A stretch of DNA of 64,000 bases, from positions 6,820,001-6,884,000 of the forward strand of contig CM068762.1 of assembly GCA_035084275.1 (NCBI GenBank). The letters run 5' to 3'. Source of the DNA: Hydrolagus colliei. Taxonomy: Eukaryota. The notes below the pieces were generated by a model. The model had not been told where the DNA came from and did not search any database. It saw only the letters and a program-made list of their open reading frames with translations. The position numbers and the translations under genes were made by a program. Of this stretch, positions 1-64,000 are shown piece after piece; position 1 is the stretch's first letter, and the number at the start of each line of letters is the position of its first letter.

Positions 1-3000
1 GAACTCGTGACTCCTTGAATGTTTCCTGGATTGAAAGCGATGGACGGAGGGATGACTATGTAATCCGTCTTCTGGACTTTGGGTCGAGCACAACGTTGAA
101 AGAAGCTGTCATTCGAAATGACTCTATAAACCATTCCTTTCAAAATTTGACGGCAGGGAAAAAATTTACTGTTGCCATTTTTACTAGAGCAGATCTATAC
201 AATTCAACAGTGGCCACTGCTACAGACTGGACATGTATGTATCTTTCAGATCCTTTTAATTCAGGTTTCTGCATTTATCTATTGCCGGACTGTAGAAATT
301 TTATCGTGTCCAACCAAAAAAGCCGTTTTCCATGTTTTATTATTGATGGTAAACAGAGAATATCCAAGTATTGACTGTTATGAAACAAATCTTCCCGGAC
401 AGTAAAAGCTGAGCATTTTGGTAGAGATCATGAGAAATTGGTTTCATGTTTTCTGTTCTATATAAATTATTGGAGCTATGTGCCACTATCAGCGAGCAGG
501 ACCCCAAATTCACATGAAAGAATGTTTCTTTGGTGGAGACTAATTGGATGAACAACTTTGCACAACTCTCTCTTAACTCTCTTTCTGCAGATCCATCGAC
601 AGCAATGAATTTGTCGATTGACAATACGAGATCGCCGAATACCTTGTGTGTTTTCTGGAATAAAAGTAATGGAGAAAGGGATGATTATATTATCAGTCTT
701 CAAGAGTTTCAATCATCAATCACGCTCCAAGAAACTGTCATTGGAAACGCGTCCATCGATCATTGCTTTCACCTTCTTGTGCCAGGCGTAAAATATTCAA
801 TTGGAATTATCGCAAGAGCTGGCCCATATAATTCCTCCATAGCAAATGATGCAGACACGACATGTAAGTGTGAATACGGTCTAATACTAGAATTGCAAAT
901 GACAATCTCGTCGCTGAAGCATTAAGGGTTTAACAACTAGTTGCGTAGGCAATTGGCTACAATGGATTAATAATAACTGACATGGTTGAAAGTGGCTTTA
1001 GAAGATAATGCATTGTTTACTACAAAGCAGCAGATCGAGGACGTGCTTTGAGATACTAGTATGAGCTTCAAAATACACTTGTCTTTCGATGGAAAGCTCA
1101 ATCAATTTGCAAACATCAGGACTCATTCTCACGTTTCCATCTCCAATGATGTCGTTAAATATGTTCACAAGTACCAACTTAGTGGAACTCACATTTATTT
1201 GCATCTTTACAGACCCTTCAAAACCAACCAACCTGACGCTTCAAAATAGTGGAACTCGTGACTCCTTGAATGTTTCCTGGATTGAAAGCGATGGACGGAG
1301 GGATGACTATGTAATCCGTCTTCTGGACTTTGGGTCGAGCACAACGTTGAAAGAAGCTGTCATTCGAAATGACTCTATAAACCATTCCTTTCAAAATTTG
1401 ACGGCAGGGAAAAAATTTACTGTTGCCATTTTTGCTAGAGCAGATCTATACAATTCAACAGTGGCCACTGCTACAGACTGGACATGTATGTATCTTTCAG
1501 ATCCTTTTAATTCAGGTTTCTGCATTTATCTATTGCCGGACTGTAGAAATTTTATCGTGTCCAACCAAAAAAGCCGTTTTCCAAGTTTTATTATTGATGG
1601 TAAACAGAGAATATCCAACTATTGACTGTTATGAAACAAATCTTCCCAGACAGTAAAAGCTGAGCATTTTGGTAGAGATCATGAGAAATTGGTTTCATGT
1701 TTTCTGTTCTATATAAATTATTGGAGCTATGTGCCACTATCAGCGAGCAGGACCCCAAATTCACATGAAAGAATGTTTCTTTGGTGGAGACTAATTGGAT
1801 GAACAACTTTGCACAACTCTCTCTTAACTCTCTTTCTGCAGATCCATCGACAGCAATGAATTTGTCGATTGACAATACGAGATCGCCGAATACCTTGTGT
1901 GTTTTCTGGAATAAAAGTAATGGAGAAAGGGATGATTATATTATCAGTCTTCAAGAGTTTCAATCATCAATCACGCTCCAAGAAACTGTCATTGGAAACG
2001 CGTCCATCGATCATTGCTTTCACCCTCTTGTGCCAGGCGTAAAATATTCAATTGGAATTATCGCAAGAGCTGGCCCATATAATTCCTCCATAGCAAATGA
2101 TGCAGACACGACATGTAAGTGTGAATACGGTCTAATACTAGAATTGCAAATGACAATCTCGTCGCTGAAGCATTAAGGGTTTAACAACTAGTTGCGTAGG
2201 GAATTGGCTACAATGGATTAATAATAACTGACATGGTTGAAAGTGGCTTTAGAAGATAATGCATTGTTTACTACAAAGCAGCAGATCGAGGACGTGCTTT
2301 GAGATACTAGTATGAGCTTCAAAATACACTTGTCTTTCGATGGAAAGCTCAATCAATTTGCAAACATCAGGACTCATTCTCACGTTTCCATCTCCAATGA
2401 TGTCGTTAAATATGTTCACAAGTACCAACTTAGTGGAACTCACATTTATTTGCATCTTTACAGACCCTTCAAAACCAACCAACCTGACGCTTCAAAATAG
2501 TGGAACTCGTGACTCCTTGAATGTTTCCTGGATTGAAAGCGATGGACGGAGGGATGACTATGTAATCCGTCTTCTGGACTTTGGGTCGAGCACAACGTTG
2601 AAAGAAGCTGTCATTCGAAATGACTCTATAAACCATTCCTTTCAAAATTTGACGGCAGGGAAAAAATTTACTGTTGCCATTTTTGCTAGAGCAGATCTAT
2701 ACAATTCAACAGTGGCCACTGCTACAGACTGGACATGTATGTATCTTTCAGATCCTTTTAATTCAGGTTTCTGCATTTATCTATTGCCGGACTGTAGAAA
2801 TTTTATCGTGTCCAACCAAAAAAGCCGTTTTCCATGTTTTATTATTGATGGTAAACAGAGAATATCCAACTATTGACTGTTATGAAACAAATCTTCCCGG
2901 ACAGTAAAAGCTGAGCATTTTGGTAGAGATCATGAGAAATTGGTTTCATGTTTTCTGTTCTATATAAATTATTGGAGCTATGTGCCACTATCAGCGAGCA

Positions 3001-6000
3001 GGACCCCAAATTCACATGAAAGAATGTTTCTTTGGTGGAGACTAATTGGATGAACAACTTTGCACAACTCTCTCTTAACTCTCTTTCTGCAGATCCATCG
3101 ACAGCAATGAATTTGTCGATTGACAATACGAGATCGCCGAATACCTTGTGTGTTTTCTGGAATAAAAGTAATGGAGAAAGGGATGATTATATTATCAGTC
3201 TTCAAGAGTTTCAATCATCAATCACGCTCCAAGAAACTGTCATTGGAAACGCGTCCATCGATCATTGCTTTCACCTTCTTGTGCCAGGCGTAAAATATTC
3301 AATTGGAATTATCACAAGAGCTGGCTCATATAATTCCTCCATAGCAAATGATGCAGACACGACATGTAAGTGTGAATACGGTCTAATACTAGAATTGCAA
3401 ATGACAATCTCGTCGCTGAAGCATTAAGGGTTTAACAACTAGTTGAGTAGGGAATTGGCTACAATGGATTAATAATAACTGACATGGTTGAAAGTGGCTT
3501 TAGAAGATAATGCATTGTTTACTACAAAGCAGCAGATCGAGGACGTGCTTTGAGATACTAGTATGAGCTTCAAAATACACTTGTCTTTCGATGGAAAGCT
3601 CAATCAATTTGCAAACATCAGGACTCATTCTCACGTTTCCATCTCCAATGATGTCGTTAAATATGTTCACAAGTACCAACTTAGTGGAACTCACATTTAT
3701 TTGCATCTTTACAGACCCTTCAAAACCAACCAACCTGACGCTTCAAAATATTGGAACTCGTGACTCCTTGAATGTTTCCTGGATTGAAAGCGATGGACGG
3801 AGGGATGACTATGTAATCCGTCTTCTGGACTTTGGGTCGAGCACAACGTTGAAAGAAGCTGTCATTCGAAATGACTCTATAAACCATTCTTTTCAAAATT
3901 TGACGGCAGGGAAAAAATTTACTGTTGCCATTTTTGCTAGAGCAGATCTATACAATTCAACAGTGGCCACTGCTACAGACTGGACATGTATGTATCTTTC
4001 AGATCCTTTTAATTCAGGTTTCTGCATTTATCTATTGCCGGACTGTAGAAATTTTATCGTGTCCAACCAAAAAAGCCGTTTTCCATGTTTTATTATTGAT
4101 GGTAAACAGAGAATATCCAACTATTGACTGTTATGAAACAAATCTTCCCGGACAGTAAAAGCTGAGCATTTTGGTAGAGATCATGAGAAATTGGTTTCAT
4201 GTTTTCTGTTCTATATAAATTATTGGAGCTATGTGCCACTATCAGCGAGCAGGACCCCAAATTCACATGAAAGAATGTTTCTTTGGTGGAGACTAATTGG
4301 ATGAACAACTTTGCACAACTCTCTCTTAACTCTCTTTCTGCAGATCCATCGACAGCAATGAATTTGTCGATTGACAATACGAGATCGCCGAATACCTTGT
4401 GTGTTTTCTGGAATAAAAGTAATGGAGAAAGGGATGATTATATTATCAGTCTTCAAGAGTTTCAATCATCAATCACGCTCCAAGAAACTGTCATTGGAAA
4501 CGCGTCCATCGATCATTGCTTTCACCTTCTTGTGCCAGGCGTAAAATATTCAATTGGAATTATCGCAAGAGCTGGCTCATATAATTCCTCCATAGCAAAT
4601 GATGCAGACACGACATGTAAGTGTGAATACGGTCTAATACTAGAATTGCAAATGACAATCTCGTCGCTGAAGCATTAAGGGTTTAACAACTAGTTGCGTA
4701 GGGAATTGGCTACAATGGATTAATAATAACTGACATGGTTGAAAGTGGCTTTAGAAGATAATGCATTGTTTACTACAAAGCAGCAGATCGAGGACGTGCT
4801 TTGAGATACTAGTATGAGCTTCAAAATACACTTGTCTTTCGATGGAAAGCTCAATCAATTTGCAAACATCAGGACTCATTCTCACGTTTCCATCTCCAAT
4901 GATGTCGTTAAATATGTTCACAAGTACCAACTTAGTGGAATTCACATTTATTTGCATCTTTACAGACCCTTCAAAACCAACCAACCTGATGCTTCAAAAT
5001 AGTGGAACTCGTGACTCCTTGAATGTTTCCTGGATTGAAAGCGATGGACGGAGGGATGACTATGTAATCCGTCTTCTGGACTTTGGGTCGAGCACAACGT
5101 TGAAAGAAGCTGTCATTCGAAATGACTCTATAAACCATTCTTTTCAAAATTTGACGGCAGGGAAAAAATTTACTGTTGCCATTTTTGCTAGAGCAGATCT
5201 ATACAATTCAACAGTGGCCACTGCTACAGACTGGACATGTATGTATCTTTCAGATCCTTTTAATTCAGGTTTCTGCATTTATCTATTGCCGGACTGTAGA
5301 AATTTTATCGTGTCCAACCAAAAAAGCCGTTTTCCATGTTTTATTATTGATGGTAAACAGAGAATATCCAACTATTGACTGTTATGAAACAAATCTTCCC
5401 GGACAGTAAAAGCTGAGCATTTTGGTAGAGATCATGAGAAATTGGTTTCATGTTTTCTGTTCTATATAAATTATTGGAGCTATGTGCCACTATCAGCGAG
5501 CAGGACCCCAAATTCACATGAAAGAATGTTTCTTTGGTGGAGACTAATTGGATGAACAACTTTGCACAACTCTCTCTTAACTCTCTTTCTGCAGATCCAT
5601 CGACAGCAATGAATTTGTCGATTGACAATACGAGATCGCCGAATACCTTGTGTGTTTTCTGGAATAAAAGTAATGGAGAAAGGGATGATTATATTATCAG
5701 TCTTCAAGAGTTTCAATCATCAATCACGCTCCAAGAAACTGTCATTGGAAACGCGTCCATCGATCATTGCTTTCACCTTCTTGTGCCAGGCGTAAAATAT
5801 TCAATTGGAATTATCGCAAGAGCTGGCTCATATAATTCCTCCATAGCAAATGATGCAGACACGACATGTAAGTGTGAATACGGTCTAATACTAGAATTGC
5901 AAATGACAATCTCGTCGCTGAAGCATTAAGGGTTTAACAACTAGTTGAGTAGGGAATTGGCTACAATGGATTAATAATAACTGACATGGTTGAAAGTGGC

Positions 6001-9000
6001 TTTAGAAGATAATGCATTGTTTACTACAAAGCAGCAGATCGAGGACGTGCTTTGAGATACTAGTATGAGCTTCAAAATACACTTGTCTTTCGATGGAAAG
6101 CTCAATCAATTTGCAAACATCAGGACTCATTCTCACGTTTCCATCTCCAATGATGTCGTTAAATATGTTCACAAGTACCAACTTAGTGGAACTCACATTT
6201 ATTTGCATCTTTACAGACCCTTCAAAACCAACCAACCTGACGCTTCAAAATATTGGAACTCGTGACTCCTTGAATGTTTCCTGGATTGAAAGCGATGGAC
6301 GGAGGGATGACTATGTAATCCGTCTTCTGGACTTTGGGTCGAGCACAACGTTGAAAGAAGCTGTCATTCGAAATGACTCTATAAACCATTCTTTTCAAAA
6401 TTTGACGGCAGGGAAAAAATTTACTGTTGCCATTTTTGCTAGAGCAGATCTATACAATTCAACAGTGGCCACTGCTACAGACTGGACATGTATGTATCTT
6501 TCAGATCCTTTTAATTCAGGTTTCTGCATTTATCTATTGCCGGACTGTAGAAATGTTATCGTGTCCAACCAAAAAAGCCGTTTTCCATGTTTTATTATTG
6601 ATGGTAAACAGAGAATATCCAACTATTGACTGTTATGAAACAAATCTTCCCGGACAGTAAAAGCTGAGCATTTTGGTAGAGATCATGAGAAATTGGTTTC
6701 ATGTTTTCTGTTCTATATAAATTATTGGAGCTATGTGCCACTATCAGCGAGCAGGACCCCAAATTCACATGAAAGAATGTTTCTTTGGTGGAGACTAATT
6801 GGATGAACAACTTTGCACAACTCTCTCTTAACTCTCTTTCTGCAGATCCATCGACAGCAATGAATTTGTCGATTGACAATACGAGATCGCCGAATACCTT
6901 GTGTGTTTTCTGGAATAAAAGTAATGGAGAAAGGGATGATTATATTATCAGTCTTCAAGAGTTTCAATCATCAATCACGCTCCAAGAAACTGTCATTGGA
7001 AACGCGTCCATCGATCATTGCTTTCACCTTCTTGTGCCAGGCGTAAAATATTCAATTGGAATTATCGCAAGAGCTGGCTCATATAATTCCTCCATAGCAA
7101 ATGATGCAGACACGACATGTAAGTGTGAATACGGTCTAATACTAGAATTGCAAATGACAATCTCGTCGCTGAAGCATTAAGGGTTTAACAACTAGTTGCG
7201 TAGGGAATTGGCTACAATGGATTAATAATAACTGACATGGTTGAAAGTGGCTTTAGAAGATAATGCATTGTTTACTACAAAGCAGCAGATCGAGGACGTG
7301 CTTTGAGATACTAGTATGAGCTTCAAAATACACTTGTCTTTCGATGGAAAGCTCAATCAATTTGCAAACATCAGGACTCATTCTCACGTTTCCATCTCCA
7401 ATGATGTCGTTAAATATGTTCACAAGTACCAACTTAGTGGAATTCACATTTATTTGCATCTTTACAGACCCTTCAAAACCAACCAACCTGATGCTTCAAA
7501 ATAGTGGAACTCGTGACTCCTTGAATGTTTCCTGGATTGAAAGCGATGGACGGAGGGATGACTATGTAATCCGTCTTCTGGACTTTGGGTCGAGCACAAC
7601 GTTGAAAGAAGCTGTCATTCGAAATGACTCTATAAACCATTCTTTTCAAAATTTGACGGCAGGGAAAAAATTTACTGTTGCCATTTTTGCTAGAGCAGAT
7701 CTATACAATTCAACAGTGGCCACTGCTACAGACTGGACATGTATGTATCTTTCAGATCCTTTTAATTCAGGTTTCTGCATTTATCTATTGCCGGACTGTA
7801 GAAATTTTATCGTGTCCAACCAAAAAAGCCGTTTTCCATGTTTTATTATTGATGGTAAACAGAGAATATCCAACTATTGACTGTTATGAAACAAATCTTC
7901 CCGGACAGTAAAAGCTGAGCATTTTGGTAGAGATCATGAGAAATTGGTTTCATGTTTTCTGTTCTATATAAATTATTGGAGCTATGTGCCACTATCAGCG
8001 AGCAGGACCCCAAATTCACATGAAAGAATGTTTCTTTGGTGGAGACTAATTGGATGAACAACTTTGCACAACTCTCTCTTAACTCTCTTTCTGCAGATCC
8101 ATCGACAGCAATGAATTTGTCGATTGACAATACGAGATCGCCGAATACCTTGTGTGTTTTCTGGAATAAAAGTAATGGAGAAAGGGATGATTATATTATC
8201 AGTCTTCAAGAGTTTCAATCATCAATCACGCTCCAAGAAACTGTCATTGGAAACGCTTCCATCGATCATTGCTTTCACCTTCTTGTGCCAGGCGTAAAAT
8301 ATTCAATTGGAATTATCGCAAGAGCTGGCCCATATAATTCCTCCATAGCAAATGATGCAGACACGACATGTAAGTGTGAATACGGTCTAATACTAGAATT
8401 GCAAATGACAATCTCGTCGCTGAAGCATTAAGGGTTTAACAACTAGTTGCGTAGGGAATTGGCTACAATGGATTAATAATAACTGACATGGTTGAAAGTG
8501 GCTTTAGAAGATAATGCATTGTTTACTACAAAGCAGCAGATCGAGGACGTGCTTTGAGATACTAGTATGAGCTTCAAAATACACTTGTCTTTCGATGGAA
8601 AGCTCAATCAATTTGCAAACATCAGGACTCATTCTCACGTTTCCATCTCCAATGATGTCGTTAAATATGTTCACAAGTACCAACTTAGTGGAATTCACAT
8701 TTATTTGCATCTTTACAGACCCTTCAAAACCAACCAACCTGACGCTTCAAAATAGTGGAACTCGTGACTCCTTGAATGTTTCCTGGATTGAAAGCGATGG
8801 ACGGAGGGATGACTATGTAATCCGTCTTCTGGACTTTGGGTCGAGCACAACGTTGAAAGAAGCTGTCATTCGAAATGACTCTATAAACCATTCTTTTCAA
8901 AATTTGACGGCAGGGAAAAAATTTACTGTTGCCATTTTTGCTAGAGCAGATCTATACAATTCAACAGTGGCCACTGCTACAGACTGGACATGTATGTATC

Positions 9001-12000
9001 TTTCAGATCCTTTTAATTCAGGTTTCTGCATTTATCTATTGCCGGACTGTAGAAATTTTATCGTGTCCAACCAAAAAAGCCGTTTTCCATGTTTTATTAT
9101 TGATGGTAAACAGAGAATATCCAACTATTGACTGTTATGAAACAAATCTTCCCAGACAGTAAAAGCTGAGCATTTTGGTAGAGATCATGAGAAATTGGTT
9201 TCATGTTTTCTGTTCTATATAAATTATTGGAGCTATGTGCCACTATCAGCGAGCAGGACCCCAAATTCACATGAAAGAATGTTTCTTTGGTGGAGACTAA
9301 TTGGATGAACAACTTTGCACAACTCTCTCTTAACTCTCTTTCTGCAGATCCATCGACAGCAATGAATTTGTCGATTGACAATACGAGATCGCCGAATACC
9401 TTGTGTGTTTTCTGGAATAAAAGTAATGGAGAAAGGGATGATTATATTATCAGTCTTCAAGAGTTTCAATCATCAATCACGCTCCAAGAAACTGTCATTG
9501 GAAACGCGTCCATCGATCATTGCTTTCACCCTCTTGTGCCAGGCGTAAAATATTCAATTGGAATTATCGCAAGAGCTGGCCCATATAATTCCTCCATAGC
9601 AAATGATGCAGACACGACATGTAAGTGTGAATACGGTCTAATACTAGAATTGCAAATGACAATCTCGTCGCTGAAGCATTAAGGGTTTAACAACTAGTTG
9701 CGTAGGCAATTGGCTACAATGGATTAATAATAACTGACATGGTTGAAAGTGGCTTTAGAAGATAATGCATTGTTTACTACAAAGCAGCAGATCGAGGACG
9801 TGCTTTGAGATACTAGTATGAGCTTCAAAATACACTTGTCTTTCGATGGAAAGCTCAATCAATTTGCAAACATCAGGACTCATTCTCACGTTTCCATCTC
9901 CAATGATGTCGTTAAATATGTTCACAAGTACCAACTTAGTGGAACTCACATTTATTTGCATCTTTACAGACCCTTCAAAACCAACCAACCTGACGCTTCA
10001 AAATAGTGGAACTCGTGACTCCTTGAATGTTTCCTGGATTGAAAGCGATGGACGGAGGGATGACTATGTAATCCGTCTTCTGGACTTTGGGTCGAGCACA
10101 ACGTTGAAAGAAGCTGTCATTCGAAATGACTCTATAATCTATTCCTTTCAAAATTTGACGGCAGGGAAAAAATATACTGTTGCCATTTTTGCTAGAGCAG
10201 ATCTATACAATTCAACAGTGGCCACTGCTACAGACTGGACATGTATGTATCTTTCAGATCCTTTTAATTCAGGTTTCTGCATTTATCTATTGCAGGACTG
10301 TAGAAATTTTATCGTGTCCAACCAAAAAAGCCGTTTTCCATGTTTTATTATTGATGGTAAACAGAGAATATCCAACTATTGACTGTTATGAAACAAATCT
10401 TCCCAGACAGTAAAAGCTGAGCATTTTGGTAGAGATCATGAGAAATTGGTTTCATGTTTTCTGTTCTATATAAATTATTGGAGCTATGTGCCACTATCAG
10501 CGAGCAGGACCCCAAATTCACATGAAAGAATGTTTCTTTGGTGGAGACTAATTGGATGAACAACTTTGCACAACTCTCTCTTAACTCTCTTTCTGCAGAT
10601 CCATCGACAGCAATGAATTTGTCGATTGACAATACGAGATCGCCGAATACCTTGTGTGTTTTCTGGAATAAAAGTAATGGAGAAAGGGATGATTATATTA
10701 TCAGTCTTCAAGAGTTTCAATCATCAATCACGCTCCAAGAAACTGTCATTGGAAACGCGTCCATCGATCATTGCTTTCACCTTCTTGTGCCAGGCGTAAA
10801 ATATTCAATTGGAATTATCGCAAGAGCTGGCCCATATAATTCCTCCATAGCAAATGATGCAGACACGACATGTAAGTGTGAATACGGTCTAATACTAGAA
10901 TTGCAAATGACAATCTCGTCGCTGAAGCATTAAGGGTTTAACAACTAGTTGCGTAGGGAATTGGCTACAATGGATTAATAATAACTGACATGGTTGAAAG
11001 TGGCTTTAGAAGATAATGCATTGTTTACTACAAAGCAGCAGATCGAGGACGTGCTTTGAGATACTAGTATGAGCTTCAAAATACACTTGTCTTTCGATGG
11101 AAAGCTCAATCAATTTGCAAACATCAGGACTCATTCTCACGTTTCCATCTCCAATGATGTCGTTAAATATGTTCACAAGTACCAACTTAGTGGAACTCAC
11201 ATTTATTTGCATCTATCTTTACAGACCCTTCAAAACCAACCAACGTGACGCTTCAAAATAGTGGAACTCGTGACTCCTTGAATGTTTCCTGGATTGAAAG
11301 CGATGGACGGAGGGATGACTATGTAATCCGTCTTCTGGACTTTGGGTCGAGCACAACGTTGAAAGAAGTTGTCATTCGAAATGACTCTATAATCCATTCC
11401 TTTCAAAATTTGATGGCAGGGAAAAAATATACTGTTGCCATTTTTGCTAGAGCAGATCTATACAATTCAACAGTGGCCACTGCTACAGACTGGACATGTA
11501 TGTATCTTTCAGATCCTTTAAATTCAGGTTTCTGCATTTATCTATTGCAGGACTGTAGAAATTTTATCGTGTCCAACCAAAAAAGCCGTTTTCCATGTTT
11601 TATTATTGATGGTAAACAAAGTATACCCAACTATTGACTGTTATGAAACAAATCTTCCAGGACAGTAAAAGCTGAGCATTTTGGGAGAGATCATGAGAAA
11701 TTGGTTTCATGTTTTCTGTTCTATATAAATTATTGGAGCTATGTGCCACTATCAGAGAGCAGGACCCCAAATTCACATGAAAGAATGTTTCTTTGGTGGA
11801 GACTAATTGGATGAACAACTTTGCACAACTCTCTCTTAACTCTCTTTCTGCAGATCCATCGACAGCAATGAATTTGTCGATTGACAATACGAGATCGCCG
11901 AATACCTTGTGTGTTTTCTGGAATAAAAGTAATGGAGAAAGGGATGATTATATTATCAGTCTTCAAGAGTTTCAATCATCAATCACGCTCCAAGAAACTG

Positions 12001-14502
12001 TCATCGGAAACGCGTCCATCGATCATTGCTTTCACCCTCTTGTGCCAGGCGTAAAATATTCAATTGGAATTATCGCAAGAGCTGGCCCATATAATTCCTC
12101 CATAGCAAATGATGCAGACACGACATGTAAGTGTGAATACGGTCTAATACTAGAATTGCAAATGACAATCTCGTCGCTGAAGCATTAAGGGTTTAACAAC
12201 TAGTTGCGTAGAGAATTGGCTACAATGGATTAATAATAACTGACATGGTTGAATGTGGCTTTGGAAGATAATGCATTGTTTACTACAAAGCAGCAGATGG
12301 AGGGCGTACTTTGAGATACTCGTATGAGCTTCAATATGCACTTGTCTTTCGATGGAAAGCTCAATCAATTTGCAAACATCAGGACTCATTCTCACATTTC
12401 CATCTCCAATGATGTCAATTAATATGTTCACAACTTAGTGGAACTCGGATTTATTTGTATCTTTACAGACCCTTCAAAACCAACCAACCTTAAACTTCAA
12501 AATAATGGAACTCGTGACTCCTTGTATGTTTCCTGGATTGAAAGCGATGGACGGAGGGATGACTATGTTATCCGTCTTCTGGACTTTGGGTCGAGCACAA
12601 TGTTGAAAGAAGCTGTCATTCGAAATGAATCTATAACCCATTCCTTTCAACATTTGACAGCAGGGAAAAAATATACCGTTGCCATTTTTGCTAGAGCAGA
12701 TCTATACAATTCAACAGTCGCCACTGCTACAGATTTGACATGTATGTATCTTTCAGCTCGTTTTAGTTAATGTTTCTGCATTGATCCATTACAAGATTGT
12801 CGGAAATTTTATAACATCCCTCCAAAAAACCCGTTTTCCATGCTATATTACAATTGCTGATGGGAAACAGAAAATATCCAATTATTGATTGTTATGAAAG
12901 AAATCTTCCAAGAAAGTCAAAGCTGAGCAGTTTGGTGGATACCATGACAAATTGATTTCTTGTTTTCTGTTCTGGATAAATTATTGGAGCTATGTGCCAC
13001 TATCAGCAAGCAGGATCCCAAATTTACATGAAAGAATGTTTCTTTCATGGAATCTGATTGGATGAACAACTTTGCACAACTCTCTTTTTACTCTCTTTCT
13101 GCAGATCCTTCCACAGCAATGAATTTGTCAATTGACAATATGAGATCGCCGGATACCTTGTGTGTTTTCTGGAATAAAAGTAATGGAGAAAGGGATGATT
13201 ATATTATCAGTTGTGAAGAGTTTGAATCAACAATCGCGCTCCAAGAAACCGTCATTGGAAACGCGTCCATCGATCATTGCTTTCGCCCTCTTGTGCCAGG
13301 CGTAAAATATTCAATTGGAATTATCGCAAGAGCTGGCCCATATAATTCCTCCAAAGCATATGATACAGACACGACTTGTAAGTTCGAATACGGTCTAATA
13401 CTAGAAATAGAAATGATAATCTCATCGCTGAAGCATTGAAGGTTCAACAAGATTTACTAGGATGGTGCCAGGATTGAGGGACTTCAGCTATGAGGAGAGG
13501 CTAGATAGGCTAGGGTTATTCTCTCTGGAGCAGAGAAGATTGAGGGGAGACCTAATAGAGGTTTATAAGATCATGAGGGGTTTCGACAGGGCAAATAGAG
13601 AAAAACTATTTCCACTCGTGGGTGAATCTGTGACTCGTGGTCACAGATTTAAAATAGTTTCAAGGCGAAGTAGAGGGGAGCTGAGGAGAAATTTTTTCAC
13701 TCAGCGAGTTGTTCGAATCTGGAATGCATTGCCTGAAAAGGTGGTGGAGGCTGATTCGATAACAACTTTTAAAAGGGAATTAGATCTTTATTTAGGGAGA
13801 ACGGGTCTATTAGGCTATGGGGAGCGGGCAGGGCAGTGGGATTGAATCGCTCTTTTCAAAGAGCCGGCACAGACTAGATGGGCCGAATGGCCTCCTTTTG
13901 TGCCGTAAAATTCTATGATTCTATGATTCTATGATTCTATGAATCTAGTTGTGTAGATATCTGGCTACATTGGATTGATAATAACTGACATGGTTGAAAG
14001 TGGCTTTTGAAGATAATGCGTTGTTTAATACAAACCAGCAGATCAAGGGCATTCTTTGAGATTCTAGTATGAGCTTCAATATACACTTGTCTTTTAATCA
14101 ATATGAATCAATTTAGTGAATTTACAAAAATCAGGACTCATTCTTACATTTCCATCTCTAATGATTTCCTCAATTTGTTCTGAAGTATCAACTTTGTGGA
14201 ACTCACATATATGTGTTTCTTTATAGATCCTTCAGAACCACTCAACCTGACTCTTGGAGATGATAAAGATGGTGAATCCTTGAATGTATCCTGGATTGAA
14301 GGCAACGGACGGAGGGATGACTATGTTATCTGTCTTCTTGACTTGGGAACGAACACAACATTGGAAGAAGAAGTCATTGGAAATGAATCTACAAACCATT
14401 TGTTTCAACATTTGAAACCAAATAAGAAATATACCGTTGCAGTTTTTGCGAGAGCTGATGGGTATAATTCAACTGCGGCCATTTTGATGGTCTCAATATC
14501 AA
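1..14502 (+). CDS. 23 phase-1 fibronectin type III exons, alternating type A and type B
   Basis: A exons: <1-234, 1213-1485, 2464-2736, 3715-3987, 4966-5238, 6217-6489, 7468-7740, 8719-8991, 9970-10242, 11225-11497, 12469-12741, 14227-14502. B exons: 591-863, 1842-2114, 3093-3365, 4344-4616, 5595-5867, 6846-7118, 8097-8369, 9348-9620, 10599-10871, 11854-12126, 13105-13377. All complete exons are 273 nt (the last is 276). Acceptors tttacag/ctgcag, donors gtatgt/gtaagt. FN3 pattern P..P.NL...L.V.W...G..D.Y.I...L..G.KY. Confidence 0.93.
1..14502. repeat. Intragenic tandem array, 1251-bp unit (273 exon A + 356 intron + 273 exon B + 349 intron), about 11.5 units visible, continuing past the left edge
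   Basis: Exact 1251-bp periodicity from base 1 to about 11210, also seen in the ORF track offsets. Units differ by a few substitutions. A 4-bp insertion lies near 11214 and divergence rises towards 14502. Confidence 0.98.
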
Positions 14503-17500
14503 GTATGTATAAATTTTTAGCAAATTTTAATGAATATACCTGCTATTCCCCATAACAATGTTTTTTATTGTTGCAAAATTGCACAATTTTTGCATATCAT
14601 ATTCGATTTGGTTATCGGATACATTGAATTTATTGACCGATTCAAGGCAAAGCTTGTAGAAAATTAAAAATAGAACATTTTGGTTCAGAGTACGGTGAAG
14701 TGGAATTGTAGAATTCTATTATATATCAAATTTTAAAGCTGTGCACCAGTATTTGCAAGCACTTGTTTAGTTGCCTTTAATTGCAATCTGAAAGTTTGAT
14801 CGCATTTAATTACATGCTGAAAATTTCAATTGAATTCCAATTGAATTCAGTCATACCTAATGCTCATACAAATGCACTAATGTTATCGTGGCAAATCAGA
14901 AATCAATGGATCTAGGTTTGCGTGTCTCCTCTTGCCAGCCTTGGGATATCCTCTCAATGTGAAAGGTGCTGTACAAGTGTAATGTTGTATTTCGTTTTGT
15001 AATTGTTGGAGAGTGAGCACTTGCCAGGAAGTGTGCTTGTGTTCAGTAACTCGTTTCATAAAGCTGTGTTCACTCCACCTCACCAAGCCACTCAGGATCA
15101 TCGGTGTCTTGTTCGAGCCTCCCCCATATCCATGCTGTGACCCACTCTGCCTTCCCTCAACTCCACAACATTGCCTGTCTTCGCCACTGCCTCAACCCTC
15201 AGGGTGCTGAAACATTCATTCATGCCTTCATCACATCCAGACTTGACTATGCTTGACTATTGGCTTCCCATCATTCAGAGGATTCAATTGAAGGTCCTGA
15301 TCCTCACCTTTAAAGACCTCCATGGCCTTACCCCAACCTCGTTCTGTGACCTCCTAAACACCTGCCAACCTGTCCGTTCCCTCCACTCAGAGAGCTCTGG
15401 CCTGCTCCATATTCCCCGACCCACCCGCTCCACCATTGGCGGGCGTGCCTTCAGCCACTCTGCCCCGAAGCTTTAGAATTCCATCCCACAATCCCTTTAC
15501 CTCACCCTCTCCCTAGCTATCTTCATGTCTTGCCTCAAGAACCTCCTCTTCAACTGTTCCATCGGACACCCTGCACTCTCCCACCCCCCCGCCCCTCTTC
15601 CTTCCATTCACTCCAACCACCCCGATCCTAGTTCACGTCTGAAACACTGACGGTCCAGCACCATGGAACGTCTTCCACACATGAAAGGCACTAAACAAAT
15701 GTAATTTTGTTGTTGTTGTTGTTTGGTCAAAGGCAGTGTTGTCAGTCTATAGCTCAGTGGTTGGAGCACTCGCCTTACAAGCAAAAGACCCGGGTTCAAT
15801 TCTAGGCAGGTTAGGGCGAAACCCTTACTCCACACACCTAAAAATAATCCCTCAAAAAACAAACAATAATAAATTAGTTATTTAAATCAACTGTTTGTGG
15901 GACACTGCTGTCTGCAACTGGTTACTGCATTTTGCCCATACATATACTCAATTCACTTTACAGTATATTCTGTGAAGTACTTTGAAACATCTAGAAGTCA
16001 TGAAAAGCGCTATATCAAATGCAAGGATTATTATTATTATTATTGTTATTGAATACTGTATTAGTCCGGATATATTGGATGAAACAGTCATTCTAAAGGA
16101 TTTACAATAATTTAAAGTATTCCCAATCTGGTTATGTTGCTGTGGAAAGAATCCAGGCAGGGTTTTACTGACAAAACTAAAATAGAATACAGGTTATATT
16201 GAGTGCTCCGATATGCTGCCCCACGTAAAGGGTGATATAATATATTACTAATAATAATCAACAAATAACAACAAATTACATTTATAGAGCGCCTTTCACG
16301 TTGGGAGGACATACCAAGGCGCTGATTTGATATCCTTGCATTTGATATCGCACTTTTCATGACTTCTGGACATCTCATATATATAAATGCAAGTTGTTAT
16401 TGAAATAGCACCTTTCACGTTTTGGAGGCTGTCTCAAAGTGCTTGATACAAGCTGGGAGTGGAAATTGAATGGGATGGGGTGGGGAGGGGAAGGATGACC
16501 TGAAGTGCAGTACATGAGATCTTTAAATGGACCTCAATCTGGTACAAAGACATTGACTCTCTCAAAATCCTTGCATTTGAAGAGCATCCCATCTGGCCAT
16601 GTCACATTCACACATTTTGTCTTTGATATCGGAGGCTGCAAACACAGTGAGGTCTCAAAAGGCCTCCAAAGTGAATTTATTCACAGCTCTTCTCACACAG
16701 ATTAATTAATTAATAGGAGTACAATCTACAATGACAAAGATTTCTTGATTCGTAACTAAGGATCTGCAAACTGTTGAAACATTGTTTGATAAATTGATTA
16801 TATGCCTAAAATGAAGATCTGCCCTTCATTAAAGCTCAGAAGAACATGACAACTGGGTCTTCAGATTCATGGTTCTTAACATTGTGGATGAAGCTGAGTA
16901 ACCATCTGGAACTTTGCTATAAGAGAGGAATGAGAATGCTGTGTACAATTTGTGTAAATGCTTCAGTGTATTCAAGAGGAAACTTAATGCATGCATGGGG
17001 GAAATGGGAAAATAGGTTGTAGGAGGTTTAGAAACATACTAATAGGTCTTGATGACTATACTGATTCTACATAATTATCAACTTAATGGAAACATCAAGA
17101 TCAATTGTTCAATCAACTATTAATTCCTACTTGATTTTTGGTATTTCACAGTTGCAGTTCCCGAATCCAATCCCATTTACTTCGTCTTGGCTGGAGCAGT
17201 AGGACTCCCAGTGTTATTTGTTGGCTATCTGCTATTCAAAAGAAAATGTTTGAAAAGGTAAATCATTTTTGTTAGGTCTGGTAGGTCTTGAGGCAGTGAG
17301 GGAACAAGTTGAGGAAGCGAGAGAGGGAGAGACGAAGGGAGGGAGGTTTGGGTGGGTGAGTAAGGGTAGGGTAGGGTGGATGACCTCAAACAGGAATCCT
17401 GAGCAAAGAGAACGAGTGGGTCAGTAGGGTTTGAATATCTTAAAGCATTACAAAAACAAAGAAAATCTAGCCCTGGTTCAAATTTCTACCCATAACTCTA

Positions 17501-20500
17501 CATAAAGGCAAACAGTAGTCTGGAGTTTCTCCCTCCTTTTATCTTGCCATAAAATTGGTCATTCACTTCACAAGATCAATATGGAGGAGGAGGGTCCTTC
17601 AGCCCTTCTGGTCTCATACTTCCAGAACACCCACATTACTGTCTATGCACCACAGCAGCACAAGCTGTTTTTAAAATGCGTCCTGTGTCCTGGCCACAAT
17701 CATGTACCTATTACGATTCATAGAAAAAAAATTTAGTCACTTTTTTCGAATGTTCATTTCATTAAAACAAATAATCTTTTTCTTTCTTACTAAAGCAAAG
17801 ATAACATGGATGATGAACTGTCAGATCATCCAAGGTAAGTATAAACAACAATGATTTGCCAACAATATCATGCTCTTCATGTAGGATGAAAGGATGAATA
17901 TCTCAAAGCACTCCAGAGTCAAAGACATGAATTTAAGGTGCAAGGAGGAGGAATTTGTGAGAGTTCCATAGAGTGAAGGAATTGTATCTGAAGCCTTGAC
18001 AATTGACAATGTGATGAAGGGAGTGTGGAATGAGCAACAGACGAGTGGAAGGCATGTGTGGGAGACTTGGGCTGTAGAACAGCAACAACAACTTGAACTT
18101 ATATAGCGCCCTGCACACCGGGTGGCATCCTAGAGCACCAAGGCTTGGAACTCCAAAGTGTGCATTGGCAGAATTGCTTTAAATTGAAACAGCAGATATC
18201 ACATAGCTTGCCATTGCAAGCATTCCAAACTTCCCGCTGCTTGGGAGTCTTGTAGCTCAGTGGTTAGAGCACTTGCCTTGCAAGCAAGAGACCTGGGTTC
18301 AATTCCAGACACGGCAAAACCTTGGGCAAGTTTCCTTACTACAGACGCCTGATAATAATCTCTCAAAACCAAACAATAATAAATTGGTTATTTCAATCTG
18401 CAGCTGTTTGTGGGACAATGCTGTCTGCAATTGCCCATATATATATATATATATATATATATACAGTCAATTCACTTTACAGTACTGTGAAGTGCTTTGA
18501 GATATCTAGAAGACATGAAAAGTGCTATATCAAATGCAACGATTATTACTATTATTATTATTATTGTCCAGCCTGGATCACCAGTTTGGGTTCTTGTTTT
18601 GCAAGCCAGTTGAAAGCACTTTATATTATAATCCTCTGACATGCCTTTCTCTTTCCAGCAATGAGTACCCTCCAGTCCAGATAGCAGACTTTGAGTCACA
18701 TTACCATAGGAAATCATCTAACTCCAATGAGGGCTTTTTGGAAGAATTTGAGGTAAATTGTTAATTTCTTTCCAGGATTAGATTAGAGATGCGTTTCATG
18801 CATTAGGTTAGACAGCTCATGGGGAGAGAAACAGATGAGCAATTTGTTCTGTGCTGTAGCATTGTATGATTCTCAATCAGGTCTGAAGACAAGGGTAAAT
18901 CACTGAGTGTGTTTGATTCAGCAACAGATTGGCACAAATATATGGAAGTGACAATGGAATAAAATTTACATTCATGTATCCCTTTCCACATTGGGTTGGT
19001 GTACCAAAGTATTTCACACTGCTGGCTAGGGACCCAAGACAGGTGGAGGTGGGTGGCAGGGGTGGGAAAGGGCGCAGTGTTGAACTGCTGAATAAATAAG
19101 TGTGGTGATGGCGGGAGTGGGACGGAGGTGACCAAAGTGTGGTCAATTAAGTAAGTCTTGAGGCACATTTTGAATTTAGGTAGGTAGGGGTTGAGATGCA
19201 GATACCCAGAAATTCAGTTCCAACGATCAGGGGCAGAATGTCATGTGAAATCACACTGCACAACACATAGAGAACAATAGACACTTACAGAGTTAACATG
19301 ATACAATACAATTTACATTTATACAACACCTTTCATATCAGTAAGACTTCTCAAGGTGCTTGACATCGCTGGCTGGGGAACAAGATGTGTAGCTTGAGTA
19401 TTGACTCCAATTGTTCAACAAGGCACTGACATGGTGAGATCTTTTCACTTCTCTTCAGTTTCGCCCACACAACACATAGTTGAAAGCACTTTACAATATA
19501 ATCTGTGAAGTACTTTTAAACATCTCAATAATGTCTAAGGCGCAATATCAAATGCAAAGATTATTATTATTATTTACAGAAACTGAAAGACGTTGGAAAA
19601 GATCAGTCAAGCAATATGGGCCTAATGATGTATAACAAGGTTAAAAACCGATACAGCAACATATTACCATGTAAGTAAAACTGATTCATTTTGACAAGTA
19701 CCAGCAAAGACCACGAGGATACAATGTAAACTAAGGATAGTGTAGAGATGCACACTTGAATTTCTAACAAAGGAAATTTAGTCGAAATAAGAAGTGTGAC
19801 ATTGCTCGTGACATGCGGTGCTGAAGACTACAGTTCAAACTTGGTAGATTCTTAATATTGATTTTTGTAGCAAACCTAGAATCAGGCTCCATCGTTTATT
19901 AGCTGAATCATTTTACTGCGGCACAATTAAAATGCAACACAGTTTACATTTATGAAGCGCCTTTCATGTGGGACAATTTTTCAATGGACATTACACAGCT
20001 AGCTGGGCACCCAAGCCAGGGAAGGGGGCGAAGCTGGAAAGAATGGGGTGAGGGATGCAGGAAAAATGACCAAAAACAAAGTTAAAGTCTTGAGGCAGCC
20101 TTCTAAAGAGGGAAGTTGAGGGAGGGGGTAGGGGGGGGGGGGGGGGGAGTGGTGAGGCAGATGTACTCCACGTTCAGGTTCTAGAGAATGGGGCAGAATG
20201 TCTGAAATTTCACCCACTTAGTGGTTCTCTGTGGTTAGAGAACCCGCCTCATAAGTGAGAGGACCTGGGTCAGATTCCTGGCAGGATGAATCATTGGGCA
20301 AGTTTCCTTAATCCACACGCCTCTGTTTACCTAGCAGTAATTGGGAGCCTGGTTGTTAGTCAATTGGAGGATTGCTTTTCAGGGGCTATCAATAACAAAC
20401 AACAGCAAAATTACATTTATAGATATGTTAATGATCTTGGAAAACTCTGTTCTCCATTGCTCTTAAGAACATCCTGCAGCCTTTCTGTCGATCGTGCAAG

Positions 20501-23500
20501 TTACCCTAACACTTCTCCATTCCTCAAAGTATGGTATAGGTCAGTACCTCTCTATTCCTGACAACCTATTCGCTGGAGTCGGGCGACTATTCTTACCCTG
20601 TCTTCTCACACGGATCAGATGAAAAGTATTCTACTAATTCTAGTGATGGTCTCGTAGCAGTTTGGTGATCCGGACATCAGCGGCAGACTGGAGATCTCGG
20701 CTTCCACCTCAAGGTCCTTCCCCAACTGCTGTGTCTATCTTCCCTCATGAACTATGTTTTAGATGCTTAGCAGCATCCAGGACAGTCGCCAGACTCCTAT
20801 CCTGTGACTGGATATCTGCCTAGTATCTCAGACCACGTATCCTTAATGTATATTTACTTATCCTTAGAAGGATTAGCTTAGAAGGACCCAGAAATGGGAT
20901 GGAACAAGAGCCACAGAATGATTTGAATATGAGTTTGAGAATTTTTTATTTGCTGTGTTGGGGGAATGTGATGAAATGACAAGAAGGACATTTTTGTAAT
21001 GAATAATAACTGTTTCTATTTAATTTACAGATGACTGGTCAAGAGTCAAACTGTCTGGGACATCATTGGAGCCAGGCCTGGATTATATTAATGCAAGCTT
21101 AATTCCTGTGAGTTGCCTTTTGCATTGGAACATTTCCGAATGTTCCTACACATCAGAGTTAATTTTGCTATATTTCTAAACAGGTTATGAAAAGAACTGG
21201 CTTGCCAATTAAGAATTTTAATTGCACTCTTAATGGGCCGCTCTGCACAATCTTAAGGAAAGGTGGTAGTCTTAAATCTAGGAGCAATTTTGGCAACACG
21301 GAAGGAATGTACTGTGTTGATTGCTGAGTTTCGGAGAATCAGAGCAACCACTTGTCTTCCAATATATTACTTTTTGCTATTCTTGTCTCTGAGTCACAAA
21401 GCTATGGGTTTTTACTCCCCGAATCGGGACTTAGTCTTGTGGTCGAGGCTGACATTCCAGTGCAGAATTGGGGTCTGCTACATTAGCTGAAGTGGAGGAG
21501 ATGAAGTTCCATCTGCCTGTATAGATGGGCAGCAAAGATCTTCCTATTCCTCATTCAAAAAGAGATGGGAATCTCTTCTTGTATCCTGGCTAACAGTCCC
21601 TTGGATGTATTGATCATGACTATTCTTGATTACAAAAGCAGTCTCTACTCTTGAAAACAATGACCCTCAAAGTACTTTGAGACACTTGGACATAATAAGG
21701 GTGTTTTTCTGTCATACTTGTTTCAACGGAACAGCCGCATTCTCGAAGGTTCCAGTTTCGCGGTCATTTGCAGATTGCACGTGACCATGGTAAGATGCAG
21801 GTGTAATTTCATGTTTCTGAGGCTTATGGCTCTGCACTAAATTGCTTACATTTGATTCATGAATGTAGGGTTGCCATTCAGGACCTGACTATATTGCTAC
21901 ACAAGGACCACTGAAAAATACCATCAATGATTTCTGGCAAATGGTTTGGGAGTATAACGCCTGTTGCATTGTGATGTTGACAAATCTAATTGAAAATAAC
22001 AAGGTAGGTTCATTCAAAGTGTTGAATGGGAATTTGGGGCGAAGTTTAAAATAGATGCCATTTTACGGTGTTAGTGCATAACACATTGACATGTGTTGCA
22101 AAGGTTACATTTATTATTACTATTATTTTAATGCATTTGCAGGTCAAATGTGAACAATACTGGTCTGCTAACAGGACACGCATTCAATTTGGACAGGTAC
22201 ATGTCAGTGTACTAAAAGTGAAAAAGTTTAAGGAATGGACTTCCACTGAAATGATGATTTCTCATGTAAGTGCAAAATATGCTCATTTTTGTAAGCATAA
22301 ATTCAATTGGATTCAAGTCAAACATGTATTCACATTGCCAAGCGTGTATACACATTGTCTTTACAAATGCTCAGCATAATTTAAGCAACTTGATGACAAG
22401 TTAATGATGTAAACCTGACACAGTTCATGGCACGCTCACAAATGATTCATAAGGTTACGTGACAATTGAAGTCACAAAGACGTACGCTGCAGTGCTTTGC
22501 TGATGGTTCACAGCATTGTTGGTGGTGCTGTTCTTCAGATGAGGCATTGAACTGAGGTCCCATCTGAATGTTCAAAAATAGAATGATATTGATAATAATA
22601 ATAATTTTTATTATTATAGCTCTTTTCAAAAACTTCCCTAGGTAATGTCGACCATTTACTTCATAAAAGTTTGTGGGCCTTTGCTTGCATAAATTGGCTG
22701 CTACGTTAAGAAACCAAGTGCACAGGCACTACACTTAACAGTAATACCTTTGAGACGTCCTCATGACGACCTCCGTGAATACGCGTGATACAAAATGCAA
22801 GGGTATTATTATTTACCTCGCGAGTGACGCAAATCGGATGCTCGCCCAACAATCCCATGACATCAATTGACTGGACATCAATTGGAAACAGGAATACAGC
22901 AGAAATTCTTTACTTTTCAAACAACTTTGAACTGATGTATAGTAATTGTTTTAACCTAGGAGAACATTAGGAAATACTTTAAGGATGACCTCAAATCTTT
23001 TACTTGAGAAGGAGAAAAAGAGAGGGCAAAACTACTACTATTAGAGATTTGGCAAACTATGTATCCTAAGAAAGACATTTGAATGCATACCACAAACTTG
23101 CTAATTATTTTTCCCTATAGACTAACAATAAAGCAGCCAGGACAATTTGGCATTACCAGTATGTGGCCTGGCCTGACAATGGAGTTCCTGAATCAATCAA
23201 TTCACTGGTTGACTTCACAGAAATGGTTAAAATGGCGACAGAGAATGTGAGAAACTCGGGACCTGTGGTGGTTCATTGCAGGTCGGTTTGGTTGAAGAAA
23301 ATCCTTCAGCTCATCTGATCTTACCCCTCCTCAAACCACCATCTCCCATCCCAGCAACTTTGAGCTGTTTTCTAAATGTGTTCAGGGTCCTGGCATCAAC
23401 CACCTTTCCTGGCATCAACCACCTTTCCTGGCAATTTGTTCCAATCATTGATTGCTCTCTGGGTATAGAAATACTTCCTGTTGTCTATTCTGAAATTCTT

Positions 23501-26500
23501 CTTTGCACCTCCAAACTTGTGTCCTCTTTTACTGTCTTACTGTGTGTTAAAATATTGTTCTGGGTTTATTTTTTTCAATCCCATTTAAGGACTTCATACT
23601 GAAGTCATGTAACTCAATGGTTAAAGCACTCGCCTTACAAGCGCGAGACCTGTATTTGAATCCAGGCAGGTCAGAGCGAAACCTTGGGCAAGTTTCCTAA
23701 CTCCACATGCCTAATAATAATTCCTCAAAAAAAAACACATTAATAAAATTGGTCATTTCAATCCACGACTGCTCGTGGGACACTGCTGTGCGCAATTGGC
23801 TGGCGCGTATTGTCCACAAAATGTACAGTTAATTCACTTTATAGTATATCCTGTGAGACGTCTAAAAGACATGAAAAAGCGCTATATCAAATGCAAGGAT
23901 TATTATGATTATATCAAGGTTCTTAGCTGCAACTATCTTTGTACTCCATTTCACTTCAATCACAATGACTGTCAATGTCATTTGGTGGTGGTGTTTTTAT
24001 ATTATAGTGCTGGAGTTGGTCGTTCAGGCAGTTTTATTGCACTCGATTGTTGTATGTATCAGATGGCAACCAAAGCGACCGTGGATGTGTTTGGCCAAGT
24101 TTACAGAATGAGACGGCAGAGAACAATGATGGTTCAGACATTGGTATGTTACACACAGTCTGTCTTACATTAACTGCCGTCGCTGTGTTACACGCTTACT
24201 TTGTATCTGAATTATCCTGAAAGTACATCTGAAAGGAGTATACATTTTATTAATAAGACTGGTGTCTGCCTGCCTGGCTCCAAGACACTACCAACATGTG
24301 GCATTATATAAATACAAGTTGTTGTTGTATTGTCAGAGGTTCCATTCTTCACATGAGATGTTAAACAAGTATCTTATCTGGCTATTCTGTCATTGGTATA
24401 ATCTGAGTAACAAAATGCAAGAATTTCAAATTGAAAGTGATGAAATTGTCCAATATTATTATGTTAAGAAATTGTTTAAAATTGACCAGCATTTCTCATG
24501 TTTTTCAGGATCAATATGTGTTGGTGCATGCCTGCATTCGCCACATCATTTCATCAATCAAAGAAAAACATGTAAAGTAAGCCATACTAATATATATTTT
24601 ACCTATCCTCCTTTGGACGTTCTTACAGCCATTGCGTATTGGTAAGGGATCAGGCACAAAGCCTTCTCAAGGCATAATCCAGATGTGAAATATATGAACT
24701 CACACCAGTTCCACTGCAGTTCTGGGACAGAAGTTGCCAGAAGTGCTGACTTTCTGATGAGACATTTCATCAAAGTCCCGTCTGCCTGTTCGGGTGTCCT
24801 TTGGATGAGATTCCCAGTCATTACCACAGCATTTTGTGCGTAAAATCTCATGACGTGCTTTGAGGTATCTCGATATAACTCACTGTACCAAATGCAAGGA
24901 GTATTATTGAAGGAAACAAGCTAGTGAGATTGTACACAGGGATGAAAAAACGGTGCAGTTGTGCTTGAATGACCTTTTCTGTGAGGTAATGTCACAACTC
25001 CGTGCGCAAGGCAGTGAAATCATTATCTGAACAGTCACGTTGGGACCCGAGCAAAGGGGAGGAGCAGGATAGGCAGGCGGGGAGGGGAGGGAGAGAGTTG
25101 GGAGGGGAATAGAAGTCACAATCCGAGGCGCTCCGAGACATTATTCCTCATGAGGACAGCGCCATATAACTCCAAGTTGTTGTTCTAATTGTTATAATTG
25201 CTTCTCTTTCTTTATAGAAGAAAAAATTGTGTGCGGCTGACTGACTTCCCTGTGCACTGCTCACGTTTGGCTGCAAACTCAAACATGGGTTTCTTAGAAG
25301 ATTTTGAGGTGCGAATTGGAAAAAAAGGTTTCACTGTTTTAGCAATTAAATCACTATATCAAATCCAAGGACCACTATTATTATCATCGGGAACACATTG
25401 AAGCCTATGTATTGCCATTCATAATGAAATGTCAAAGCTCATTTGAAACGTAATTGTCGTTTCTCCTGTTTCGCTCGGTTGCAGCAAAATCCCTGTTCCT
25501 GGTGTTCTTTTTTTTGGGTGAGGAATACACTTTGTAGCTGGAGCTGCGTATGTTCTGAAGATTGCCACGAGGTGGAGCTGCTCAGAGTTGTCAGATTGAC
25601 ACTCCTCGCAATGTGATCCGCAAAGCAACAGCACTGCACTGTGCCTGCATATCTGAAAAGAGATCATGATCTCGCCAGCGCAGTACGATACAATTGACAT
25701 TGAATTGGTGTTGGCGCCTTTCGCAACAGGAGGACGTCTCAAAAAAGTGTGACGATGCTGAATGGGGAGATGAACGCCACATGGAGCGTGACCAAAAGTC
25801 GCCTCTATTATCTAAAAAAATCCTAATTTGTTTAAAGACTTATTAGACATTAGACAAGACTTATTTACATTGTAATGGAATCACACCTTTTTGGTCACCC
25901 TCTACTAATGCATGTTGTACGCACGCATCATCGTCGGCCTTCCCAGCTCCTCCCTTCACAGGCTGCAGATTATTCACAACTCTGCAGCTCATGTCCTCTC
26001 CCGCACTAGGCTCCGCGACCACATCACTCCCACCCTCGCCCGTCTCCACTGGCTCCCCATCCCCCAGAGGATCGAATTCAAGAGCCACGTCCTCACCTTC
26101 AAGGCCATTCACGGCCTTGCCCCTGCCTATCTCTCAGACCTGCTGTCTCCCTATCAGCCCTGCCCGCACCCTCCGCTCAGCAGGCTCTGGCCTGCTCCAC
26201 ATCCACCGCCTTAACCACCCCACCATCGGTGGCCGGGCTTTCAGCCTCTCTGCTCCCACACTGTGGAACTCCATCCCGCAATCCCTTCGCCTCAATTCCT
26301 CTCTTTCCTCCTTCAAGGCCGGTCTCAAGATCTTTCTCTTCCACCGCGCCTTCTGCTCCCCTCCGAACTCTTTCCCCTCTCCTACTCTCCTTCCCCTTCC
26401 CCCTACCCCAACCCTTTCCCCCCTGCTCGGGTCCCGACCTGATTGCTCAGCGCCTTGGGACCTCCCAACGTGAAAGGTGCTCTAGAAATGTAATTTTGTT

Positions 26501-29500
26501 GCTGTTGTTGTTGTTAGTCGTGCAGAGTTGAATGGCCTGAGATTTAAAGTCATGATACATTATAGATGTACTGCATCCCATTATTTTGCTTGCAAGAGTC
26601 AATCTGACATGCCTCCACTGTGAGGCTTGGAGTTTCTTCACAAGTTCCCCTCTTGCCCACCACCTAGTGGGCACTTGTAGATGGTTTTTTTGTGGCCGGC
26701 CTCTCAGTTGAGGGTGTGGAGATGAAAACATAACAGAATAATAGTGGCAACAAACAGAGAGCATATTGCATTTGTGTTTGTTTATAGTTTTGAATGTATC
26801 AAACTCAGTTATAGTATTTCCTATTTTGAAAATACAGGTATACAAATTTCAATGATGCATTTCGGTTTTCATTCTCACTGCAGGTGTCATCCTCAAGTCA
26901 TAAATTTGAATTGGAAGCATTATATTGTAAATTAGTATCCCAAAAGATATGTCAGTAATACTTGTTTGTGGTAGTGTTTCTAATAATACTATACGTTGTT
27001 CTTTCGGCGACTCTGTATACCAAGCAATATAGGAATCCAGTTGTTAGTCGATTGGTGGATCCCTTATCCGGGGGAATAAATAGTTCCTTCAAAAAATAAT
27101 AAATTGGTCACCTCAATCCATGACTGTTTTTGTGACACTGCTGTGTGTTATTGGCTGTCACATTTCGCCAACAAAATATACAATCAATTCACCTTTCAGT
27201 ATATTTTGTGAAGTGCTTTGAGATGTCTCCAATGCGTGATAAGGTGCTATATCAAATGCAAGGATGATTATTATTATTAAATACCGCCCTCCCTCCACCC
27301 CCGGACTATGTTCAAATTCAAACCAGAAAGAAAGTGCATTGTAGAATTTGTCCTTCGCCCTGACATAACGAGAGACTTTAGTGATCATTTGTCAATAAAA
27401 AAAAGATTTGTTTTTGTCTTGAAGAATGCACAACCTACGATCATCACATTAAATCATACTTTTAATAAGATTGTCAACTTGAGCTTTTAAAAAAAAATTT
27501 ACTTGGACGTTATTGTGTGGTAAACGCTGGGTTTGTGAACAAGTTTAATAAATTAAAATCAAAGCAAAATGACACATAATCTTTTCAATATCATCGGCTT
27601 CTTATTACATTATAAAAGATTTATGGATGAATAATTACAAGGGTTTTTTTAAGCTCCTATTTTTAAATTAACATCTGCATTTAACTGATGTTTGTTCTGA
27701 TTCCTTTGTAGTTCCTAGGACAGGCAGGGAGAAACCAGCCAAAAACTGTAGGCCTGCTGCCTGGCAATGCAAATAAGAATCGCTACAAAGATGTTGTGCC
27801 ATGTAAGTTGTGTTTCTGTACTCCTTACTGTCTTTGTCCCAAATTGCTTCCCACAGGCATCGTTCTGCAGTGAGAAGTTAAATCGAGGTCCTGTCTTCCT
27901 GTTCCGGTGAACTCTAAATGTCCCATGGCACTGTTCGAAAAGAGAAGGGAATTCCTCTCTCCCAATGTTTCTCTCTTCCAATCCCTCAAATAAAATTGGC
28001 CACTTGCTTCGTGGCTGTTTGTGGGACCGCGCTTTGCTCAAATTGGCCGCCTCGTTCGCCCACGAAACACAGTCACGACACTTTAGAAAGATAATAATAA
28101 TCCTGTGAAGTGCTTTTGTCCCTAAGTGAAAGTCACTGTACCAATTATAAGGATTATTACTATTATTTTTCCCTGAGTGTTGTATAGATATTTTGAGCAA
28201 AGCTTACGGCTGCAGGCTCGTTAGCAAAATATTCCCTGAGACACACAAGTTGATTGAGGTGACAGATGTCAGCACTCGAAGGTGAGACACATTTTGGTCT
28301 CGGCACCTAGATGTCAGCTTGCCTCAATCTGTAGTGCTCTCTCACCTTGAGAGTAGAACGTGACCCCCAGGTTGACACACTGATAGAACTCAGCCCGTTA
28401 CATGTGCTGGCCTGTAGGCAAAATGTCAAACCGAGGTGAATGTTAAAGAGCCTGCTATTACTATTCAAACAGAAAAGGCAGTTTCCCCCAGTGTACAAAC
28501 TAAAATGGTTACAAATGTTTCTCTTATCTGCTATATATATAATATATATATATAGGTGTAAAGGATTATGTAAGGAATTTAATGTATGTTGATTTTGATT
28601 TACTTTGTGTTTTTGCAGACGATCACTCTAGAGTTAAGTTGCCACCTTCTTTCAATGATCCTTACTCAGATTATATCAATGCCAACTTTATTGCGGTGAG
28701 TTCTCTGCAACTTTTATTGTTATACAGTATCAGGTGTATGATATGAAGTCGATGCCTTTCAAAGGAAAGTTAATTATTTATTCAATTTACATTGCAATTG
28801 AAGTCTCAATGGAATCCGATAACCTCCGGGCTGGGCTGTAAGTGCATTCACTGTGAAGCTACACCTGCCAACACGGCTCCGCCAATGCCTTGAAATCCCA
28901 CTTGTTCAGAAGAAGCCAATGTACTCTCCTTCCGAAGCTTTGGAATTCTCTCCTTCAATGCCTCCATCATGCCCCCTCCTTTCAGGTTACGTTTCTCTTC
29001 GACTTTGCTCATGTTCACCTCCTCCCTCCCCTCGATTCGGTATTATGCTCCCCCATTATTAAGTGCACTAACATACTGCCCCAGTTACAGGGGGCTGAGG
29101 AAACCCAAGTTCTTGTTTTTTCCTGTTGTCTCATGATCACAAGATTGGTTGGCTGAAGAACACCCATTGGCCCATTTCATCTCATCCCTCCACCCACCCT
29201 CCCACTCCCATTCCTGCAACAAGCTACTTTATAAATCCATCCCAGTGCTCTGGCCTCAACCACCTTTCCTGGCAACCTTTTCCAGTTGTTAATTCCCCTT
29301 TAAGAAAATAATTACGCTGTGAGTAAAGATCTGAGCCACCTCAAAATATCCCAGGGGATAGACAGCAGAAAGGGTGCTGCAAATTTTCAAAGACTGACAA
29401 AAGAAAACAAAAAAAAAGAGTACATGATAAGAGAATCTACTCTCATGTTTAGTGTACAGACACTTTCTGGTCTGTAACTGAACCATTCTTTTAATTTATA

Positions 29501-32500
29501 ATGTCCTTCATTGGTAAACACTATAAACTCTCAGTGTCAGTGTCTATAACTGAAGGACACGTTGGGGTTTCAATCTCATAGTCTAGGCTGATGGCTCCAA
29601 TGTAATGCTCGCTGGCTGTTGTTGCATTGTTGGAGTGGTCGTCATTAGGATGAGACCTTATATTCATATAAGGTGTTGCCTGGTATATTGTTAGGCTATA
29701 TTGCTAATACAGTTGAGTTTAGATCCCTGGACATTAACCGCAGGCTGCGCCTTGTTTTGGTCAGGCCACATTTGCAATTCTGGTTACCATGAATTATGCC
29801 TTGAGATAACTTGCGGAAACCGCACAGGCAAGCCTTGCTCTTCATCAATCGCATCTCATCCCCAAATGTAGGGCTACAATTCAGAAAATGAATACATCGC
29901 TGCGCAAGGACCACTGAAACATACCGTGGTGGACTTCTGGACAATGATATGGATGCAGAATGTGTCCATCATTGTCATGTTAACACGGTGTGAGGAGAAT
30001 GGCAAGGTAAGACCATGCAGTGCTGATGGGTGAAGATAATGAAGAGATGCTGGATGTTCCTTATCTTAAACACTGGTTATCTTGCAGGTTTGCTAAAATG
30101 ATGTCCATACAACGTCGACACTGATAGAGAACTTGTTGTACGGTACTGGTGTTCCAGTTACTAGAAGTCTTAGCTCGGAATATAAACACTCCACCTATGA
30201 ATGCGTGATCCTGCCATAGCAGCCTTGATCCTGCCTTGATCCTGCCACAGCGCAGATGGGGAGAGAGAAGGGTGGGAGATGTACTTCATTGTTGGAGGCA
30301 TGGTCCTTCCAATGAAGGAAGGTTAAACCAAGGTTTTGTTCACCTGGTGAACATTAAAGATCATTAAGTGATGCTATTCAAAAAAAAACATCTCCTAGCA
30401 ATAACATCCGCAAAATACATAGGTAGGATATACATGGTAGAAAGCTGGGTATTAAAGACATTTATTCTGTGGCTTCCACTGACACAAATCACCCAAGGCT
30501 TCATCTCTAGCTTGTGGTTTATGTCGCTAATGTGTATTGCGTGATATTGCGTGATATGTAATGTGCAAGCAATTTTCTGTTTTTTTCGCTTTCGCGTTAA
30601 ATAACCATTATCAAAAACATGTGGATTGCAGCAAAAATGTGAGGAGTATTGGCCCTTGAACAGGAACCCTCAGCTGTTTGGTAACATTCTTGTTCAAGTC
30701 GTATCGCAAAACGTGTACGCCGAGTACACAGACAGACAATTTAAAGTTACTCACGTGAGTATTCCTGTTTTATATGCACTCCTTGCTATCCCACATGGAG
30801 GGCGCTGTATAAACACATGTTTTTGTTGTTGTTATACTCCACTCAATGTAAAAGCAAGCACTGTTTTGACGGTAGAATGCTTCAAGTACAATTCCTCAAA
30901 TTATGAGAACAAATGGGCCAAAGAACCTTCTTCAACTGAACGGTCCAATGATGTTCAGCTTTGTTACTATTTTGTTACTACATTTTTAACTTTGTTACTA
31001 GGATGTCACTTTCTTAATACATCTTTAGACTTGATTACTATTTTGTTTCTTTTGTTACTACCATTTTAACTTAGTCACTATTTCGCTGTAAACCTAAACT
31101 TTTCTCCTGATGCGGAACAAAGTGACCAACGTTGATGGCTTAAGTTTTTCGTTACCAGGTGCACCACCGAATGGAGAGGAACATTTCTCACTTACATTTT
31201 GGGGGCTGGCCAGATCACGGTGTGCCTAGCTCCACCGATTCAATCATAAGTTTTGTGACTGATTTCAGACATCATGTCCACTCCATCAAGCCACCAGGGC
31301 CCACAATTGTGCACTGCAGGTAAGGATGCAACCAGTGGAAAATCCTCCAGTAATTGTATTGTATATAATTATTATTACAGTGTTGGGGGAGCACTACATT
31401 ATCGGAGCTGAGGTCCTTTGGATGAGACGTATCCATCCAAGGTCCTTCTGCCTGTGTCTGTTAAAAATCCTATTCAAAACGAACAGAGGGTTTCTCTGGG
31501 TATCCTGACCAACAATCCCCACCCCCATCCCCAGAGAAGATGGGTCATTCACTTCATGTGGACATTGCCTTATGCAAATTAGCTGCAATATACCTATATA
31601 TAAAAAATCTTTGTAGTACTTTACAGTAAAATCCTATTATGTACCATAAGACTTCCTCCCATTGTGAAAAGCACTATATCAAATGCCAGAATTATTGTCA
31701 TTATCAACTCAATAGTTATGAACGTTGGATATATCACTCCACACTGTGATGTACAATATTTGCATCCAGAGCTTTCCACGTCAGTAGAAATACTCAATCT
31801 GCCTATTGTGACCTCAGTTTCAACCTCTCATCTGTCGGAAAGCATTGGTTGTCAGCTTAGAGATCAATGTTCTAATATAGGTTCCCTGAACCTCCTGCCC
31901 CACCATTGGCTGTCGGACATTCAGCATCTCTGCTTCCACACTCTGGACCTCTATCCTATAAACCCTTCGCTTCACCCCCTCTCTTGCCTCGTTTATATCC
32001 AGTCTGAAGACTTTCCTCTTTGACTATGCCTTCAGCCACCCTCCCACCCCCACTGCCACACTCCCAGCTCTCCACCCCTCCTGACCCCCAACTCCCAGTT
32101 GGGGTCCAAAAGCTCCTGACTGTCCAGCGACCTGGGAAATCTTTACGACTTGAAGGACACTCTAGAAGTATAATTTGTTGTTGAACCCGTAACCATTTAA
32201 CATGCTAGTTTAATTACAAGATGCTAACTAAAAGTCTACATCGATTCTCTCAGTTGACAGAATATAACATGTATATCTCTGTTTTGTACTTCAGTGCTGG
32301 AGTAGGTCGAACGGGCACATTCATTGGTCTAGACTGTCTGCTGCAACAGATCAAGAATGAACAAACTATCAACGTGTTTGAAATGGTTCAAAAAATGAGA
32401 CAAAACAGATGTTTTATGGTCCAAACTCTGGTATGCTCCAAACAAAAGTGCACTCATCAATCTATGTCTCAATTTTCGGACAACTAGACATATTGTGCCC

Positions 32501-33220
32501 AGCTAAATCAAAGGACCTTGGTTTCAGCTTGTTTAACGTATTGGATATGATAGCATTCAGAAAAATCTTGTATTTATTCCTCTATCTGATCCAGGCACAT
32601 CATCAATGGAGGAGCTTTCAAGTATTCCAATCTCACCTTCCAGTATTCCAAACCAAAACCCCTTTGCTTCACCCCCCTCCCACTCCATGCTTTAAGATCC
32701 ATCTGTTCAATTGCAATTTGTGTCATCTACCTCCCACCCCTCCACCACCCCCACTCCCCATCCCTCTTCACTTTAGCCCCCAGCCCCCAAAGCATTGCCT
32801 TCCAGCTTGCAAAGCAATGTGCTTTGAGATATCCTCTCGATGCATTAATATAAATCGTTGCTATTGTTCACATACAACAGTTTAGCTGCTGAATAAGAAA
32901 TGTGTGGTTACTCCCAGTTAGTGTGTGGTAAATGAGTGGGTGTGAAGGGTTGGTTACACCTCATGGGTCTGCCAAGTCTTGATCAGACTTCCCAGCTCTT
33001 CTCCATCAGGGTTTAATATGCGGGAATGTTGTGAGGATCGATAGCAGTGATAATTCTGGCAATAATTGTCATTCTGCCTTGTTTTTCAAGCGCAGCCAAA
33101 AGGTGAATTGAAAATGAAACTAACATTCTCATGTTTTTTTTCTACTTCTTTTCTTAGGACCAGTACATATTCCTGCATGTGTGCCTCGGAAATATCCTTA
33201 CAAACCTATTGAACAACTAG
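1..33220 (+). CDS. PTPRV: Receptor-type protein tyrosine phosphatase, R3-like (PTPRV/OST-PTP-like), 5'-incomplete, 41 coding exons visible: at least 23 FN3 + TM + two PTP domains
   Basis: Manual splicing gives one open frame with compatible phases at all 40 introns and a TAG at 33218-33220. The RPTP call is firm. The PTPRV symbol is less certain and rests on the FN3-only visible ectodomain, two PTP domains and the position directly upstream of an LGR6-like gene on the same strand. Confidence 0.8.
13451..13944 (+). mobile_element. 5'-truncated CR1 LINE (ORF2 C-terminus, 3' UTR and tail) inserted in the last array intron
   Basis: ORF 13462-13845 ([30 protein letters not shown]...[16 protein letters not shown]) is typical of the CR1 ORF2 end, followed by an (ATTCTATG)n tail. 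It interrupts the array motif aacaa|ctagtt that is contiguous in the other units. Confidence 0.93.
15150..15721 (+). mobile_element. Degenerate L2 LINE 3' fragment
   Basis: Translates to [23 protein letters not shown]...[12 protein letters not shown]; ends in tail tgaaaggcact...aatgtaattttg(ttg)n. Left boundary approximate. Confidence 0.8.
15744..16049 (+). mobile_element. tRNA-derived SINE, near full length
   Basis: A box tagctcagtgg, B box ggttcaattc, core ctgtttgtgggacactgctg, tail gcgctatatcaaatgcaaggatt(att)n. Confidence 0.85.
17152..17257 (+). CDS. RPTP transmembrane exon
   Basis: tttcacag|...AAA AG|gtaaat, phase 1 to 2. Encodes [35 protein letters not shown]: 21 hydrophobic residues followed by a basic stop-transfer. 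Alternative in-frame acceptor at 17158. Confidence 0.88.
17796..17834 (+). CDS. RPTP 39-nt juxtamembrane mini-exon
   Basis: Pyrimidine tract then taaag|C AAA GAT...CCA AG|gtaagt, phase 2 to 2, encoding [13 protein letters not shown]. The AAG acceptor is weak. Confidence 0.65.
18245..18565 (+). mobile_element. tRNA-derived SINE, near full length
   Basis: Same head, core and tail as 15744-16049, with an internal (AT)n expansion. Confidence 0.85.
18659..24576 (+). CDS. PTP domain 1, 8 exons
   Basis: Exons 18659-18752, 19580-19670, 21031-21107, 21869-22003, 22143-22265, 23121-23281, 24008-24143, 24509-24576. Motifs [64 protein letters not shown]. Confidence 0.94.
19458..19573 (+). mobile_element. 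SINE 3' fragment abutting a splice acceptor
   Basis: gtttcgcccac...tctgtgaagtact...atatcaaatgcaaaga(tta)n followed directly by ttacag and the exon at 19580. Confidence 0.75.
23602..23911 (+). mobile_element. tRNA-derived SINE, near full length
   Basis: Same family head, core and tail. Confidence 0.82.
25218..33220 (+). CDS. PTP domain 2, 8 exons, ending at the stop codon
   Basis: Exons 25218-25308, 27712-27802, 28619-28695, 29872-30006, 30632-30754, 31159-31319, 32295-32430, 33158-33220. Motifs [64 protein letters not shown]; ends NLLNN-TAG. Confidence 0.94.
25925..26514 (+). mobile_element. L2 LINE 3' fragment
   Basis: [14 protein letters not shown]...[21 protein letters not shown]...[14 protein letters not shown], then after a frameshift [19 protein letters not shown]; (ttg)n tail. 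Confidence 0.9.
31885..32182 (+). mobile_element. Degenerate L2 3' fragment
   Basis: Similar to 26200-26514, including the tail tgaaggacactctagaagtataatttgttgttg. Confidence 0.6.
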
Positions 33221-33262
33221 AGCTTTGCTGAATTGCTCTTCCACTTGCCAAAACTCCATCTC

Positions 33263-33350
33263 CGTCAATTTACAGCATATTCTGTGAAGCACTTTGAGAC
33301 GTCTAGAAGACGTGAATAGCGCTATATCAAATGCAAGGATTATTATTATT
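33263..33350 (+). mobile_element. SINE 3' fragment in the putative RPTP 3' UTR
   Basis: tattctgtgaagcactttgagacgtctagaagacgtg...atcaaatgcaaggatt(att)n about 40 nt after the stop codon. Confidence 0.8.
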
Positions 33351-33548
33351 ACCTACGTTTTCTGCACTGTAGATTTCTATGATTCCAATACAATCTTATT
33401 TCTGCTCGTGTAATTCTACTGGGGCCAGGTGATAAATAAGCAAAGCTTTGCATTTTGTAATGTACATTTCTAATATTTGCACACAACCAAGGGAATGTGA
33501 AATATGCAAGTTTTGTAAAGATAAAGAATGACTAATTGTATTATTGTA

Positions 33549-33646
33549 AATAAATTCAAACAAAGCACGAGATCTTTATCAGACGTTTATCGGGAGAAAA
33601 GAATGTAGAATGTATTCTGCCATATATTTAACGATCAATCAATAAA
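33549..33646 (+). terminator. Candidate polyadenylation signals of the RPTP gene
   Basis: AATAAA at 33549-33554 and 33641-33646, about 330 and 420 nt after the stop; the second is followed by a GT/T-rich stretch. Confidence 0.5.
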
Positions 33647-36600
33647 ACAGACATTCAGAATTGAATTATTTAAATTTGAGGTGAGTTTTTTTTTAAGAAC
33701 AAAGCATTACTTCCTCACCTACAAATCACATCATGTCCTCTGCAATCAGCCTCCTCTTTGCCTGGTTCAGACTGCACCTGATGACTTTCCTCTTCAACCA
33801 TGCCTTTGCTCACTTCCGCCATGCTCAGCTTCAAACTACAACATTGTTACATGCTCCAAGATGCCACCCAGCGTGAAGGGCACAATATCAATCCAAGTTG
33901 TTGGTGTTGAATTGTCGAGTCCATGTGTTTGTTGGTGAGTCTGGAACAAAGGGGGCGTGAATGTACGAGAGCCGATAGCAGATCTTAAAAAGGAGTTTAG
34001 GAGGAAATTCTTGAGTGACAACTTTTATTCAGGTCAGAGTCCACACGCCCCAATCCTCTTCAGGTACAGACCGAGGCCCCTTTGGAATGGTCCCCTTGGA
34101 ATAGTAGGCCTCCATATTTCCAGTCCCAAAGTCTGGTACAATATTCATTGCGTTCTTGGTCGGCTAAACCAAAAACAGCTTTCAGTGAAAGTAAGACTTT
34201 GTGGTCTCTCTGAAGTTAGATCATTCCATACATTTAACGGGCAATTTGTGCCAAATAAAACCGAACTGAGTAAACGATTTTGAACGTTTCATCTCTATGC
34301 AGTCAATTATTTTCGAAAGCACAGAAAGCCAATCGTACCCACATATGGGACCATTCAGTTGTCTAGAAATAACTTGCACCACTTTACGCCCTGTTTTATT
34401 ACTATTATTATTATTATTACTATTAAGTGAAGGTTTGATCTGACCGCCATTGCTGTTCCTGTTTTTCGTCAGGCGGGCATCCGACACCTGCGAAAACCCA
34501 TCACTATGCTTAAGAGTCTCCAAACCAAACTAAGAATTCCATTGATCCCAGTTACGCATGGAAATCACTGAGATGGATTGCTTGAATTGAAAGCGCACTC
34601 TCTCCCTGGAGGGACTCGTTCTGCTTACCTAATTCTGGAAAGTATTAGATCCAGGCTGGCAATGCAAGAGTGTACATTGGGGTACTGCCAGAGTCTAACC
34701 AACTAAAACCGCACAGCTTGTCATTGATATTGTTGATACAAGTCGAGCCGTAGTCATAGAACCATAGAAATTACAGCAGAGAAGAAAGCCCATTCGACCC
34801 ATTGTGTAGTGCTGCCTCTTTTATAGAGCAATCTTTTCAGCCCCATTTGCCTACCATTCTGTTTACCTGCTGTTTAGATGCTTATCTAGTTCCATTTTGA
34901 AACTAACATGGATTCTGCCTCCTCTCCATATACAAAGCAGTTAGTGTGTGTGAGGAAATTTCTCCTTTGTTAGGTGTTACTCTTAATGCAAGTCTCTTTT
35001 AGGTGCTGTGCTCACTAATGGTCAATCAATCCTTGTGTTATCAGTTCTTATTCTGCCCTCCCCCCCACCCGTGTCCTCAGCTCGGGTCTGAAGCAGTGAC
35101 TGTCCAGTGCCTTGGGACTTCCTCCTGACGTGAAAGGCGCTATACAAGTGTAATTTTGTTGTTGTTGTTATGATTCTATTTGTCGAATTCATCTCTTCAG
35201 CATTGCTGGTGCGTGGAAAAACAGAATAGTCTGAATAATAGTTTGGATGGTCAAGCTCCCAGCCGACGCACCCCCAAAAAAATCTCCTGGTTAAAAAAAG
35301 CAGGAAAAGTTTTGTTCTGTGGATATTTTTTCTCAACATGGTGGGGACTGTGCGTCAGTGTGACCCATCGATTATTTTTTTTAATTAAAAAAATGTGCTT
35401 CAAGATGTAAGATGCAGATTGAATAATGAGCTCTAATTACCTACGTAAGCTTTAAGACTACATTTTGCCAAACAAATCCAGCTAGCTTGATAAATAAAGG
35501 TGTGCACAGGAGCCCCAATGGGTAACGTGAGGGCACCGTTGACTATGTCTGCAGCAATATCCTTTCACTCAAGAGCAACAGGCAAAATAGTGTTTTTTTT
35601 AATTGATTTGGCTACACATCTAAATCTGCAAAGCCTTTGTGATGTATTTGCTGTGTGAAAATTAATCATCGATTTACGTACCGGAATGACCACTTGAGCA
35701 CAAAAAATCAGCCTTTTTTAAAATTCTTTCTTTTCGCTCCCCACCCTCGATGGAATATTGCTGGTGGGGAAAAATGTGTATTCAATTTCCAAGTGCTTCT
35801 GCTTTGTCAGATTTAGAATTAAACTGAAGCTTGGCAGATGTTGCGTGGAAAGCGACTTTGGGGCTTGAAGGGTTAAATTTCTGCCTTGTGTTAAAGGGTT
35901 TGAGCAGAGTATGTATCGCCACATCCATGACAAGAGCGACCACCCACCACTGATTGTCTGTAATGCGTTTTATTCTGCACACTGCGATTGTAACAGGGAA
36001 CAGAGGCGAAGAAAAGTCTCCACAGAAGCTGAGGCACAGGAGATTGAGTTCAGCCGTCCTTCAGTCGAGATGGCGAACCAAGGTTCCGTTCAGGTGGATG
36101 TTTAAGGTCCAAAGGCACTGTTTGAAATGAGAAGGCGGTGTGTCTACCATTGCCGTGGCTGTTTGTGGGACACAGCTGTGCGCAAATCTTGAATGCGTAT
36201 TAGCCTAAAAAAACACAATCACTACAGTTTCCAGTGATTCCCGTGAGGTGTTTTGAGAAGACCTTTTTTAAAGTGAAAGGCAGTGTGTCAAACACAAGGA
36301 TTCTTTTATTGTTATAACAGATCTGTGACTGTTGTATCGCTTCTCACAGCGTGAGCTCCAACTAATTAATCCAAGCTGAAACTCGGAGAGTTTATTCTGT
36401 TCTGTAGACTTTTTTGACTGTTTGTTAAAAAACATATGAACCCAATAAAAAAGCAATAACCATTCATCTACATCATTCACCCATGCCAGAATCTGCCCTT
36501 AAGTAGCTTTTCCCCTCCCGTCATAAATACAGGGAGAGCGCAGAGTGCCTATTCACAAATTAAAATGTACAAAACAACACAACATCTTTATAAGCATTAC

Positions 36601-37924
36601 AAAAATTTGGTAGGTCGAACTACTGGGCAAATATGAATATGGGTGAAAGCCAAAGGCCATTGAACAGTGTGACGGATATACATTGTGTGACTGAGGCATA
36701 AGTCAGGAGTTTTAAGATTTTTGTTCACAGCTCAAACTTCAGAAACTATAAAATAGTTTGACAACTTGTAGTCCTTCAAATAAGGTACAGACCTTATTTC
36801 TTTGCACCCAAGCCTTCTCAGTTCAGTTTGATATCTTAAGACTCAAATTATTGTTACTCTACTGTTCTCTTCAACTCACAATCTCCACTGAAGTATTCGG
36901 ACTTTATCAGTTATACGATTGTAACCTTGTTGACCTGTTCTTTATTGATAAAATCTCTTTCTGACGCTATTATGTTCTGGACGATATGAAGTTAAAGTGT
37001 ATTTCAAGTTCAGCTTCTACTGGACAAGGAAATTTATGGAACTTTTATGAACACTATTATATTTTATAACTTAGATCTAGATTGTGTAGCGATGGCATCA
37101 ATTAGATCCATGGAATTATATAGACTGTTACAGCACAGAAAAAGGTGACCGAAAGCGGGGTCAAAAAGAAAGGTTTTTCGCCAAGATTTAGCCTGAAAGT
37201 AGGAAGAGAGGGGGGTGGGCGAGGCGAAGGGAGTTCCAGAACTATGAGGAAGTTCCTCTTAAACAGATCTGCAACTGACTTGTGTTCGTGTGTCCTTCAT
37301 TTGTTTCCGAATGAGTGGGAGCAGTTTATTTATATCAACCTAATCAAATAATGTTAAACACAGTGACTCACAAGAGAGACTGTAAGGGGATGTCGCTGTG
37401 TATATTTTGTGGGCAAACAAGGCAAGCAATTGGTGCACAACAATGTCCCTCAAATAGCCATGGAGTGAGTGACCAATTTTATTTGGGAGATTGTTGGCCG
37501 AGACACTTCGTTTCTCTTTTGAAATAGTGCAATCGGATGGTTCATGCCCACTGAACACACAGATAGAACTACAGGATAATGTGTCATCTGAAGGATGGCA
37601 TCTCCGACCCCTAGGAGTGCACTGGACTGTCAGCGTAGACTATGTGAGTTCATTGTCCACTAAGTAATAAAAGCTGATGTCGTGTGCAGATTGTAAATAG
37701 AACAGAATTTCTGTGATATCATTTAGCTGAAGTCATAGCAGGAAAATCCAGGAGCCCTAACTAAGTGAACAAAGAGCCCTTTAACCAAAGGAATAGAACA
37801 AGATGAGAACAGATCAGAGGGTAGAAAGAGTAACATTTAAAATAAAATATGAGTAATATTTTAATATAAATAAATCATTTAACTATTGGGATTTATTTCC
37901 CTTTCAAACATTAATGGATCGAAT

Positions 37925-38248
37925 GTCCTGCAGCATATTGGTTAGTGCATTTGTCTCACAAGTGACAGAACCTGAGTTCGATTCCCAGGCAGGGCTAAAC
38001 CTTAGGCAAGTTTCACATGCCTCTTTATCTAGCAGTCAGTAGAAACCCAGTCCGGGAGTAATAATCCCTCCACAAAAAATTGGTCAGTCAATCCACGACT
38101 GTTTGTGGGGCCCTGAGGTGCGCAATTAGCTGCCACGGTTCACCCACAAAATACACAATCAAACCATTTTCCAATGGTGTGAAGCGCTTTGAGACATCTC
38201 AATGATGTGATAAGATGCTGCATCAAATGCAAGGATTATTATTATTAT
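37925..38248 (+). mobile_element. tRNA-derived SINE, near full length
   Basis: B box gagttcgattccc, family core and tail. Confidence 0.8.
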
Positions 38249-40936
38249 AATACAAATTACATTCACATCAGGCAGGCGCCCCAATCGTATTATTATTATC
38301 ATCATCATCATCATCATCAAACAACCAGAATCTGGGAGGACAGTTCAAAGGCCCACACAAGCATTTAGCAATTTGCTTTACATGGGATCAGTTCTGATCA
38401 GGAATGGCATTTTGCTTGAAGATTGTTTGCAATTCACAATGGAAGTGTAGGATTCAGCTGGCAGAAATTAACTTGCTTGACAGAGAATACGAGATGTCTG
38501 TGTTTATGCAATTAAAATAGCTATCTTCATAATTTAAAGGGAAAAAAGTCACAACATAAAGAATTATTGCGAACAACTGGAATTATTGTATCATGCCCAA
38601 AATATAAACACAGCTGCATTTTCAATCCCTTTCCGCCTGGAATCACAATATACAATTTGTCCCTCTCCATTTGTACAAGATTTCATCATGTAATATTGGT
38701 ATTAAATCAGTCTCGAACACTGTGGAATAGCAGAATTCAAGGATTATTCATAGGTTTTCTCTTCTAGGTTTTGAGTAACAATTTGGTGGTTTTGTTTCCC
38801 TTGAGCTATTTTATCAACATTCCTTATTTTTCACTAAGCATTGTGTCTCCATGCTTCCAGCCCTGTGCCACAAAGCTTGGGAACTCTCTACCCTCTGCTT
38901 GCTTGCTCCCTCACTTCCCCTCGAAGCCCTCCCGTCCTCTTCAACCTCCTCCCTCCACCCGGGTAGTCGACAGACTGCCCTGTTAAGCACTCCAAACCTT
39001 TGTCCTGCATCAAGACCACCATTTCAATGCACGTTGCTGTTGGTTGACTTCAAATCCTGGCAGATGTTCAGTGTTAAAACCACTGCTGTATTAAGAACTC
39101 GTTAAAGAGATTAATAAGGACCCATGGTTCAGACTATAAAAAGGCATTGAAATTCGGATTTGGACCAGAATATGAGGTTTTCCCTCCATGCTAATCAGCA
39201 TTTCCGAATTGAGGCATTGCCATGCACAAATTGACTGTTGTGTTTGCCCACAAACACACGGTCACTAAATTCTACAGTAAATTCTGCGAAGTGTTTCGAG
39301 CTATTATGATGGCATGATAAGGCGATCTATCAAATGCAAGGATTATTATTTATTATTGTTGATTAACGCAGTCTAGAGTTGACTTGTTATCGCGTAAGGA
39401 ATTTATAGAGTATTTTTTATTGCAGTGCAATTGGCAGTTTATCATGTGCTATGTTTGTTTCATAAATATTTGGACCTTGCACAAAACACTACCTCCGATA
39501 CTGAACAACAGAAAGAGCTGATGTGTACGGCACGCCTTAACAGTGCAAGGCATGATTCGTGCCTCATAATCTGCGTTTCATTTGGAGCCTTCAAATGTTT
39601 AGCAACAGACAATTGCTTTGACAGAATGCACACAACAGAATTACTGCTCTGCTGTTCTCAGGAATAGTTACAAGGCCACAAGATTTGTTTGGATGAAGAA
39701 GGATATGTGGCCCATTTAATTTTCCCCTGCCAAACACTCACCCAACTGTCCTGGCCTCACCCACCCTTCCTAGCAACGGTTGTTGGTTTGAGTAAAGTAA
39801 AAAGTCCTGATGTCTGTCCTGAAAAAACAACACAAAATTACATTTGTATAGCCCCTTTCATGTCGGGTGGATGTCCCAAGGCACTGAACAGTCACTATTT
39901 CATTGAATTGGTGCTATGTTTCTTGTGTCACAAATACCTATCAGCAAATGTGATAGAATCTTCAACCCTGCCCTCCACCCTCCCTGAATCCAACAACACC
40001 TCTGCCAGCTTGGGTAGAAATTCCTGACTCTCCAGCATCTTGGAATGCCCCCCACCCCCCACCACCACACACACCGACATGAACATCAACAACAACAACA
40101 AAATTACATTCATAGAGCGCCTTTCACGTCGGGAGGACAAATATAATTTTGCATTGTATTATATTGTAGAATCAGTGATCAAAAAGTTGGTTCAGATAAA
40201 CAAAGCCACCTGGTCTCATCCACCCAGGACACCCAACCTACTGTCCTCCCATCGCATCATCAAGCTGCTTTGGAAAACCAAAAACCACAAAACACCAGAT
40301 GAGATTATCAAATGGATCAACCCAAAACACCTTCCATGTCTGCCTGAACGAACAAACCGAACCCCGCGTACGTCAGACGCAAAATATTTCCAAATGTTCC
40401 CGCGCGCTGCCAGCCTTGTGTACTCCAAACTCAAAATTGTTTTGTTAAAAGATATAAATATTTGGGCAAGCAAAACATTCCCAGATTGTTTTAATGTGAT
40501 GTTATTTTTCCTGTTAAAATTTGTTTATGAGAAAAAGATGACACATATCAAGAATTGACCGCCCACTCCCCCAAATATATTCTTCCCCTCTTCCCTTTCC
40601 AAAATGTGGTGGGCGCTCTAAATGAGACGCCCTTTGCTTGAGGGTGCTCAGTGTTTGCTAAACTCAGCACACGACCGATAATTAATACATGCGAAGTTTG
40701 CTTGATCTCTTCTGATTCCAATTTCGCGATCGAAAATGATTCAACCTGGGAGTCCGAGTACAAAATAAACATTCCCGATATAAACCTCCAGCTGAGGAGT
40801 GCGACATATGATGTTAACTGCAGCAACAAACAAAAAAAAACTAGGCATGATATGATCTCAGTAGCTAAATCAGCAGTGTTGCGCTTCTGATGATTTGATT
40901 TAAATAGTGGCACTTCCTAAAGCGAAACGCACCTTT

Positions 40937-41114
40937 CATAGAATCATAGAATCATAGAATTTTACGGCACAAAAGGAGGCCATTCGGCCCATCTAGTCTG
41001 TGCCGGCTCTTTGAAAAGAGCGATTCAATACCACTGCCCCGCCCGCTCCCCATAGCCTAATAGACCCGTTCTCCCTAAATAAAGATCTAATTCCCTTTTA
41101 AAAGTTGTTATCGA
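40937..41114 (-). mobile_element. CR1 3' end, same young family as 13451-13944
   Basis: Reverse complement matches about 13757-13940 with two substitutions seen by eye, including the (ATTCTATG)n tail. Confidence 0.92.
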
Positions 41115-42581
41115 GCAGTTGGTGGATGAGAAGGGATGGAGGCTCGTATTGAGTGTGAACACACGTGGACTATTTGAGCCACGACTTGTTTCCATGCTGT
41201 AACGTCCTATCTAATTCTATGTGTGGACTATTTTTTTCGGCAACTAATTTTAGTTCCGAAATTTATTTTGAAAAAATACTCTTGTTAAAGAAAATTGGAG
41301 CTATGACAGTTTGGATACCAGATAAGGTACTAATACTGCGCTTCTTATTATGCCAAAAAAAACACTAACTTGCTGCTGGACGATTATATTGGTATTTGCT
41401 CTGCTATTTTGTGGCCTCGTGCTTTCCCTTCATCTGATGTCACCATTCTCTCAGTCACTGTGGGTGGGATAATCTGAGCTGTGGGCTACTCAATGGCCAC
41501 GATTGATGATGTACCGCAGTTTGCTGGTAGATAATGTATTCCTGCAAAGCAGCGCTGGGTTCTGAGAATCTATAGTTCTTATTTTTCTTTTAGGAAATAA
41601 CATTATAAAATGTAGTACTGTACATAGAATAGTTCGGGTTACGCTGGGAAGGTGGAAGGCAAACTCGATAGACCTTGTTCTTTTTTCGTCCAGCAGTTCT
41701 TATGTTCTTATACTCTCTCTCTCAAATGGAACTCTCTCTCGTTCACATAGTTTAACGTTGATGCTAAGTCAGTGTGCCTGGTTTAGTGGATGCTAAAGAT
41801 CCAATGGCATTGTTTGAAATCAGAAGAAAGATTCTCCCTGTGTCCTGGCCAGCAATCCCCATTGATAACATTTATCGGTCACTTTATGGCTGTTTATGGG
41901 ACATGGCTATGTGAAAATCGGCTGCCTTGTTCATCGACAAAGAGAGTCACTACAGTTCACAGATGTCTCAATGCACATCATAGAAGTGACACGATGAGAT
42001 GCTTTAGCAAATGCAAGGGTTATTATTATTATCATCATCAATATTATTAATCAACTACAACAACAACTTGGATTTATATAGTTCGCTCCACGTCGGAGAG
42101 AGTCTCAGAGCACTTCACAGTAACGGATCCCAGGTCCGAGCCAGGGGGAGGTGGAACAAGTTGACCAAGGGTGCGGTCGAAAAGAAAGATGCCTTCAGAA
42201 TTATTCTTACCATTGGTGAGCGCAAGGGCTGCAGCTTATTCACAGCAGTGTGGTGCTAGAAAACTGTTTGTTATTTAGTGCTTGAGTGGAAGCCAGACAG
42301 CTGCTAGACTTTAAGCCGTGAGTGCATTCTGTAACACCCATGTAAGGAACAGAAATTGTTCCATGAATTATATCATATCATATCTCTCGGGGGTTGTCTC
42401 CTAGGCTGAACAATTTAATAAGAATCTGAGAATCTGCTCAATCAGCCACCAAACAATACAAAATTACATTTGTGTAATGTCTTTCACATTGGGAGGAAGT
42501 CCCAAGGCGCTGGATATTCAGAAATCTCGATGGGTGGATGAGGGGTGTGGGAGTGGGGGAGTGGGGGAGTGGGGGAGGGTG

Positions 42582-42715
42582 GAGGAGCAGGAGTAGGCCA
42601 TTCAGCCCCTTGAGCCTGCTCCACTATTCATAAGATCATGGCTGATCTACAAATCTAACTCCACCTGCCAGCCTTATCCCCATATCCATTAATCCCTTTA
42701 TCTGTAAGAAATCTA
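42582..42715 (-). mobile_element. CR1-type 3' end fragment, different subfamily
   Basis: ggagcaggagtaggccattcagccc...gatcatggctgatct...ccttatccccatatcc is the reverse complement of a sequence similar to 53424-53545. Confidence 0.65.
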
Positions 42716-45700
42716 GGATAGGAGGGTGGTCGAAAGCATGGTCATTAGTAATGGGAACTAATGCCTACACAATGTTTGGACTGTGAGGTGTTAAGTCTTA
42801 AATTGCATTGTTTTTCTTTTGTCATGTAGTTAAGTAAATTTGGGGGAAAAATAATAATCGTTTATGAAGTCTTGCATGCTTGTGGTACCCTTCCCAACTG
42901 TACCCAAAAAAAGACAGATGTAAGCCTGAGGATCTTATGGATTTTATATTTCTTGTGTGTTTAGGTAAGCTTCAGGAACATCCAGAGATTTATTGTTGAA
43001 GTTTTAATGGATAAAATGGCGCAAATATTCATACAACTGCTAAAAATAATAATTCATTCAACTGCTAAGCTTCAGCTGTTAATGTCATTGAATGCAAGTG
43101 CTTGTCTCAACCGAATGTATTTTCTCCCCTCTGCGATCCTTTATCAAGGAGTCCTGTAAGTACGCGCATTAAATAGGTGATACATTGACAATCCATTCAC
43201 AAGACGACAAGATAGGTTTGGATGTTGAAGGCTCCTTAGCACAACTGATTCCAATACCATCCTTATTGTTCTTCCATCACAGACAACATGAAGCCGTTCC
43301 GTTAAATGTGTCCGGCTGCCTGGCCTCAGCCACTTACCTACCTTTTCCCTCAAAATATTTGCAGGAAATTATAACAACAACTTGTATGTATATAGCGCCC
43401 CTCATGCAGGGTCAGGTCCCAAGAGCGCTGACTGCTCGGTAAATCATACTGGACTGGTGAATCACCACCCCTCATCAATTCCAAATTAAGTGTCAGCCTG
43501 GCTCAGTTGAGAGCAGCCTCACCCCCCAGCCTGACTCAGTTGAGTCAGACGTTTGTAGATTCAAGTTCCCCCAAAACTTTACATGGCCATGTTCGAGCCT
43601 ATTTGTGACTCTGAGCTGACAGCTTAGGCTGACACTATCTTGGTGTGTAAAACACCGCATTTATTAACGGTGACCTTAATGAAGTCCCCTCTGCTGGTTT
43701 TGAGGTAGAGATCAAATATCCCGTATCACTATTCCAAAAGAGAAGGGAGCTTCTCCCTGTAAGCTGCAGGAACCGTGGCTGTGAGGCACGTGTTTGGGAG
43801 TAATTGTAAAGCCTGAACAAAAGCAGAGGTGCTCGACAAGGAAACCACCTGTTTGTGTGATTCACTGGCGCGATAACTGAGTCTTGGTGGAACACGTATG
43901 GTCAAAAAGAGTCAACAAATCTACTCAGTGTGACATTTGCTCTTTGCAATGGAGGGGATAAGCTGGGTGCCTTTGGCACTGACCCGACAATGGGTCGGAG
44001 GATTCAAGGGCAAATGAAGGGAAGGCTACAAGAACAGCAGAGTAGCAATATGCCTTTTGGGAGGAGGTGGGGGGGAATATTTAAGCAATCTGTACTGACT
44101 AAGATAAAGTAAATGCCACTGTTCAAATGATTTGTATATCCAAACTCCCACACACACACACACACACAAACAAATACATGCACCTGTTATTTGTTATTAT
44201 CTAGGTTAGGAGGGTTTTTATTCACACTTTTTATATGATGCTATAAATAGCTTGTTCAACCTTGTACTTTGTTTTGGATGTGCAGTACATAATGTGGGCG
44301 AAACCCACAGTACACTAAATCTACTGTCAATTTGCTTTTCAGTATAATTCCGTGAAGCGCTTTGAGACGTCTCGAAGATGTGATAAGGGGCTATTTCAAA
44401 TGCAAGTATTATTTTATTCAACTTGTGATGTGTGCCGATTTACCAAGCCACCAAACCACCAAATACACACTGTTACCCAATCAAAACGATTCAGAGAGTC
44501 CATTCACAATTTCTACTGTCACATACGGAATTTAAAAAAAATTATTTTGCTCTCTTTCATACTTGTGATGTATTTTCTCCTCGTCTTTGACAAACCCACA
44601 AACATTCCATTGTTTGTGGGGAACTGCTGTGTGCAATTGGCTGCCACGTTTCGTCCACAAAATCTATTTACTTTACAGCATATTCTGTGAAGAGCTTTGA
44701 GGTGTCCAGAAGACCTGATAAGACGCTATATGAAATGCAAGGAGTATTATTATTATTATTATTATTAACATTGGCTCTGTGTATCCTCTTGGGTGAGTAA
44801 AGTACATTCCAAATGGCTAGTGGTAAATGACTGATATGCTGACGAGTAATCTATTTCATATTAAAACCGTAATGTTTCAGATCCTGAACGCACACGCATC
44901 TCAGTTTCTTTGGCAATGGCTCCCGTCGCCTTAACTTATGATTTCATGTTGGGAGTTGCAGGGTTAGCCTTGGGTGGAAACAATAGTGATGTATTGAAGG
45001 TAAAACTTTTAATGAGGATTCTAAGCTGTGCACATGGGGACTTGTTTTATGTTTGGTCAGCCTGGTACCTGACACATGCGGAAACCATTGCCGTGCTGAA
45101 TAGCGTCCAAACGAGACAGAGCATTCCTCACGTGTGCGCCGCATACACTCAGTCATTTCTCTCTGACTGGAATGGAATGTGCGTTCCCTCTCTCTGGTGG
45201 GACGCACCCTCCTTAACTAATTCCAAACAGTATTAAGCATAGGTTGGCAAGAGCCAGGGCTTGGGGATTGCAGAGTGTGAATTAACTTCCAGCAGGTTTT
45301 ACCAGCTAGAACCTCATGGTCTTTCATCAGCTGTGCCCTTGACTATTGCAGCCCTATGTTACTCACACACTGGTCTACACAACAGAGGGTTGACTCGAAT
45401 CCCACCTTCCGTTACCAAGTGCGAGCTCACTCAACTCCAAACAGTTATGTCTCACTGAATAGACTCCACCAAGTCTTAGCTTGTAAAGCTCTTTTGCGCC
45501 ATTTTCAGATGGGGTAGAATGGTGGAAAATTCCTAAATTGAGTCTTAGTTTGGAAGCCGCTTCTTTTCGAGAATTATCAATCAGGAGCTTTGCATTTGAT
45601 ATCGCGCCTTGTCTCAAAATAGTCCTCGGGATACACTGTGACGTGGATTGACTGCGTATTGGTAGCCAAACATGGCAGCTAGTTTGTGCAAAGCAATGTC

Positions 45701-45897
45701 CCACAAACAGTCAGATGGATCAATATGACCTGGTGGATTATTGTCCAGGACACCAGGAGAGAAAAACTCCCTCTTCTTTTAGATTAACACTAACACCACT
45801 GGATCTTTGATACCCACCTGAACTAGACGGACAGGACATCAGTTTAACATCTCATCTGAAGGAAGGCACCTCCAACAATACCTCAGTGTGGGGGAGA

Positions 45898-45954
45898 GGG
45901 GTGAGGAGAGGGGAGTGGGGTGAGGAGAGGGGAGTGGGGTGAGGCGAGGGGAGT
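45898..45954. repeat. G-rich minisatellite, 19-bp unit x3
   Basis: (GGGGTGAGGAGAGGGGAGT)x3 with one mismatch, embedded in an old SINE remnant. Confidence 0.85.
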
Positions 45955-46203
45955 GGGGGAATGGGGCAGAAGAAGGATATGCTGTGAATACCTGAGAGAC
46001 ACTGCACTACAGCCCGAGCAGAGTCAAGCCAGCAGCTGAATGTACTAAATGATTGTGGTTTTACTCTTACTAAATGCCTGCACTGTACAGTATAATTAAA
46101 CAGGCGCCAACGCCATTCACACTTTAAAAAGTTTCTCTTCATTATGCGATTCAACGTTAAATCTCCCAAATCCTCATCCCTCAAGCCTCCAAATTCCTCA
46201 TCG

Positions 46204-46510
46204 GAATCCTGTAGCTCAGAGCACTCGCCTCATAAGTGAGAGACCTGGGTTCCATTGCCAACAGGGTGGAACCTTGAGCAAGTTTCCTTACACCACATGC
46301 AGATATAATAATCCCTCAAGAAAAAACTCCATTAACAACATTCAATCGACGGCTGTTTGTGAAACACTGCTGTGCGCCATTGGCTGCTGCGTTTCGCCCA
46401 CAAATAGATAGTGAATTCACTTTACAGTACATTCTGTGGAGCGCTTTGAGACGTCTAGAAGATGTGAAAAGCGCGATATCAAATGCAAGGATGATTAGTA
46501 TTATTATTTT
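46204..46510 (+). mobile_element. tRNA-derived SINE, near full length
   Basis: Same family head, core and tail. Confidence 0.83.
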
Positions 46511-47546
46511 TATTCACTTTTCACTCTGAACATGGCTTTCGTTAAATTGAACTTGCTGCATTTCAAGTACAGTCACTAACCACCAAAGGCAACGAAAAAA
46601 AACCGCACGTAATCGGACGCGCTGACAAGTCGGAGTTGGGTTAAAACCCGGATCGGATCCAGCGTTCTTGAAATAAAAACTTTCATTACTACATGTTGCT
46701 TTTGAACTTGGCAAAGGAGATCAACTGGTGATACAGATGTGCTTCACTGGACTTTATTCATTTCACTTTAAATCAGCGTCTCACTGAGCATTTACAGTAA
46801 TCCTTTACAGTTAGTGTAATTGTGGTGGGGTTTATTAAGTTTTTAGCCCTCGACACCCACCCCCCCCCCCACACACACACACACTGTGCTTTTATTTTCC
46901 AATTGTAATGTAATGTTTCGAAGTACAGTGACTGGTAGAGTTAGTGAGTTAATCTTTAACTCTGTTGATGTGTGTGGTTTCCCACCCCCCCTAAAGCACA
47001 CAGTCCTGAATCTGTGCAACTTCACACTGTAATCTATTCCCTGGTGTTTCATTGACTTTTGTGAATTATCTATTACATTGACGAGGGTGTCATATACATA
47101 TACATATAACTAAGCATATGTGTGTGTATATATATATATTCACAAGAACAGTAAATAAAACCACAGGATTGCAAGCAAACGCGTGCTACAATGAGCACCC
47201 CAACACTTTTCAATTGAAAATGATACGACAGTGACACAGTGTCTCACATGTCCATTCAAAGAAAAAAAATACCTTTAATACCTTGAAGCTAAATTCTTAT
47301 CCTTTCTTGTTTAGGAGGAGATTTGGTTTGAGCATTGCTGGTGAAATCTCTTTCCACCCACCCACCCCCTCTCTGTTTCTCTCTCTTCTCTTTTGAACAG
47401 ATTTGTTTTGCCCCCCCCAAAAAAAAAAAAAAAATCTGAGCTCCCCCCCACCCACCAAACGAAAAGAGCTGAAACAGGAGCTAACCCATGTAAACTCCTC
47501 CTCAAACCAGGCAATCATTCCTGCTCCTCCAGCCTCCAGCTCACTG

Positions 47547-47596
47547 GCCAATAAGGACAACGTGCTTATTGGCTTTGCCTGTGCCTGCCTCCCAAT
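47547..47596 (+). promoter_or_regulatory. Candidate proximal promoter of the LGR6-like gene with three CCAAT boxes
   Basis: CCAAT 47548-47552, ATTGG 47568-47572 and CCAAT 47592-47596, about 170-220 bp upstream of the ATG in TE-free sequence. Confidence 0.5.
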
Positions 47597-47768
47597 AGGT
47601 AAATGCTGGAGGAGAAAGCAGAGAGAGACAGACAGACAGAGTTTGCTGAGACCTAAGGCAAGACAGACACGTGTGTGTGTGTGGCAGTAAGTGACATCCA
47701 CTCTTGTGAGCTTGCACAGAGCGACAGAGCCACCAAAGCAACCAGAGCCAGTGAGGGCACCGGTAGGA

Positions 47769-47953
47769 ATGATGCCCATTTGCTGTGGCTTTGCCCTGCT
47801 CCTCGCTGCTGCCCTCGTTGCCTCTGCCACCCCCAGCCCCTCTTGCCCAGCTCACTGCCACTGTGAAGAGGATGGGATCTTGCTGTGGGTGGACTGTTCA
47901 GAACTCGGGCTCGACAACCTGCCTGCAAACCTCAGCCCCTTGACATCCTACCT
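47769..47953 (+). CDS. LGR6: Coding exon 1 of leucine-rich repeat GPCR LGR6 (signal peptide and LRRNT cap); no further exon recognised in the window
   Basis: [62 protein letters not shown] with phase-2 donor CT|gtgagt. Clear LGR4/5/6 N-terminus; EDGI and CSELGL favour LGR6 over LGR5. Confidence 0.85.
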
Positions 47954-48219
47954 GTGAGTGCACCTACCTCTGATACTTCCTGTGTCCATCTCCTTCTCTC
48001 TCCACCCCCCACCCCACCCTCTCTCACCCCCTCTCTCTCTCCCTCTCTCTCTCTATATATAGATAACTATAGGCATAGGTCACTTTTTGTTGAGAAAAAA
48101 TGTACAATTTGGTTGAAATCTTTTACTCAGTCGCTCAGATACCTGTAGCACAATATGTATTAGTTTGTTTAACCACCCACCCACCCAATGTGTTTGAAAC
48201 TGGTTCTCGGATGCTGCGC

Positions 48220-48253
<34 letters not shown>

Positions 48254-48604
48254 GATTGATTATTTTGTGGGGTGGCTCAATTTTAACCCATTGGTGAAAT
48301 TGACAGTAACAAGTCAACTCAGAAGAGAGATTGAGAGAGAGAGAGAGAGAGAGACTGTTGCATGTTTGGTTAGTTATTCTTACTGAGGGGAGTTGGGGAG
48401 GAGAGGGGAGTTGGGGGGGGGGGGGGGGGGGGGAAGCTTGACTTGTCACTTCTAACTCTGCAAGTGCCAGACTTCAAGTCGCTTGTGAAACATGTAGCTT
48501 CTCACAGTGGGAAAACAGTGCGTTTGGATGTGTGTGTGTGTGTGCAAATCTATTTATCTCTCTCTCACACACACACACGTTCTCTCTCTCTCTCTCTCTC
48601 TCTC
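48220..48604. repeat. Microsatellite cluster at the start of LGR6 intron 1
   Basis: (TTAG)n about 48220-48252, (GA)n about 48324-48354, poly-G about 48414-48433, and (GT)n/(CT)n/(CA)n about 48528-48604. Confidence 0.9.
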
Positions 48605-50809
48605 ACCCCTTTACCCTCCCTCTCCTTCTCTCCCCCACCCCAAAGTCACAGCCAACATAAAACGGCAGGTGCATACTATTCGGTGTACGTGTGTTAAGCG
48701 TGGAAACAGTACATTGAAACCGAATCAAACGCGAGCCAGGGCTGTGTCTGATCAGGCAGGGCGAGTTTAAGTAAAACACATCAGGTGAATCAGACAAGGG
48801 GGGGGGGAAAAAAAATTAACGTGACTTGTTTTAAAGCAGCCACTCACTCACTCACTTGTCATATCACACTTTGGTGCAATACTGTACTTGTATCTCGACT
48901 CTCAGGGCTGGTTATCACATTCCCTGGATGATGTGTGCAGGTCTGTGTTTTTGACTCGCTCGAGTTAGGTCCGAATAACTGTGCCTTTCTCTTTATATAT
49001 GGATGTACACATATATACAAATAACACTTTAAAACAGAGGACGTCAAAGCCACTCTCTCCATCTCTCAGTCACTCCCTCCTCTCTCCTCTCTCCCTCTTT
49101 CTCTCTCAAAAATGATGTGAAAATGAATTGTGTTTTAACACTTTCCACTCCCTGCCTGCTCAGTGTTTAATTAACCCTTGCTTGGATGGGCTTTGACAGA
49201 AAGGATTGTGAGCAACCCCAAAAACACACACACACACACACACACAAGTGAGATACTGTATACATACATACATACACCATCTCTCTCTCTCTGTCTCTCC
49301 TCTCGTCCTCCCTGCCTTTTACCCTTGTTCAGCATTGAATTGACAAGTTTGCTGTCTTGGAACTCAACTCAACACCACTGTCTGTCTGTCTGTCTGTCTG
49401 TCCTGTGCCCCTCCACCCAAAAACAAATCTAGTTTCCAAAAGTTAATGACTTGATTCCGTCGGTTGCTGGAAAGAGAGAGAGAGAGGAGGGGTGGGGATA
49501 GGAGGGGAAACCATTTCCTCCCTGTGCTTAGAATTTTAAACAGCTGAAACTTTATATGAAAGGCAAACAGGCTGCAACAACACAGAGGCGTGCTCAGAAA
49601 GGGATTGGCAGTCCCCCCCCCCCCCACCCCCAAAAAAAATAAGGCTTTCTGTGTTACCTTTAATGATGCACCTGCTAAAGGGGATGTGAATCCAGCTCTC
49701 TCTCTCTCTCTCTCACACACACACCAGCATTATTTACTGACCCACCAAACTACTCAGGGTTTGCAAGTGGACAGACAGTTCAATCAGCCAGCTCTGTTTG
49801 AGTTCCCGTCTCATTGGGCGCTCCTGTGCTTCAGTTCCCTTTGCAGGGCAGCTTTGCTGTCTGTGATCCACATGTCCAGAGCCACACCATTTCAAGAGGA
49901 ATTGCTGAGCTATTTTTTTTGGGGGGGGGTTTGAGTTTCCATCAACTGTGTCCAAACGAGGCCTGAGAGATCTGGACACGGATGCTCGGCTCGCAGCCAA
50001 TCCCAATAGCCCTTGTACTCGGCGCGTCGGGTGGAAGTCTCAAAGCGCTTCTCAAGAATGACGGGGAAGAAGTCCGGCTCTGTCTACCCTGTAGCCTGGC
50101 TTGCATTTCATTTGAATACGGAGATCCGGTGGATTTACAGCGATCCCGTGCATCGTGAAGAGCTCCTTTTGGCGCTAATTTCAGGTGTCCCATGAATAGC
50201 TGAGGGATTTAATGTGTAGGTTGTCGAGGGGGTAAGCCTTTAAACTATAAACCACACATAATTTGGATTGGACATATAAATGACCGGCCTTTAAAAATAA
50301 TATACAGTCAGTTGACTTAACGGTTATATTTTGTGAAGAGCTTTGAGGCGTCTCGTAAATGTGATAAGGCACTATATCGAATGGAAGGGTTATTATTGTT
50401 ATCTAAGCAAACGTAAGCAAACGGAAGTTCAAACAAGCTCCCTTCATCACGGCATCCAACGCTGACCGGTTCTCAGTGACCACCACATGTAATTTACACA
50501 GCGCCCTACACGCAGGATAATGTCTCGAAGTTCTCTACGGTGGCGGGGGTGCGCTGAGCCAGGGAGAAGAGGGAGGTGATGGGGATGATAGATGATAAGG
50601 CGATGGAGACCTGATTTATTAAATCATTTATTCAGTTGCTTGCGTTAATTATAATCGTATTCAAAATTGCCTTTTATTTTAATCCAAGTAAATAAAACTA
50701 AGGTTACCCAACTCTTCTTCCCCCGCACCTTCCCCGGCTTACACTAACAAATGATTGGAAATACTGTCCACAGCCAGGAATTCCTGCTTGCTGGATGGAG
50801 TATTCAATT

Positions 50810-51030
50810 TAGCCAGGTTTCCTTACTCCACATGCCTGATGATAATCCCTCGAAAAAAAAAAATCATTTGGTCAATGAATCCATGACTGTTTGTGGGACA
50901 CTGCTGTGCGTGATTGGCTGCCACGTTTTGCCCACTGATATACAGTCGATTCACTTGATAGTGTATTCTATGAAGCGTTTTGAGACGTCTCAAAGACGCG
51001 AAAAGCGATATAGCAAATGCAAGGATTATT
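50810..51030 (+). mobile_element. 5'-truncated SINE
   Basis: gtttccttactccacatgcct, family core, and tail aaatgcaaggattatt. Confidence 0.78.
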
Positions 51031-52070
51031 TTTTAAAATTTATTAATGTGGAATAAAGGAATTCCTTCACTCAAAGAAGAGATAGCATTTGAGATTTATT
51101 GCCAAGAGTGGCTATTGATGTAGGATTAATAGTCATTCGAAAAGGAACAGGATAGTAAAACAAAACATTAAGCGATATGAGAGGGGAAATTTGTGATATT
51201 AATTGGAAAAAGATGACGTAAAAACAGAGTTACCAGTGGCACAGACACGATGCAAGGAATGACCTGCTCTGTGCAATGAAATTTGTACATAAAACGGCAG
51301 TTCAAGTGCTTGATTTATGTTCTGATTAAATGTTACGCTACACCTGAGTCGCCTGCTTAATGCAACTAACAAAATATCGTAAAACCTGGACTGGGCAGCC
51401 ACGCCGGAGTTCTATCAGGAAACCATTAAGCTAAAACGAAGGATAAAAAAGAACAATGTTTCAATTAATCACCCAAACGCCACCTACTCTCATTGTTGTG
51501 AGTGACTCTGCGTAACGTATAGTTTAGAATCTCTTTGGTTCAGATCCATGGAGCTTGCTCACAATGCTGCAGGAACTTAGATCTACTACCGTTTTGTGTT
51601 TATACTTGTTTTGTTTTGAAGGAAAAAGTTGCTTTTAAAATTTTTCTTTCAAAAGCAATTGAGCTCCCTGTGATTTATATCATCTATTATTACTGTGATT
51701 TCTTTTCTTTTTGCACGGAAGCGTATAAATCAGTCCAGAGAAGGGTGGAGGGAAACAGAACAAAAAATTGTTTGATTGGTTGCCTGTGAGGATGTATGCC
51801 TGTAATTTACACTTGAAGATTTCCTTTGAAATGACTGGAAATTTGCAGACATCAGTGAAGTTGTATTAGGTACCACACACACACACGCACACAGACACAG
51901 TCTCAATCGACAGCCACAGCTTCAGGCACTATCACATTCTGTCTCACCTGTGTTTTGAAACTGCAACTTCAGAAACAGCATCTAACATCCAGGCTTTTAG
52001 GCTTTTACTCTGAGCTTATTATTCAAAGCTTGGTTCCAGCTCAGAAGCTCCCTGCGTTCTTTGCACACAG

Positions 52071-52210
52071 TGATACTGAAGGCGAGAACAAGGCAGAGAG
52101 AGCTAAGTGATTGTACCAGTGGAAAAACCTCTTGATCTATTGTTAAACCCACTTCTAACTTCTGTTAGAACAAGGTAGCTCTCTCTGCCTTGTTCTCGCC
52201 TTCAGTATCA
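52071..52210. repeat. Perfect 35-bp inverted repeat with a 70-bp spacer
   Basis: 52071-52105 TGATACTGAAGGCGAGAACAAGGCAGAGAGAGCTA is the exact reverse complement of 52176-52210. Confidence 0.95.
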
Positions 52211-53423
52211 ACAACAACATGCATCTTTATAGCGCTCCTTTACACAGGATAAATGTCTTCAGGTTATCTACAATGGTGGGGTTGAGCGCCCAACAAAGGA
52301 GAGAAGGTGCGGAGGTGGGGGTGATAGGCAGTCATGTGGTGGGGACCTGACTTATTACATAATTCATTTAAGTAAATTCAACTAAAATCAACCTTCAAAA
52401 CCCTTACATTTACAAAACGTGCAGTGACTTTCTTGTTATCTCAAATTATTCTTGCAAAGTTTTTCAAAAAAAAAAAAAAATTCCATCCCTTAAATGTGGA
52501 TCAATTAAACTAAGTTGGAAAATCTTCTCAGCCACGGTATCGTGAGAGTTTGGTGGATGCCAGAATAGTTGGCGCAATCGAGTGCACATCTTTGCTCAAC
52601 ATTTGCAAATCGGATTCCTTCTCCCGCCTCCCCACATCCACCCCGCACCTGATGAGATCTATTGATGTATCAGAATTATGTGCAGTCCATCATGAGTTGT
52701 CTCTCAGTGGCACGCTTTTGCGTTCTATTTATAACCCGGGGATGACTCTGAACACTAAAGATACTTCAGATTATGGAAAGTCGTGAAGGAATGTGTGGAA
52801 TTGTCTGCAAATACTAAGAAGATCCAACGAATAGAGTGCGACTTGGCTTGCTATCAGAACCTGTTTTTGTGCAGTCGAGTGGGAGAAAAAAAGAATAACA
52901 GTGGAACGCAGGCCCATAATAAAGCATAGAACAGGCATAGGAAAATAACCTGGTCTGTATATTGTACTGCAAAAGGTGTGCATTTTTCATGCTGTCTACC
53001 TGTTATCTGCTTCAACACTTCACCAGGTGGTAAACATGTGTCAATAGGCTAATAACCTCCAATAAATGGACACCTTTGAGTTCAATTATTGCTTAAGTGT
53101 TGCTTAAGTTGCCAAGTTTGCCTCGCAAAGAAGCTGGTATGGACTCTGCTCTGAAAAACATAAGTTGACCATATGAATTTCCTCATCCTACGGTTACAAG
53201 TACATATTCATCCCTCATGCTGTGGGACTGATGTGATGCCACGGTAGCAAGGACAGGCCTGTGCATTAACTTGGCATCACTACACGGGATTCACACTTGT
53301 TGCTGTGGAATCACCTGTAAGTAAAAACGGCCAGGGCATGGAAACAGACCAATCTGCCCAACAAGTCTGTGCCTGATGTTTTAGTCTCCACACGAGCCTC
53401 CTAATCCCTTTTCCTTCACCCAG

Positions 53424-53545
53424 ATTAAGGGATATGGGGATAAGGCGGGCAGGTGGAGTTAGATTAAAAGATCAGCCATGATCTTATTGAATGATAAGGC
53501 TCGAGGGGCCGAATGGCCTATTCCTGCTCCTTATTCTTATGTTCT
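53424..53545 (+). mobile_element. CR1-type 3' end fragment
   Basis: aagggatatggggataaggcgggcaggtggagtt...atcagccatgatct...ggggccgaatggcctattcctgctcc followed by an attcttatg-type tail. Confidence 0.7.
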
Positions 53546-55139
53546 CTATTCCCTCTTCCTTCATTATCATTAATATTTCCTCATGTGTATGTGTGTATAC
53601 ATACAGTACTCTGACACATTAATGTAGGTAGAATAAGGATTGCTGTTTGCAATGTGTTGAAACAAAATTGTGTGTCTCCATGGCTCTATCCTCCAGCCCG
53701 TTTTTCCACTCACTCTGTCCCACTGAAGGGAGGGGTAACTGGAGTGTGATGCATTTCCTTGGCTGATATTGTGCAAGTCTTTTCAATTGGCTCAGGCAGA
53801 ACACAAAGTGATGTCTGGAGTGGATCGATTCACCACTCAGTTTTCTTACACATGGGTTAGAGGGTGGCTTAGGCCTGTGAGCGGCTCAGCCACACATCTT
53901 GTTCCATTGTCATAAACTGATGAAACTAGATTTTTGTCTTCTTGCCACCAAATCCAAGAGCTGGAATCAAAATCGAACCACTTCCATTCAACTCCTCCAA
54001 CTGATCCATGTAATGCACTAGGTGGCAGTATTCCATAGTTCAGTATTGAGCTCAAGGCAGTCATTCTTTAAGGCAAATTTAACATCATGGTTTCTCCTAT
54101 ACTGATTCTACACAAAACGTCTCTCATTGCCCGGGTTGAGTAATAGCCTTTCATTATTTTATAAGACAATGTATTCCCTTTCATTTTTTTTTACCCAAGC
54201 AAAGAACAGTCAATTAGCCGTGGATATTGGCTCAGGTGCTTTTCATGATAGTAATTTCATTGCCTATTTGACAGCTAACAAGAGGAGAAAGAAAAGCAAG
54301 GGTGGTAAATTGAACTCGAAGAAACTCTGAATTTCACCTTTTTTGTGTGAGTAGCGGGTGGGTTTACGCCCGATATGAATCGAGCGGCGCGGCCGAAGGT
54401 GCCGTGTTTCCACCATTTTCTCCAAGACGGAGACTTTACTGGAACCAAAAATCTTGTGGAGATGCTGCCGTTCACTCTCCTGAGATGCCGGAAAGGTTCT
54501 GACTTTAAAAGTGTCAATTTAATCCCGTTAGGGAGAAACCGACCTTGTGTTGTAATCGTGCTCCCGATGCTCTCCGTGGTGTCACCACTACTGCGGTACA
54601 ATACATCCTACAGGATGGGGTGGGCAAGGACTTATCGCTCTTTTTATGCTGATGACTTTTTGCGGTTTGGTTGAAAGATTGCTGACATCCGACGGGTGCC
54701 AAAACAAGCTTACCTGCTGTGCTATTGCACAACGCGCAAGGAACTAGCATGACAGATCGCAGCGATGGAGCAGGTATTGGCTCAGTTTGCTCCAACATGA
54801 ATCAGAGACGTGCTTTGGAAACTGATTATTTTCAGGTTGGCTGGCTGACTGACAGGAGAGTGCAATGGTGTTTTCCTCAAATGCTCAACGCTTATTTGTA
54901 ACAATGAGTTTTTAGCATGATTAATTATAATCCGATTAGGCAAACATTTCGAACAAACTATTGTGTGTGACATTGAAAATCACTGTATGTCATGAGAGGG
55001 ACCAGCTTTAACGCTCAAATTAAAAAGGATAAATACTTAACAGGGTGCGAAAACATCCCAACTGTTCTGTGTATTTTATCTATCTACTCTATAGTTTCTC
55101 TATATTTCATGCCTCTTTGTTTCTCTTATTCCCTGGTCT

Positions 55140-55450
55140 TCGAAATCAAAATCCTTGTCCTCACTTTCAAGGCCATTCACAGCCTTGCCCCCCGGCCTAT
55201 CTCTTCGACCTGTTATCTCCCTATCAGCCTGCCTGTCCCCTCCGTTCAGCAGGCTCTGGCCTGCTCCACATCGCCGCCTGAACCGCCCAACCATCGGTGG
55301 TCAGGCTTTCAGCCTCTCTGCCCCCACACTCTGGAACTCCACCCCGCAATTCTTTCGCCTCGCTTCCTCCTTTTCCTCCATTAAGGCTGGCCTCAAGACC
55401 TTCCTCTTCGAGCGTGCCTTCTGCTCTATAAATGTAATTTTGTTGTTGTT
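55140..55450 (+). mobile_element. L2 3' fragment, same family as 25925-26514
   Basis: [15 protein letters not shown]...[17 protein letters not shown]; tail aatgtaattttg(ttg)n. Confidence 0.85.
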
Positions 55451-56961
55451 GGTCTCAAGTGGTGTCGGGATGTCCTCCCGAAGTGAAAGGTAATTATTTA
55501 ATTTGAAATGACAAATGTAATTTTGTTGTTGTTAAGTGGCATATTCCTATGCAGTTCTTGACTGATGAAGACTGGCTCCAAGGTAGAACAGAAAGTGAAG
55601 AGCAGAGGAGCGTTTCAGCCCAAAAGGAAATTCAGAGAGCAAAAATAGCTCAAACATGGCAGAGCAACCTGATATAGGACTGAGAGAGTAATGGTGAGGG
55701 TAGCAGTGACTGGAGGGTGTGAGGTTGGGAAAGAGCGAAGCATATCAGGGCACATCACCAAACCTGAACTGTTAAAAGAAATCCCGGGAAAAATACACAC
55801 TTTGATAATCCTTGCATTTGATGCAGCGCTCTATCATGCAGTTGAAACATCTCAAAATACTTCACATGGTATTGATAATATATTGTCAGTGTATTTTGTG
55901 CTTTAACGTGTCAGCCAGTTTGCATACAGTAATAATAATAATCCTTAAATTTGATATAATGCCTTACCACGTCTTTGTGATGTCTGAAAGCAATTCACAG
56001 AATAAACTGCAGAGTAAATTGGCCATGTATTTATTGGGTGAAACGCGGTAGCCAATTGCGCTCAGCAACGTCCCACAAACAGCAGTGTTTTGCGGCATTG
56101 TAAGAGCAATCTGACTTGATATTCCCCTGTTTTCAGCTGCTAAAAAGCATTCCAAAACTTTAAAAAAGGTTAATGTTTAATATAGGCTGAGACCCAGTGT
56201 GAAACCCCATTCTTTCATTTCCTGCTCAGTCCTCTCCTCCTCTACCAGTCCCTGTGATGTGCTTAAGAGTAAAACATACTGCTATAATAAGAGAGGAATT
56301 TGGATGTAAAACCCAAGTGTTGGGGGAAGAGTTAAGATTATGCCTTTTGCTGTGTAGACATTCTGGGGCCGAAATTTCAACCTACACTTAATCTGGAACA
56401 CCAGTTTGCCTTGAAATTTAAAATTTTGCAGAACTGTGGAAAATTCTTCAATTCAGTCTTGAATTTGAAAACCCTTTTTTTTTGCCTTTATTAAAAATAA
56501 ACCACAAGAATCTTCCAAATGAGGGATGAGCTGAAGAATTTTCCTCGCATCTGCGTGATATTCCATTGTTTTTGAACAAAATAGTTTGGTGGTGTAAATC
56601 TAGGTGGAATTTCAGGACATATGGAACAAAAATAAACCCCTTCCCAGTTTAGATTCCCAGTTGATTCTGTGATGAGCATCGTGACGCCCTCCTGCTGTGA
56701 AAGGCGCTATATAATTGTACCATTGTTGTTGTTTCCTTCCCTGCCACTCAAACCTATTCCAGATTAGAAATCTATTCTAAATTAGTTTTTATGCAGCATC
56801 CCTCACATAGGATACCATCTTAGAGATCTGGATAGTGGATGAGTTGGATGCCAAGCAAGGGAAAAGAGGGAAGATGATGTAACTTTGGATTTACTCCTTA
56901 TCTCGTGGAGGAACAGTCTTGTTGGCTGCAATGACTTCATTGCTGATCAGTTCATTGATTG

Positions 56962-57466
56962 ATCAGCCTCCCCAACTACTCCCTCCACAGGTTGCAAATC
57001 GTCCAGAACTCTGCAGCCCATGTCCTCTCCACACTAGGCTCTGTGACCTTATCACCCCACCCCCACCCTTGCCCAACTCCACTGGCTTCCCATCACACAG
57101 AGGATATAGTTCAAGATCCTGGTCCTCACCTTCAAAATCCTGGCCTCACGCCCACCTCTGCGACCTACTAAACCGCCACCAACCTGTCTGTTCTGACTAT
57201 TCAGCGGGGTCCTGCCTGCTTCATGACCCCCTGCGTCGCCTGCCCCACCATTGGCCAGCGGGCCTTCAGATACTCGACCACCACCCTCTGGAACTCCATC
57301 CCAGAGTCCCTCATCCCTTACCTCCTTCAAGACCTACCTCTAGGCCCCCCTCTGTGACCATGCTTTTCATCAACCTCCTTTCTCCTCTGACCTCCACCCA
57401 TCCCAATCCCAACTCCCAGCTCAGGTCTAAAATCCAAATGTAATTTTGCTGCTATTGTTTTGTTGT
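56962..57466 (+). mobile_element. Degenerate L2 3' fragment
   Basis: LHRLQIVQNSAAHVL, then ctccactggcttccc and ttcaagatcctggtcctcaccttc; L2 tail at the end. Confidence 0.8.
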
Positions 57467-58772
57467 TTCAATGTCACAGCGCACCTTAGTAATATTATAT
57501 CTGGAACATTTGCTGAGAATCCATTCATTTTGAAGAAAACGTTAAACTTTGTATTAAGAAAGAGATTACACACAAGTCAAAATAAAACGCGTAGTATCTC
57601 GCCCTGAGAGAGAGCGAAGGAACTTATTTCAATTGGATATTATCTTATTATCTTTGCAAAACTCAGCATCAAGCACCCTGCTTCATTCTAAGGTGTACTA
57701 GCAACAGACCTGGACATGTATTTTTTTTCTTCCACCCCTCCACCACCCCCCATTTGGCAACGCCTGCAGATTAATCTCTTCAATTCAATCTCCTGCAATG
57801 ATACCCTACTAAACTACTTGTGATCAAACGTTTTCAAGGGAATGATTTACAAAGACCAGATCTGGTTTCAAAACAAAAACTTTTTAATGATGGGTTTCCC
57901 TCAGGCGATGATCTGAATCGCTGCTTAGTCTGATCCATTGGGAATTTTACCTGTGAAGTTTCAAAACAATTAGAAATGGTTAAAAACTTGTGATTTTTTT
58001 TCTTACTAAAAGGAAACTGTGTTGGATCAAATGTAATTGTCATTATTTAAAGGCAAAAGTCTGTAGTTGTGCAGTAACTGCATTATACCAATGTATACTC
58101 TGCACATCACCAAATCGTAATCTTTGCTTTATAAAGCAACATGAAAGACGCTCTATAAATGTAATTTTGTTGTTGTGTATGACCATATTCAGCCATTGGT
58201 TTGGCCTCTCAATCTGGCTGCCTTTTTAGGCTTGCTAGTAACTTGGACTCGTTTTGCCTTGGGCGGTGAATTTCATCTAATCTGGGCTCTGTTTCTATGG
58301 AACGTTATGTGGAATTTAAGGATTGCGCTCTTCAGAGATGAGATGGAGATAAGCGGCATTTATTTTTAACTGGATTCCTTCCTAATTAAGTCTGATGTGA
58401 TCCAGTGTCTGTTGGACTTTCCATGGGTTAGCTTGACATGCAGTACTTTCAGTTACCAGACGTTCGCACCCAGATTTTCTTGTTGACAAATCCTGGTAGA
58501 TATTGCTCCAAGTTGGACCCCATTCTTCATCTTTACCCACTCAATTCACGACTGTTTGTGGGATGCTGCTGTGCACATTTAGCTGCTGCTTAACATCTAC
58601 AAAATACAGTCTCATTTCTCATTATATTCTGGGAAGCGTTTTGAGATGTCTCAATTTTGTAATAAAGTGCTATATCAAATGCAAGGATTTTGCAATTTGA
58701 GAGAGATTATATATATATATCATAAATATAATGTAATGAATTAAATATATAAATGCCACTGTTAACTGCTCT

Positions 58773-59030
58773 ATAATAATAATCCTTACATTTGATAGCA
58801 CTTTTCACATCTTCTAGGTGTCTCAAAGTGCTTCACAGAATATAGTGTATTGTGTATAGTTGTGGGCGAAATGCAATAGCCAATTGCGCATGGCAGTGTC
58901 CCACAAACAGGCATGGATTGAAGGGACCAATCTATTACTTTTTTCTTCTTGTGGGATTATTATCAGGCGTGTGGAGTAAAGAAACTTGCCCAAGATCTTG
59001 CCCTGCCGAGAATCGAACCCAGGTCTCTGA
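58773..59030 (-). mobile_element. tRNA-derived SINE, minus strand
   Basis: Reverse complement of the family tail, core and B box (gaatcgaacccagg). Confidence 0.82.
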
Positions 59031-59399
59031 GATGCTACCCTGCATGGAGGGCGCAGTATAAGCACAAGTTGTTACTGTTGTTCATCACGATTGAATGATA
59101 TTTTGCCATAGTTTGTCATGAAGCACTTCGAGGATTACGGAGGATTCCTTGTGAATGAGAGCACTCTGAGAAGGGAGGTACCAAAAGGGGCAAAAGACTG
59201 GAGTAAACTACTTAATGGATTCATCATTGTGGCAGAGGTTTCTGTCTGATGAGGAGTTAAAGGCTCACCCTTCCAGGAACAAGCAAATATGTTTTTCATC
59301 CATTGGTAACATTCAACAAATGAAAGACAATCAAACCTCAATGAAATGATTAACCGTAAAGAACTGTGAGTCCTTCACAGGTTTAAAATGATAATTCTT

Positions 59400-60176
59400 T
59401 AAAGTGTTAGGGGAATTCGATTTGGGGTGGTGGGGTGAATACAGAGAATATATTTCCTCTGCTGGGGGATTCCAGAACATACAGGCATAAGCTTAAAATT
59501 AGAGGTTGGCTGTTTAGGAGTGGAATCAAGAAGCAGTTTTTCCACAGAAAGAGCATTAGAAATCTGGAACTCTCTTCCCTCAAACAATGTGGACACTGGA
59601 TCCGTTCAAAATTTGTCATCTGTAGATTTTTGTTAGGGAAGTGTACCAAGGAACATGGACCAAACATAGGTAAATGATGTTGAGGTGCAGATCTAATAAA
59701 ATGGTGGAACAGCTGAATGGCCTTCTCCTGGTTCTAGGTTTCCAATTAAGAGCTATCAAAAGTGAATCTCATGATCAAGAGATTGTTGCTCCTTGCTCTA
59801 TTTAATATTGTTGTGACTTGTTGAAACAAGTTGATATCTTCACTAGCCCTAGCAACGCAATGCAGAAACCCCATTATATCCATCTGTCACTCACGAGCAA
59901 TGTGATAAATATTTTTTTTAAATCCCTAGATTTAAGATAATTGCCAAAAAGAATCAGAGGGGGTGATGAGGAGATTAAAAAAAAAACAGGTTTGTTACAA
60001 TGTGGATTGGCTGAAAGTGTGGTGGAAGCAGATTTGATAAAGCTTTCAAAAGAGAATTGGATAAGTATTCAAAATAGAAAAATGTGCATGGCTATGGGTG
60101 AGTGGGACTAGTTGGTAGCTCTTTCAAACAGCAGGCCCAATGGTCTCTTTTGGTGCTGTAAGATTCTATGATTCTA
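59400..60176 (+). mobile_element. Two degenerate CR1 3' fragments (about 59400-59735 and 59930-60176)
   Basis: IFPLLGDSRTYRHKLKIRG...KQFFHRKSIRNL resembles the CR1 ORF2 end; the second copy ends in gattctatgattcta. Confidence 0.7.
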
Positions 60177-60440
60177 TTTGTTGCTGATGTACAAATATTT
60201 TTTTCCCCATTACGAAAACCTCTGTGTTTCGCCAACTGTGTAAATTTTCTTTCTGAAAAGCGAAATGCCACCAGAACCATGCGGTTGTCAAGCTCTCAAA
60301 TTCAGCACCTTTGCAGAGTGACAGCACTTGACAAGTTTCCATAGGTAATGAACAGACTATTATAAGTTTTTGGTGTGCGTGGAACTGGGTAATCAGTGAT
60401 GTTGGGGAAGAATGACGCATTGCAGAGAGCTCACAATGTA

Positions 60441-60794
60441 TCCTGTAGCTCTGTGGTTAGAGCACTGGCATCACAAGCGAGCAATACTGGGTTCTATTCC
60501 CGGTAGGGCAAAATTTCCTTGGGCAAATTTCCTTACTCCACACGCCTCTGTTTACCTAGCAGTAAGTAGGACCCCAGTTGTTCGTTGATGGCTTTACCAG
60601 GAATAATAATCCTTTCAAAAAAAATAAATAATTTGGTCACCCAATCCACGACTGTTTGGGAGATATTGCTGTGCGCAATTGGCCGTTGCGTTTCACCCAC
60701 AAATATACAGTCAATTCACTTTACAGTATATTCTGTGAAGCACTTTGAGATACCAAGAAGATGTGAAAAGTGCTATATCAAATGTTATTATTAT
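60441..60794 (+). mobile_element. tRNA-derived SINE, full length
   Basis: tcctgtagctctgtggttagagcact head, ggttctattccc B box, family core and tail. Confidence 0.85.
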
Positions 60795-62419
60795 AATGTT
60801 ATTTTTAATATTATGTGCCTATCTTTAATAAGCACTGAACTGACCTGTTCATGCCCATAAGTGGTCTGTTATTATTCATTGCACTTTCAGTGCTTTGTTG
60901 CTGTGTTGAAGCTGCATGTATGCGTTTCTTTAAGCAGAATTCTAATGATAAAAAAAATCTAGGAATGAATGTGCGAGAGCTCTGCAATCCATAAATACCA
61001 TCCCTAGTTATCTCCCATACTTCATTGGAATCACAACTGCTTAATGATCAACTTTGCTTGCCTCCCTGGGCAAATAATTCCAAATACTGTACAAACCATC
61101 CTCTGTGTAAACTAGTTAAATGCAATCTGCTCTGTGCTCCCCCCACCCCTCTCCTCTTCTGAACTCAAGACTTTATTGTGGATTTCTTGACTCTTTTTAT
61201 GAGTCTGTTTGTGGGACACTGCTAGGCGTAATTGACTGGCACATTGTGACGCACCCACAATGTATACAATGGCACTTTACTGTTGTTCTGTTAAGCGTTG
61301 TGGGACGTCTCAAAGATATCCTCATTCAACCCACTTCTTACATCTAAGGCTGTTGCACCTTCAAGTTCTTTCACTCCCTAGCTCCAATGCTATCCTGTCC
61401 CACGCTTTGAAATTTGGGGTGGGGGAGTAAATATTTTTCTAATTGTACTTTGGCCTAAGGTTTAACATTGTTTTGTACAAATCACGCTTTACACCATTTA
61501 TACCAACTTGGCTACTGACTTTCTCTCTCTCTCTCCCTCGCCAATCATAATTCAAAAAGGTGTTGATTGACCAGTTGTCTTTAATCTTTCTGTGCTTTTT
61601 AAACTGTGTTTTCAGTGGGTTACTTTTTAATGTTTATGTCAAGAACAAGGGTAGTTAAGAAATCTTCTGTGGTGTGACTTGATACCTGAGGCAGTTCTTT
61701 TAGCGCTTGACTCCCTGCCCAGGATGTTGTGGTTCAAGTCCCAGCTTGGCCTAATACTTGAACCTAGTATGCCTCTGGGCTGAGAGTGGTGTTTCACTTC
61801 AGGGGGAGAGAGAGGAGGAACCTTTCCACTTCTCCCATTTCACTCTCCCTGGAGGCTGATCACAAAATATCCGTTGACAGCAACTGCAAAGATGTCCATA
61901 GCTCCCCCTCCCCTTTTTTCTGCAGGACTGGGGGGAAGGGAGGGAATGGGAAGTGTTTAGGAACACACGATGATAATCCTTGCGTTTGATCTAGCGCCTT
62001 TCATGTCAAGAGAACATCTCAAAGTGCCTCTCTGGGTTTACTGTAAAGTGTAACAATTGTGTAGTCGAGGAGAGAACACTGAAATCATTTTTGGAAATGT
62101 TATGTAATATAACAAAACTTGCCTTTGATACAGCGCCTTATCATGCCATTGAAGCATTGCGAAACAGTTCACAGGATTTACTGTAGAATGCATTCACTGT
62201 GTATATGTAGCATGAATGTGGCATCCAATTGGCACACAGCAATAATAATCATTGCATTTGATCTAGCACCTTCTCACGTCTTCAAGATGTCTCAGAGCTC
62301 TTCACAGAATGTACTATAAAGTGAAAATACTATTAGAGCATTAATATCATTAACAACAACAACAAAATTACATTTATAGAGTGACTTTCACATTGGCCAT
62401 GAAGTGAATGCTCAATATT

Positions 62420-62645
62420 ATCTGAAACAGAAGTTGCTGGGGGAAACTCAGCAGGTCAGCCAGCAACCATGGAGAAAGGAAAATGAGTCAACATTTCAGG
62501 TCTACAACCCTTCGTCAGAACTGGGGCTTGTTTGGAGGGAGAGGTTTTTAAAGACGTTAGAGGGGGAGAGGCAGAACATGGAAGACAACAACAACTTCTG
62601 TTTCAGATTCAGATTCCCAGCATCTGTAGTACTTTGTGTTTTGTT
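62420..62645. mobile_element. Inverted-repeat element remnant, possibly Penelope-like terminal sequence
   Basis: 17-bp perfect inverted repeat (62420-62436 and 62592-62608) with ctcagcaggtcag...cccttcgtcagaactgg and ccagcatctgtag motifs. Family assignment is from memory only. Confidence 0.45.
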
Positions 62646-62699
62646 TTTGCTCAATTTTATCTGTTGGACACCATAAGAAACTTTCTTCTCTTCATGAAT

Positions 62700-62877
62700 A
62701 GTGCCAGGTAGAATCTTTAGTGTCCACCTGAAAAATACAGAAGGGAAGTACTCTAACATCTGACACAAAGGATAGCACTTCCAACAATGCAGCACTGCCC
62801 CCAACACTGCATTGTAAAGTCAGCCTAGAACCTACACCCTTCCGACTCGGAGATGAGGGATCTACCAACTGAGCCAG
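62700..62877 (-). mobile_element. Old Deu-domain SINE remnant
   Basis: Reverse complement reads tggctcagttggtag (tRNA-like head) then ggctgac...gcagtgctgcattgttggaagtgc. Similar remnants lie near 21420, 22480, 27870, 31380, 43500 and 45790. Confidence 0.6.
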
Positions 62878-62956
62878 AATGACAATTTATGAGTGTTCAG
62901 TCTTCTCATACAAGCTACATGTTTGAGTGTTTGATTCATACAATAGGGAATATCCG

Positions 62957-63300
62957 AGTCCTGTACCTCAGTGGTTAGAGCACTCACCCTACAAGCGAGA
63001 GACCTGGATTCGATTCCCGCAGGGCAAAATGTTGGGCAAGTTTACTTACTTCATGTGCCTCTATTTACCTAGCAGTAAGTAGTCGATTTGCAGACTGTTT
63101 TTCCGAGAGCAATAATTCCTTCAAAAATGTATTAATTTTTAAATATTGGTCACTTGATCCAGGACTTTGTGGGACGCTGCTGTGCGCAATTGGCTGCCAC
63201 GTTTCGCCCATTAAATATACTGTCAATTCACTTTACAGTACATTCTGTGAGACATCTCGAAAGAGTGTTGAGGCGCTATATCGAATGCAAGGATTATTAT
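62957..63300 (+). mobile_element. tRNA-derived SINE, full length
   Basis: cctgtacctcagtggttagagcact head, ggattcgattccc B box, family core and tail. Confidence 0.85.
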
Positions 63301-64000
63301 CATTATATCGTGCAGGGTTTGAGCTTGTGCTGGATTTTATCAAGGTGTCAGTTACACCATGTTAGTGAAGAGGATCACAAAATGTACCACTGATGCTCTT
63401 GGCTATATCTCTTGGATTTAGTTTCCAAAAAAGGAATTGTGTGGTGGGAAAGTTGTCATTGTGGTTTTAATAAACACATTAGCGGTGACCAGATTTTGGG
63501 ACATCAAGTACTAACTTGACTTTCTTGACAATTTGGTCAAAATAAAGATTACCATGGCTGTAGTTTCTTTTGAATAGAAACCCACAGAATAATTAAGAGT
63601 ACTTAAATAAAATTGTCTCTCTCAGTGAATCTGTGGGATCAATCGCTTCTAGCTGTATAATAGCTGCAACTTGTAATGAATTATTCTAAACCGTTAGGTG
63701 GGTAGAATAGTGAAGAAGATATATTTTCGGCCATGCAAAAATAATGTTGTTATCTGACGGCAGAGAGGTGTTAGCGAGTGCATCAGTGATCCTCTCACGG
63801 CTCTAAATGACAATTAAAAACAACACCATTGTGCTTTTACAACACCATTTACATAGAGTATTGTCTCAGAGTGCTTAGGCCGAATGCCAGACCATGTGAG
63901 GGGTGATGCGATCTGAAGATGGACAAGGAGGGGGTAATGCAGAGGGACTGAGACAAACAGCTGTAGGGTCTTGAGGCGTAGTCGATGAAAGCACAGTGTC

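Follow-up and report, generated by a model that had tools for sequence, protein, structure and literature searches.

An FN3 array under concerted evolution in a chimaera receptor tyrosine phosphatase gene, most likely PTPRV

Organisation of the locus

The window analysed here is a 64,000-nucleotide stretch of the Hydrolagus colliei genome (GCA_035084275.1, contig CM068762.1, positions 6,820,001 to 6,884,000). It contains a gene model of 41 exons and 2715 amino acids with a single terminal stop; the window does not reach the 5' end of the gene. The encoded layout is (FN3)n-TM-PTP-PTP, ie an FN3-only ectodomain, a single transmembrane segment and two tandem PTP domains, with 106 sequons in 2081 amino acids. 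An LGR-type gene lies 14.5 kb downstream on the same strand. The first-pass annotation gave no identity for the gene and did not mention its two intact phosphatase domains. The features, in window positions, are as follows.

1..11224, + strand: core array of 1251-bp units, U0-U8; extends past the left window edge
591..863, + strand: FN3 exon B (example), phase 1-1, Pfam fn3 E=2.3e-5; other exon B copies start at 1842, 3093, 4344, 5595, 6846, 8097, 9348, 10599, 11854 and 13105 (+)
1213..1485, + strand: FN3 exon A (example), phase 1-1, Pfam fn3 E=1.3e-8; other exon A copies start at 2464, 3715, 4966, 6217, 7468, 8719, 9970, 11225 and 12469, with a cut copy at 1-234 (+)
3314..5755, + strand: near-identical stretch, matching the sequence 2502 bp downstream save one base
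11225..12468, + strand: unit U9, homogenised in part, identity to core about 97%
12469..14226, + strand: edge unit U10 (exon A10 12469-12741, exon B10 13105-13377)
13451..13944, + strand: LINE 3' fragment, 494 bp, in intron B of U10
14227..14502, + strand: last FN3 exon, A11, 276 bp, Pfam fn3 E=9.5e-10
17152..17257, + strand: transmembrane exon, a hydrophobic stretch then basic residues; order as in Callorhinchus P0009
17796-17834, + strand: short juxtamembrane exon, next after the transmembrane exon
18659..24576, + strand: PTP domain D1 with all four catalytic motifs, 8 exons (18659-18752, 19580-19670, 21031-21107, 21869-22003, 22143-22265, 23121-23281, 24008-24143, 24509-24576)
25218..33220, + strand: PTP domain D2 with all four catalytic motifs, 8 exons (25218-25308, 27712-27802, 28619-28695, 29872-30006, 30632-30754, 31159-31319, 32295-32430, 33158-33220 with the stop)
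47769..47954, + strand: first exon of the LGR-type gene, signal peptide and LRRNT (E=4.8e-8), used as a synteny marker

Self-BLAST gave an array period of 1251 bp, starting at window position 1. Each unit consists of exon A (273 bp), intron A (356 bp), exon B (273 bp) and intron B (349 bp). The window holds 23 FN3 exons, 21 of them full 273-bp copies, together with the cut copy A0 and the 276-bp A11. All are phase 1-1 and carry one FN3 domain each, and AG/GT ends without a stop were found in 21 of the 21 full copies. Exons A and B are 47% identical, and the A11 protein is 61% identical to that of core exon A. Tandem Repeats Finder, with a period limit of 500, is blind to the array, and a homolog search with exon A as the query returned no match. 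The 1251-bp two-exon coding units reported in the first-pass annotation are borne out by the self-BLAST period, the splice ends and the translation; the array it placed at 1..12200 actually continues, as degenerating copies, to 14502. Its figure of 23 domains stands as a minimum, read depth pointing to about 20 units.

Unit number

Depth was taken as the ratio of per-contig means between core contigs and neighbouring edge contigs, which is not a direct copy count and averages both alleles of a sample. The ratios were 20.3 and 15.4 for X1, 16.3-21.7 for X5 and 14.8-19.2 for X6, a second species (species B). In the cleanest control, 20.3 was obtained against 20.5-21.7 for two samples of this species, S1 and S2, possibly from one animal. 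For the two samples of this species these values suggest approximately 15-22 units, and for species B 15-19. Since the ratios are similar between samples and in the second species, the data show no large difference in length. The tandem unit joint was present in independent public contigs of all four runs examined, out of 13.

Homogeneity and decay at the edge

The nine core units, U0-U8, differ from one another by 1-11 substitutions. U9 stands 31-36 substitutions from them, and U10 about 135-145. Exon diversity in the core was 0.0068 (11 of 546 sites variable) and intron diversity 0.0041 (9 of 705; Fisher p=0.37), ie the introns vary no more than the exons, as had been claimed. Taken in bins of 300 bp between 8501 and 11200, identity to the core consensus is 98.7-100%, and toward the right edge it drops from 99-100 to 97, to 91/83 and finally to 78%; this gradient is known from the right end, the left end being beyond the window. 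In U10 the exons are about 91-92% and the introns about 82-83% identical to core, and all six of its indels are intronic. The U8-U9 region is patchy, with exon B at 99% and introns at 97%.

Recombination has left further traces. Four gametes were found at 8 of 21 informative site pairs among the core units. At a lag of 2502 there are identical runs of 738 and 1701 bases, while the longest run at a lag of 1251 is 945; judged by its sequence, the stretch at 3314..5755 goes back to a recent duplication or conversion spanning two units. The copies exchange, and their divergence rises toward the end of the array. Nonsynonymous to synonymous counts were 8:3 for core variants and 23:11 for edge against core, the site background being 415:125.

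The claim that the exons contain neither stop nor frameshift holds for 21 of 21 copies but says little taken by itself, as the chance of zero stops among 11 exon changes is 0.65. The accompanying claim of an array without transposable elements is right for the core introns, and a LINE lies in the last unit, just past the end then given. That fragment, which we take to be CR1-type, carries an open reading-frame end and a (ATTCTATG)n tail, and an inverted copy at 40936-41114 matches it at 98.9% over 179 bp. Neither array intron has a match in 14601-64000 at E<=0.01. Repeated bases make up 16.6% of that interval, in 41 blocks (two being PTP exon-exon matches), and repeats elsewhere in the window have a median identity of 75%, far older than the array units. 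The absence of stops and of transposable elements as marks of special selection was rejected; both are accounted for by young units, repeatedly overwritten, and short introns.

Comparison between species

Variants were compared at 40 listed of 123 variant sites, in 28 of 239 pieces. At 30 of the 40 listed sites species B carries another letter at a frequency of at least 85%. Of these 30 letters, 29 occur in none of the nine core units and 23 are present in the diverged edge units U9-U11. The listed differences between the two species have an N:S count of 10:2 (background 415:125). Within Callorhinchus the A copies are 92% and the B copies 89% alike, whereas Callorhinchus A and window A are 63% identical and the B copies about 51% (overall range 50-63%; pairwise values, with window row B10 left out). 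The array is under concerted evolution: copies are closer within than between species, introns included. The first-pass annotation had offered very recent expansion or ongoing concerted evolution. The latter is upheld by the fixed differences, the edge gradient and the four gametes; the A-B unit, which occurs in Callorhinchus too, and the diverged copies at the edge of the core speak against expansion alone. Edge units retain letters lost from the core, and this gives the changes a polarity, the retained letters being ancestral.

Identity of the gene and its phosphatase domains

The gene is most likely a holocephalan PTPRV (OST-PTP), as judged from sequence comparison. The best named matches of the chimaera PTP domains are PTPRV D1. 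In a tree of 24 domains chimaera D1 and D2 group with PTPRV, apart from PTPRB, PTPRJ and PTPRH, with a support of 99/94; in a tree of 18, made under a mixture model with six non-chimaera D2 rows left out, support for this grouping is 88/91 and that for the R3-type catalytic clade 100/100. The domains were chosen from 322 proteins, redundant isoforms and the long-branched pig D2 being left out; the trees were made without PTPRO and PTPRQ, and their sole PTPRB domain comes from a fused gene model. A separate tree of 44 rows was a quick tree only. Grouping with PTPRB was rejected (p-AU 0.005 and 0.012). When D1 with D1 and D2 with D2 was compared with a separate chimaera duplication, p-AU was 0.156 for both arrangements. 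Phmmer scores overlap, at 284-322 for PTPRV D1 and 295-298 for human PTPRB; a genuine PTPRB scores 470 bits against human PTPRB. In a single-exon search of solved structures two-domain chains dominate, and PTPRB falls below PTPRJ. The two-domain layout and the start of D2 resemble PTPRV.

The juxtamembrane domain PF18861, which is typical of tetrapod PTPRV and not known as defining, was found in 3 of 3 tetrapod PTPRVs scanned and is missing in Callorhinchus P0009, whose exon order the window matches. Exon 1 of the LGR-type gene has LGR5, rather than LGR6, as its best solved-structure match. PTPRV and LGR6 are located together in human and chicken, the gene order presumably being PTPN7-PTPRV-LGR6.

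All four catalytic motifs, whose roles are described in 10.1101/805119, are present in each of the four chimaera PTP domains (D1 and D2 of the window and of Callorhinchus), and both domains are predicted to be active. By the same pattern match the D2 of tetrapod PTPRV had none of the four in 7 of 7 proteins, and WPD occurred in 0 of 16 non-chimaera D2 domains. According to 10.1101/805119, D2 is a pseudophosphatase in 12 of 21 human receptor PTPs. The idea that two active domains are unique to chimaeras was rejected: among 308 proteins with a long PTP span, 10 from non-chimaeras have at least two active-like sites; four of these proteins resemble fused gene models (P0172, P0176, P0026, P0039), and one is from a mollusc (P0015).

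The direct orthologue is Callorhinchus milii XP_007892481 (P0009/P0001, 'PTP alpha-like'), with A-B-A-B-A' FN3 domains and a transmembrane segment; its D1 and D2 are 77% and 81% identical to those of the window, and both are intact. That model, named after PTPRA, has five FN3 domains in version.1 and none in.2, and is likely truncated at a collapsed array. Tetrapod PTPRV/OST-PTP/Esp (alligator P0016, axolotl P0025, pig P0090, birds P0197 and P0021) shares the FN3-only ectodomain with W4G4Y loops, the single transmembrane segment, two tandem R3-type PTP domains and an LGR neighbour, and forms one clade with the chimaera domains. It differs in having divergent FN3 repeats (median identity 32-35%; in three proteins none of the 246 pairs exceeds 80%), in numbering 7-16 detected FN3 domains per protein where the chimaera has, by estimate, about 40, homogenised, and in having PF18861 and a degenerate D2 where the chimaera has no PF18861 and an intact D2. 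R3-type catalytic domains are also common to PTPRB, PTPRJ/CD148, PTPRH, PTPRO and PTPRQ. As in the chimaera gene, PTPRB has one FN3 per phase 1-1 exon and the W4G4Y loop code (PMC5336234). That source defines R3 receptor PTPs by a single PTP domain; in both the window and Callorhinchus two lie in frame.

Interpretation

We consider it probable that the array codes for the ectodomain of a likely PTPRV and that its two-exon FN3 unit is homogenised per species, with unequal crossing-over and gene conversion as the likely means; it would form a very long and heavily glycosylated stalk over two predicted-active domains. The phase 1-1 symmetry would allow whole units to be gained or lost in frame, so that misaligned exchange would be tolerated and could sweep whole units, introns too. 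Edge units would pair less often, and would then drift and gather indels and a LINE. Selection may bear less on the identity of single residues than on reading frame, fold and perhaps total length, because the exon changes are near the neutral N:S ratio. By analogy with CD148, about 40 FN3 domains with about five sequons each might form a size or spacer element that places the phosphatase at, or excludes it from, close contacts.

The alternatives differ in which part of this reading they replace. One unit may have been burst-copied in each lineage, replacing older copies by birth and death with little exchange. The extreme youth of the core (diversity 0.004-0.007) and the steep step from U8 to U10 fit such episodes, which would also produce species-specific fixation; we nevertheless think them quite improbable, given the four gametes, the two-unit duplicate and the patchy U8-U9 region, which indicate continuing exchange, and a unit number similar in the two species (organisms A and B). 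Repeated re-amplification from one unit yields much the same pattern as continuous exchange. The first-pass annotation had read the array as a coding VNTR of probably polymorphic length; in its strong form this would mean alleles that vary widely in length, perhaps maintained by balancing selection. Symmetric in-frame units and recombination traces would ease the gain and loss of whole units, and the ratio in species B is somewhat lower, but S1 and S2 are nearly equal (allele-averaged, possibly one animal); this reading is doubtful. Small length variation is likely, and no wide variation is seen in the depth data. Hardly credible is an assembly artefact in which a few units were falsely expanded. 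The units are near-identical, and the single-mismatch two-unit duplicate could be a local false duplication; the depth of public contigs largely refutes over-expansion, however, with core depth 15-22 times edge in two samples, above the ten units of the window, and with variant 813, carried by 3 of the 10 units in the window, at 36% in X5 (434.7 of 1218).

A different doubt concerns the gene and leaves the reading of the array the same: it could be an R3 paralogue confined to chimaeras, with a PTP domain that underwent its own duplication. The absence of PF18861, the p-AU of the chimaera D1+D2 clade, the 88/91 mixture-tree support and the overlapping phmmer scores all allow for this. We regard it as unlikely in view of the far higher score of a genuine PTPRB, the PTPRV-like layout and D2 start, the LGR gene directly downstream and the pairing of PTPRV with LGR6 in human and chicken.

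If the gene is PTPRV, that family is likely extended to cartilaginous fish. In mice PTPRV is described as a phosphatase of bone and metabolism, and in humans as a pseudogene (PMC8799702). The D2 of tetrapod PTPRV may have decayed from a double-active cytoplasmic part like that of chimaeras, and with an intact chimaera D2 beside a degenerate tetrapod D2 the route from enzyme to pseudoenzyme can be tested directly. More tentatively, chimaeras could have retained an ancestral PTPRV with two working PTP domains and a stalk of about 40 FN3 domains, its length held near 15-20 units across species while concerted evolution lets its sequence turn over freely, ie a ruler selected for size and not for sequence. 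Such a stalk would be more than twice the longest human R3 ectodomain; human R3 receptors have 7-18 FN3 domains (PMC10815196). Being naturally modular, it would allow size-exclusion models of R3 phosphatases to be tested.

A literature search, with subscription journals mostly outside it, found among the papers listed none on the chimaera array or on PTPRV in cartilaginous fish. For vertebrates the array offers a clean example of concerted evolution inside a gene, with polarity and alternating homogenised introns, a layout earlier reported for spider silk. In Argiope MaSp2 the repeat unit comprises two exons and two alternating homogenised introns, unequal crossing-over was proposed, and the authors were aware of no other eukaryotic case of the alternating pattern (PMC9779670). 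MaSp2 is a secreted low-complexity silk, whereas the chimaera array encodes part of a vertebrate signalling receptor, made of folded domains. Tenascin FN3 arrays, unlike the chimaera gene, belong to matrix proteins with no catalytic domain.

Structure of the array

Self-BLAST of the window gave a 1251-bp period that is present from base 1 and fades at about 14.5 kb. Each unit is made up of four parts:

exon A, 273 bp
intron A, 356 bp
exon B, 273 bp
intron B, 349 bp

Exons A and B (47% identity) are phase 1-1 and encode one FN3 domain each (Pfam). Each of the 21 complete exons of 273 bp is bounded by AG/GT and free of stops; with the cut first exon and a 276-bp last exon, the window holds 23 FN3 exons. 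Differences among the core units, U0-U8, amount to 1-11 substitutions, compared with 31-36 for U9 and about 140 for U10 at the diverged edge. Diversity was no different between exons and introns (pi 0.0068 and 0.0041, p = 0.37). The first-pass annotation's description of two-exon units with homogeneous introns and stop-free exons was borne out, except that it ended the array too early: the array runs to about 14.5 kb, with a 494-bp LINE fragment (13451-13944) in its last unit. The array introns had no matches elsewhere in the window, where repeats make up 16.6%. The same annotation correctly saw no stops or TEs in the core, but neither absence calls for a special cause, because the core exons would be stop-free by chance with a probability of 0.65 and repeats elsewhere (median 75% identity) are far older than the array units. 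The sole young LINE in the array lies in the unit that escaped homogenisation.

The LINE 3' end copies at 13451-13944 and 40936-41114 are inverted and 98.9% identical over 179 bp, and the family looks recently active. An abundant interspersed repeat of about 300 bp has a tRNA-like start and an (ATT)n tail, with 73-82% identity between copies (eg 15750-16051, 18244-18566 and 23603-23915). Exon B (591-863 and the other B copies) encodes two cysteines absent from the Callorhinchus B domains; a disulfide specific to this lineage may have spread along the array.

Copy number

The unit at 2027-3277 was compared with contigs from four of the 13 listed sequencing runs, and the head-to-tail joint was present in all four. 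In run X1 the unit formed a single circular 1281-bp contig with zero differences.

Contig depth of core and edge units, a rough guide and not a copy number proper. Run X6 is from organism B, a second species.
X1: core 660; edge 32.5, 42.8; ratio 15-20
X5: core 1114-1177; edge 54.3, 68.2; ratio 16-22
X6: core 868-1125; edge 58.6; ratio 15-19

The X1 ratio is about 9% too low because 91% of the 31-mers in the array match the consensus exactly. Though rough, ratios of 15-22 are higher than the window's count of ten units, which excludes assembly over-expansion. They imply roughly 35-45 FN3 domains in the whole array; Table 1 of PMC10815196 gives 7-18 for human R3 receptors. The contig-depth ratios revealed no length difference between two samples of this species, which are possibly the same animal.

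Concerted evolution

Forty of 123 variant sites were examined. Organism B had another letter at 85% of depth or more in 30 of them (18 intron, 12 exon); 29 of its letters are missing from every one of the nine core units, and 23 turn up in the array's own edge units, U9-U11. Either the core letters spread across all core units after the species split, or the edge retained what the core lost, and on either reading the copies therefore evolve together, introns and exons alike. Within Callorhinchus the A copies are 92% alike and the B copies 89%, against 63% (A) and about 51% (B) to the window copies, so the A-B unit is old and its copies are young.

Identity to the core falls toward the edge from 99-100% to 97%, then 91% (exon) and 83% (intron), then 78%. 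Four gametes were found in 8 of 21 informative site pairs, and 3314-5755 is repeated at a lag of 2502 with a single mismatch. The gradient, site conflicts and lagged repeat fit unequal crossing-over with conversion, the mechanism we infer and consider very probable. Known homogenised exon-intron arrays of similar working are Argiope MaSp2 (PMC9779670), likewise two exons and two introns alternating, tenascin-X and lamprey TN50 (PMC11401434). No published description of the chimaera array was found in the literature searched, mostly outside subscription journals.

Identity of the gene

Downstream of the array come a transmembrane (TM) exon and a pair of complete PTP domains, D1 and D2, each of eight exons. 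The 41-exon model has AG/GT at all splice sites and is open over 2715 aa. Its orthologue is Callorhinchus milii XP_007892481 (88% over one exon; D1 77%, and D2 higher at 81%), whose older model reads FN3 A-B-A-B-A', TM, D1, D2. This homology marks the source as a holocephalan. The newer RefSeq model (568 aa), named 'alpha-like', lacks the TM and FN3 part of the older one (1113 aa).

The best named matches of D1 and D2 are tetrapod PTPRV D1 (47-53%). A 24-domain tree placed the chimaera and PTPRV domains in one clade (support 99/94; 88/91 under a mixture model with long-branched D2 rows left out). Grouping the chimaera domains with the PTPRB domain of P0039 was rejected (p-AU 0.005 and 0.012); that protein is an apparent fused model whose second domain scores 470 bits to human PTPRB and 288 to PTPRJ. 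A neighbouring exon was also located:

47769-47954, + (same strand), LGR-type (LGR5/6) first exon, 14.5 kb 3' of the receptor gene

In human, LGR6 lies together with PTPRV according to 10.1101/828525, as it does in chicken according to a table in PMC7379350. Counting against PTPRV, the domain scan found no PF18861 juxtamembrane domain in the Callorhinchus orthologue, the best solved-structure match of the LGR-type exon is LGR5, and pairing of D1 with tetrapod D1 and D2 with tetrapod D2 scored the same as a separate duplication in chimaera (p-AU 0.156 each). On balance the receptor is likely to be PTPRV. It differs from tetrapod PTPRV in length, in lacking the juxtamembrane domain, in its intact D2 and in repeat homogeneity, 0 of 246 tetrapod FN3 pairs exceeding 80% identity.

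Selection and the stalk

Non-synonymous to synonymous counts were 8:3 for core exon variants, 23:11 for edge against core and 10:2 for the listed species differences (sites 415:125), with no departure from neutrality in the two comparisons tested (p = 0.72, p = 0.22). Relative to U1, units U8-U10 carry eight indels in introns and none in exons. FN3 identity to Callorhinchus (50-63%) is far under the 77-81% of the PTP domains. Reading frame and FN3 fold appear to be maintained while residues are free to drift. At a rise of 3.5-4 nm per FN3 domain, the stalk would measure about 140-160 nm if straight. It has 106 sequons in 2081 aa. By analogy with size exclusion as described for CD148 in PMC10815196, its likeliest role would be that of a glycosylated spacer, to which we give an even chance; it may instead serve in homophilic or multivalent ligand binding. 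Array mechanism, PTPRV identity and spacer taken together appear reasonably probable as the best explanation.

Two intact PTP domains

By strict patterns, the pTyr loop, WPD, CX5R and Q-loop were present in all four chimaera domains (two species), whereas D2 of tetrapod PTPRV had none of the four in 7 of 7 proteins, and WPD was found in none of the other 16 D2 domains examined. With the motif roles outlined in 10.1101/805119, which counts a pseudophosphatase D2 in 12 of 21 human receptors, chimaera D1 and D2 are both predicted to be active. D2 (25218-33220) has its own wedge-like first exon, and its exon lengths match those of D1 (91, 77, 135, 123, 161, 136).

Two active-like domains are not unique to chimaera: 10 other animal proteins in the set analysed have two or more such sites. 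Four of these look like fused gene models, and the other six are P0015 (mollusc), P0017, P0033, P0075, P0127 and P0040. The axolotl PTPRV-like protein P0025 has serine for the catalytic cysteine in D1 (residues 1990-2280), and both its PTP domains may be inactive.

What the first reader, a model, noticed from the sequence alone, without database searches (positions are those of the whole stretch)
1..33220. Giant receptor phosphatase: recently amplified FN3 rod joined to two apparently active PTP domains
Seen: one spliceable frame joins at least 23 FN3 exons, a TM segment and two motif-complete PTP domains. Known: R3 RPTPs (PTPRB/H/J/O/Q) have FN3 ectodomains made of divergent repeats and a single PTP domain, while tandem-domain RPTPs usually have an impaired D2. 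Inference: a copy-number-expandable, heavily glycosylated ectodomain with two catalytic sites is an architecture I do not recognise. It could act as a length-tunable cell-surface phosphatase, where ectodomain size controls exclusion from cell contacts as described for CD45 and CD148.
Basis: partly seen in the sequence, partly recalled or inferred. Interest (0 to 1): 0.85.

Follow-up and report, generated by a model that had tools for sequence, protein, structure and literature searches.

The report
Shark PTPRV gene with amplified FN3 exons
This is a cartilaginous-fish copy of the known receptor phosphatase gene PTPRV (OST-PTP), unusual in that its second phosphatase domain still looks active and a two-exon fibronectin cassette has recently been copied many times.

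Summary
On the + strand, 40 exons (one cut by the window start) have AG/GT splice sites, fitting phases and no internal stop. They are 23 FN3 exons, a transmembrane exon, and two seven-exon PTP domains, each preceded by a juxtamembrane exon. The FN3 rod is a 1251-bp tandem unit of two exons plus two introns. Eight core units differ at 1-15 of 1251 bases.

The architecture is not unknown. It is PTPRV/OST-PTP, annotated in birds, reptiles, amphibians (up to 2912 aa) and mammals as FN3 repeats plus two PTP domains. An older Callorhinchus RefSeq model has the same layout. With Callorhinchus as proxy, both domains fall in the PTPRV clade (98/93).

Two differences are real:
- **Second domain.** In 8 of 8 tetrapod PTPRVs examined, the second domain has lost the four catalytic signatures. 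The window and Callorhinchus keep them all.
- **Membrane-proximal domain.** No PTP_tm domain was found.

Recent FN3 amplification also occurs in newt PTPRV and shark PTPRJ. No RNA run was available, so a single transcript is not shown.

The parts
1..13377 (+). Tandem array of a 1251-bp unit (FN3 exon A, 356-nt intron, FN3 exon B, 349-nt intron). It runs off the window start. Core units are 99-99.9% identical; the two 3'-most units are older.
1..234 (+). FN3 exon type A, cut by the window start
591..863 (+). FN3 exon type B
1213..1485 (+). FN3 exon type A (Pfam fn3, E 1.3e-08)
1842..2114 (+). FN3 exon type B (Pfam fn3, E 8.3e-06)
2464..2736 (+). FN3 exon type A
3093..3365 (+). FN3 exon type B
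3715..3987 (+). FN3 exon type A
4344..4616 (+). FN3 exon type B
4966..5238 (+). FN3 exon type A
5595..5867 (+). FN3 exon type B
6217..6489 (+). FN3 exon type A
6846..7118 (+). FN3 exon type B
7468..7740 (+). FN3 exon type A
8097..8369 (+). FN3 exon type B
8719..8991 (+). FN3 exon type A
9348..9620 (+). FN3 exon type B
9970..10242 (+). FN3 exon type A
10599..10871 (+). FN3 exon type B
11225..11497 (+). FN3 exon type A (unit shifted by indels in the intron)
11854..12126 (+). FN3 exon type B
12469..12741 (+). FN3 exon type A, older copy (16 of 273 bases differ from the exon at 1213)
13105..13377 (+). FN3 exon type B, older copy (17 of 273 bases differ from the exon at 1842)
14227..14502 (+). Last, membrane-proximal FN3 exon (A-like, 276 nt; Pfam fn3, E 9.5e-10)
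17152..17257 (+). Transmembrane exon (phase 1 in, 2 out)
18659..18752 (+). Juxtamembrane exon before D1
19580..19670 (+). D1 exon 1 (pTyr-recognition loop)
21031..21107 (+). D1 exon 2
21869..22003 (+). D1 exon 3 (Pfam Y_phosphatase, E 7e-17)
22143..22265 (+). D1 exon 4
23121..23281 (+). D1 exon 5 (WPD loop; ends with the catalytic Cys)
24008..24143 (+). D1 exon 6 (rest of the P-loop with Arg; first Q-loop Gln)
24509..24576 (+). D1 exon 7 (phase 0 in, 2 out)
25218..25308 (+). Linker exon before D2, a copy of the juxtamembrane exon
27712..27802 (+). D2 exon 1 (pTyr-recognition loop)
28619..28695 (+). D2 exon 2
29872..30006 (+). D2 exon 3 (Pfam Y_phosphatase, E 1.3e-17)
30632..30754 (+). D2 exon 4
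31159..31319 (+). D2 exon 5 (WPD loop; ends with the catalytic Cys)
32295..32430 (+). D2 exon 6 (rest of the P-loop with Arg; first Q-loop Gln)
33158..33220 (+). D2 exon 7 with the stop codon

Best explanation
The stretch is the 3' part of the cartilaginous-fish orthologue of PTPRV (OST-PTP). PTPRV is an R3-type receptor tyrosine phosphatase whose PTP domain was duplicated within the gene before cartilaginous and bony vertebrates split. Shown: the layout is (FN3-A, FN3-B) x 11, then an A-like FN3, a transmembrane exon, a juxtamembrane exon, D1, a linker exon and D2. All splice sites and phases fit. D2 is an exon-for-exon copy of D1, with exon sizes 91, 77, 135, 123, 161 and 136 nt in both. Both domains keep every catalytic signature, whereas the tetrapod PTPRV D2 domains examined have lost them. 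Inferred: the protein is a single-pass, heavily N-glycosylated surface phosphatase with two potentially active sites. The FN3 rod grew by unequal crossing-over between 1251-bp units, including blocks of two units. That growth or homogenisation is younger than the split from the closely related organism B. Because every FN3 exon is phase 1-1, gain, loss or skipping of units keeps the reading frame. Rod length can therefore vary between individuals, species or isoforms.
For: Gene model: 40 exons, all AG/GT, phases fit, 8,111 coding nt. Pfam: fn3 in 3 of 3 FN3 exons scanned and Y_phosphatase in 6 of 6 PTP exons scanned. Orthology: HMMER of D2 exon 5 against 1.84 billion representatives gave Callorhinchus P0001 as best hit, followed among others by alligator, axolotl and tinamou PTPRV. 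The Callorhinchus RefSeq proteins P0311 (568 aa) and P0429 (1113 aa) are colinear with my exons. Identities are 65-87% in D1, 87% in the linker and 67-92% in D2, with the joints where I placed them. Tree of 32 PTP domains: Callorhinchus D1 and D2 plus tetrapod PTPRV D1 and D2 form one clade against PTPRJ, PTPRH, lamprey and R2A domains (98/93). Callorhinchus D2 groups with tetrapod D2 (83/75). Motifs: 8 of 8 tetrapod D2 domains lack the pTyr-loop motif, the WPD Asp, the P-loop Arg and the first Q-loop Gln, while Callorhinchus D1 and D2 keep them. The window does too. All PTPRV D1 domains, both Callorhinchus domains and the window share a Q-loop Leu where PTPRJ, PTPRH and R2A have Glu. Array: 8 core units differ at 1-15 of 1251 sites; the units at 3715 and 6217 differ by 1 site. 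Organism B differs from the window by about 2-3% in this gene (9 in 443, 11 in 453 and 15 in 546 bases). P0429 has the same A,B,A,B,A' order, with A1-A2 92% and B1-B2 89% identical. There are 4-6 N-glycosylation sequons per core FN3 exon. Downstream, an LGR-family first exon lies on the same strand.
Against: No RNA run holds the stretch, so neither expression nor one transcript through FN3, D1 and D2 is shown for this species. The Callorhinchus proteins are pipeline models; I could not see what evidence supports them. Copy number was not checked against reads: the single read-laying run went to D2. The 5' end and signal peptide lie outside the window. D2 orthology with tetrapod D2 has only 83/75 support. 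Trees holding Callorhinchus D1+D2 together, or D2 with tetrapod D1, are not rejected (p-AU 0.40 and 0.27). The tree uses Callorhinchus as a proxy, not the window's own joined protein. Within the core array, 8 of 10 variable exon sites change the amino acid, and exons vary as much as introns. Selection on the young copies is therefore not detectable. The PTP_tm domain of the tetrapod PTPRVs scanned is absent. Motif completeness does not prove activity.
Confidence: 0.8

Rival explanations
1. D2 keeps its motifs but is not a working enzyme in vivo. It would act as a regulatory or substrate-docking module for D1, as the membrane-distal domains of other tandem RPTPs are held to do. Its motifs would be conserved for binding rather than turnover.
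For: [quoted passage not shown] The D2 domains of all 8 tetrapod PTPRVs examined are dead, so the gene can work with D1 alone. D2 exons are at least as conserved as D1 exons against Callorhinchus. That fits any conserved role, not only catalysis.
Against: All four catalytic signatures are kept in D2 of two distant cartilaginous fishes. The urchin R2A D2 in the same table has already lost the pTyr-loop Tyr and the WPD Asp. Pfam scores of D2 exons equal or exceed those of D1 in 2 of 3 exon pairs.
Confidence: 0.35
2. The long near-identical array is inflated or mis-built by the assembler, and the true gene has only a few A/B units.
For: Units are 99-99.9% identical including introns, a kind of sequence that assemblers handle badly. 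The P0429 model shows only two A/B pairs. I did not lay reads on the array.
Against: The units are not identical copies. They carry 22 variable sites in a higher-order pattern: units two apart are the closest, and the 3' units grow steadily older. An artefactual duplication of one unit would not produce that pattern. P0429 lacks its N-terminus, and I do not know how that assembly was made.
Confidence: 0.1
3. The gene, or most of the amplified exons, is not expressed. It would be a young pseudogene, or an array in which most units are skipped at splicing.
For: No RNA evidence. Human PTPRV is called a pseudogene (PMC8799702, passages read). Nonsynonymous changes dominate among the young copies, 8 of 10. 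The PTP_tm domain is missing.
Against: There are 8,111 nt of open frame over 40 exons with canonical splice sites. Exon identities to Callorhinchus are 65-92%. pN/pS between older and younger FN3 units is 0.40-0.73. The lack of PTP_tm is shared with P0429, so it is a lineage feature and not decay.
Confidence: 0.12
4. It is another R3 paralogue (PTPRB, PTPRJ or PTPRH-like) that gained a second PTP domain independently, not PTPRV.
For: By single exon the best solved structures are PTPRB for D2 exon 5 and PTPRS/LAR for D1 exon 5. The current Callorhinchus entry is named 'alpha-like'.
Against: The PTPRV clade including Callorhinchus D1 and D2 has 98/93 support. The Q-loop Leu is shared. The D2 tail ends at the same place as the alligator and axolotl D2. 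An LGR-family gene lies downstream. PTPRV, LGR6 and PTPN7 are listed on one chicken chromosome, as candidates without positions (PMC7379350, passages).
Confidence: 0.04

Closest known systems
PTPRV / OST-PTP (Esp) of tetrapods
   Same: FN3-only ectodomain, one TM and two tandem PTP domains (Pfam on alligator and axolotl). Same clade and same Q-loop Leu. Many FN3 units: by my own FN3 profile, 15 in alligator, 17 in axolotl and 22 in newts. The newt units include some 93-98% identical.
   Different: All 8 tetrapod D2 domains examined have lost the catalytic signatures, whereas here D2 is intact. Alligator and axolotl PTPRV carry a PTP_tm domain (PF18861) before the membrane that is not found here. 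Here the amplified block is a two-exon A/B cassette, with at least 11 pairs in the window.
Callorhinchus milii XP_007892481 (version 1: 1113 aa, P0429; version 2: 568 aa, P0311, named 'receptor-type tyrosine-protein phosphatase alpha-like')
   Same: Identical layout: A,B,A,B,A' FN3 units, TM, D1, linker and D2, with no PTP_tm hit. Both domains are motif-complete. Window exons are 47-63% (FN3) and 65-92% (cytoplasmic) identical to it.
   Different: Only two A/B pairs are in the model, 89-92% identical to each other. The window has at least 11 pairs with near-identical protein sequence. The Callorhinchus entry is a pipeline model. In one search, none of the 10 papers listed contained 'PTPRV'; the other matches were not examined.
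R3 receptor PTPs (PTPRB, PTPRH, PTPRJ, PTPRO, PTPRQ)
   Same: FN3-only ectodomains. The PTP domains are the nearest relatives of the PTPRV clade in my tree. Shark and stingray PTPRJ also carry 95-100% identical FN3 units.
   Different: R3 proteins are defined by a single PTP domain (abstract of PMC5336234). That paper's main text does not mention PTPRV (0 occurrences). Its supplementary sequence list could not be opened.
Classical tandem-domain RPTPs (LAR/R2A, CD45, RPTP alpha/epsilon)
   Same: Two PTP domains in tandem after one TM.
   Different: Here D2 is a recent relative of its own D1, inside the PTPRV clade, and not of the R2A D2 in the tree. The urchin R2A D2 in my table has lost the pTyr-loop Tyr and the WPD Asp, while this D2 has not.

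Membership tests
PTPRV / OST-PTP | Ectodomain made of FN3 repeats only | tested here: met
   23 FN3 exons in the window; 3 of 3 scanned match Pfam fn3. The part upstream of the window was not seen.
PTPRV / OST-PTP | Single transmembrane segment between the FN3 repeats and the PTP domains | tested here: met
   Exon 17152-17257 reads as a hydrophobic stretch followed by basic residues and is 59% identical to P0429 residues 482-515. No TM predictor was run.
PTPRV / OST-PTP | Two tandem PTP domains | tested here: met
   Two sets of seven exons with identical sizes; 6 of 6 scanned match Y_phosphatase.
PTPRV / OST-PTP | PTP domains fall in the PTPRV clade | tested here: met
   Callorhinchus D1 and D2, used as proxy for the window and 65-92% identical to its exons, group with tetrapod PTPRV D1 and D2 at 98/93. 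The window's own joined domains were not built.
PTPRV / OST-PTP | Second domain degenerate (pseudophosphatase), as in the tetrapod members | tested here: not met
   8 of 8 tetrapod D2 domains lack the four signatures. The window D2 has all of them.
PTPRV / OST-PTP | Membrane-proximal PTP_tm domain (PF18861), present in alligator and axolotl PTPRV | tested here: not met
   Present in P0005 and P0015. tblastn and a profile built from 146 such domains find nothing in 13,400-19,600 (best E 0.25). Also absent from Callorhinchus P0429.
PTPRV / OST-PTP | Lies next to LGR6 (synteny; the mouse and human arrangement is recalled, not from a call) | tested here: inconclusive
   An LGR-family first exon (signal peptide and LRRNT) lies at 47,769-47,954 on the + strand. 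The best solved match is LGR5, so LGR6 cannot be told from LGR4 or LGR5 with one exon. Chicken PTPRV, LGR6 and PTPN7 are listed on chromosome 26, as candidates without positions (PMC7379350, passages).
R3 subtype RPTP (strict sense) | A single cytoplasmic PTP domain | tested here: not met
   Definition from the abstract of PMC5336234; two domains are present here.
Classical tandem RPTPs (R2A and others) | D2 related to the D2 domains of other tandem RPTPs | tested here: not met
   The D2 proxy groups with PTPRV domains, not with the one R2A D2 in the tree (urchin).

The most novel reading that the evidence does not exclude
The ancestral PTPRV was a receptor with two working catalytic domains, and cartilaginous fishes still have it. 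Here that enzyme sits on an FN3 rod whose length changes quickly by gain and loss of a two-exon cassette and may differ between individuals. The tetrapod D2 would then be a datable case of an active PTP domain turning into a pseudophosphatase within one orthologous gene. The shark gene would be a natural test of how ectodomain length tunes a surface phosphatase.
Probability: 0.3. Interest if true: 0.6.

Novelty: new variant of a known kind. Interest (0 to 1): 0.4.

Why it matters
PTPRV is the least studied R3-type phosphatase. One zebrafish PTP paper calls it an additional gene of rodents (PMC2933243, passage), and the main text of the R3 evolution paper does not mention it (PMC5336234).

The data here place it back to the common ancestor of jawed vertebrates. 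They show that its second domain was intact at that stage and decayed on the way to tetrapods. That gives a clean, single-gene system for asking what a membrane-distal PTP domain does before and after it loses catalysis.

The repeated, very recent growth of FN3 rods is seen here, in newt PTPRV and in shark PTPRJ. It suggests that ectodomain length in these phosphatases is under fast turnover, which bears on size-exclusion models of phosphatase action. These models are recalled knowledge and were not tested here. None of this changes what is known of the family's basic mechanism.

Tried and rejected
- **TRF.** It gave nothing because the unit (1251 bp) exceeds its 500-bp limit. A lag analysis replaced it.
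- **Self-BLAST of orthologues for internal repeats.** It returned 0 hits for all 7 proteins. This was an invalid control, because BLAST drops alignments enclosed by the full self-match. redid it unit by unit and found highly similar FN3 units in several of them.
- **Single-exon searches of solved structures.** They did not discriminate subfamilies: PTPRB was best for D2 exon 5 and PTPRS/LAR for D1 exon 5.
- **First tree, with the Ensembl fragment P0001.** It was weakly resolved, and P0001's D1 part contains intron read-through. It was replaced by the tree with P0311.
  - Rows dropped before the first tree: three Mya pieces, one Trichinella piece and one Lytechinus piece.
  - Rows dropped before the second tree: two axolotl D2 pieces and two Trichinella pieces, all partial envelopes.
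- **The search for homologous proteins with alligator D1.** The 120 listed were all tetrapods, so no shark full-length protein was reached.
- **The search for homologous proteins with Callorhinchus D2.** Only Callorhinchus entries were close. The length window of the tool may hide long shark proteins.
- **Other hits.** Of its 150 hits, 52 have two or more PTP envelopes. Apart from PTPRV and Callorhinchus, they are R2A-like proteins, PTPRJ/PTPRH-like fragments or invertebrate proteins.
- **Search for a PTP_tm domain.** Negative.
- **Pfam on a 127-aa ORF at 13,462-13,842, on two repeat-like ORFs and on the two juxtamembrane exons.** No family.
- **Selection test on D2 from organism B.** Only 4 exon differences were among the rows shown (3 change the amino acid, 1 silent), and 203 rows were not shown. 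This is too little to use.
- **The search of earlier findings by words.** Nothing.
- **Papers.** No open text gave the OST-PTP domain count, so '10 FN3 repeats in rodent OST-PTP' stays a recollection. My own profile finds 9 in the hamster protein.
- **Not done.** No structure prediction was run. A joined model was barred, and the natural proxies did not need one for the questions asked.

Full report
**What is there**

The window has no N. From base 1 to about 13,400 the + strand is a tandem array with a period of exactly 1251 bases. Identity at that lag is 0.98-1.00 in 250-base windows up to about 9,750, against 0.26-0.28 at neighbouring lags. TRF missed it because its period limit is 500.

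Each unit holds two 273-nt exons, which I call A and B, separated by introns of 356 and 349 nt. All 22 complete FN3 exons have AG and GT at their ends, enter and leave in phase 1, and are open. A 23rd exon is cut by the window start. Three of three FN3 exons scanned match Pfam fn3 above the curated cut-off.

The last FN3 exon (14227-14502) is an older A-like copy, with 66 of 273 bases different.

**The rest of the gene**

Using orthologous proteins as guides and reading the splice sites directly, I placed these exons:
- a transmembrane exon (17152-17257);
- a juxtamembrane exon (18659-18752);
- seven D1 exons (19580-24576);
- a linker exon that is a copy of the juxtamembrane exon (25218-25308);
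- seven D2 exons ending with the stop at 33220.

All 40 exons have canonical splice sites, the phases fit throughout, and the only stop is the terminal one. The coding total is 8,111 nt in the window (the sum is my arithmetic).

D1 and D2 have the same exon sizes: 91, 77, 135, 123, 161 and 136 nt. Six of six PTP exons scanned match Y_phosphatase.

In both domains the translations show the pTyr-recognition-loop tyrosine, the WPD aspartate, the P-loop cysteine and arginine, and both Q-loop glutamines. In each domain the P-loop is split by an intron whose junction codon is serine.

Every search was exon by exon or used natural database proteins as proxies.

**What it is**

HMMER of D2 exon 5 against 1.84 billion representatives found 569 proteins at E of 0.001 or better. 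The best was a 395-aa Callorhinchus milii fragment. Alligator PTPRV (2275 aa), axolotl PTPRV-like (2532 aa) and tinamou PTPRV were also among the hits (names).

Pfam on the alligator and axolotl proteins gives many fn3 matches, one PTP_tm domain and two Y_phosphatase domains. A search with alligator D1 listed 120 proteins, all tetrapod and nearly all named PTPRV. They range from 1390 to 2912 aa, including mammals of 1624-1702 aa and newts of 2911-2912 aa.

So a giant FN3 rod with two PTP domains is a widely annotated gene, PTPRV (OST-PTP). Its mouse function in osteoblasts and gonads is reviewed in PMC8799702 (passages read).

A search with the Callorhinchus D2 and a cluster look-up brought in two versions of one Callorhinchus RefSeq entry:
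- P0311 (568 aa) is colinear with my D1, linker and D2 exons, with the joints exactly where I put them. Identities are 65-87% in D1, 87% in the linker and 67-92% in D2.
- P0429 (1113 aa, the older version) has five FN3 units in the order A,B,A,B,A', then TM, D1, linker and D2. A1-A2 are 92% and B1-B2 89% identical.

That is the window's layout with fewer units.

**Phylogeny**

A tree of 32 PTP domains was built with IQ-TREE (LG+C20+F+G4); four partial envelopes were left out. It puts Callorhinchus D1 and D2 together with tetrapod PTPRV D1 and D2 against PTPRJ, PTPRH, a lamprey R3 protein and R2A domains, at 98/93 support.

Callorhinchus D2 is sister to the tetrapod D2 clade at 83/75. The alternatives are not rejected:
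- Callorhinchus D1 with D2: p-AU 0.40.
- Callorhinchus D2 with tetrapod D1: p-AU 0.27.

The second domain therefore arose inside the PTPRV lineage and is not related to the R2A D2 in the tree. One duplication before the split of cartilaginous and bony vertebrates is the simplest reading, but it is not proven. The tetrapod D2 clade sits on a long stem (0.52 + 0.39 changes per column).

**What differs from known PTPRV**

- **D2 motifs.** In 8 of 8 tetrapod D2 domains the pTyr-loop motif, the WPD aspartate, the P-loop arginine (now glutamine) and the first Q-loop glutamine (now proline) are gone. The eight are alligator, tinamou, chicken, gecko, Pleurodeles, caecilian, echidna and hamster. Hamster and echidna have also lost the catalytic cysteine. 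Callorhinchus D1 and D2 keep everything, as does the window.
- **PTP_tm domain.** The PTP_tm domain found in the alligator and axolotl proteins is not found between the last FN3 exon and the TM exon. tblastn found nothing, and a profile of 146 such domains gave a best E of 0.25. It is also absent from P0429, so this is a lineage feature and not a gap in my model.
- **Cassette copy number.** The window holds at least 11 A/B pairs.

**The array's history**

Eight core units differ from each other at 1-15 of 1251 sites. Units two apart are the closest (3715 and 6217 differ by 1 site), which suggests the latest events copied two-unit blocks.

Of 22 variable sites, 10 lie in exons (8 change the amino acid) and 12 lie in introns, five of them at an indel edge. 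Selection on the young copies is therefore not visible. Between young and older units, pN/pS is 0.40-0.73, and exons (94% identical) are better kept than intron 1 (86%).

Contigs of organism B, a close relative, differ from the window by about 2-3% in the D2 region (9 of 443, 11 of 453 and 15 of 546 bases). That is more than the core units differ from each other. I infer that the growth, or its homogenisation, is younger than that split.

Recent FN3 amplification is not peculiar to this gene:
- Newt PTPRV has 22 FN3-like units, several 93-98% identical.
- PTPRJ carries units 95-100% identical in the great white shark, 95-99% in the basking shark, and one pair about 96% identical in a stingray.
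- Hamster, echidna and chicken PTPRV do not: their best pairs are 36-52% identical.

**Independent DNA and RNA**

No RNA run holds the stretch.

Contigs of a second sample of the same organism (X5) cover 27,600-33,293 with 0, 7, 2 and 4 differences on its four long pieces. None of the nine X5 differences shown lies in a D2 exon, but not all differences are shown.

**How it most likely works**

Shown: an open, spliceable gene for a single-pass protein with at least 23 FN3 domains and two motif-complete PTP domains. The core FN3 exons carry 4-6 N-glycosylation sequons each.

Inferred:
- It acts as a cell-surface tyrosine phosphatase like other R3-type enzymes.
- D1 is the main catalytic domain. 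D2 is either a second active site or a regulatory module that still needs its active-site geometry.
- The phase 1-1 cassette lets unequal crossing-over or exon skipping change rod length without breaking the frame.
It rests on recalled work on CD45 and CD148, and nothing here tests it.

**Novelty**

The gene family and architecture are known. The intact second domain in cartilaginous fishes, the missing PTP_tm domain and the size of the A/B array are variations.

- In a search combining PTPRV with shark-related terms, none of the 10 papers listed (of 3,760 matching) contained 'PTPRV'; the rest were not examined.
- The main text of the R3 evolution paper does not mention PTPRV. Its supplementary sequence list, which I could not open, might.
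- PMC2933243 treats ptprv as an extra gene of rodents (passage).

Absence from these searches is not proof that the point is unpublished. Most subscription journals are outside the library.

Noticed in passing
window 47,769-47,954 (+): First exon of an LGR-family receptor (signal peptide plus LRRNT; Pfam LRRNT E 5e-08; best solved match LGR5, E 1e-11). It lies 14.5 kb downstream of the phosphatase stop on the same strand. One exon cannot tell LGR6 from LGR4 or LGR5.
   Followed up: partly
window 14,503-17,151 and Callorhinchus P0429: The membrane-proximal PTP_tm domain (PF18861) is present in alligator and axolotl PTPRV, and 146 matching envelopes were found among the fetched proteins. It is missing here and in the Callorhinchus model; the last FN3 exon splices straight to the TM exon.
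   Followed up: yes
proteins P0015 (axolotl), P0266 (Pleurodeles), P0274 (caecilian): In the two salamanders the first PTP domain of PTPRV has serine in place of the catalytic cysteine. In the caecilian the P-loop histidine is asparagine. Some amphibian PTPRVs may therefore have no active domain at all.
   Followed up: no
proteins P0072, P0182 (lamniform shark PTPRJ), P0101 (stingray PTPRJ), P0266, P0269 (newt PTPRV): FN3 units 93-100% identical within one protein. Recent FN3 amplification recurs in R3-type phosphatases of sharks and newts.
   Followed up: partly
Callorhinchus milii XP_007892481: The older RefSeq version (1113 aa) holds FN3 units, TM and both PTP domains. The current version (568 aa) starts inside the juxtamembrane exon and is named 'alpha-like', which looks like a misnaming of a PTPRV orthologue.
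   Followed up: partly
window 13,462-13,842 (+): A 127-aa open frame with no Pfam match lies in the enlarged intron between the last B exon and the last FN3 exon. It looks like part of an inserted mobile element and marks the 3' edge of the regular array.
   Followed up: partly
window 27,791-28,172; 31,611-31,801; 33,139-33,300: Intronic and 3' stretches with summed contig depth of 10^4 to 10^6 in all four runs laid. These are very high-copy repeats, probably SINE-like.
   Followed up: no

What the first reader, a model, noticed from the sequence alone, without database searches (positions are those of the whole stretch)
18659..33220. D2 is a full exon-for-exon duplicate of D1 and looks at least as canonical
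Seen: matching exon lengths D1/D2 of 94/91, 91/91, 77/77, 135/135, 123/123, 161/161 and 136/136 with identical phases. Even the membrane-proximal exon is duplicated (VQIADF...[12 protein letters not shown] vs VRLTDF...[12 protein letters not shown]). D2 has [21 protein letters not shown] and QT.DQY; D1 has the variants WPDN and GRSG. The introns show no obvious similarity, so the event is old. Known: D2 of LAR, CD45, PTP-alpha and PTP-gamma types has substitutions in catalytic motifs. Inference: an independent duplication of a single R3-type domain with both copies kept active.
Basis: partly seen in the sequence, partly recalled or inferred. Interest (0 to 1): 0.75.

Follow-up and report, generated by a model that had tools for sequence, protein, structure and literature searches.

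The report
Chimaera PTPRV with two intact phosphatases
This gene, likely from a chimaera (ghost shark), groups with the bone-linked receptor phosphatase PTPRV, but both of its enzyme domains keep the catalytic residues and are predicted to be active, whereas the second domain is broken in the land-vertebrate copies examined, so it likely preserves the state before that domain went dead.

Summary
D1 (18659-24576) and D2 (25218-33220) have matching exons and phases, form one open frame, are 43% identical, and both keep KNRY, WPD, Cys-X5-Arg and the Q-loop. The gene is not a new receptor. It is the orthologue of PTPRV (OST-PTP/ESP), a two-domain R3 receptor named in many tetrapod records. Both domains fall in the PTPRV clade (99/99), the FN3 repeats match PTPRV best, and an LGR5/6-type gene follows. 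Grouping D2 with classical D2 domains is rejected (p-AU 0.012).

The unusual part is the intact D2. None of 114 tetrapod PTPRV D2 domains keeps WPD or the P-loop Arg, whereas D2 here and in Callorhinchus milii is fully canonical and at least as conserved as D1. Most likely, one duplication before jawed vertebrates split gave two active domains; chimaeras kept both and tetrapods turned D2 into a pseudophosphatase. A separate re-duplication in cartilaginous fishes is not excluded: the trees lean slightly that way and five histories are all unrejected. Activity and splicing are untested. Verdict: new variant of a known kind, interest 0.45.

The parts
1..14502 (+). Ectodomain: array of single-exon FN3 repeats. 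22 complete exons (21 of 273 nt, one of 276 nt) plus one cut by the window start, mostly in a 1251-bp unit carrying two alternating FN3 types; copies about 98% identical.
   Evidence: exons, spacing, identity; Pfam fn3; best-domain scores 38-50 bits to PTPRV, at most 32 to non-PTPRV proteins held.
17152..17257 (+). Transmembrane exon
   Evidence: Hydrophobic stretch followed by basic residues, AG/GT, in frame.
17796..17834 (+). Juxtamembrane 39-nt exon (phase 2/2)
18659..18752 (+). D1 exon 1 (membrane-proximal helices), 94 nt
19580..19670 (+). D1 exon 2 (KNRY), 91 nt
21031..21107 (+). D1 exon 3 (DYINA), 77 nt
21869..22003 (+). D1 exon 4, 135 nt
   Evidence: Y_phosphatase.
22143..22265 (+). D1 exon 5, 123 nt (YWS variant)
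23121..23281 (+). D1 exon 6 (WPDN loop, catalytic Cys), 161 nt
24008..24143 (+). D1 exon 7 (rest of P-loop with Arg, QTL), 136 nt
24509..24576 (+). D1 exon 8 / linker, 68 nt; reading on past the donor meets a stop at once
25218..25308 (+). D2 exon 1 (duplicated membrane-proximal segment), 91 nt
27712..27802 (+). D2 exon 2 (KNRY), 91 nt
28619..28695 (+). D2 exon 3 (DYINA), 77 nt
29872..30006 (+). D2 exon 4, 135 nt
30632..30754 (+). D2 exon 5, 123 nt
31159..31319 (+). D2 exon 6 (WPDH loop, catalytic Cys), 161 nt
32295..32430 (+). D2 exon 7 (P-loop Arg, QTL), 136 nt
33158..33220 (+). D2 last coding exon with stop; no YxN tail; AATAAA/ATTAAA at 33549 and 33641
47754..47954 (+). First coding exon of the next gene, LGR5/6-type (signal peptide + LRRNT), same strand; inferred LGR6
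   Evidence: ORF; LGR5 chains, E about 1e-11, one-residue gap; LRRNT.

Best explanation
This gene groups with PTPRV (OST-PTP), a single-pass receptor with a long FN3 ectodomain and two R3-type phosphatase domains, and here both domains keep the catalytic motifs and are predicted to be active, likely because chimaeras retained the state that followed one ancient duplication while tetrapods let the second domain decay. Shown: exon structure, open frame, motifs, placement in the PTPRV clade, an intact D2 in C. milii, and a broken D2 in the tetrapod proteins examined. Inferred: (1) the exons are spliced into one D1-D2 protein; (2) each domain works by the standard PTP mechanism (P-loop Cys attacks phosphotyrosine, Arg holds the phosphate, WPD Asp acts as acid/base, Q-loop Gln positions water); (3) D2 is under at least as much catalytic constraint as D1 and may be the main enzyme, with D1 (WPDN/WPDY, YWS) drifting toward other substrates or lower activity; (4) the eight-exon block was duplicated once, before cartilaginous and bony fishes split, independently of the LAR/CD45-type D2.
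For: PTPRV clade holding window D1/D2, C. milii D1/D2 and tetrapod D1/D2: 95 (FastTree, 193 rows), 96/94 (45 rows), 99/99 (32 rows). D2 with classical D2 rejected, p-AU 0.012; D2 with PTPRH/J-like domains rejected, p-AU 0.0008. Q-loop QTL, FE and VF are shared with PTPRV against other R3. FN3 repeats score best on PTPRV. No YxN tail, as in PTPRV and unlike PTPRH/J. An LGR5/6-type gene follows; LGR6 and PTPRV lie under one human association (10.1101/828525, passages) and both are on chicken chromosome 26 (PMC7379350, passages). Tetrapod D2: WPD 0 of 114, P-loop Arg 0 of 114; D1: WPD 106, Cys 105, Arg 118 of 119. The C. milii model P0001 joins both domains with intact motifs. Over exons 6-7 the window and C. 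milii share 71/92 in D1 and 76/92 in D2, whereas in 3 of 3 tetrapod pairs D2 is the less conserved domain (68/92 vs 55/91, 55/92 vs 36/91, 65/92 vs 60/91). D2-D2 and D1-D1 orthology are not rejected (p-AU 0.34; 0.18). The D1-D2 path (1.13 changes per site) is far longer than window to C. milii D2 (0.24), so the event is much older than the split of these two species. One duplication needs fewer events than two.
Against: The free trees join chimaera D1 with chimaera D2 (85; 95/85; 83/76), and the single-duplication tree had the lowest likelihood of five (3.6 lnL lower, p-AU 0.17, bp-RELL 0.048). Site patterns are tied (2, 3 and 1). No shark, ray, ray-finned fish, coelacanth or lungfish PTPRV appeared in the top 120, although a window-like protein would score 590 bits against one search's cut of 539; so the bridge taxa are missing. 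The tetrapod set is mostly birds and not independent. The C. milii entry is a partly faulty gene model, not a transcript. No activity or splice evidence. The tree lacks PTPRO and PTPRQ, PTPRB is one unnamed domain identified by inference, and no PTPRB FN3 repeats were held for the FN3 comparison. LGR6 versus LGR5 was not settled by a tool.
Confidence: 0.6

Rival explanations
1. Same gene (PTPRV) and both domains active, but the chimaera pair arose separately: an early cartilaginous fish re-duplicated one domain, or homogenised the two by gene conversion, so chimaera D2 is not the orthologue of tetrapod D2.
For: Chimaera D1+D2 form a clade in all three free trees (85; 95/85; 83/76). The 'independent' and 'both from the D2 lineage' topologies have the best likelihoods. 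The ectodomain shows that this gene amplifies exon blocks readily. Near-identical tandem R3 domains also occur in some fish models, though these look like fused neighbouring genes.
Against: The joining branch is short (0.06-0.09), loses its star when sampling changes, and could reflect the long tetrapod D2 branch. Single duplication is not rejected. It needs two events with the same block boundaries in one gene. No recent conversion tract: longest exact run 15 nt.
Confidence: 0.27
2. The two blocks are used as alternatives or only one is an enzyme: transcripts end after D1, or skip D1 by splicing the phase-2 juxtamembrane exon straight to D2; or one domain keeps its motifs but acts mainly as a binding or regulatory module.
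For: Reading past the last D1 donor meets a stop at once. The juxtamembrane exon and D2 exon 1 have compatible phases. D1 has WPDN, YWS and QYVL. A single-domain 301-aa PTPRV is annotated in Xenopus tropicalis. Motif-bearing D2 domains can be inactive and modulate D1 (PMC3172300, passages).
Against: No AATAAA/ATTAAA in intron 24577-25217, and a consensus GTAAG donor. 114 of 120 tetrapod proteins carry both domains. The C. milii model joins them. Phase compatibility follows automatically from duplicating the block.
Confidence: 0.1
3. The gene is another R3 receptor (PTPRH/J/B-like) or D2 is a classical RPTP D2, and the likeness to PTPRV is convergent.
For: Window D2 is as identical to frog PTPRH (49%) as to tetrapod PTPRV D1 (48-49%). 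The juxtamembrane PTP_tm module of tetrapod PTPRV was not found in the window. The downstream exon is also close to LGR5.
Against: AU rejections; PTPRV clade 99/99; FN3 match and QTL loop; no YxN tail.
Confidence: 0.03

Closest known systems
PTPRV / OST-PTP / ESP of tetrapods (e.g. Alligator XP_014464884.2, Ambystoma XP_069489695.1, Microcaecilia, Gallus, Meriones)
   Same: FN3-only ectodomain with similar repeats, one TM, two tandem R3-derived PTP domains with the membrane-proximal segment repeated, QTL-type Q-loop, no YxN tail, neighbouring LGR gene.
   Different: D2 is canonical here, while WPD and the P-loop Arg are absent in 114 of 114 tetrapod D2 domains. At least 22 FN3 exons in a near-identical array (Pfam finds 11 passing stretches in alligator). 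PTP_tm juxtamembrane module not detected.
Callorhinchus milii A0A4W3GUJ9 (P0001; unnamed 'protein-tyrosine-phosphatase' fragment)
   Same: Direct orthologue: two domains with intact catalytic motifs; D2 80% identical over 223 columns.
   Different: Partial, partly mis-predicted model; WPDY rather than WPDN in D1; not named PTPRV by its source.
Single-domain R3 receptors PTPRB, PTPRJ, PTPRH, PTPRO, PTPRQ (PMC5336234, parts 1-3 of 5 read)
   Same: FN3 ectodomain with one exon per repeat in phase 1; closest solved single domains are PTPRB, PTP10D, PTPRO and PTPRJ.
   Different: Two PTP domains; no YxN tail; QTL instead of QTE; that paper lists five vertebrate members and does not mention PTPRV (0 occurrences).
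Classical tandem RPTPs (LAR/PTPRF, PTPRA/E, CD45, PTPRG/Z)
   Same: D1-D2 tandem of similar period (294 aa here, 291 in LAR).
   Different: Their D2 domains form a separate clade with altered WPD/KNRY loops; grouping with them is rejected.

Membership tests
PTPRV (OST-PTP/ESP) orthology group | PTP domains form a clade with named PTPRV domains | tested here: met
   95, 96/94 and 99/99; PTPRO and PTPRQ were absent from the trees.
PTPRV (OST-PTP/ESP) orthology group | Two tandem R3-derived PTP domains after an FN3 ectodomain and one TM | tested here: met
PTPRV (OST-PTP/ESP) orthology group | FN3 repeats closest to PTPRV repeats | tested here: met
   38-50 bits versus at most 32 for non-PTPRV proteins held; no vertebrate PTPRB ectodomain was in the set.
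PTPRV (OST-PTP/ESP) orthology group | Locus between PTPN7 and LGR6 (order recalled; PTPRV-LGR6 proximity from 10.1101/828525 and PMC7379350) | tested here: inconclusive
   An LGR5/6-type exon lies 14.5 kb downstream on the same strand; LGR6 vs LGR5 not resolved; the upstream gene is outside the window and no genome is held.
PTPRV (OST-PTP/ESP) orthology group | Degenerate, inactive D2 (typical of the tetrapod members; not needed for orthology) | tested here: not met
   Window and C. milii D2 keep WPD, Cys, Arg and Q-loop; 0 of 114 tetrapod D2 keep WPD or Arg. This is the variant feature.
PTPRV (OST-PTP/ESP) orthology group | Juxtamembrane PTP_tm (PF18861) module, present in most tetrapod members | tested here: not met
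   No tblastn or HMM hit between 14503 and 17151; loss or strong divergence.
R3 receptor PTPs as defined in PMC5336234 | Ectodomain of FN3 repeats, mostly one exon each with phase-1 introns | tested here: met
   only the part inside the window was seen.
R3 receptor PTPs as defined in PMC5336234 | Single cytoplasmic PTP domain | tested here: not met
   Two domains, as in PTPRV, which PMC2933243 calls an additional type 3 receptor (passage).
R3 receptor PTPs as defined in PMC5336234 | C-terminal YxN phosphorylation motif (PTPRB/J/H/O) | tested here: not met
   Protein ends a few residues after D2.
Classical RPTP D2 domains (LAR, alpha/epsilon, CD45, gamma/zeta) | Membership of the classical D2 clade | tested here: not met
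   p-AU 0.012; the D2 set was one vertebrate LAR plus five invertebrate or unnamed domains.
Active classical PTP domain | KNRY, WPD Asp, Cys-X5-Arg, Q-loop Gln and the other conserved motifs | tested here: met
   D2 10 of 10 patterns, D1 8 of 10 with all catalytic residues present (patterns recalled).
Active classical PTP domain | Measured phosphatase activity | not testable with these tools
   Needs an enzyme assay.

The most novel reading that the evidence does not exclude
Chimaeras keep a vertebrate receptor phosphatase with two fully active tandem catalytic domains. It is the living precursor state of the tetrapod PTPRV pseudophosphatase D2, with D2 here the more constrained and possibly dominant enzyme. 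This would be a second, datable origin of a D2 pseudophosphatase whose 'before' and 'after' can be assayed side by side.
Probability: 0.45. Interest if true: 0.62.

Novelty: new variant of a known kind. Interest (0 to 1): 0.45.

Why it matters
Why receptor phosphatases keep a dead second domain, and how such a domain dies, is an old question. The classical D2 arose too long ago for an active form to survive. PTPRV repeats the experiment within vertebrates, and this gene appears to hold the active starting state. Comparing chimaera D2 with tetrapod D2 lets one test which losses come first and whether regulation of D1 by D2 came before loss of catalysis. It also moves PTPRV, described in the papers seen as a rodent bone and testis gene and a human pseudogene, back to the common ancestor of jawed vertebrates, in a lineage with a cartilage skeleton. 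Limits: the two-domain architecture itself is known, and activity is only predicted.

Tried and rejected
Whole genome: none held, so the upstream neighbour and the start of the gene could not be read.

Homologue search with one D2 exon: 1 candidate, none scored.

RNA: no RNA holder listed; this says nothing about expression. The one run listed (X1, contigs, kind not on record) was laid on 17000-33600. It shows no splice joints. Of 36 listed substitutions, 3 lie in exons: two silent and one Pro-to-Ala in D2 exon 1; none of the 11 listed indels lies in an exon. It may be the window's own source, so it is not independent support.

ESM Atlas on the LGR exon returned only generic LRRNT clusters.

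Domain spacing does not separate PTPRV (284-299 in 8 of 9 proteins measured; one gave no pair) from LAR (291). Site-pattern counts and AU tests could not order the four PTPRV domain groups.

dN/dS was not possible: no C. milii DNA was held. No structure was predicted, because the only foldable orthologue was a faulty partial model and the fold is not in doubt.

Rejected: D1 as degenerate because of GRSG; D2 as a separate gene (only 641 bp separate the blocks); D2 as classical D2 or PTPRH-like.

Literature: ten searches found no paper on PTPRV in cartilaginous fishes or on an intact PTPRV D2; 'PTPRV' with 'elephant shark' gave 0. The library lacks most subscription papers; Andersen 2001 was not held, and no supplements were read. 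That rodent OST-PTP was described with two domains and an inactive D2 is recalled, not read. Earlier scan notes: nothing found.
Full report
Observation. The sequence shows two blocks of eight coding exons on the + strand: D1 at 18659-24576 and D2 at 25218-33220. Lengths are 94/91, 91/91, 77/77, 135/135, 123/123, 161/161, 136/136 and 68/63 nt, with AG/GT borders and the same intron phases. With the transmembrane exon (17152-17257) and a 39-nt exon they give one open frame of 635 aa. D1 and D2 share 126 of 291 residues, third codon positions are 37% identical, and the longest exact DNA run is 15 nt.

Catalytic motifs. Both domains have KNRY, DYINA, WPD, HCSAGxGR and QTLDQY. D2 meets 10 of 10 recalled motif patterns and D1 meets 8, with two peripheral departures. 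GRSG occurs in 24 of 119 tetrapod PTPRV D1 domains, so it is no sign of decay. WPDN is rare (1 of 68 first domains), and C. milii has WPDY at the same place.

Surroundings. Upstream lie at least 22 FN3 exons, mostly in a 1251-bp two-exon unit with copies about 98% identical. Downstream, at 47754-47954 on the same strand, is the first exon of an LGR5/6-type gene. I read it as LGR6, from a one-residue gap against LGR5 and from recalled gene order; no tool settled this. A passage of 10.1101/828525 places LGR6 and PTPRV under one human association, and a table in PMC7379350 has both on chicken chromosome 26.

Identity. A profile of the two WPD exons found as best hit a Callorhinchus milii protein with both domains (P0001, 172 bits), 80% identical in D2. 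With about 1.03 billion letters of contigs in the one matching run, this suggests the window comes from another chimaera; that is inference. The hits also included crocodilian and salamander proteins named PTPRV, and a follow-up returned 120 proteins, named PTPRV-like or unnamed, all named ones from tetrapods. In three trees the window's D1 and D2 fall in one clade with tetrapod PTPRV D1 and D2 inside R3: 95 (193 rows), 96/94 (45 rows) and 99/99 (32 rows). The focused trees used 9 tetrapod species each, with one isoform per species. Forcing D2 with classical D2 domains is rejected (p-AU 0.012), as is forcing it with PTPRH/J-like domains (0.0008). FN3 repeats match PTPRV best, the Q-loop reads QTL as in PTPRV, and there is no YxN tail. 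Against this: raw identity of D2 to frog PTPRH equals that to PTPRV D1 (49%), the PTP_tm module was not found, and PTPRO, PTPRQ and a named PTPRB were not in the trees.

What is known and what differs. Tetrapod PTPRV has the same R3-derived tandem, including a second copy of the membrane-proximal segment, so the duplication is not new. Its D2 is broken. Of 120 proteins examined, 114 gave a D2 (6 had none long enough to count), and none of these keeps WPD or the P-loop Arg, though 94 keep the Cys. Of 119 D1 domains, 106 keep WPD, 105 the Cys and 118 the Arg. The set is mostly birds, so these are not 114 independent observations, but it spans caecilians, salamanders, squamates, turtles, crocodilians, birds, monotremes, marsupials and placentals. 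In chimaeras D2 is intact in both species and slightly more conserved than D1 (76 vs 71 of 92 columns). In 3 of 3 tetrapod pairs D2 is the less conserved domain.

How it most likely works. The protein would be a type I membrane receptor whose long, glycosylated FN3 rod (4-6 N-glycosylation sequons per repeat) sets its position at the cell surface, with two cytoplasmic domains that each dephosphorylate tyrosine by the standard Cys/Arg/Asp/Gln mechanism. The residues are shown. Splicing into one chain, activity, and D2 being the more constrained enzyme are inferred. Substrates are unknown; in mice OST-PTP is reported to act on the insulin receptor in osteoblasts (PMC8799702, passages), which is only a lead here.

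History. Two readings remain. In the first, one duplication before jawed vertebrates split gave two active domains, and D2 decayed on the line to tetrapods. It needs one event, fits the long D1-D2 distance (1.13 vs 0.24 between the two chimaera D2) and is not rejected (p-AU 0.34, 0.18, 0.17). In the second, the chimaera pair was re-duplicated or homogenised early: all free trees join chimaera D1 and D2 on a short branch (85; 95/85; 83/76), and the single-duplication tree scored lowest of five. I favour the first at about 2 to 1, on parsimony rather than on the trees. Sharks, rays and basal bony fishes would decide, but none appeared in the top 120, even though a window-like protein would have passed one search's cut (590 vs 539 bits). 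Only 8000 candidates of limited length were scored in each search, so this is weak evidence of absence.

Literature seen. PMC5336234: parts 1-3 of 5 and a term search; R3 defined as single-domain, PTPRV not mentioned. Passages only: PMC8799702, PMC10815196, PMC7379350, PMC2933243, 10.1101/828525, PMC3172300, PMC13536820. Ten searches found nothing on chondrichthyan PTPRV or an intact PTPRV D2. Subscription papers such as Andersen 2001 and 2004, and all supplements, were not seen and may bear on the R3 origin of PTPRV D2, which I recall as already noted.

Verdict. A real feature. The gene is a PTPRV orthologue, and the tandem R3 duplication is known. The intact, conserved D2 is a variant I could not find described. 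New variant of a known kind; interest 0.45.

Noticed in passing
window 1-13400: At least 11 head-to-tail units of 1251 bp, each with two FN3 exons; exons about 98% identical between copies and introns visibly near-identical too; variant codons 16 non-silent/7 silent (type A) and 14/7 (type B). Recent amplification or concerted evolution of the ectodomain; an assembly effect is not excluded. The array runs off the window start.
   Followed up: partly
window 14503-17151: No PTP_tm (PF18861) juxtamembrane module found between the last FN3 exon and the TM exon, although most tetrapod PTPRV proteins have it.
   Followed up: partly
window 24577-24579 and 17834/25218: An in-frame stop follows the last D1 donor, and the juxtamembrane exon could splice in frame to D2 exon 1, so D1-only or D2-only forms are possible; no poly(A) hexamer in that intron.
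   Followed up: partly
window 47754-47954: First exon of an LGR5/6-type receptor gene, same strand; later exons not traced.
   Followed up: partly
P0018, P0292, P0293, P0367 and other squamate hits: 14 of 119 tetrapod PTPRV D1 domains lack the catalytic Cys in the alignment (HSSAG in three salamanders and in the lizard Elgaria; HGSAG in 10 proteins whose species I did not list), so PTPRV may be wholly inactive in those lineages.
   Followed up: no
P0096, P0424: Xenopus tropicalis PTPRV is annotated as a 279-302 aa single-domain protein without ectodomain.
   Followed up: no
P0173, P0174, P0004, P0003, P0172: Database proteins with two or three PTP domains that look like fused models of neighbouring genes (near-identical domains, long spacers, or domains of different subtypes); a trap for searches for 'double R3' proteins.
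   Followed up: partly
window 13440-13920 and 40940-41100: Two related interspersed-repeat fragments in opposite orientation ending in an 8-bp tandem repeat; many other SINE/LINE-like pieces lie in the introns (labels recalled).
   Followed up: no
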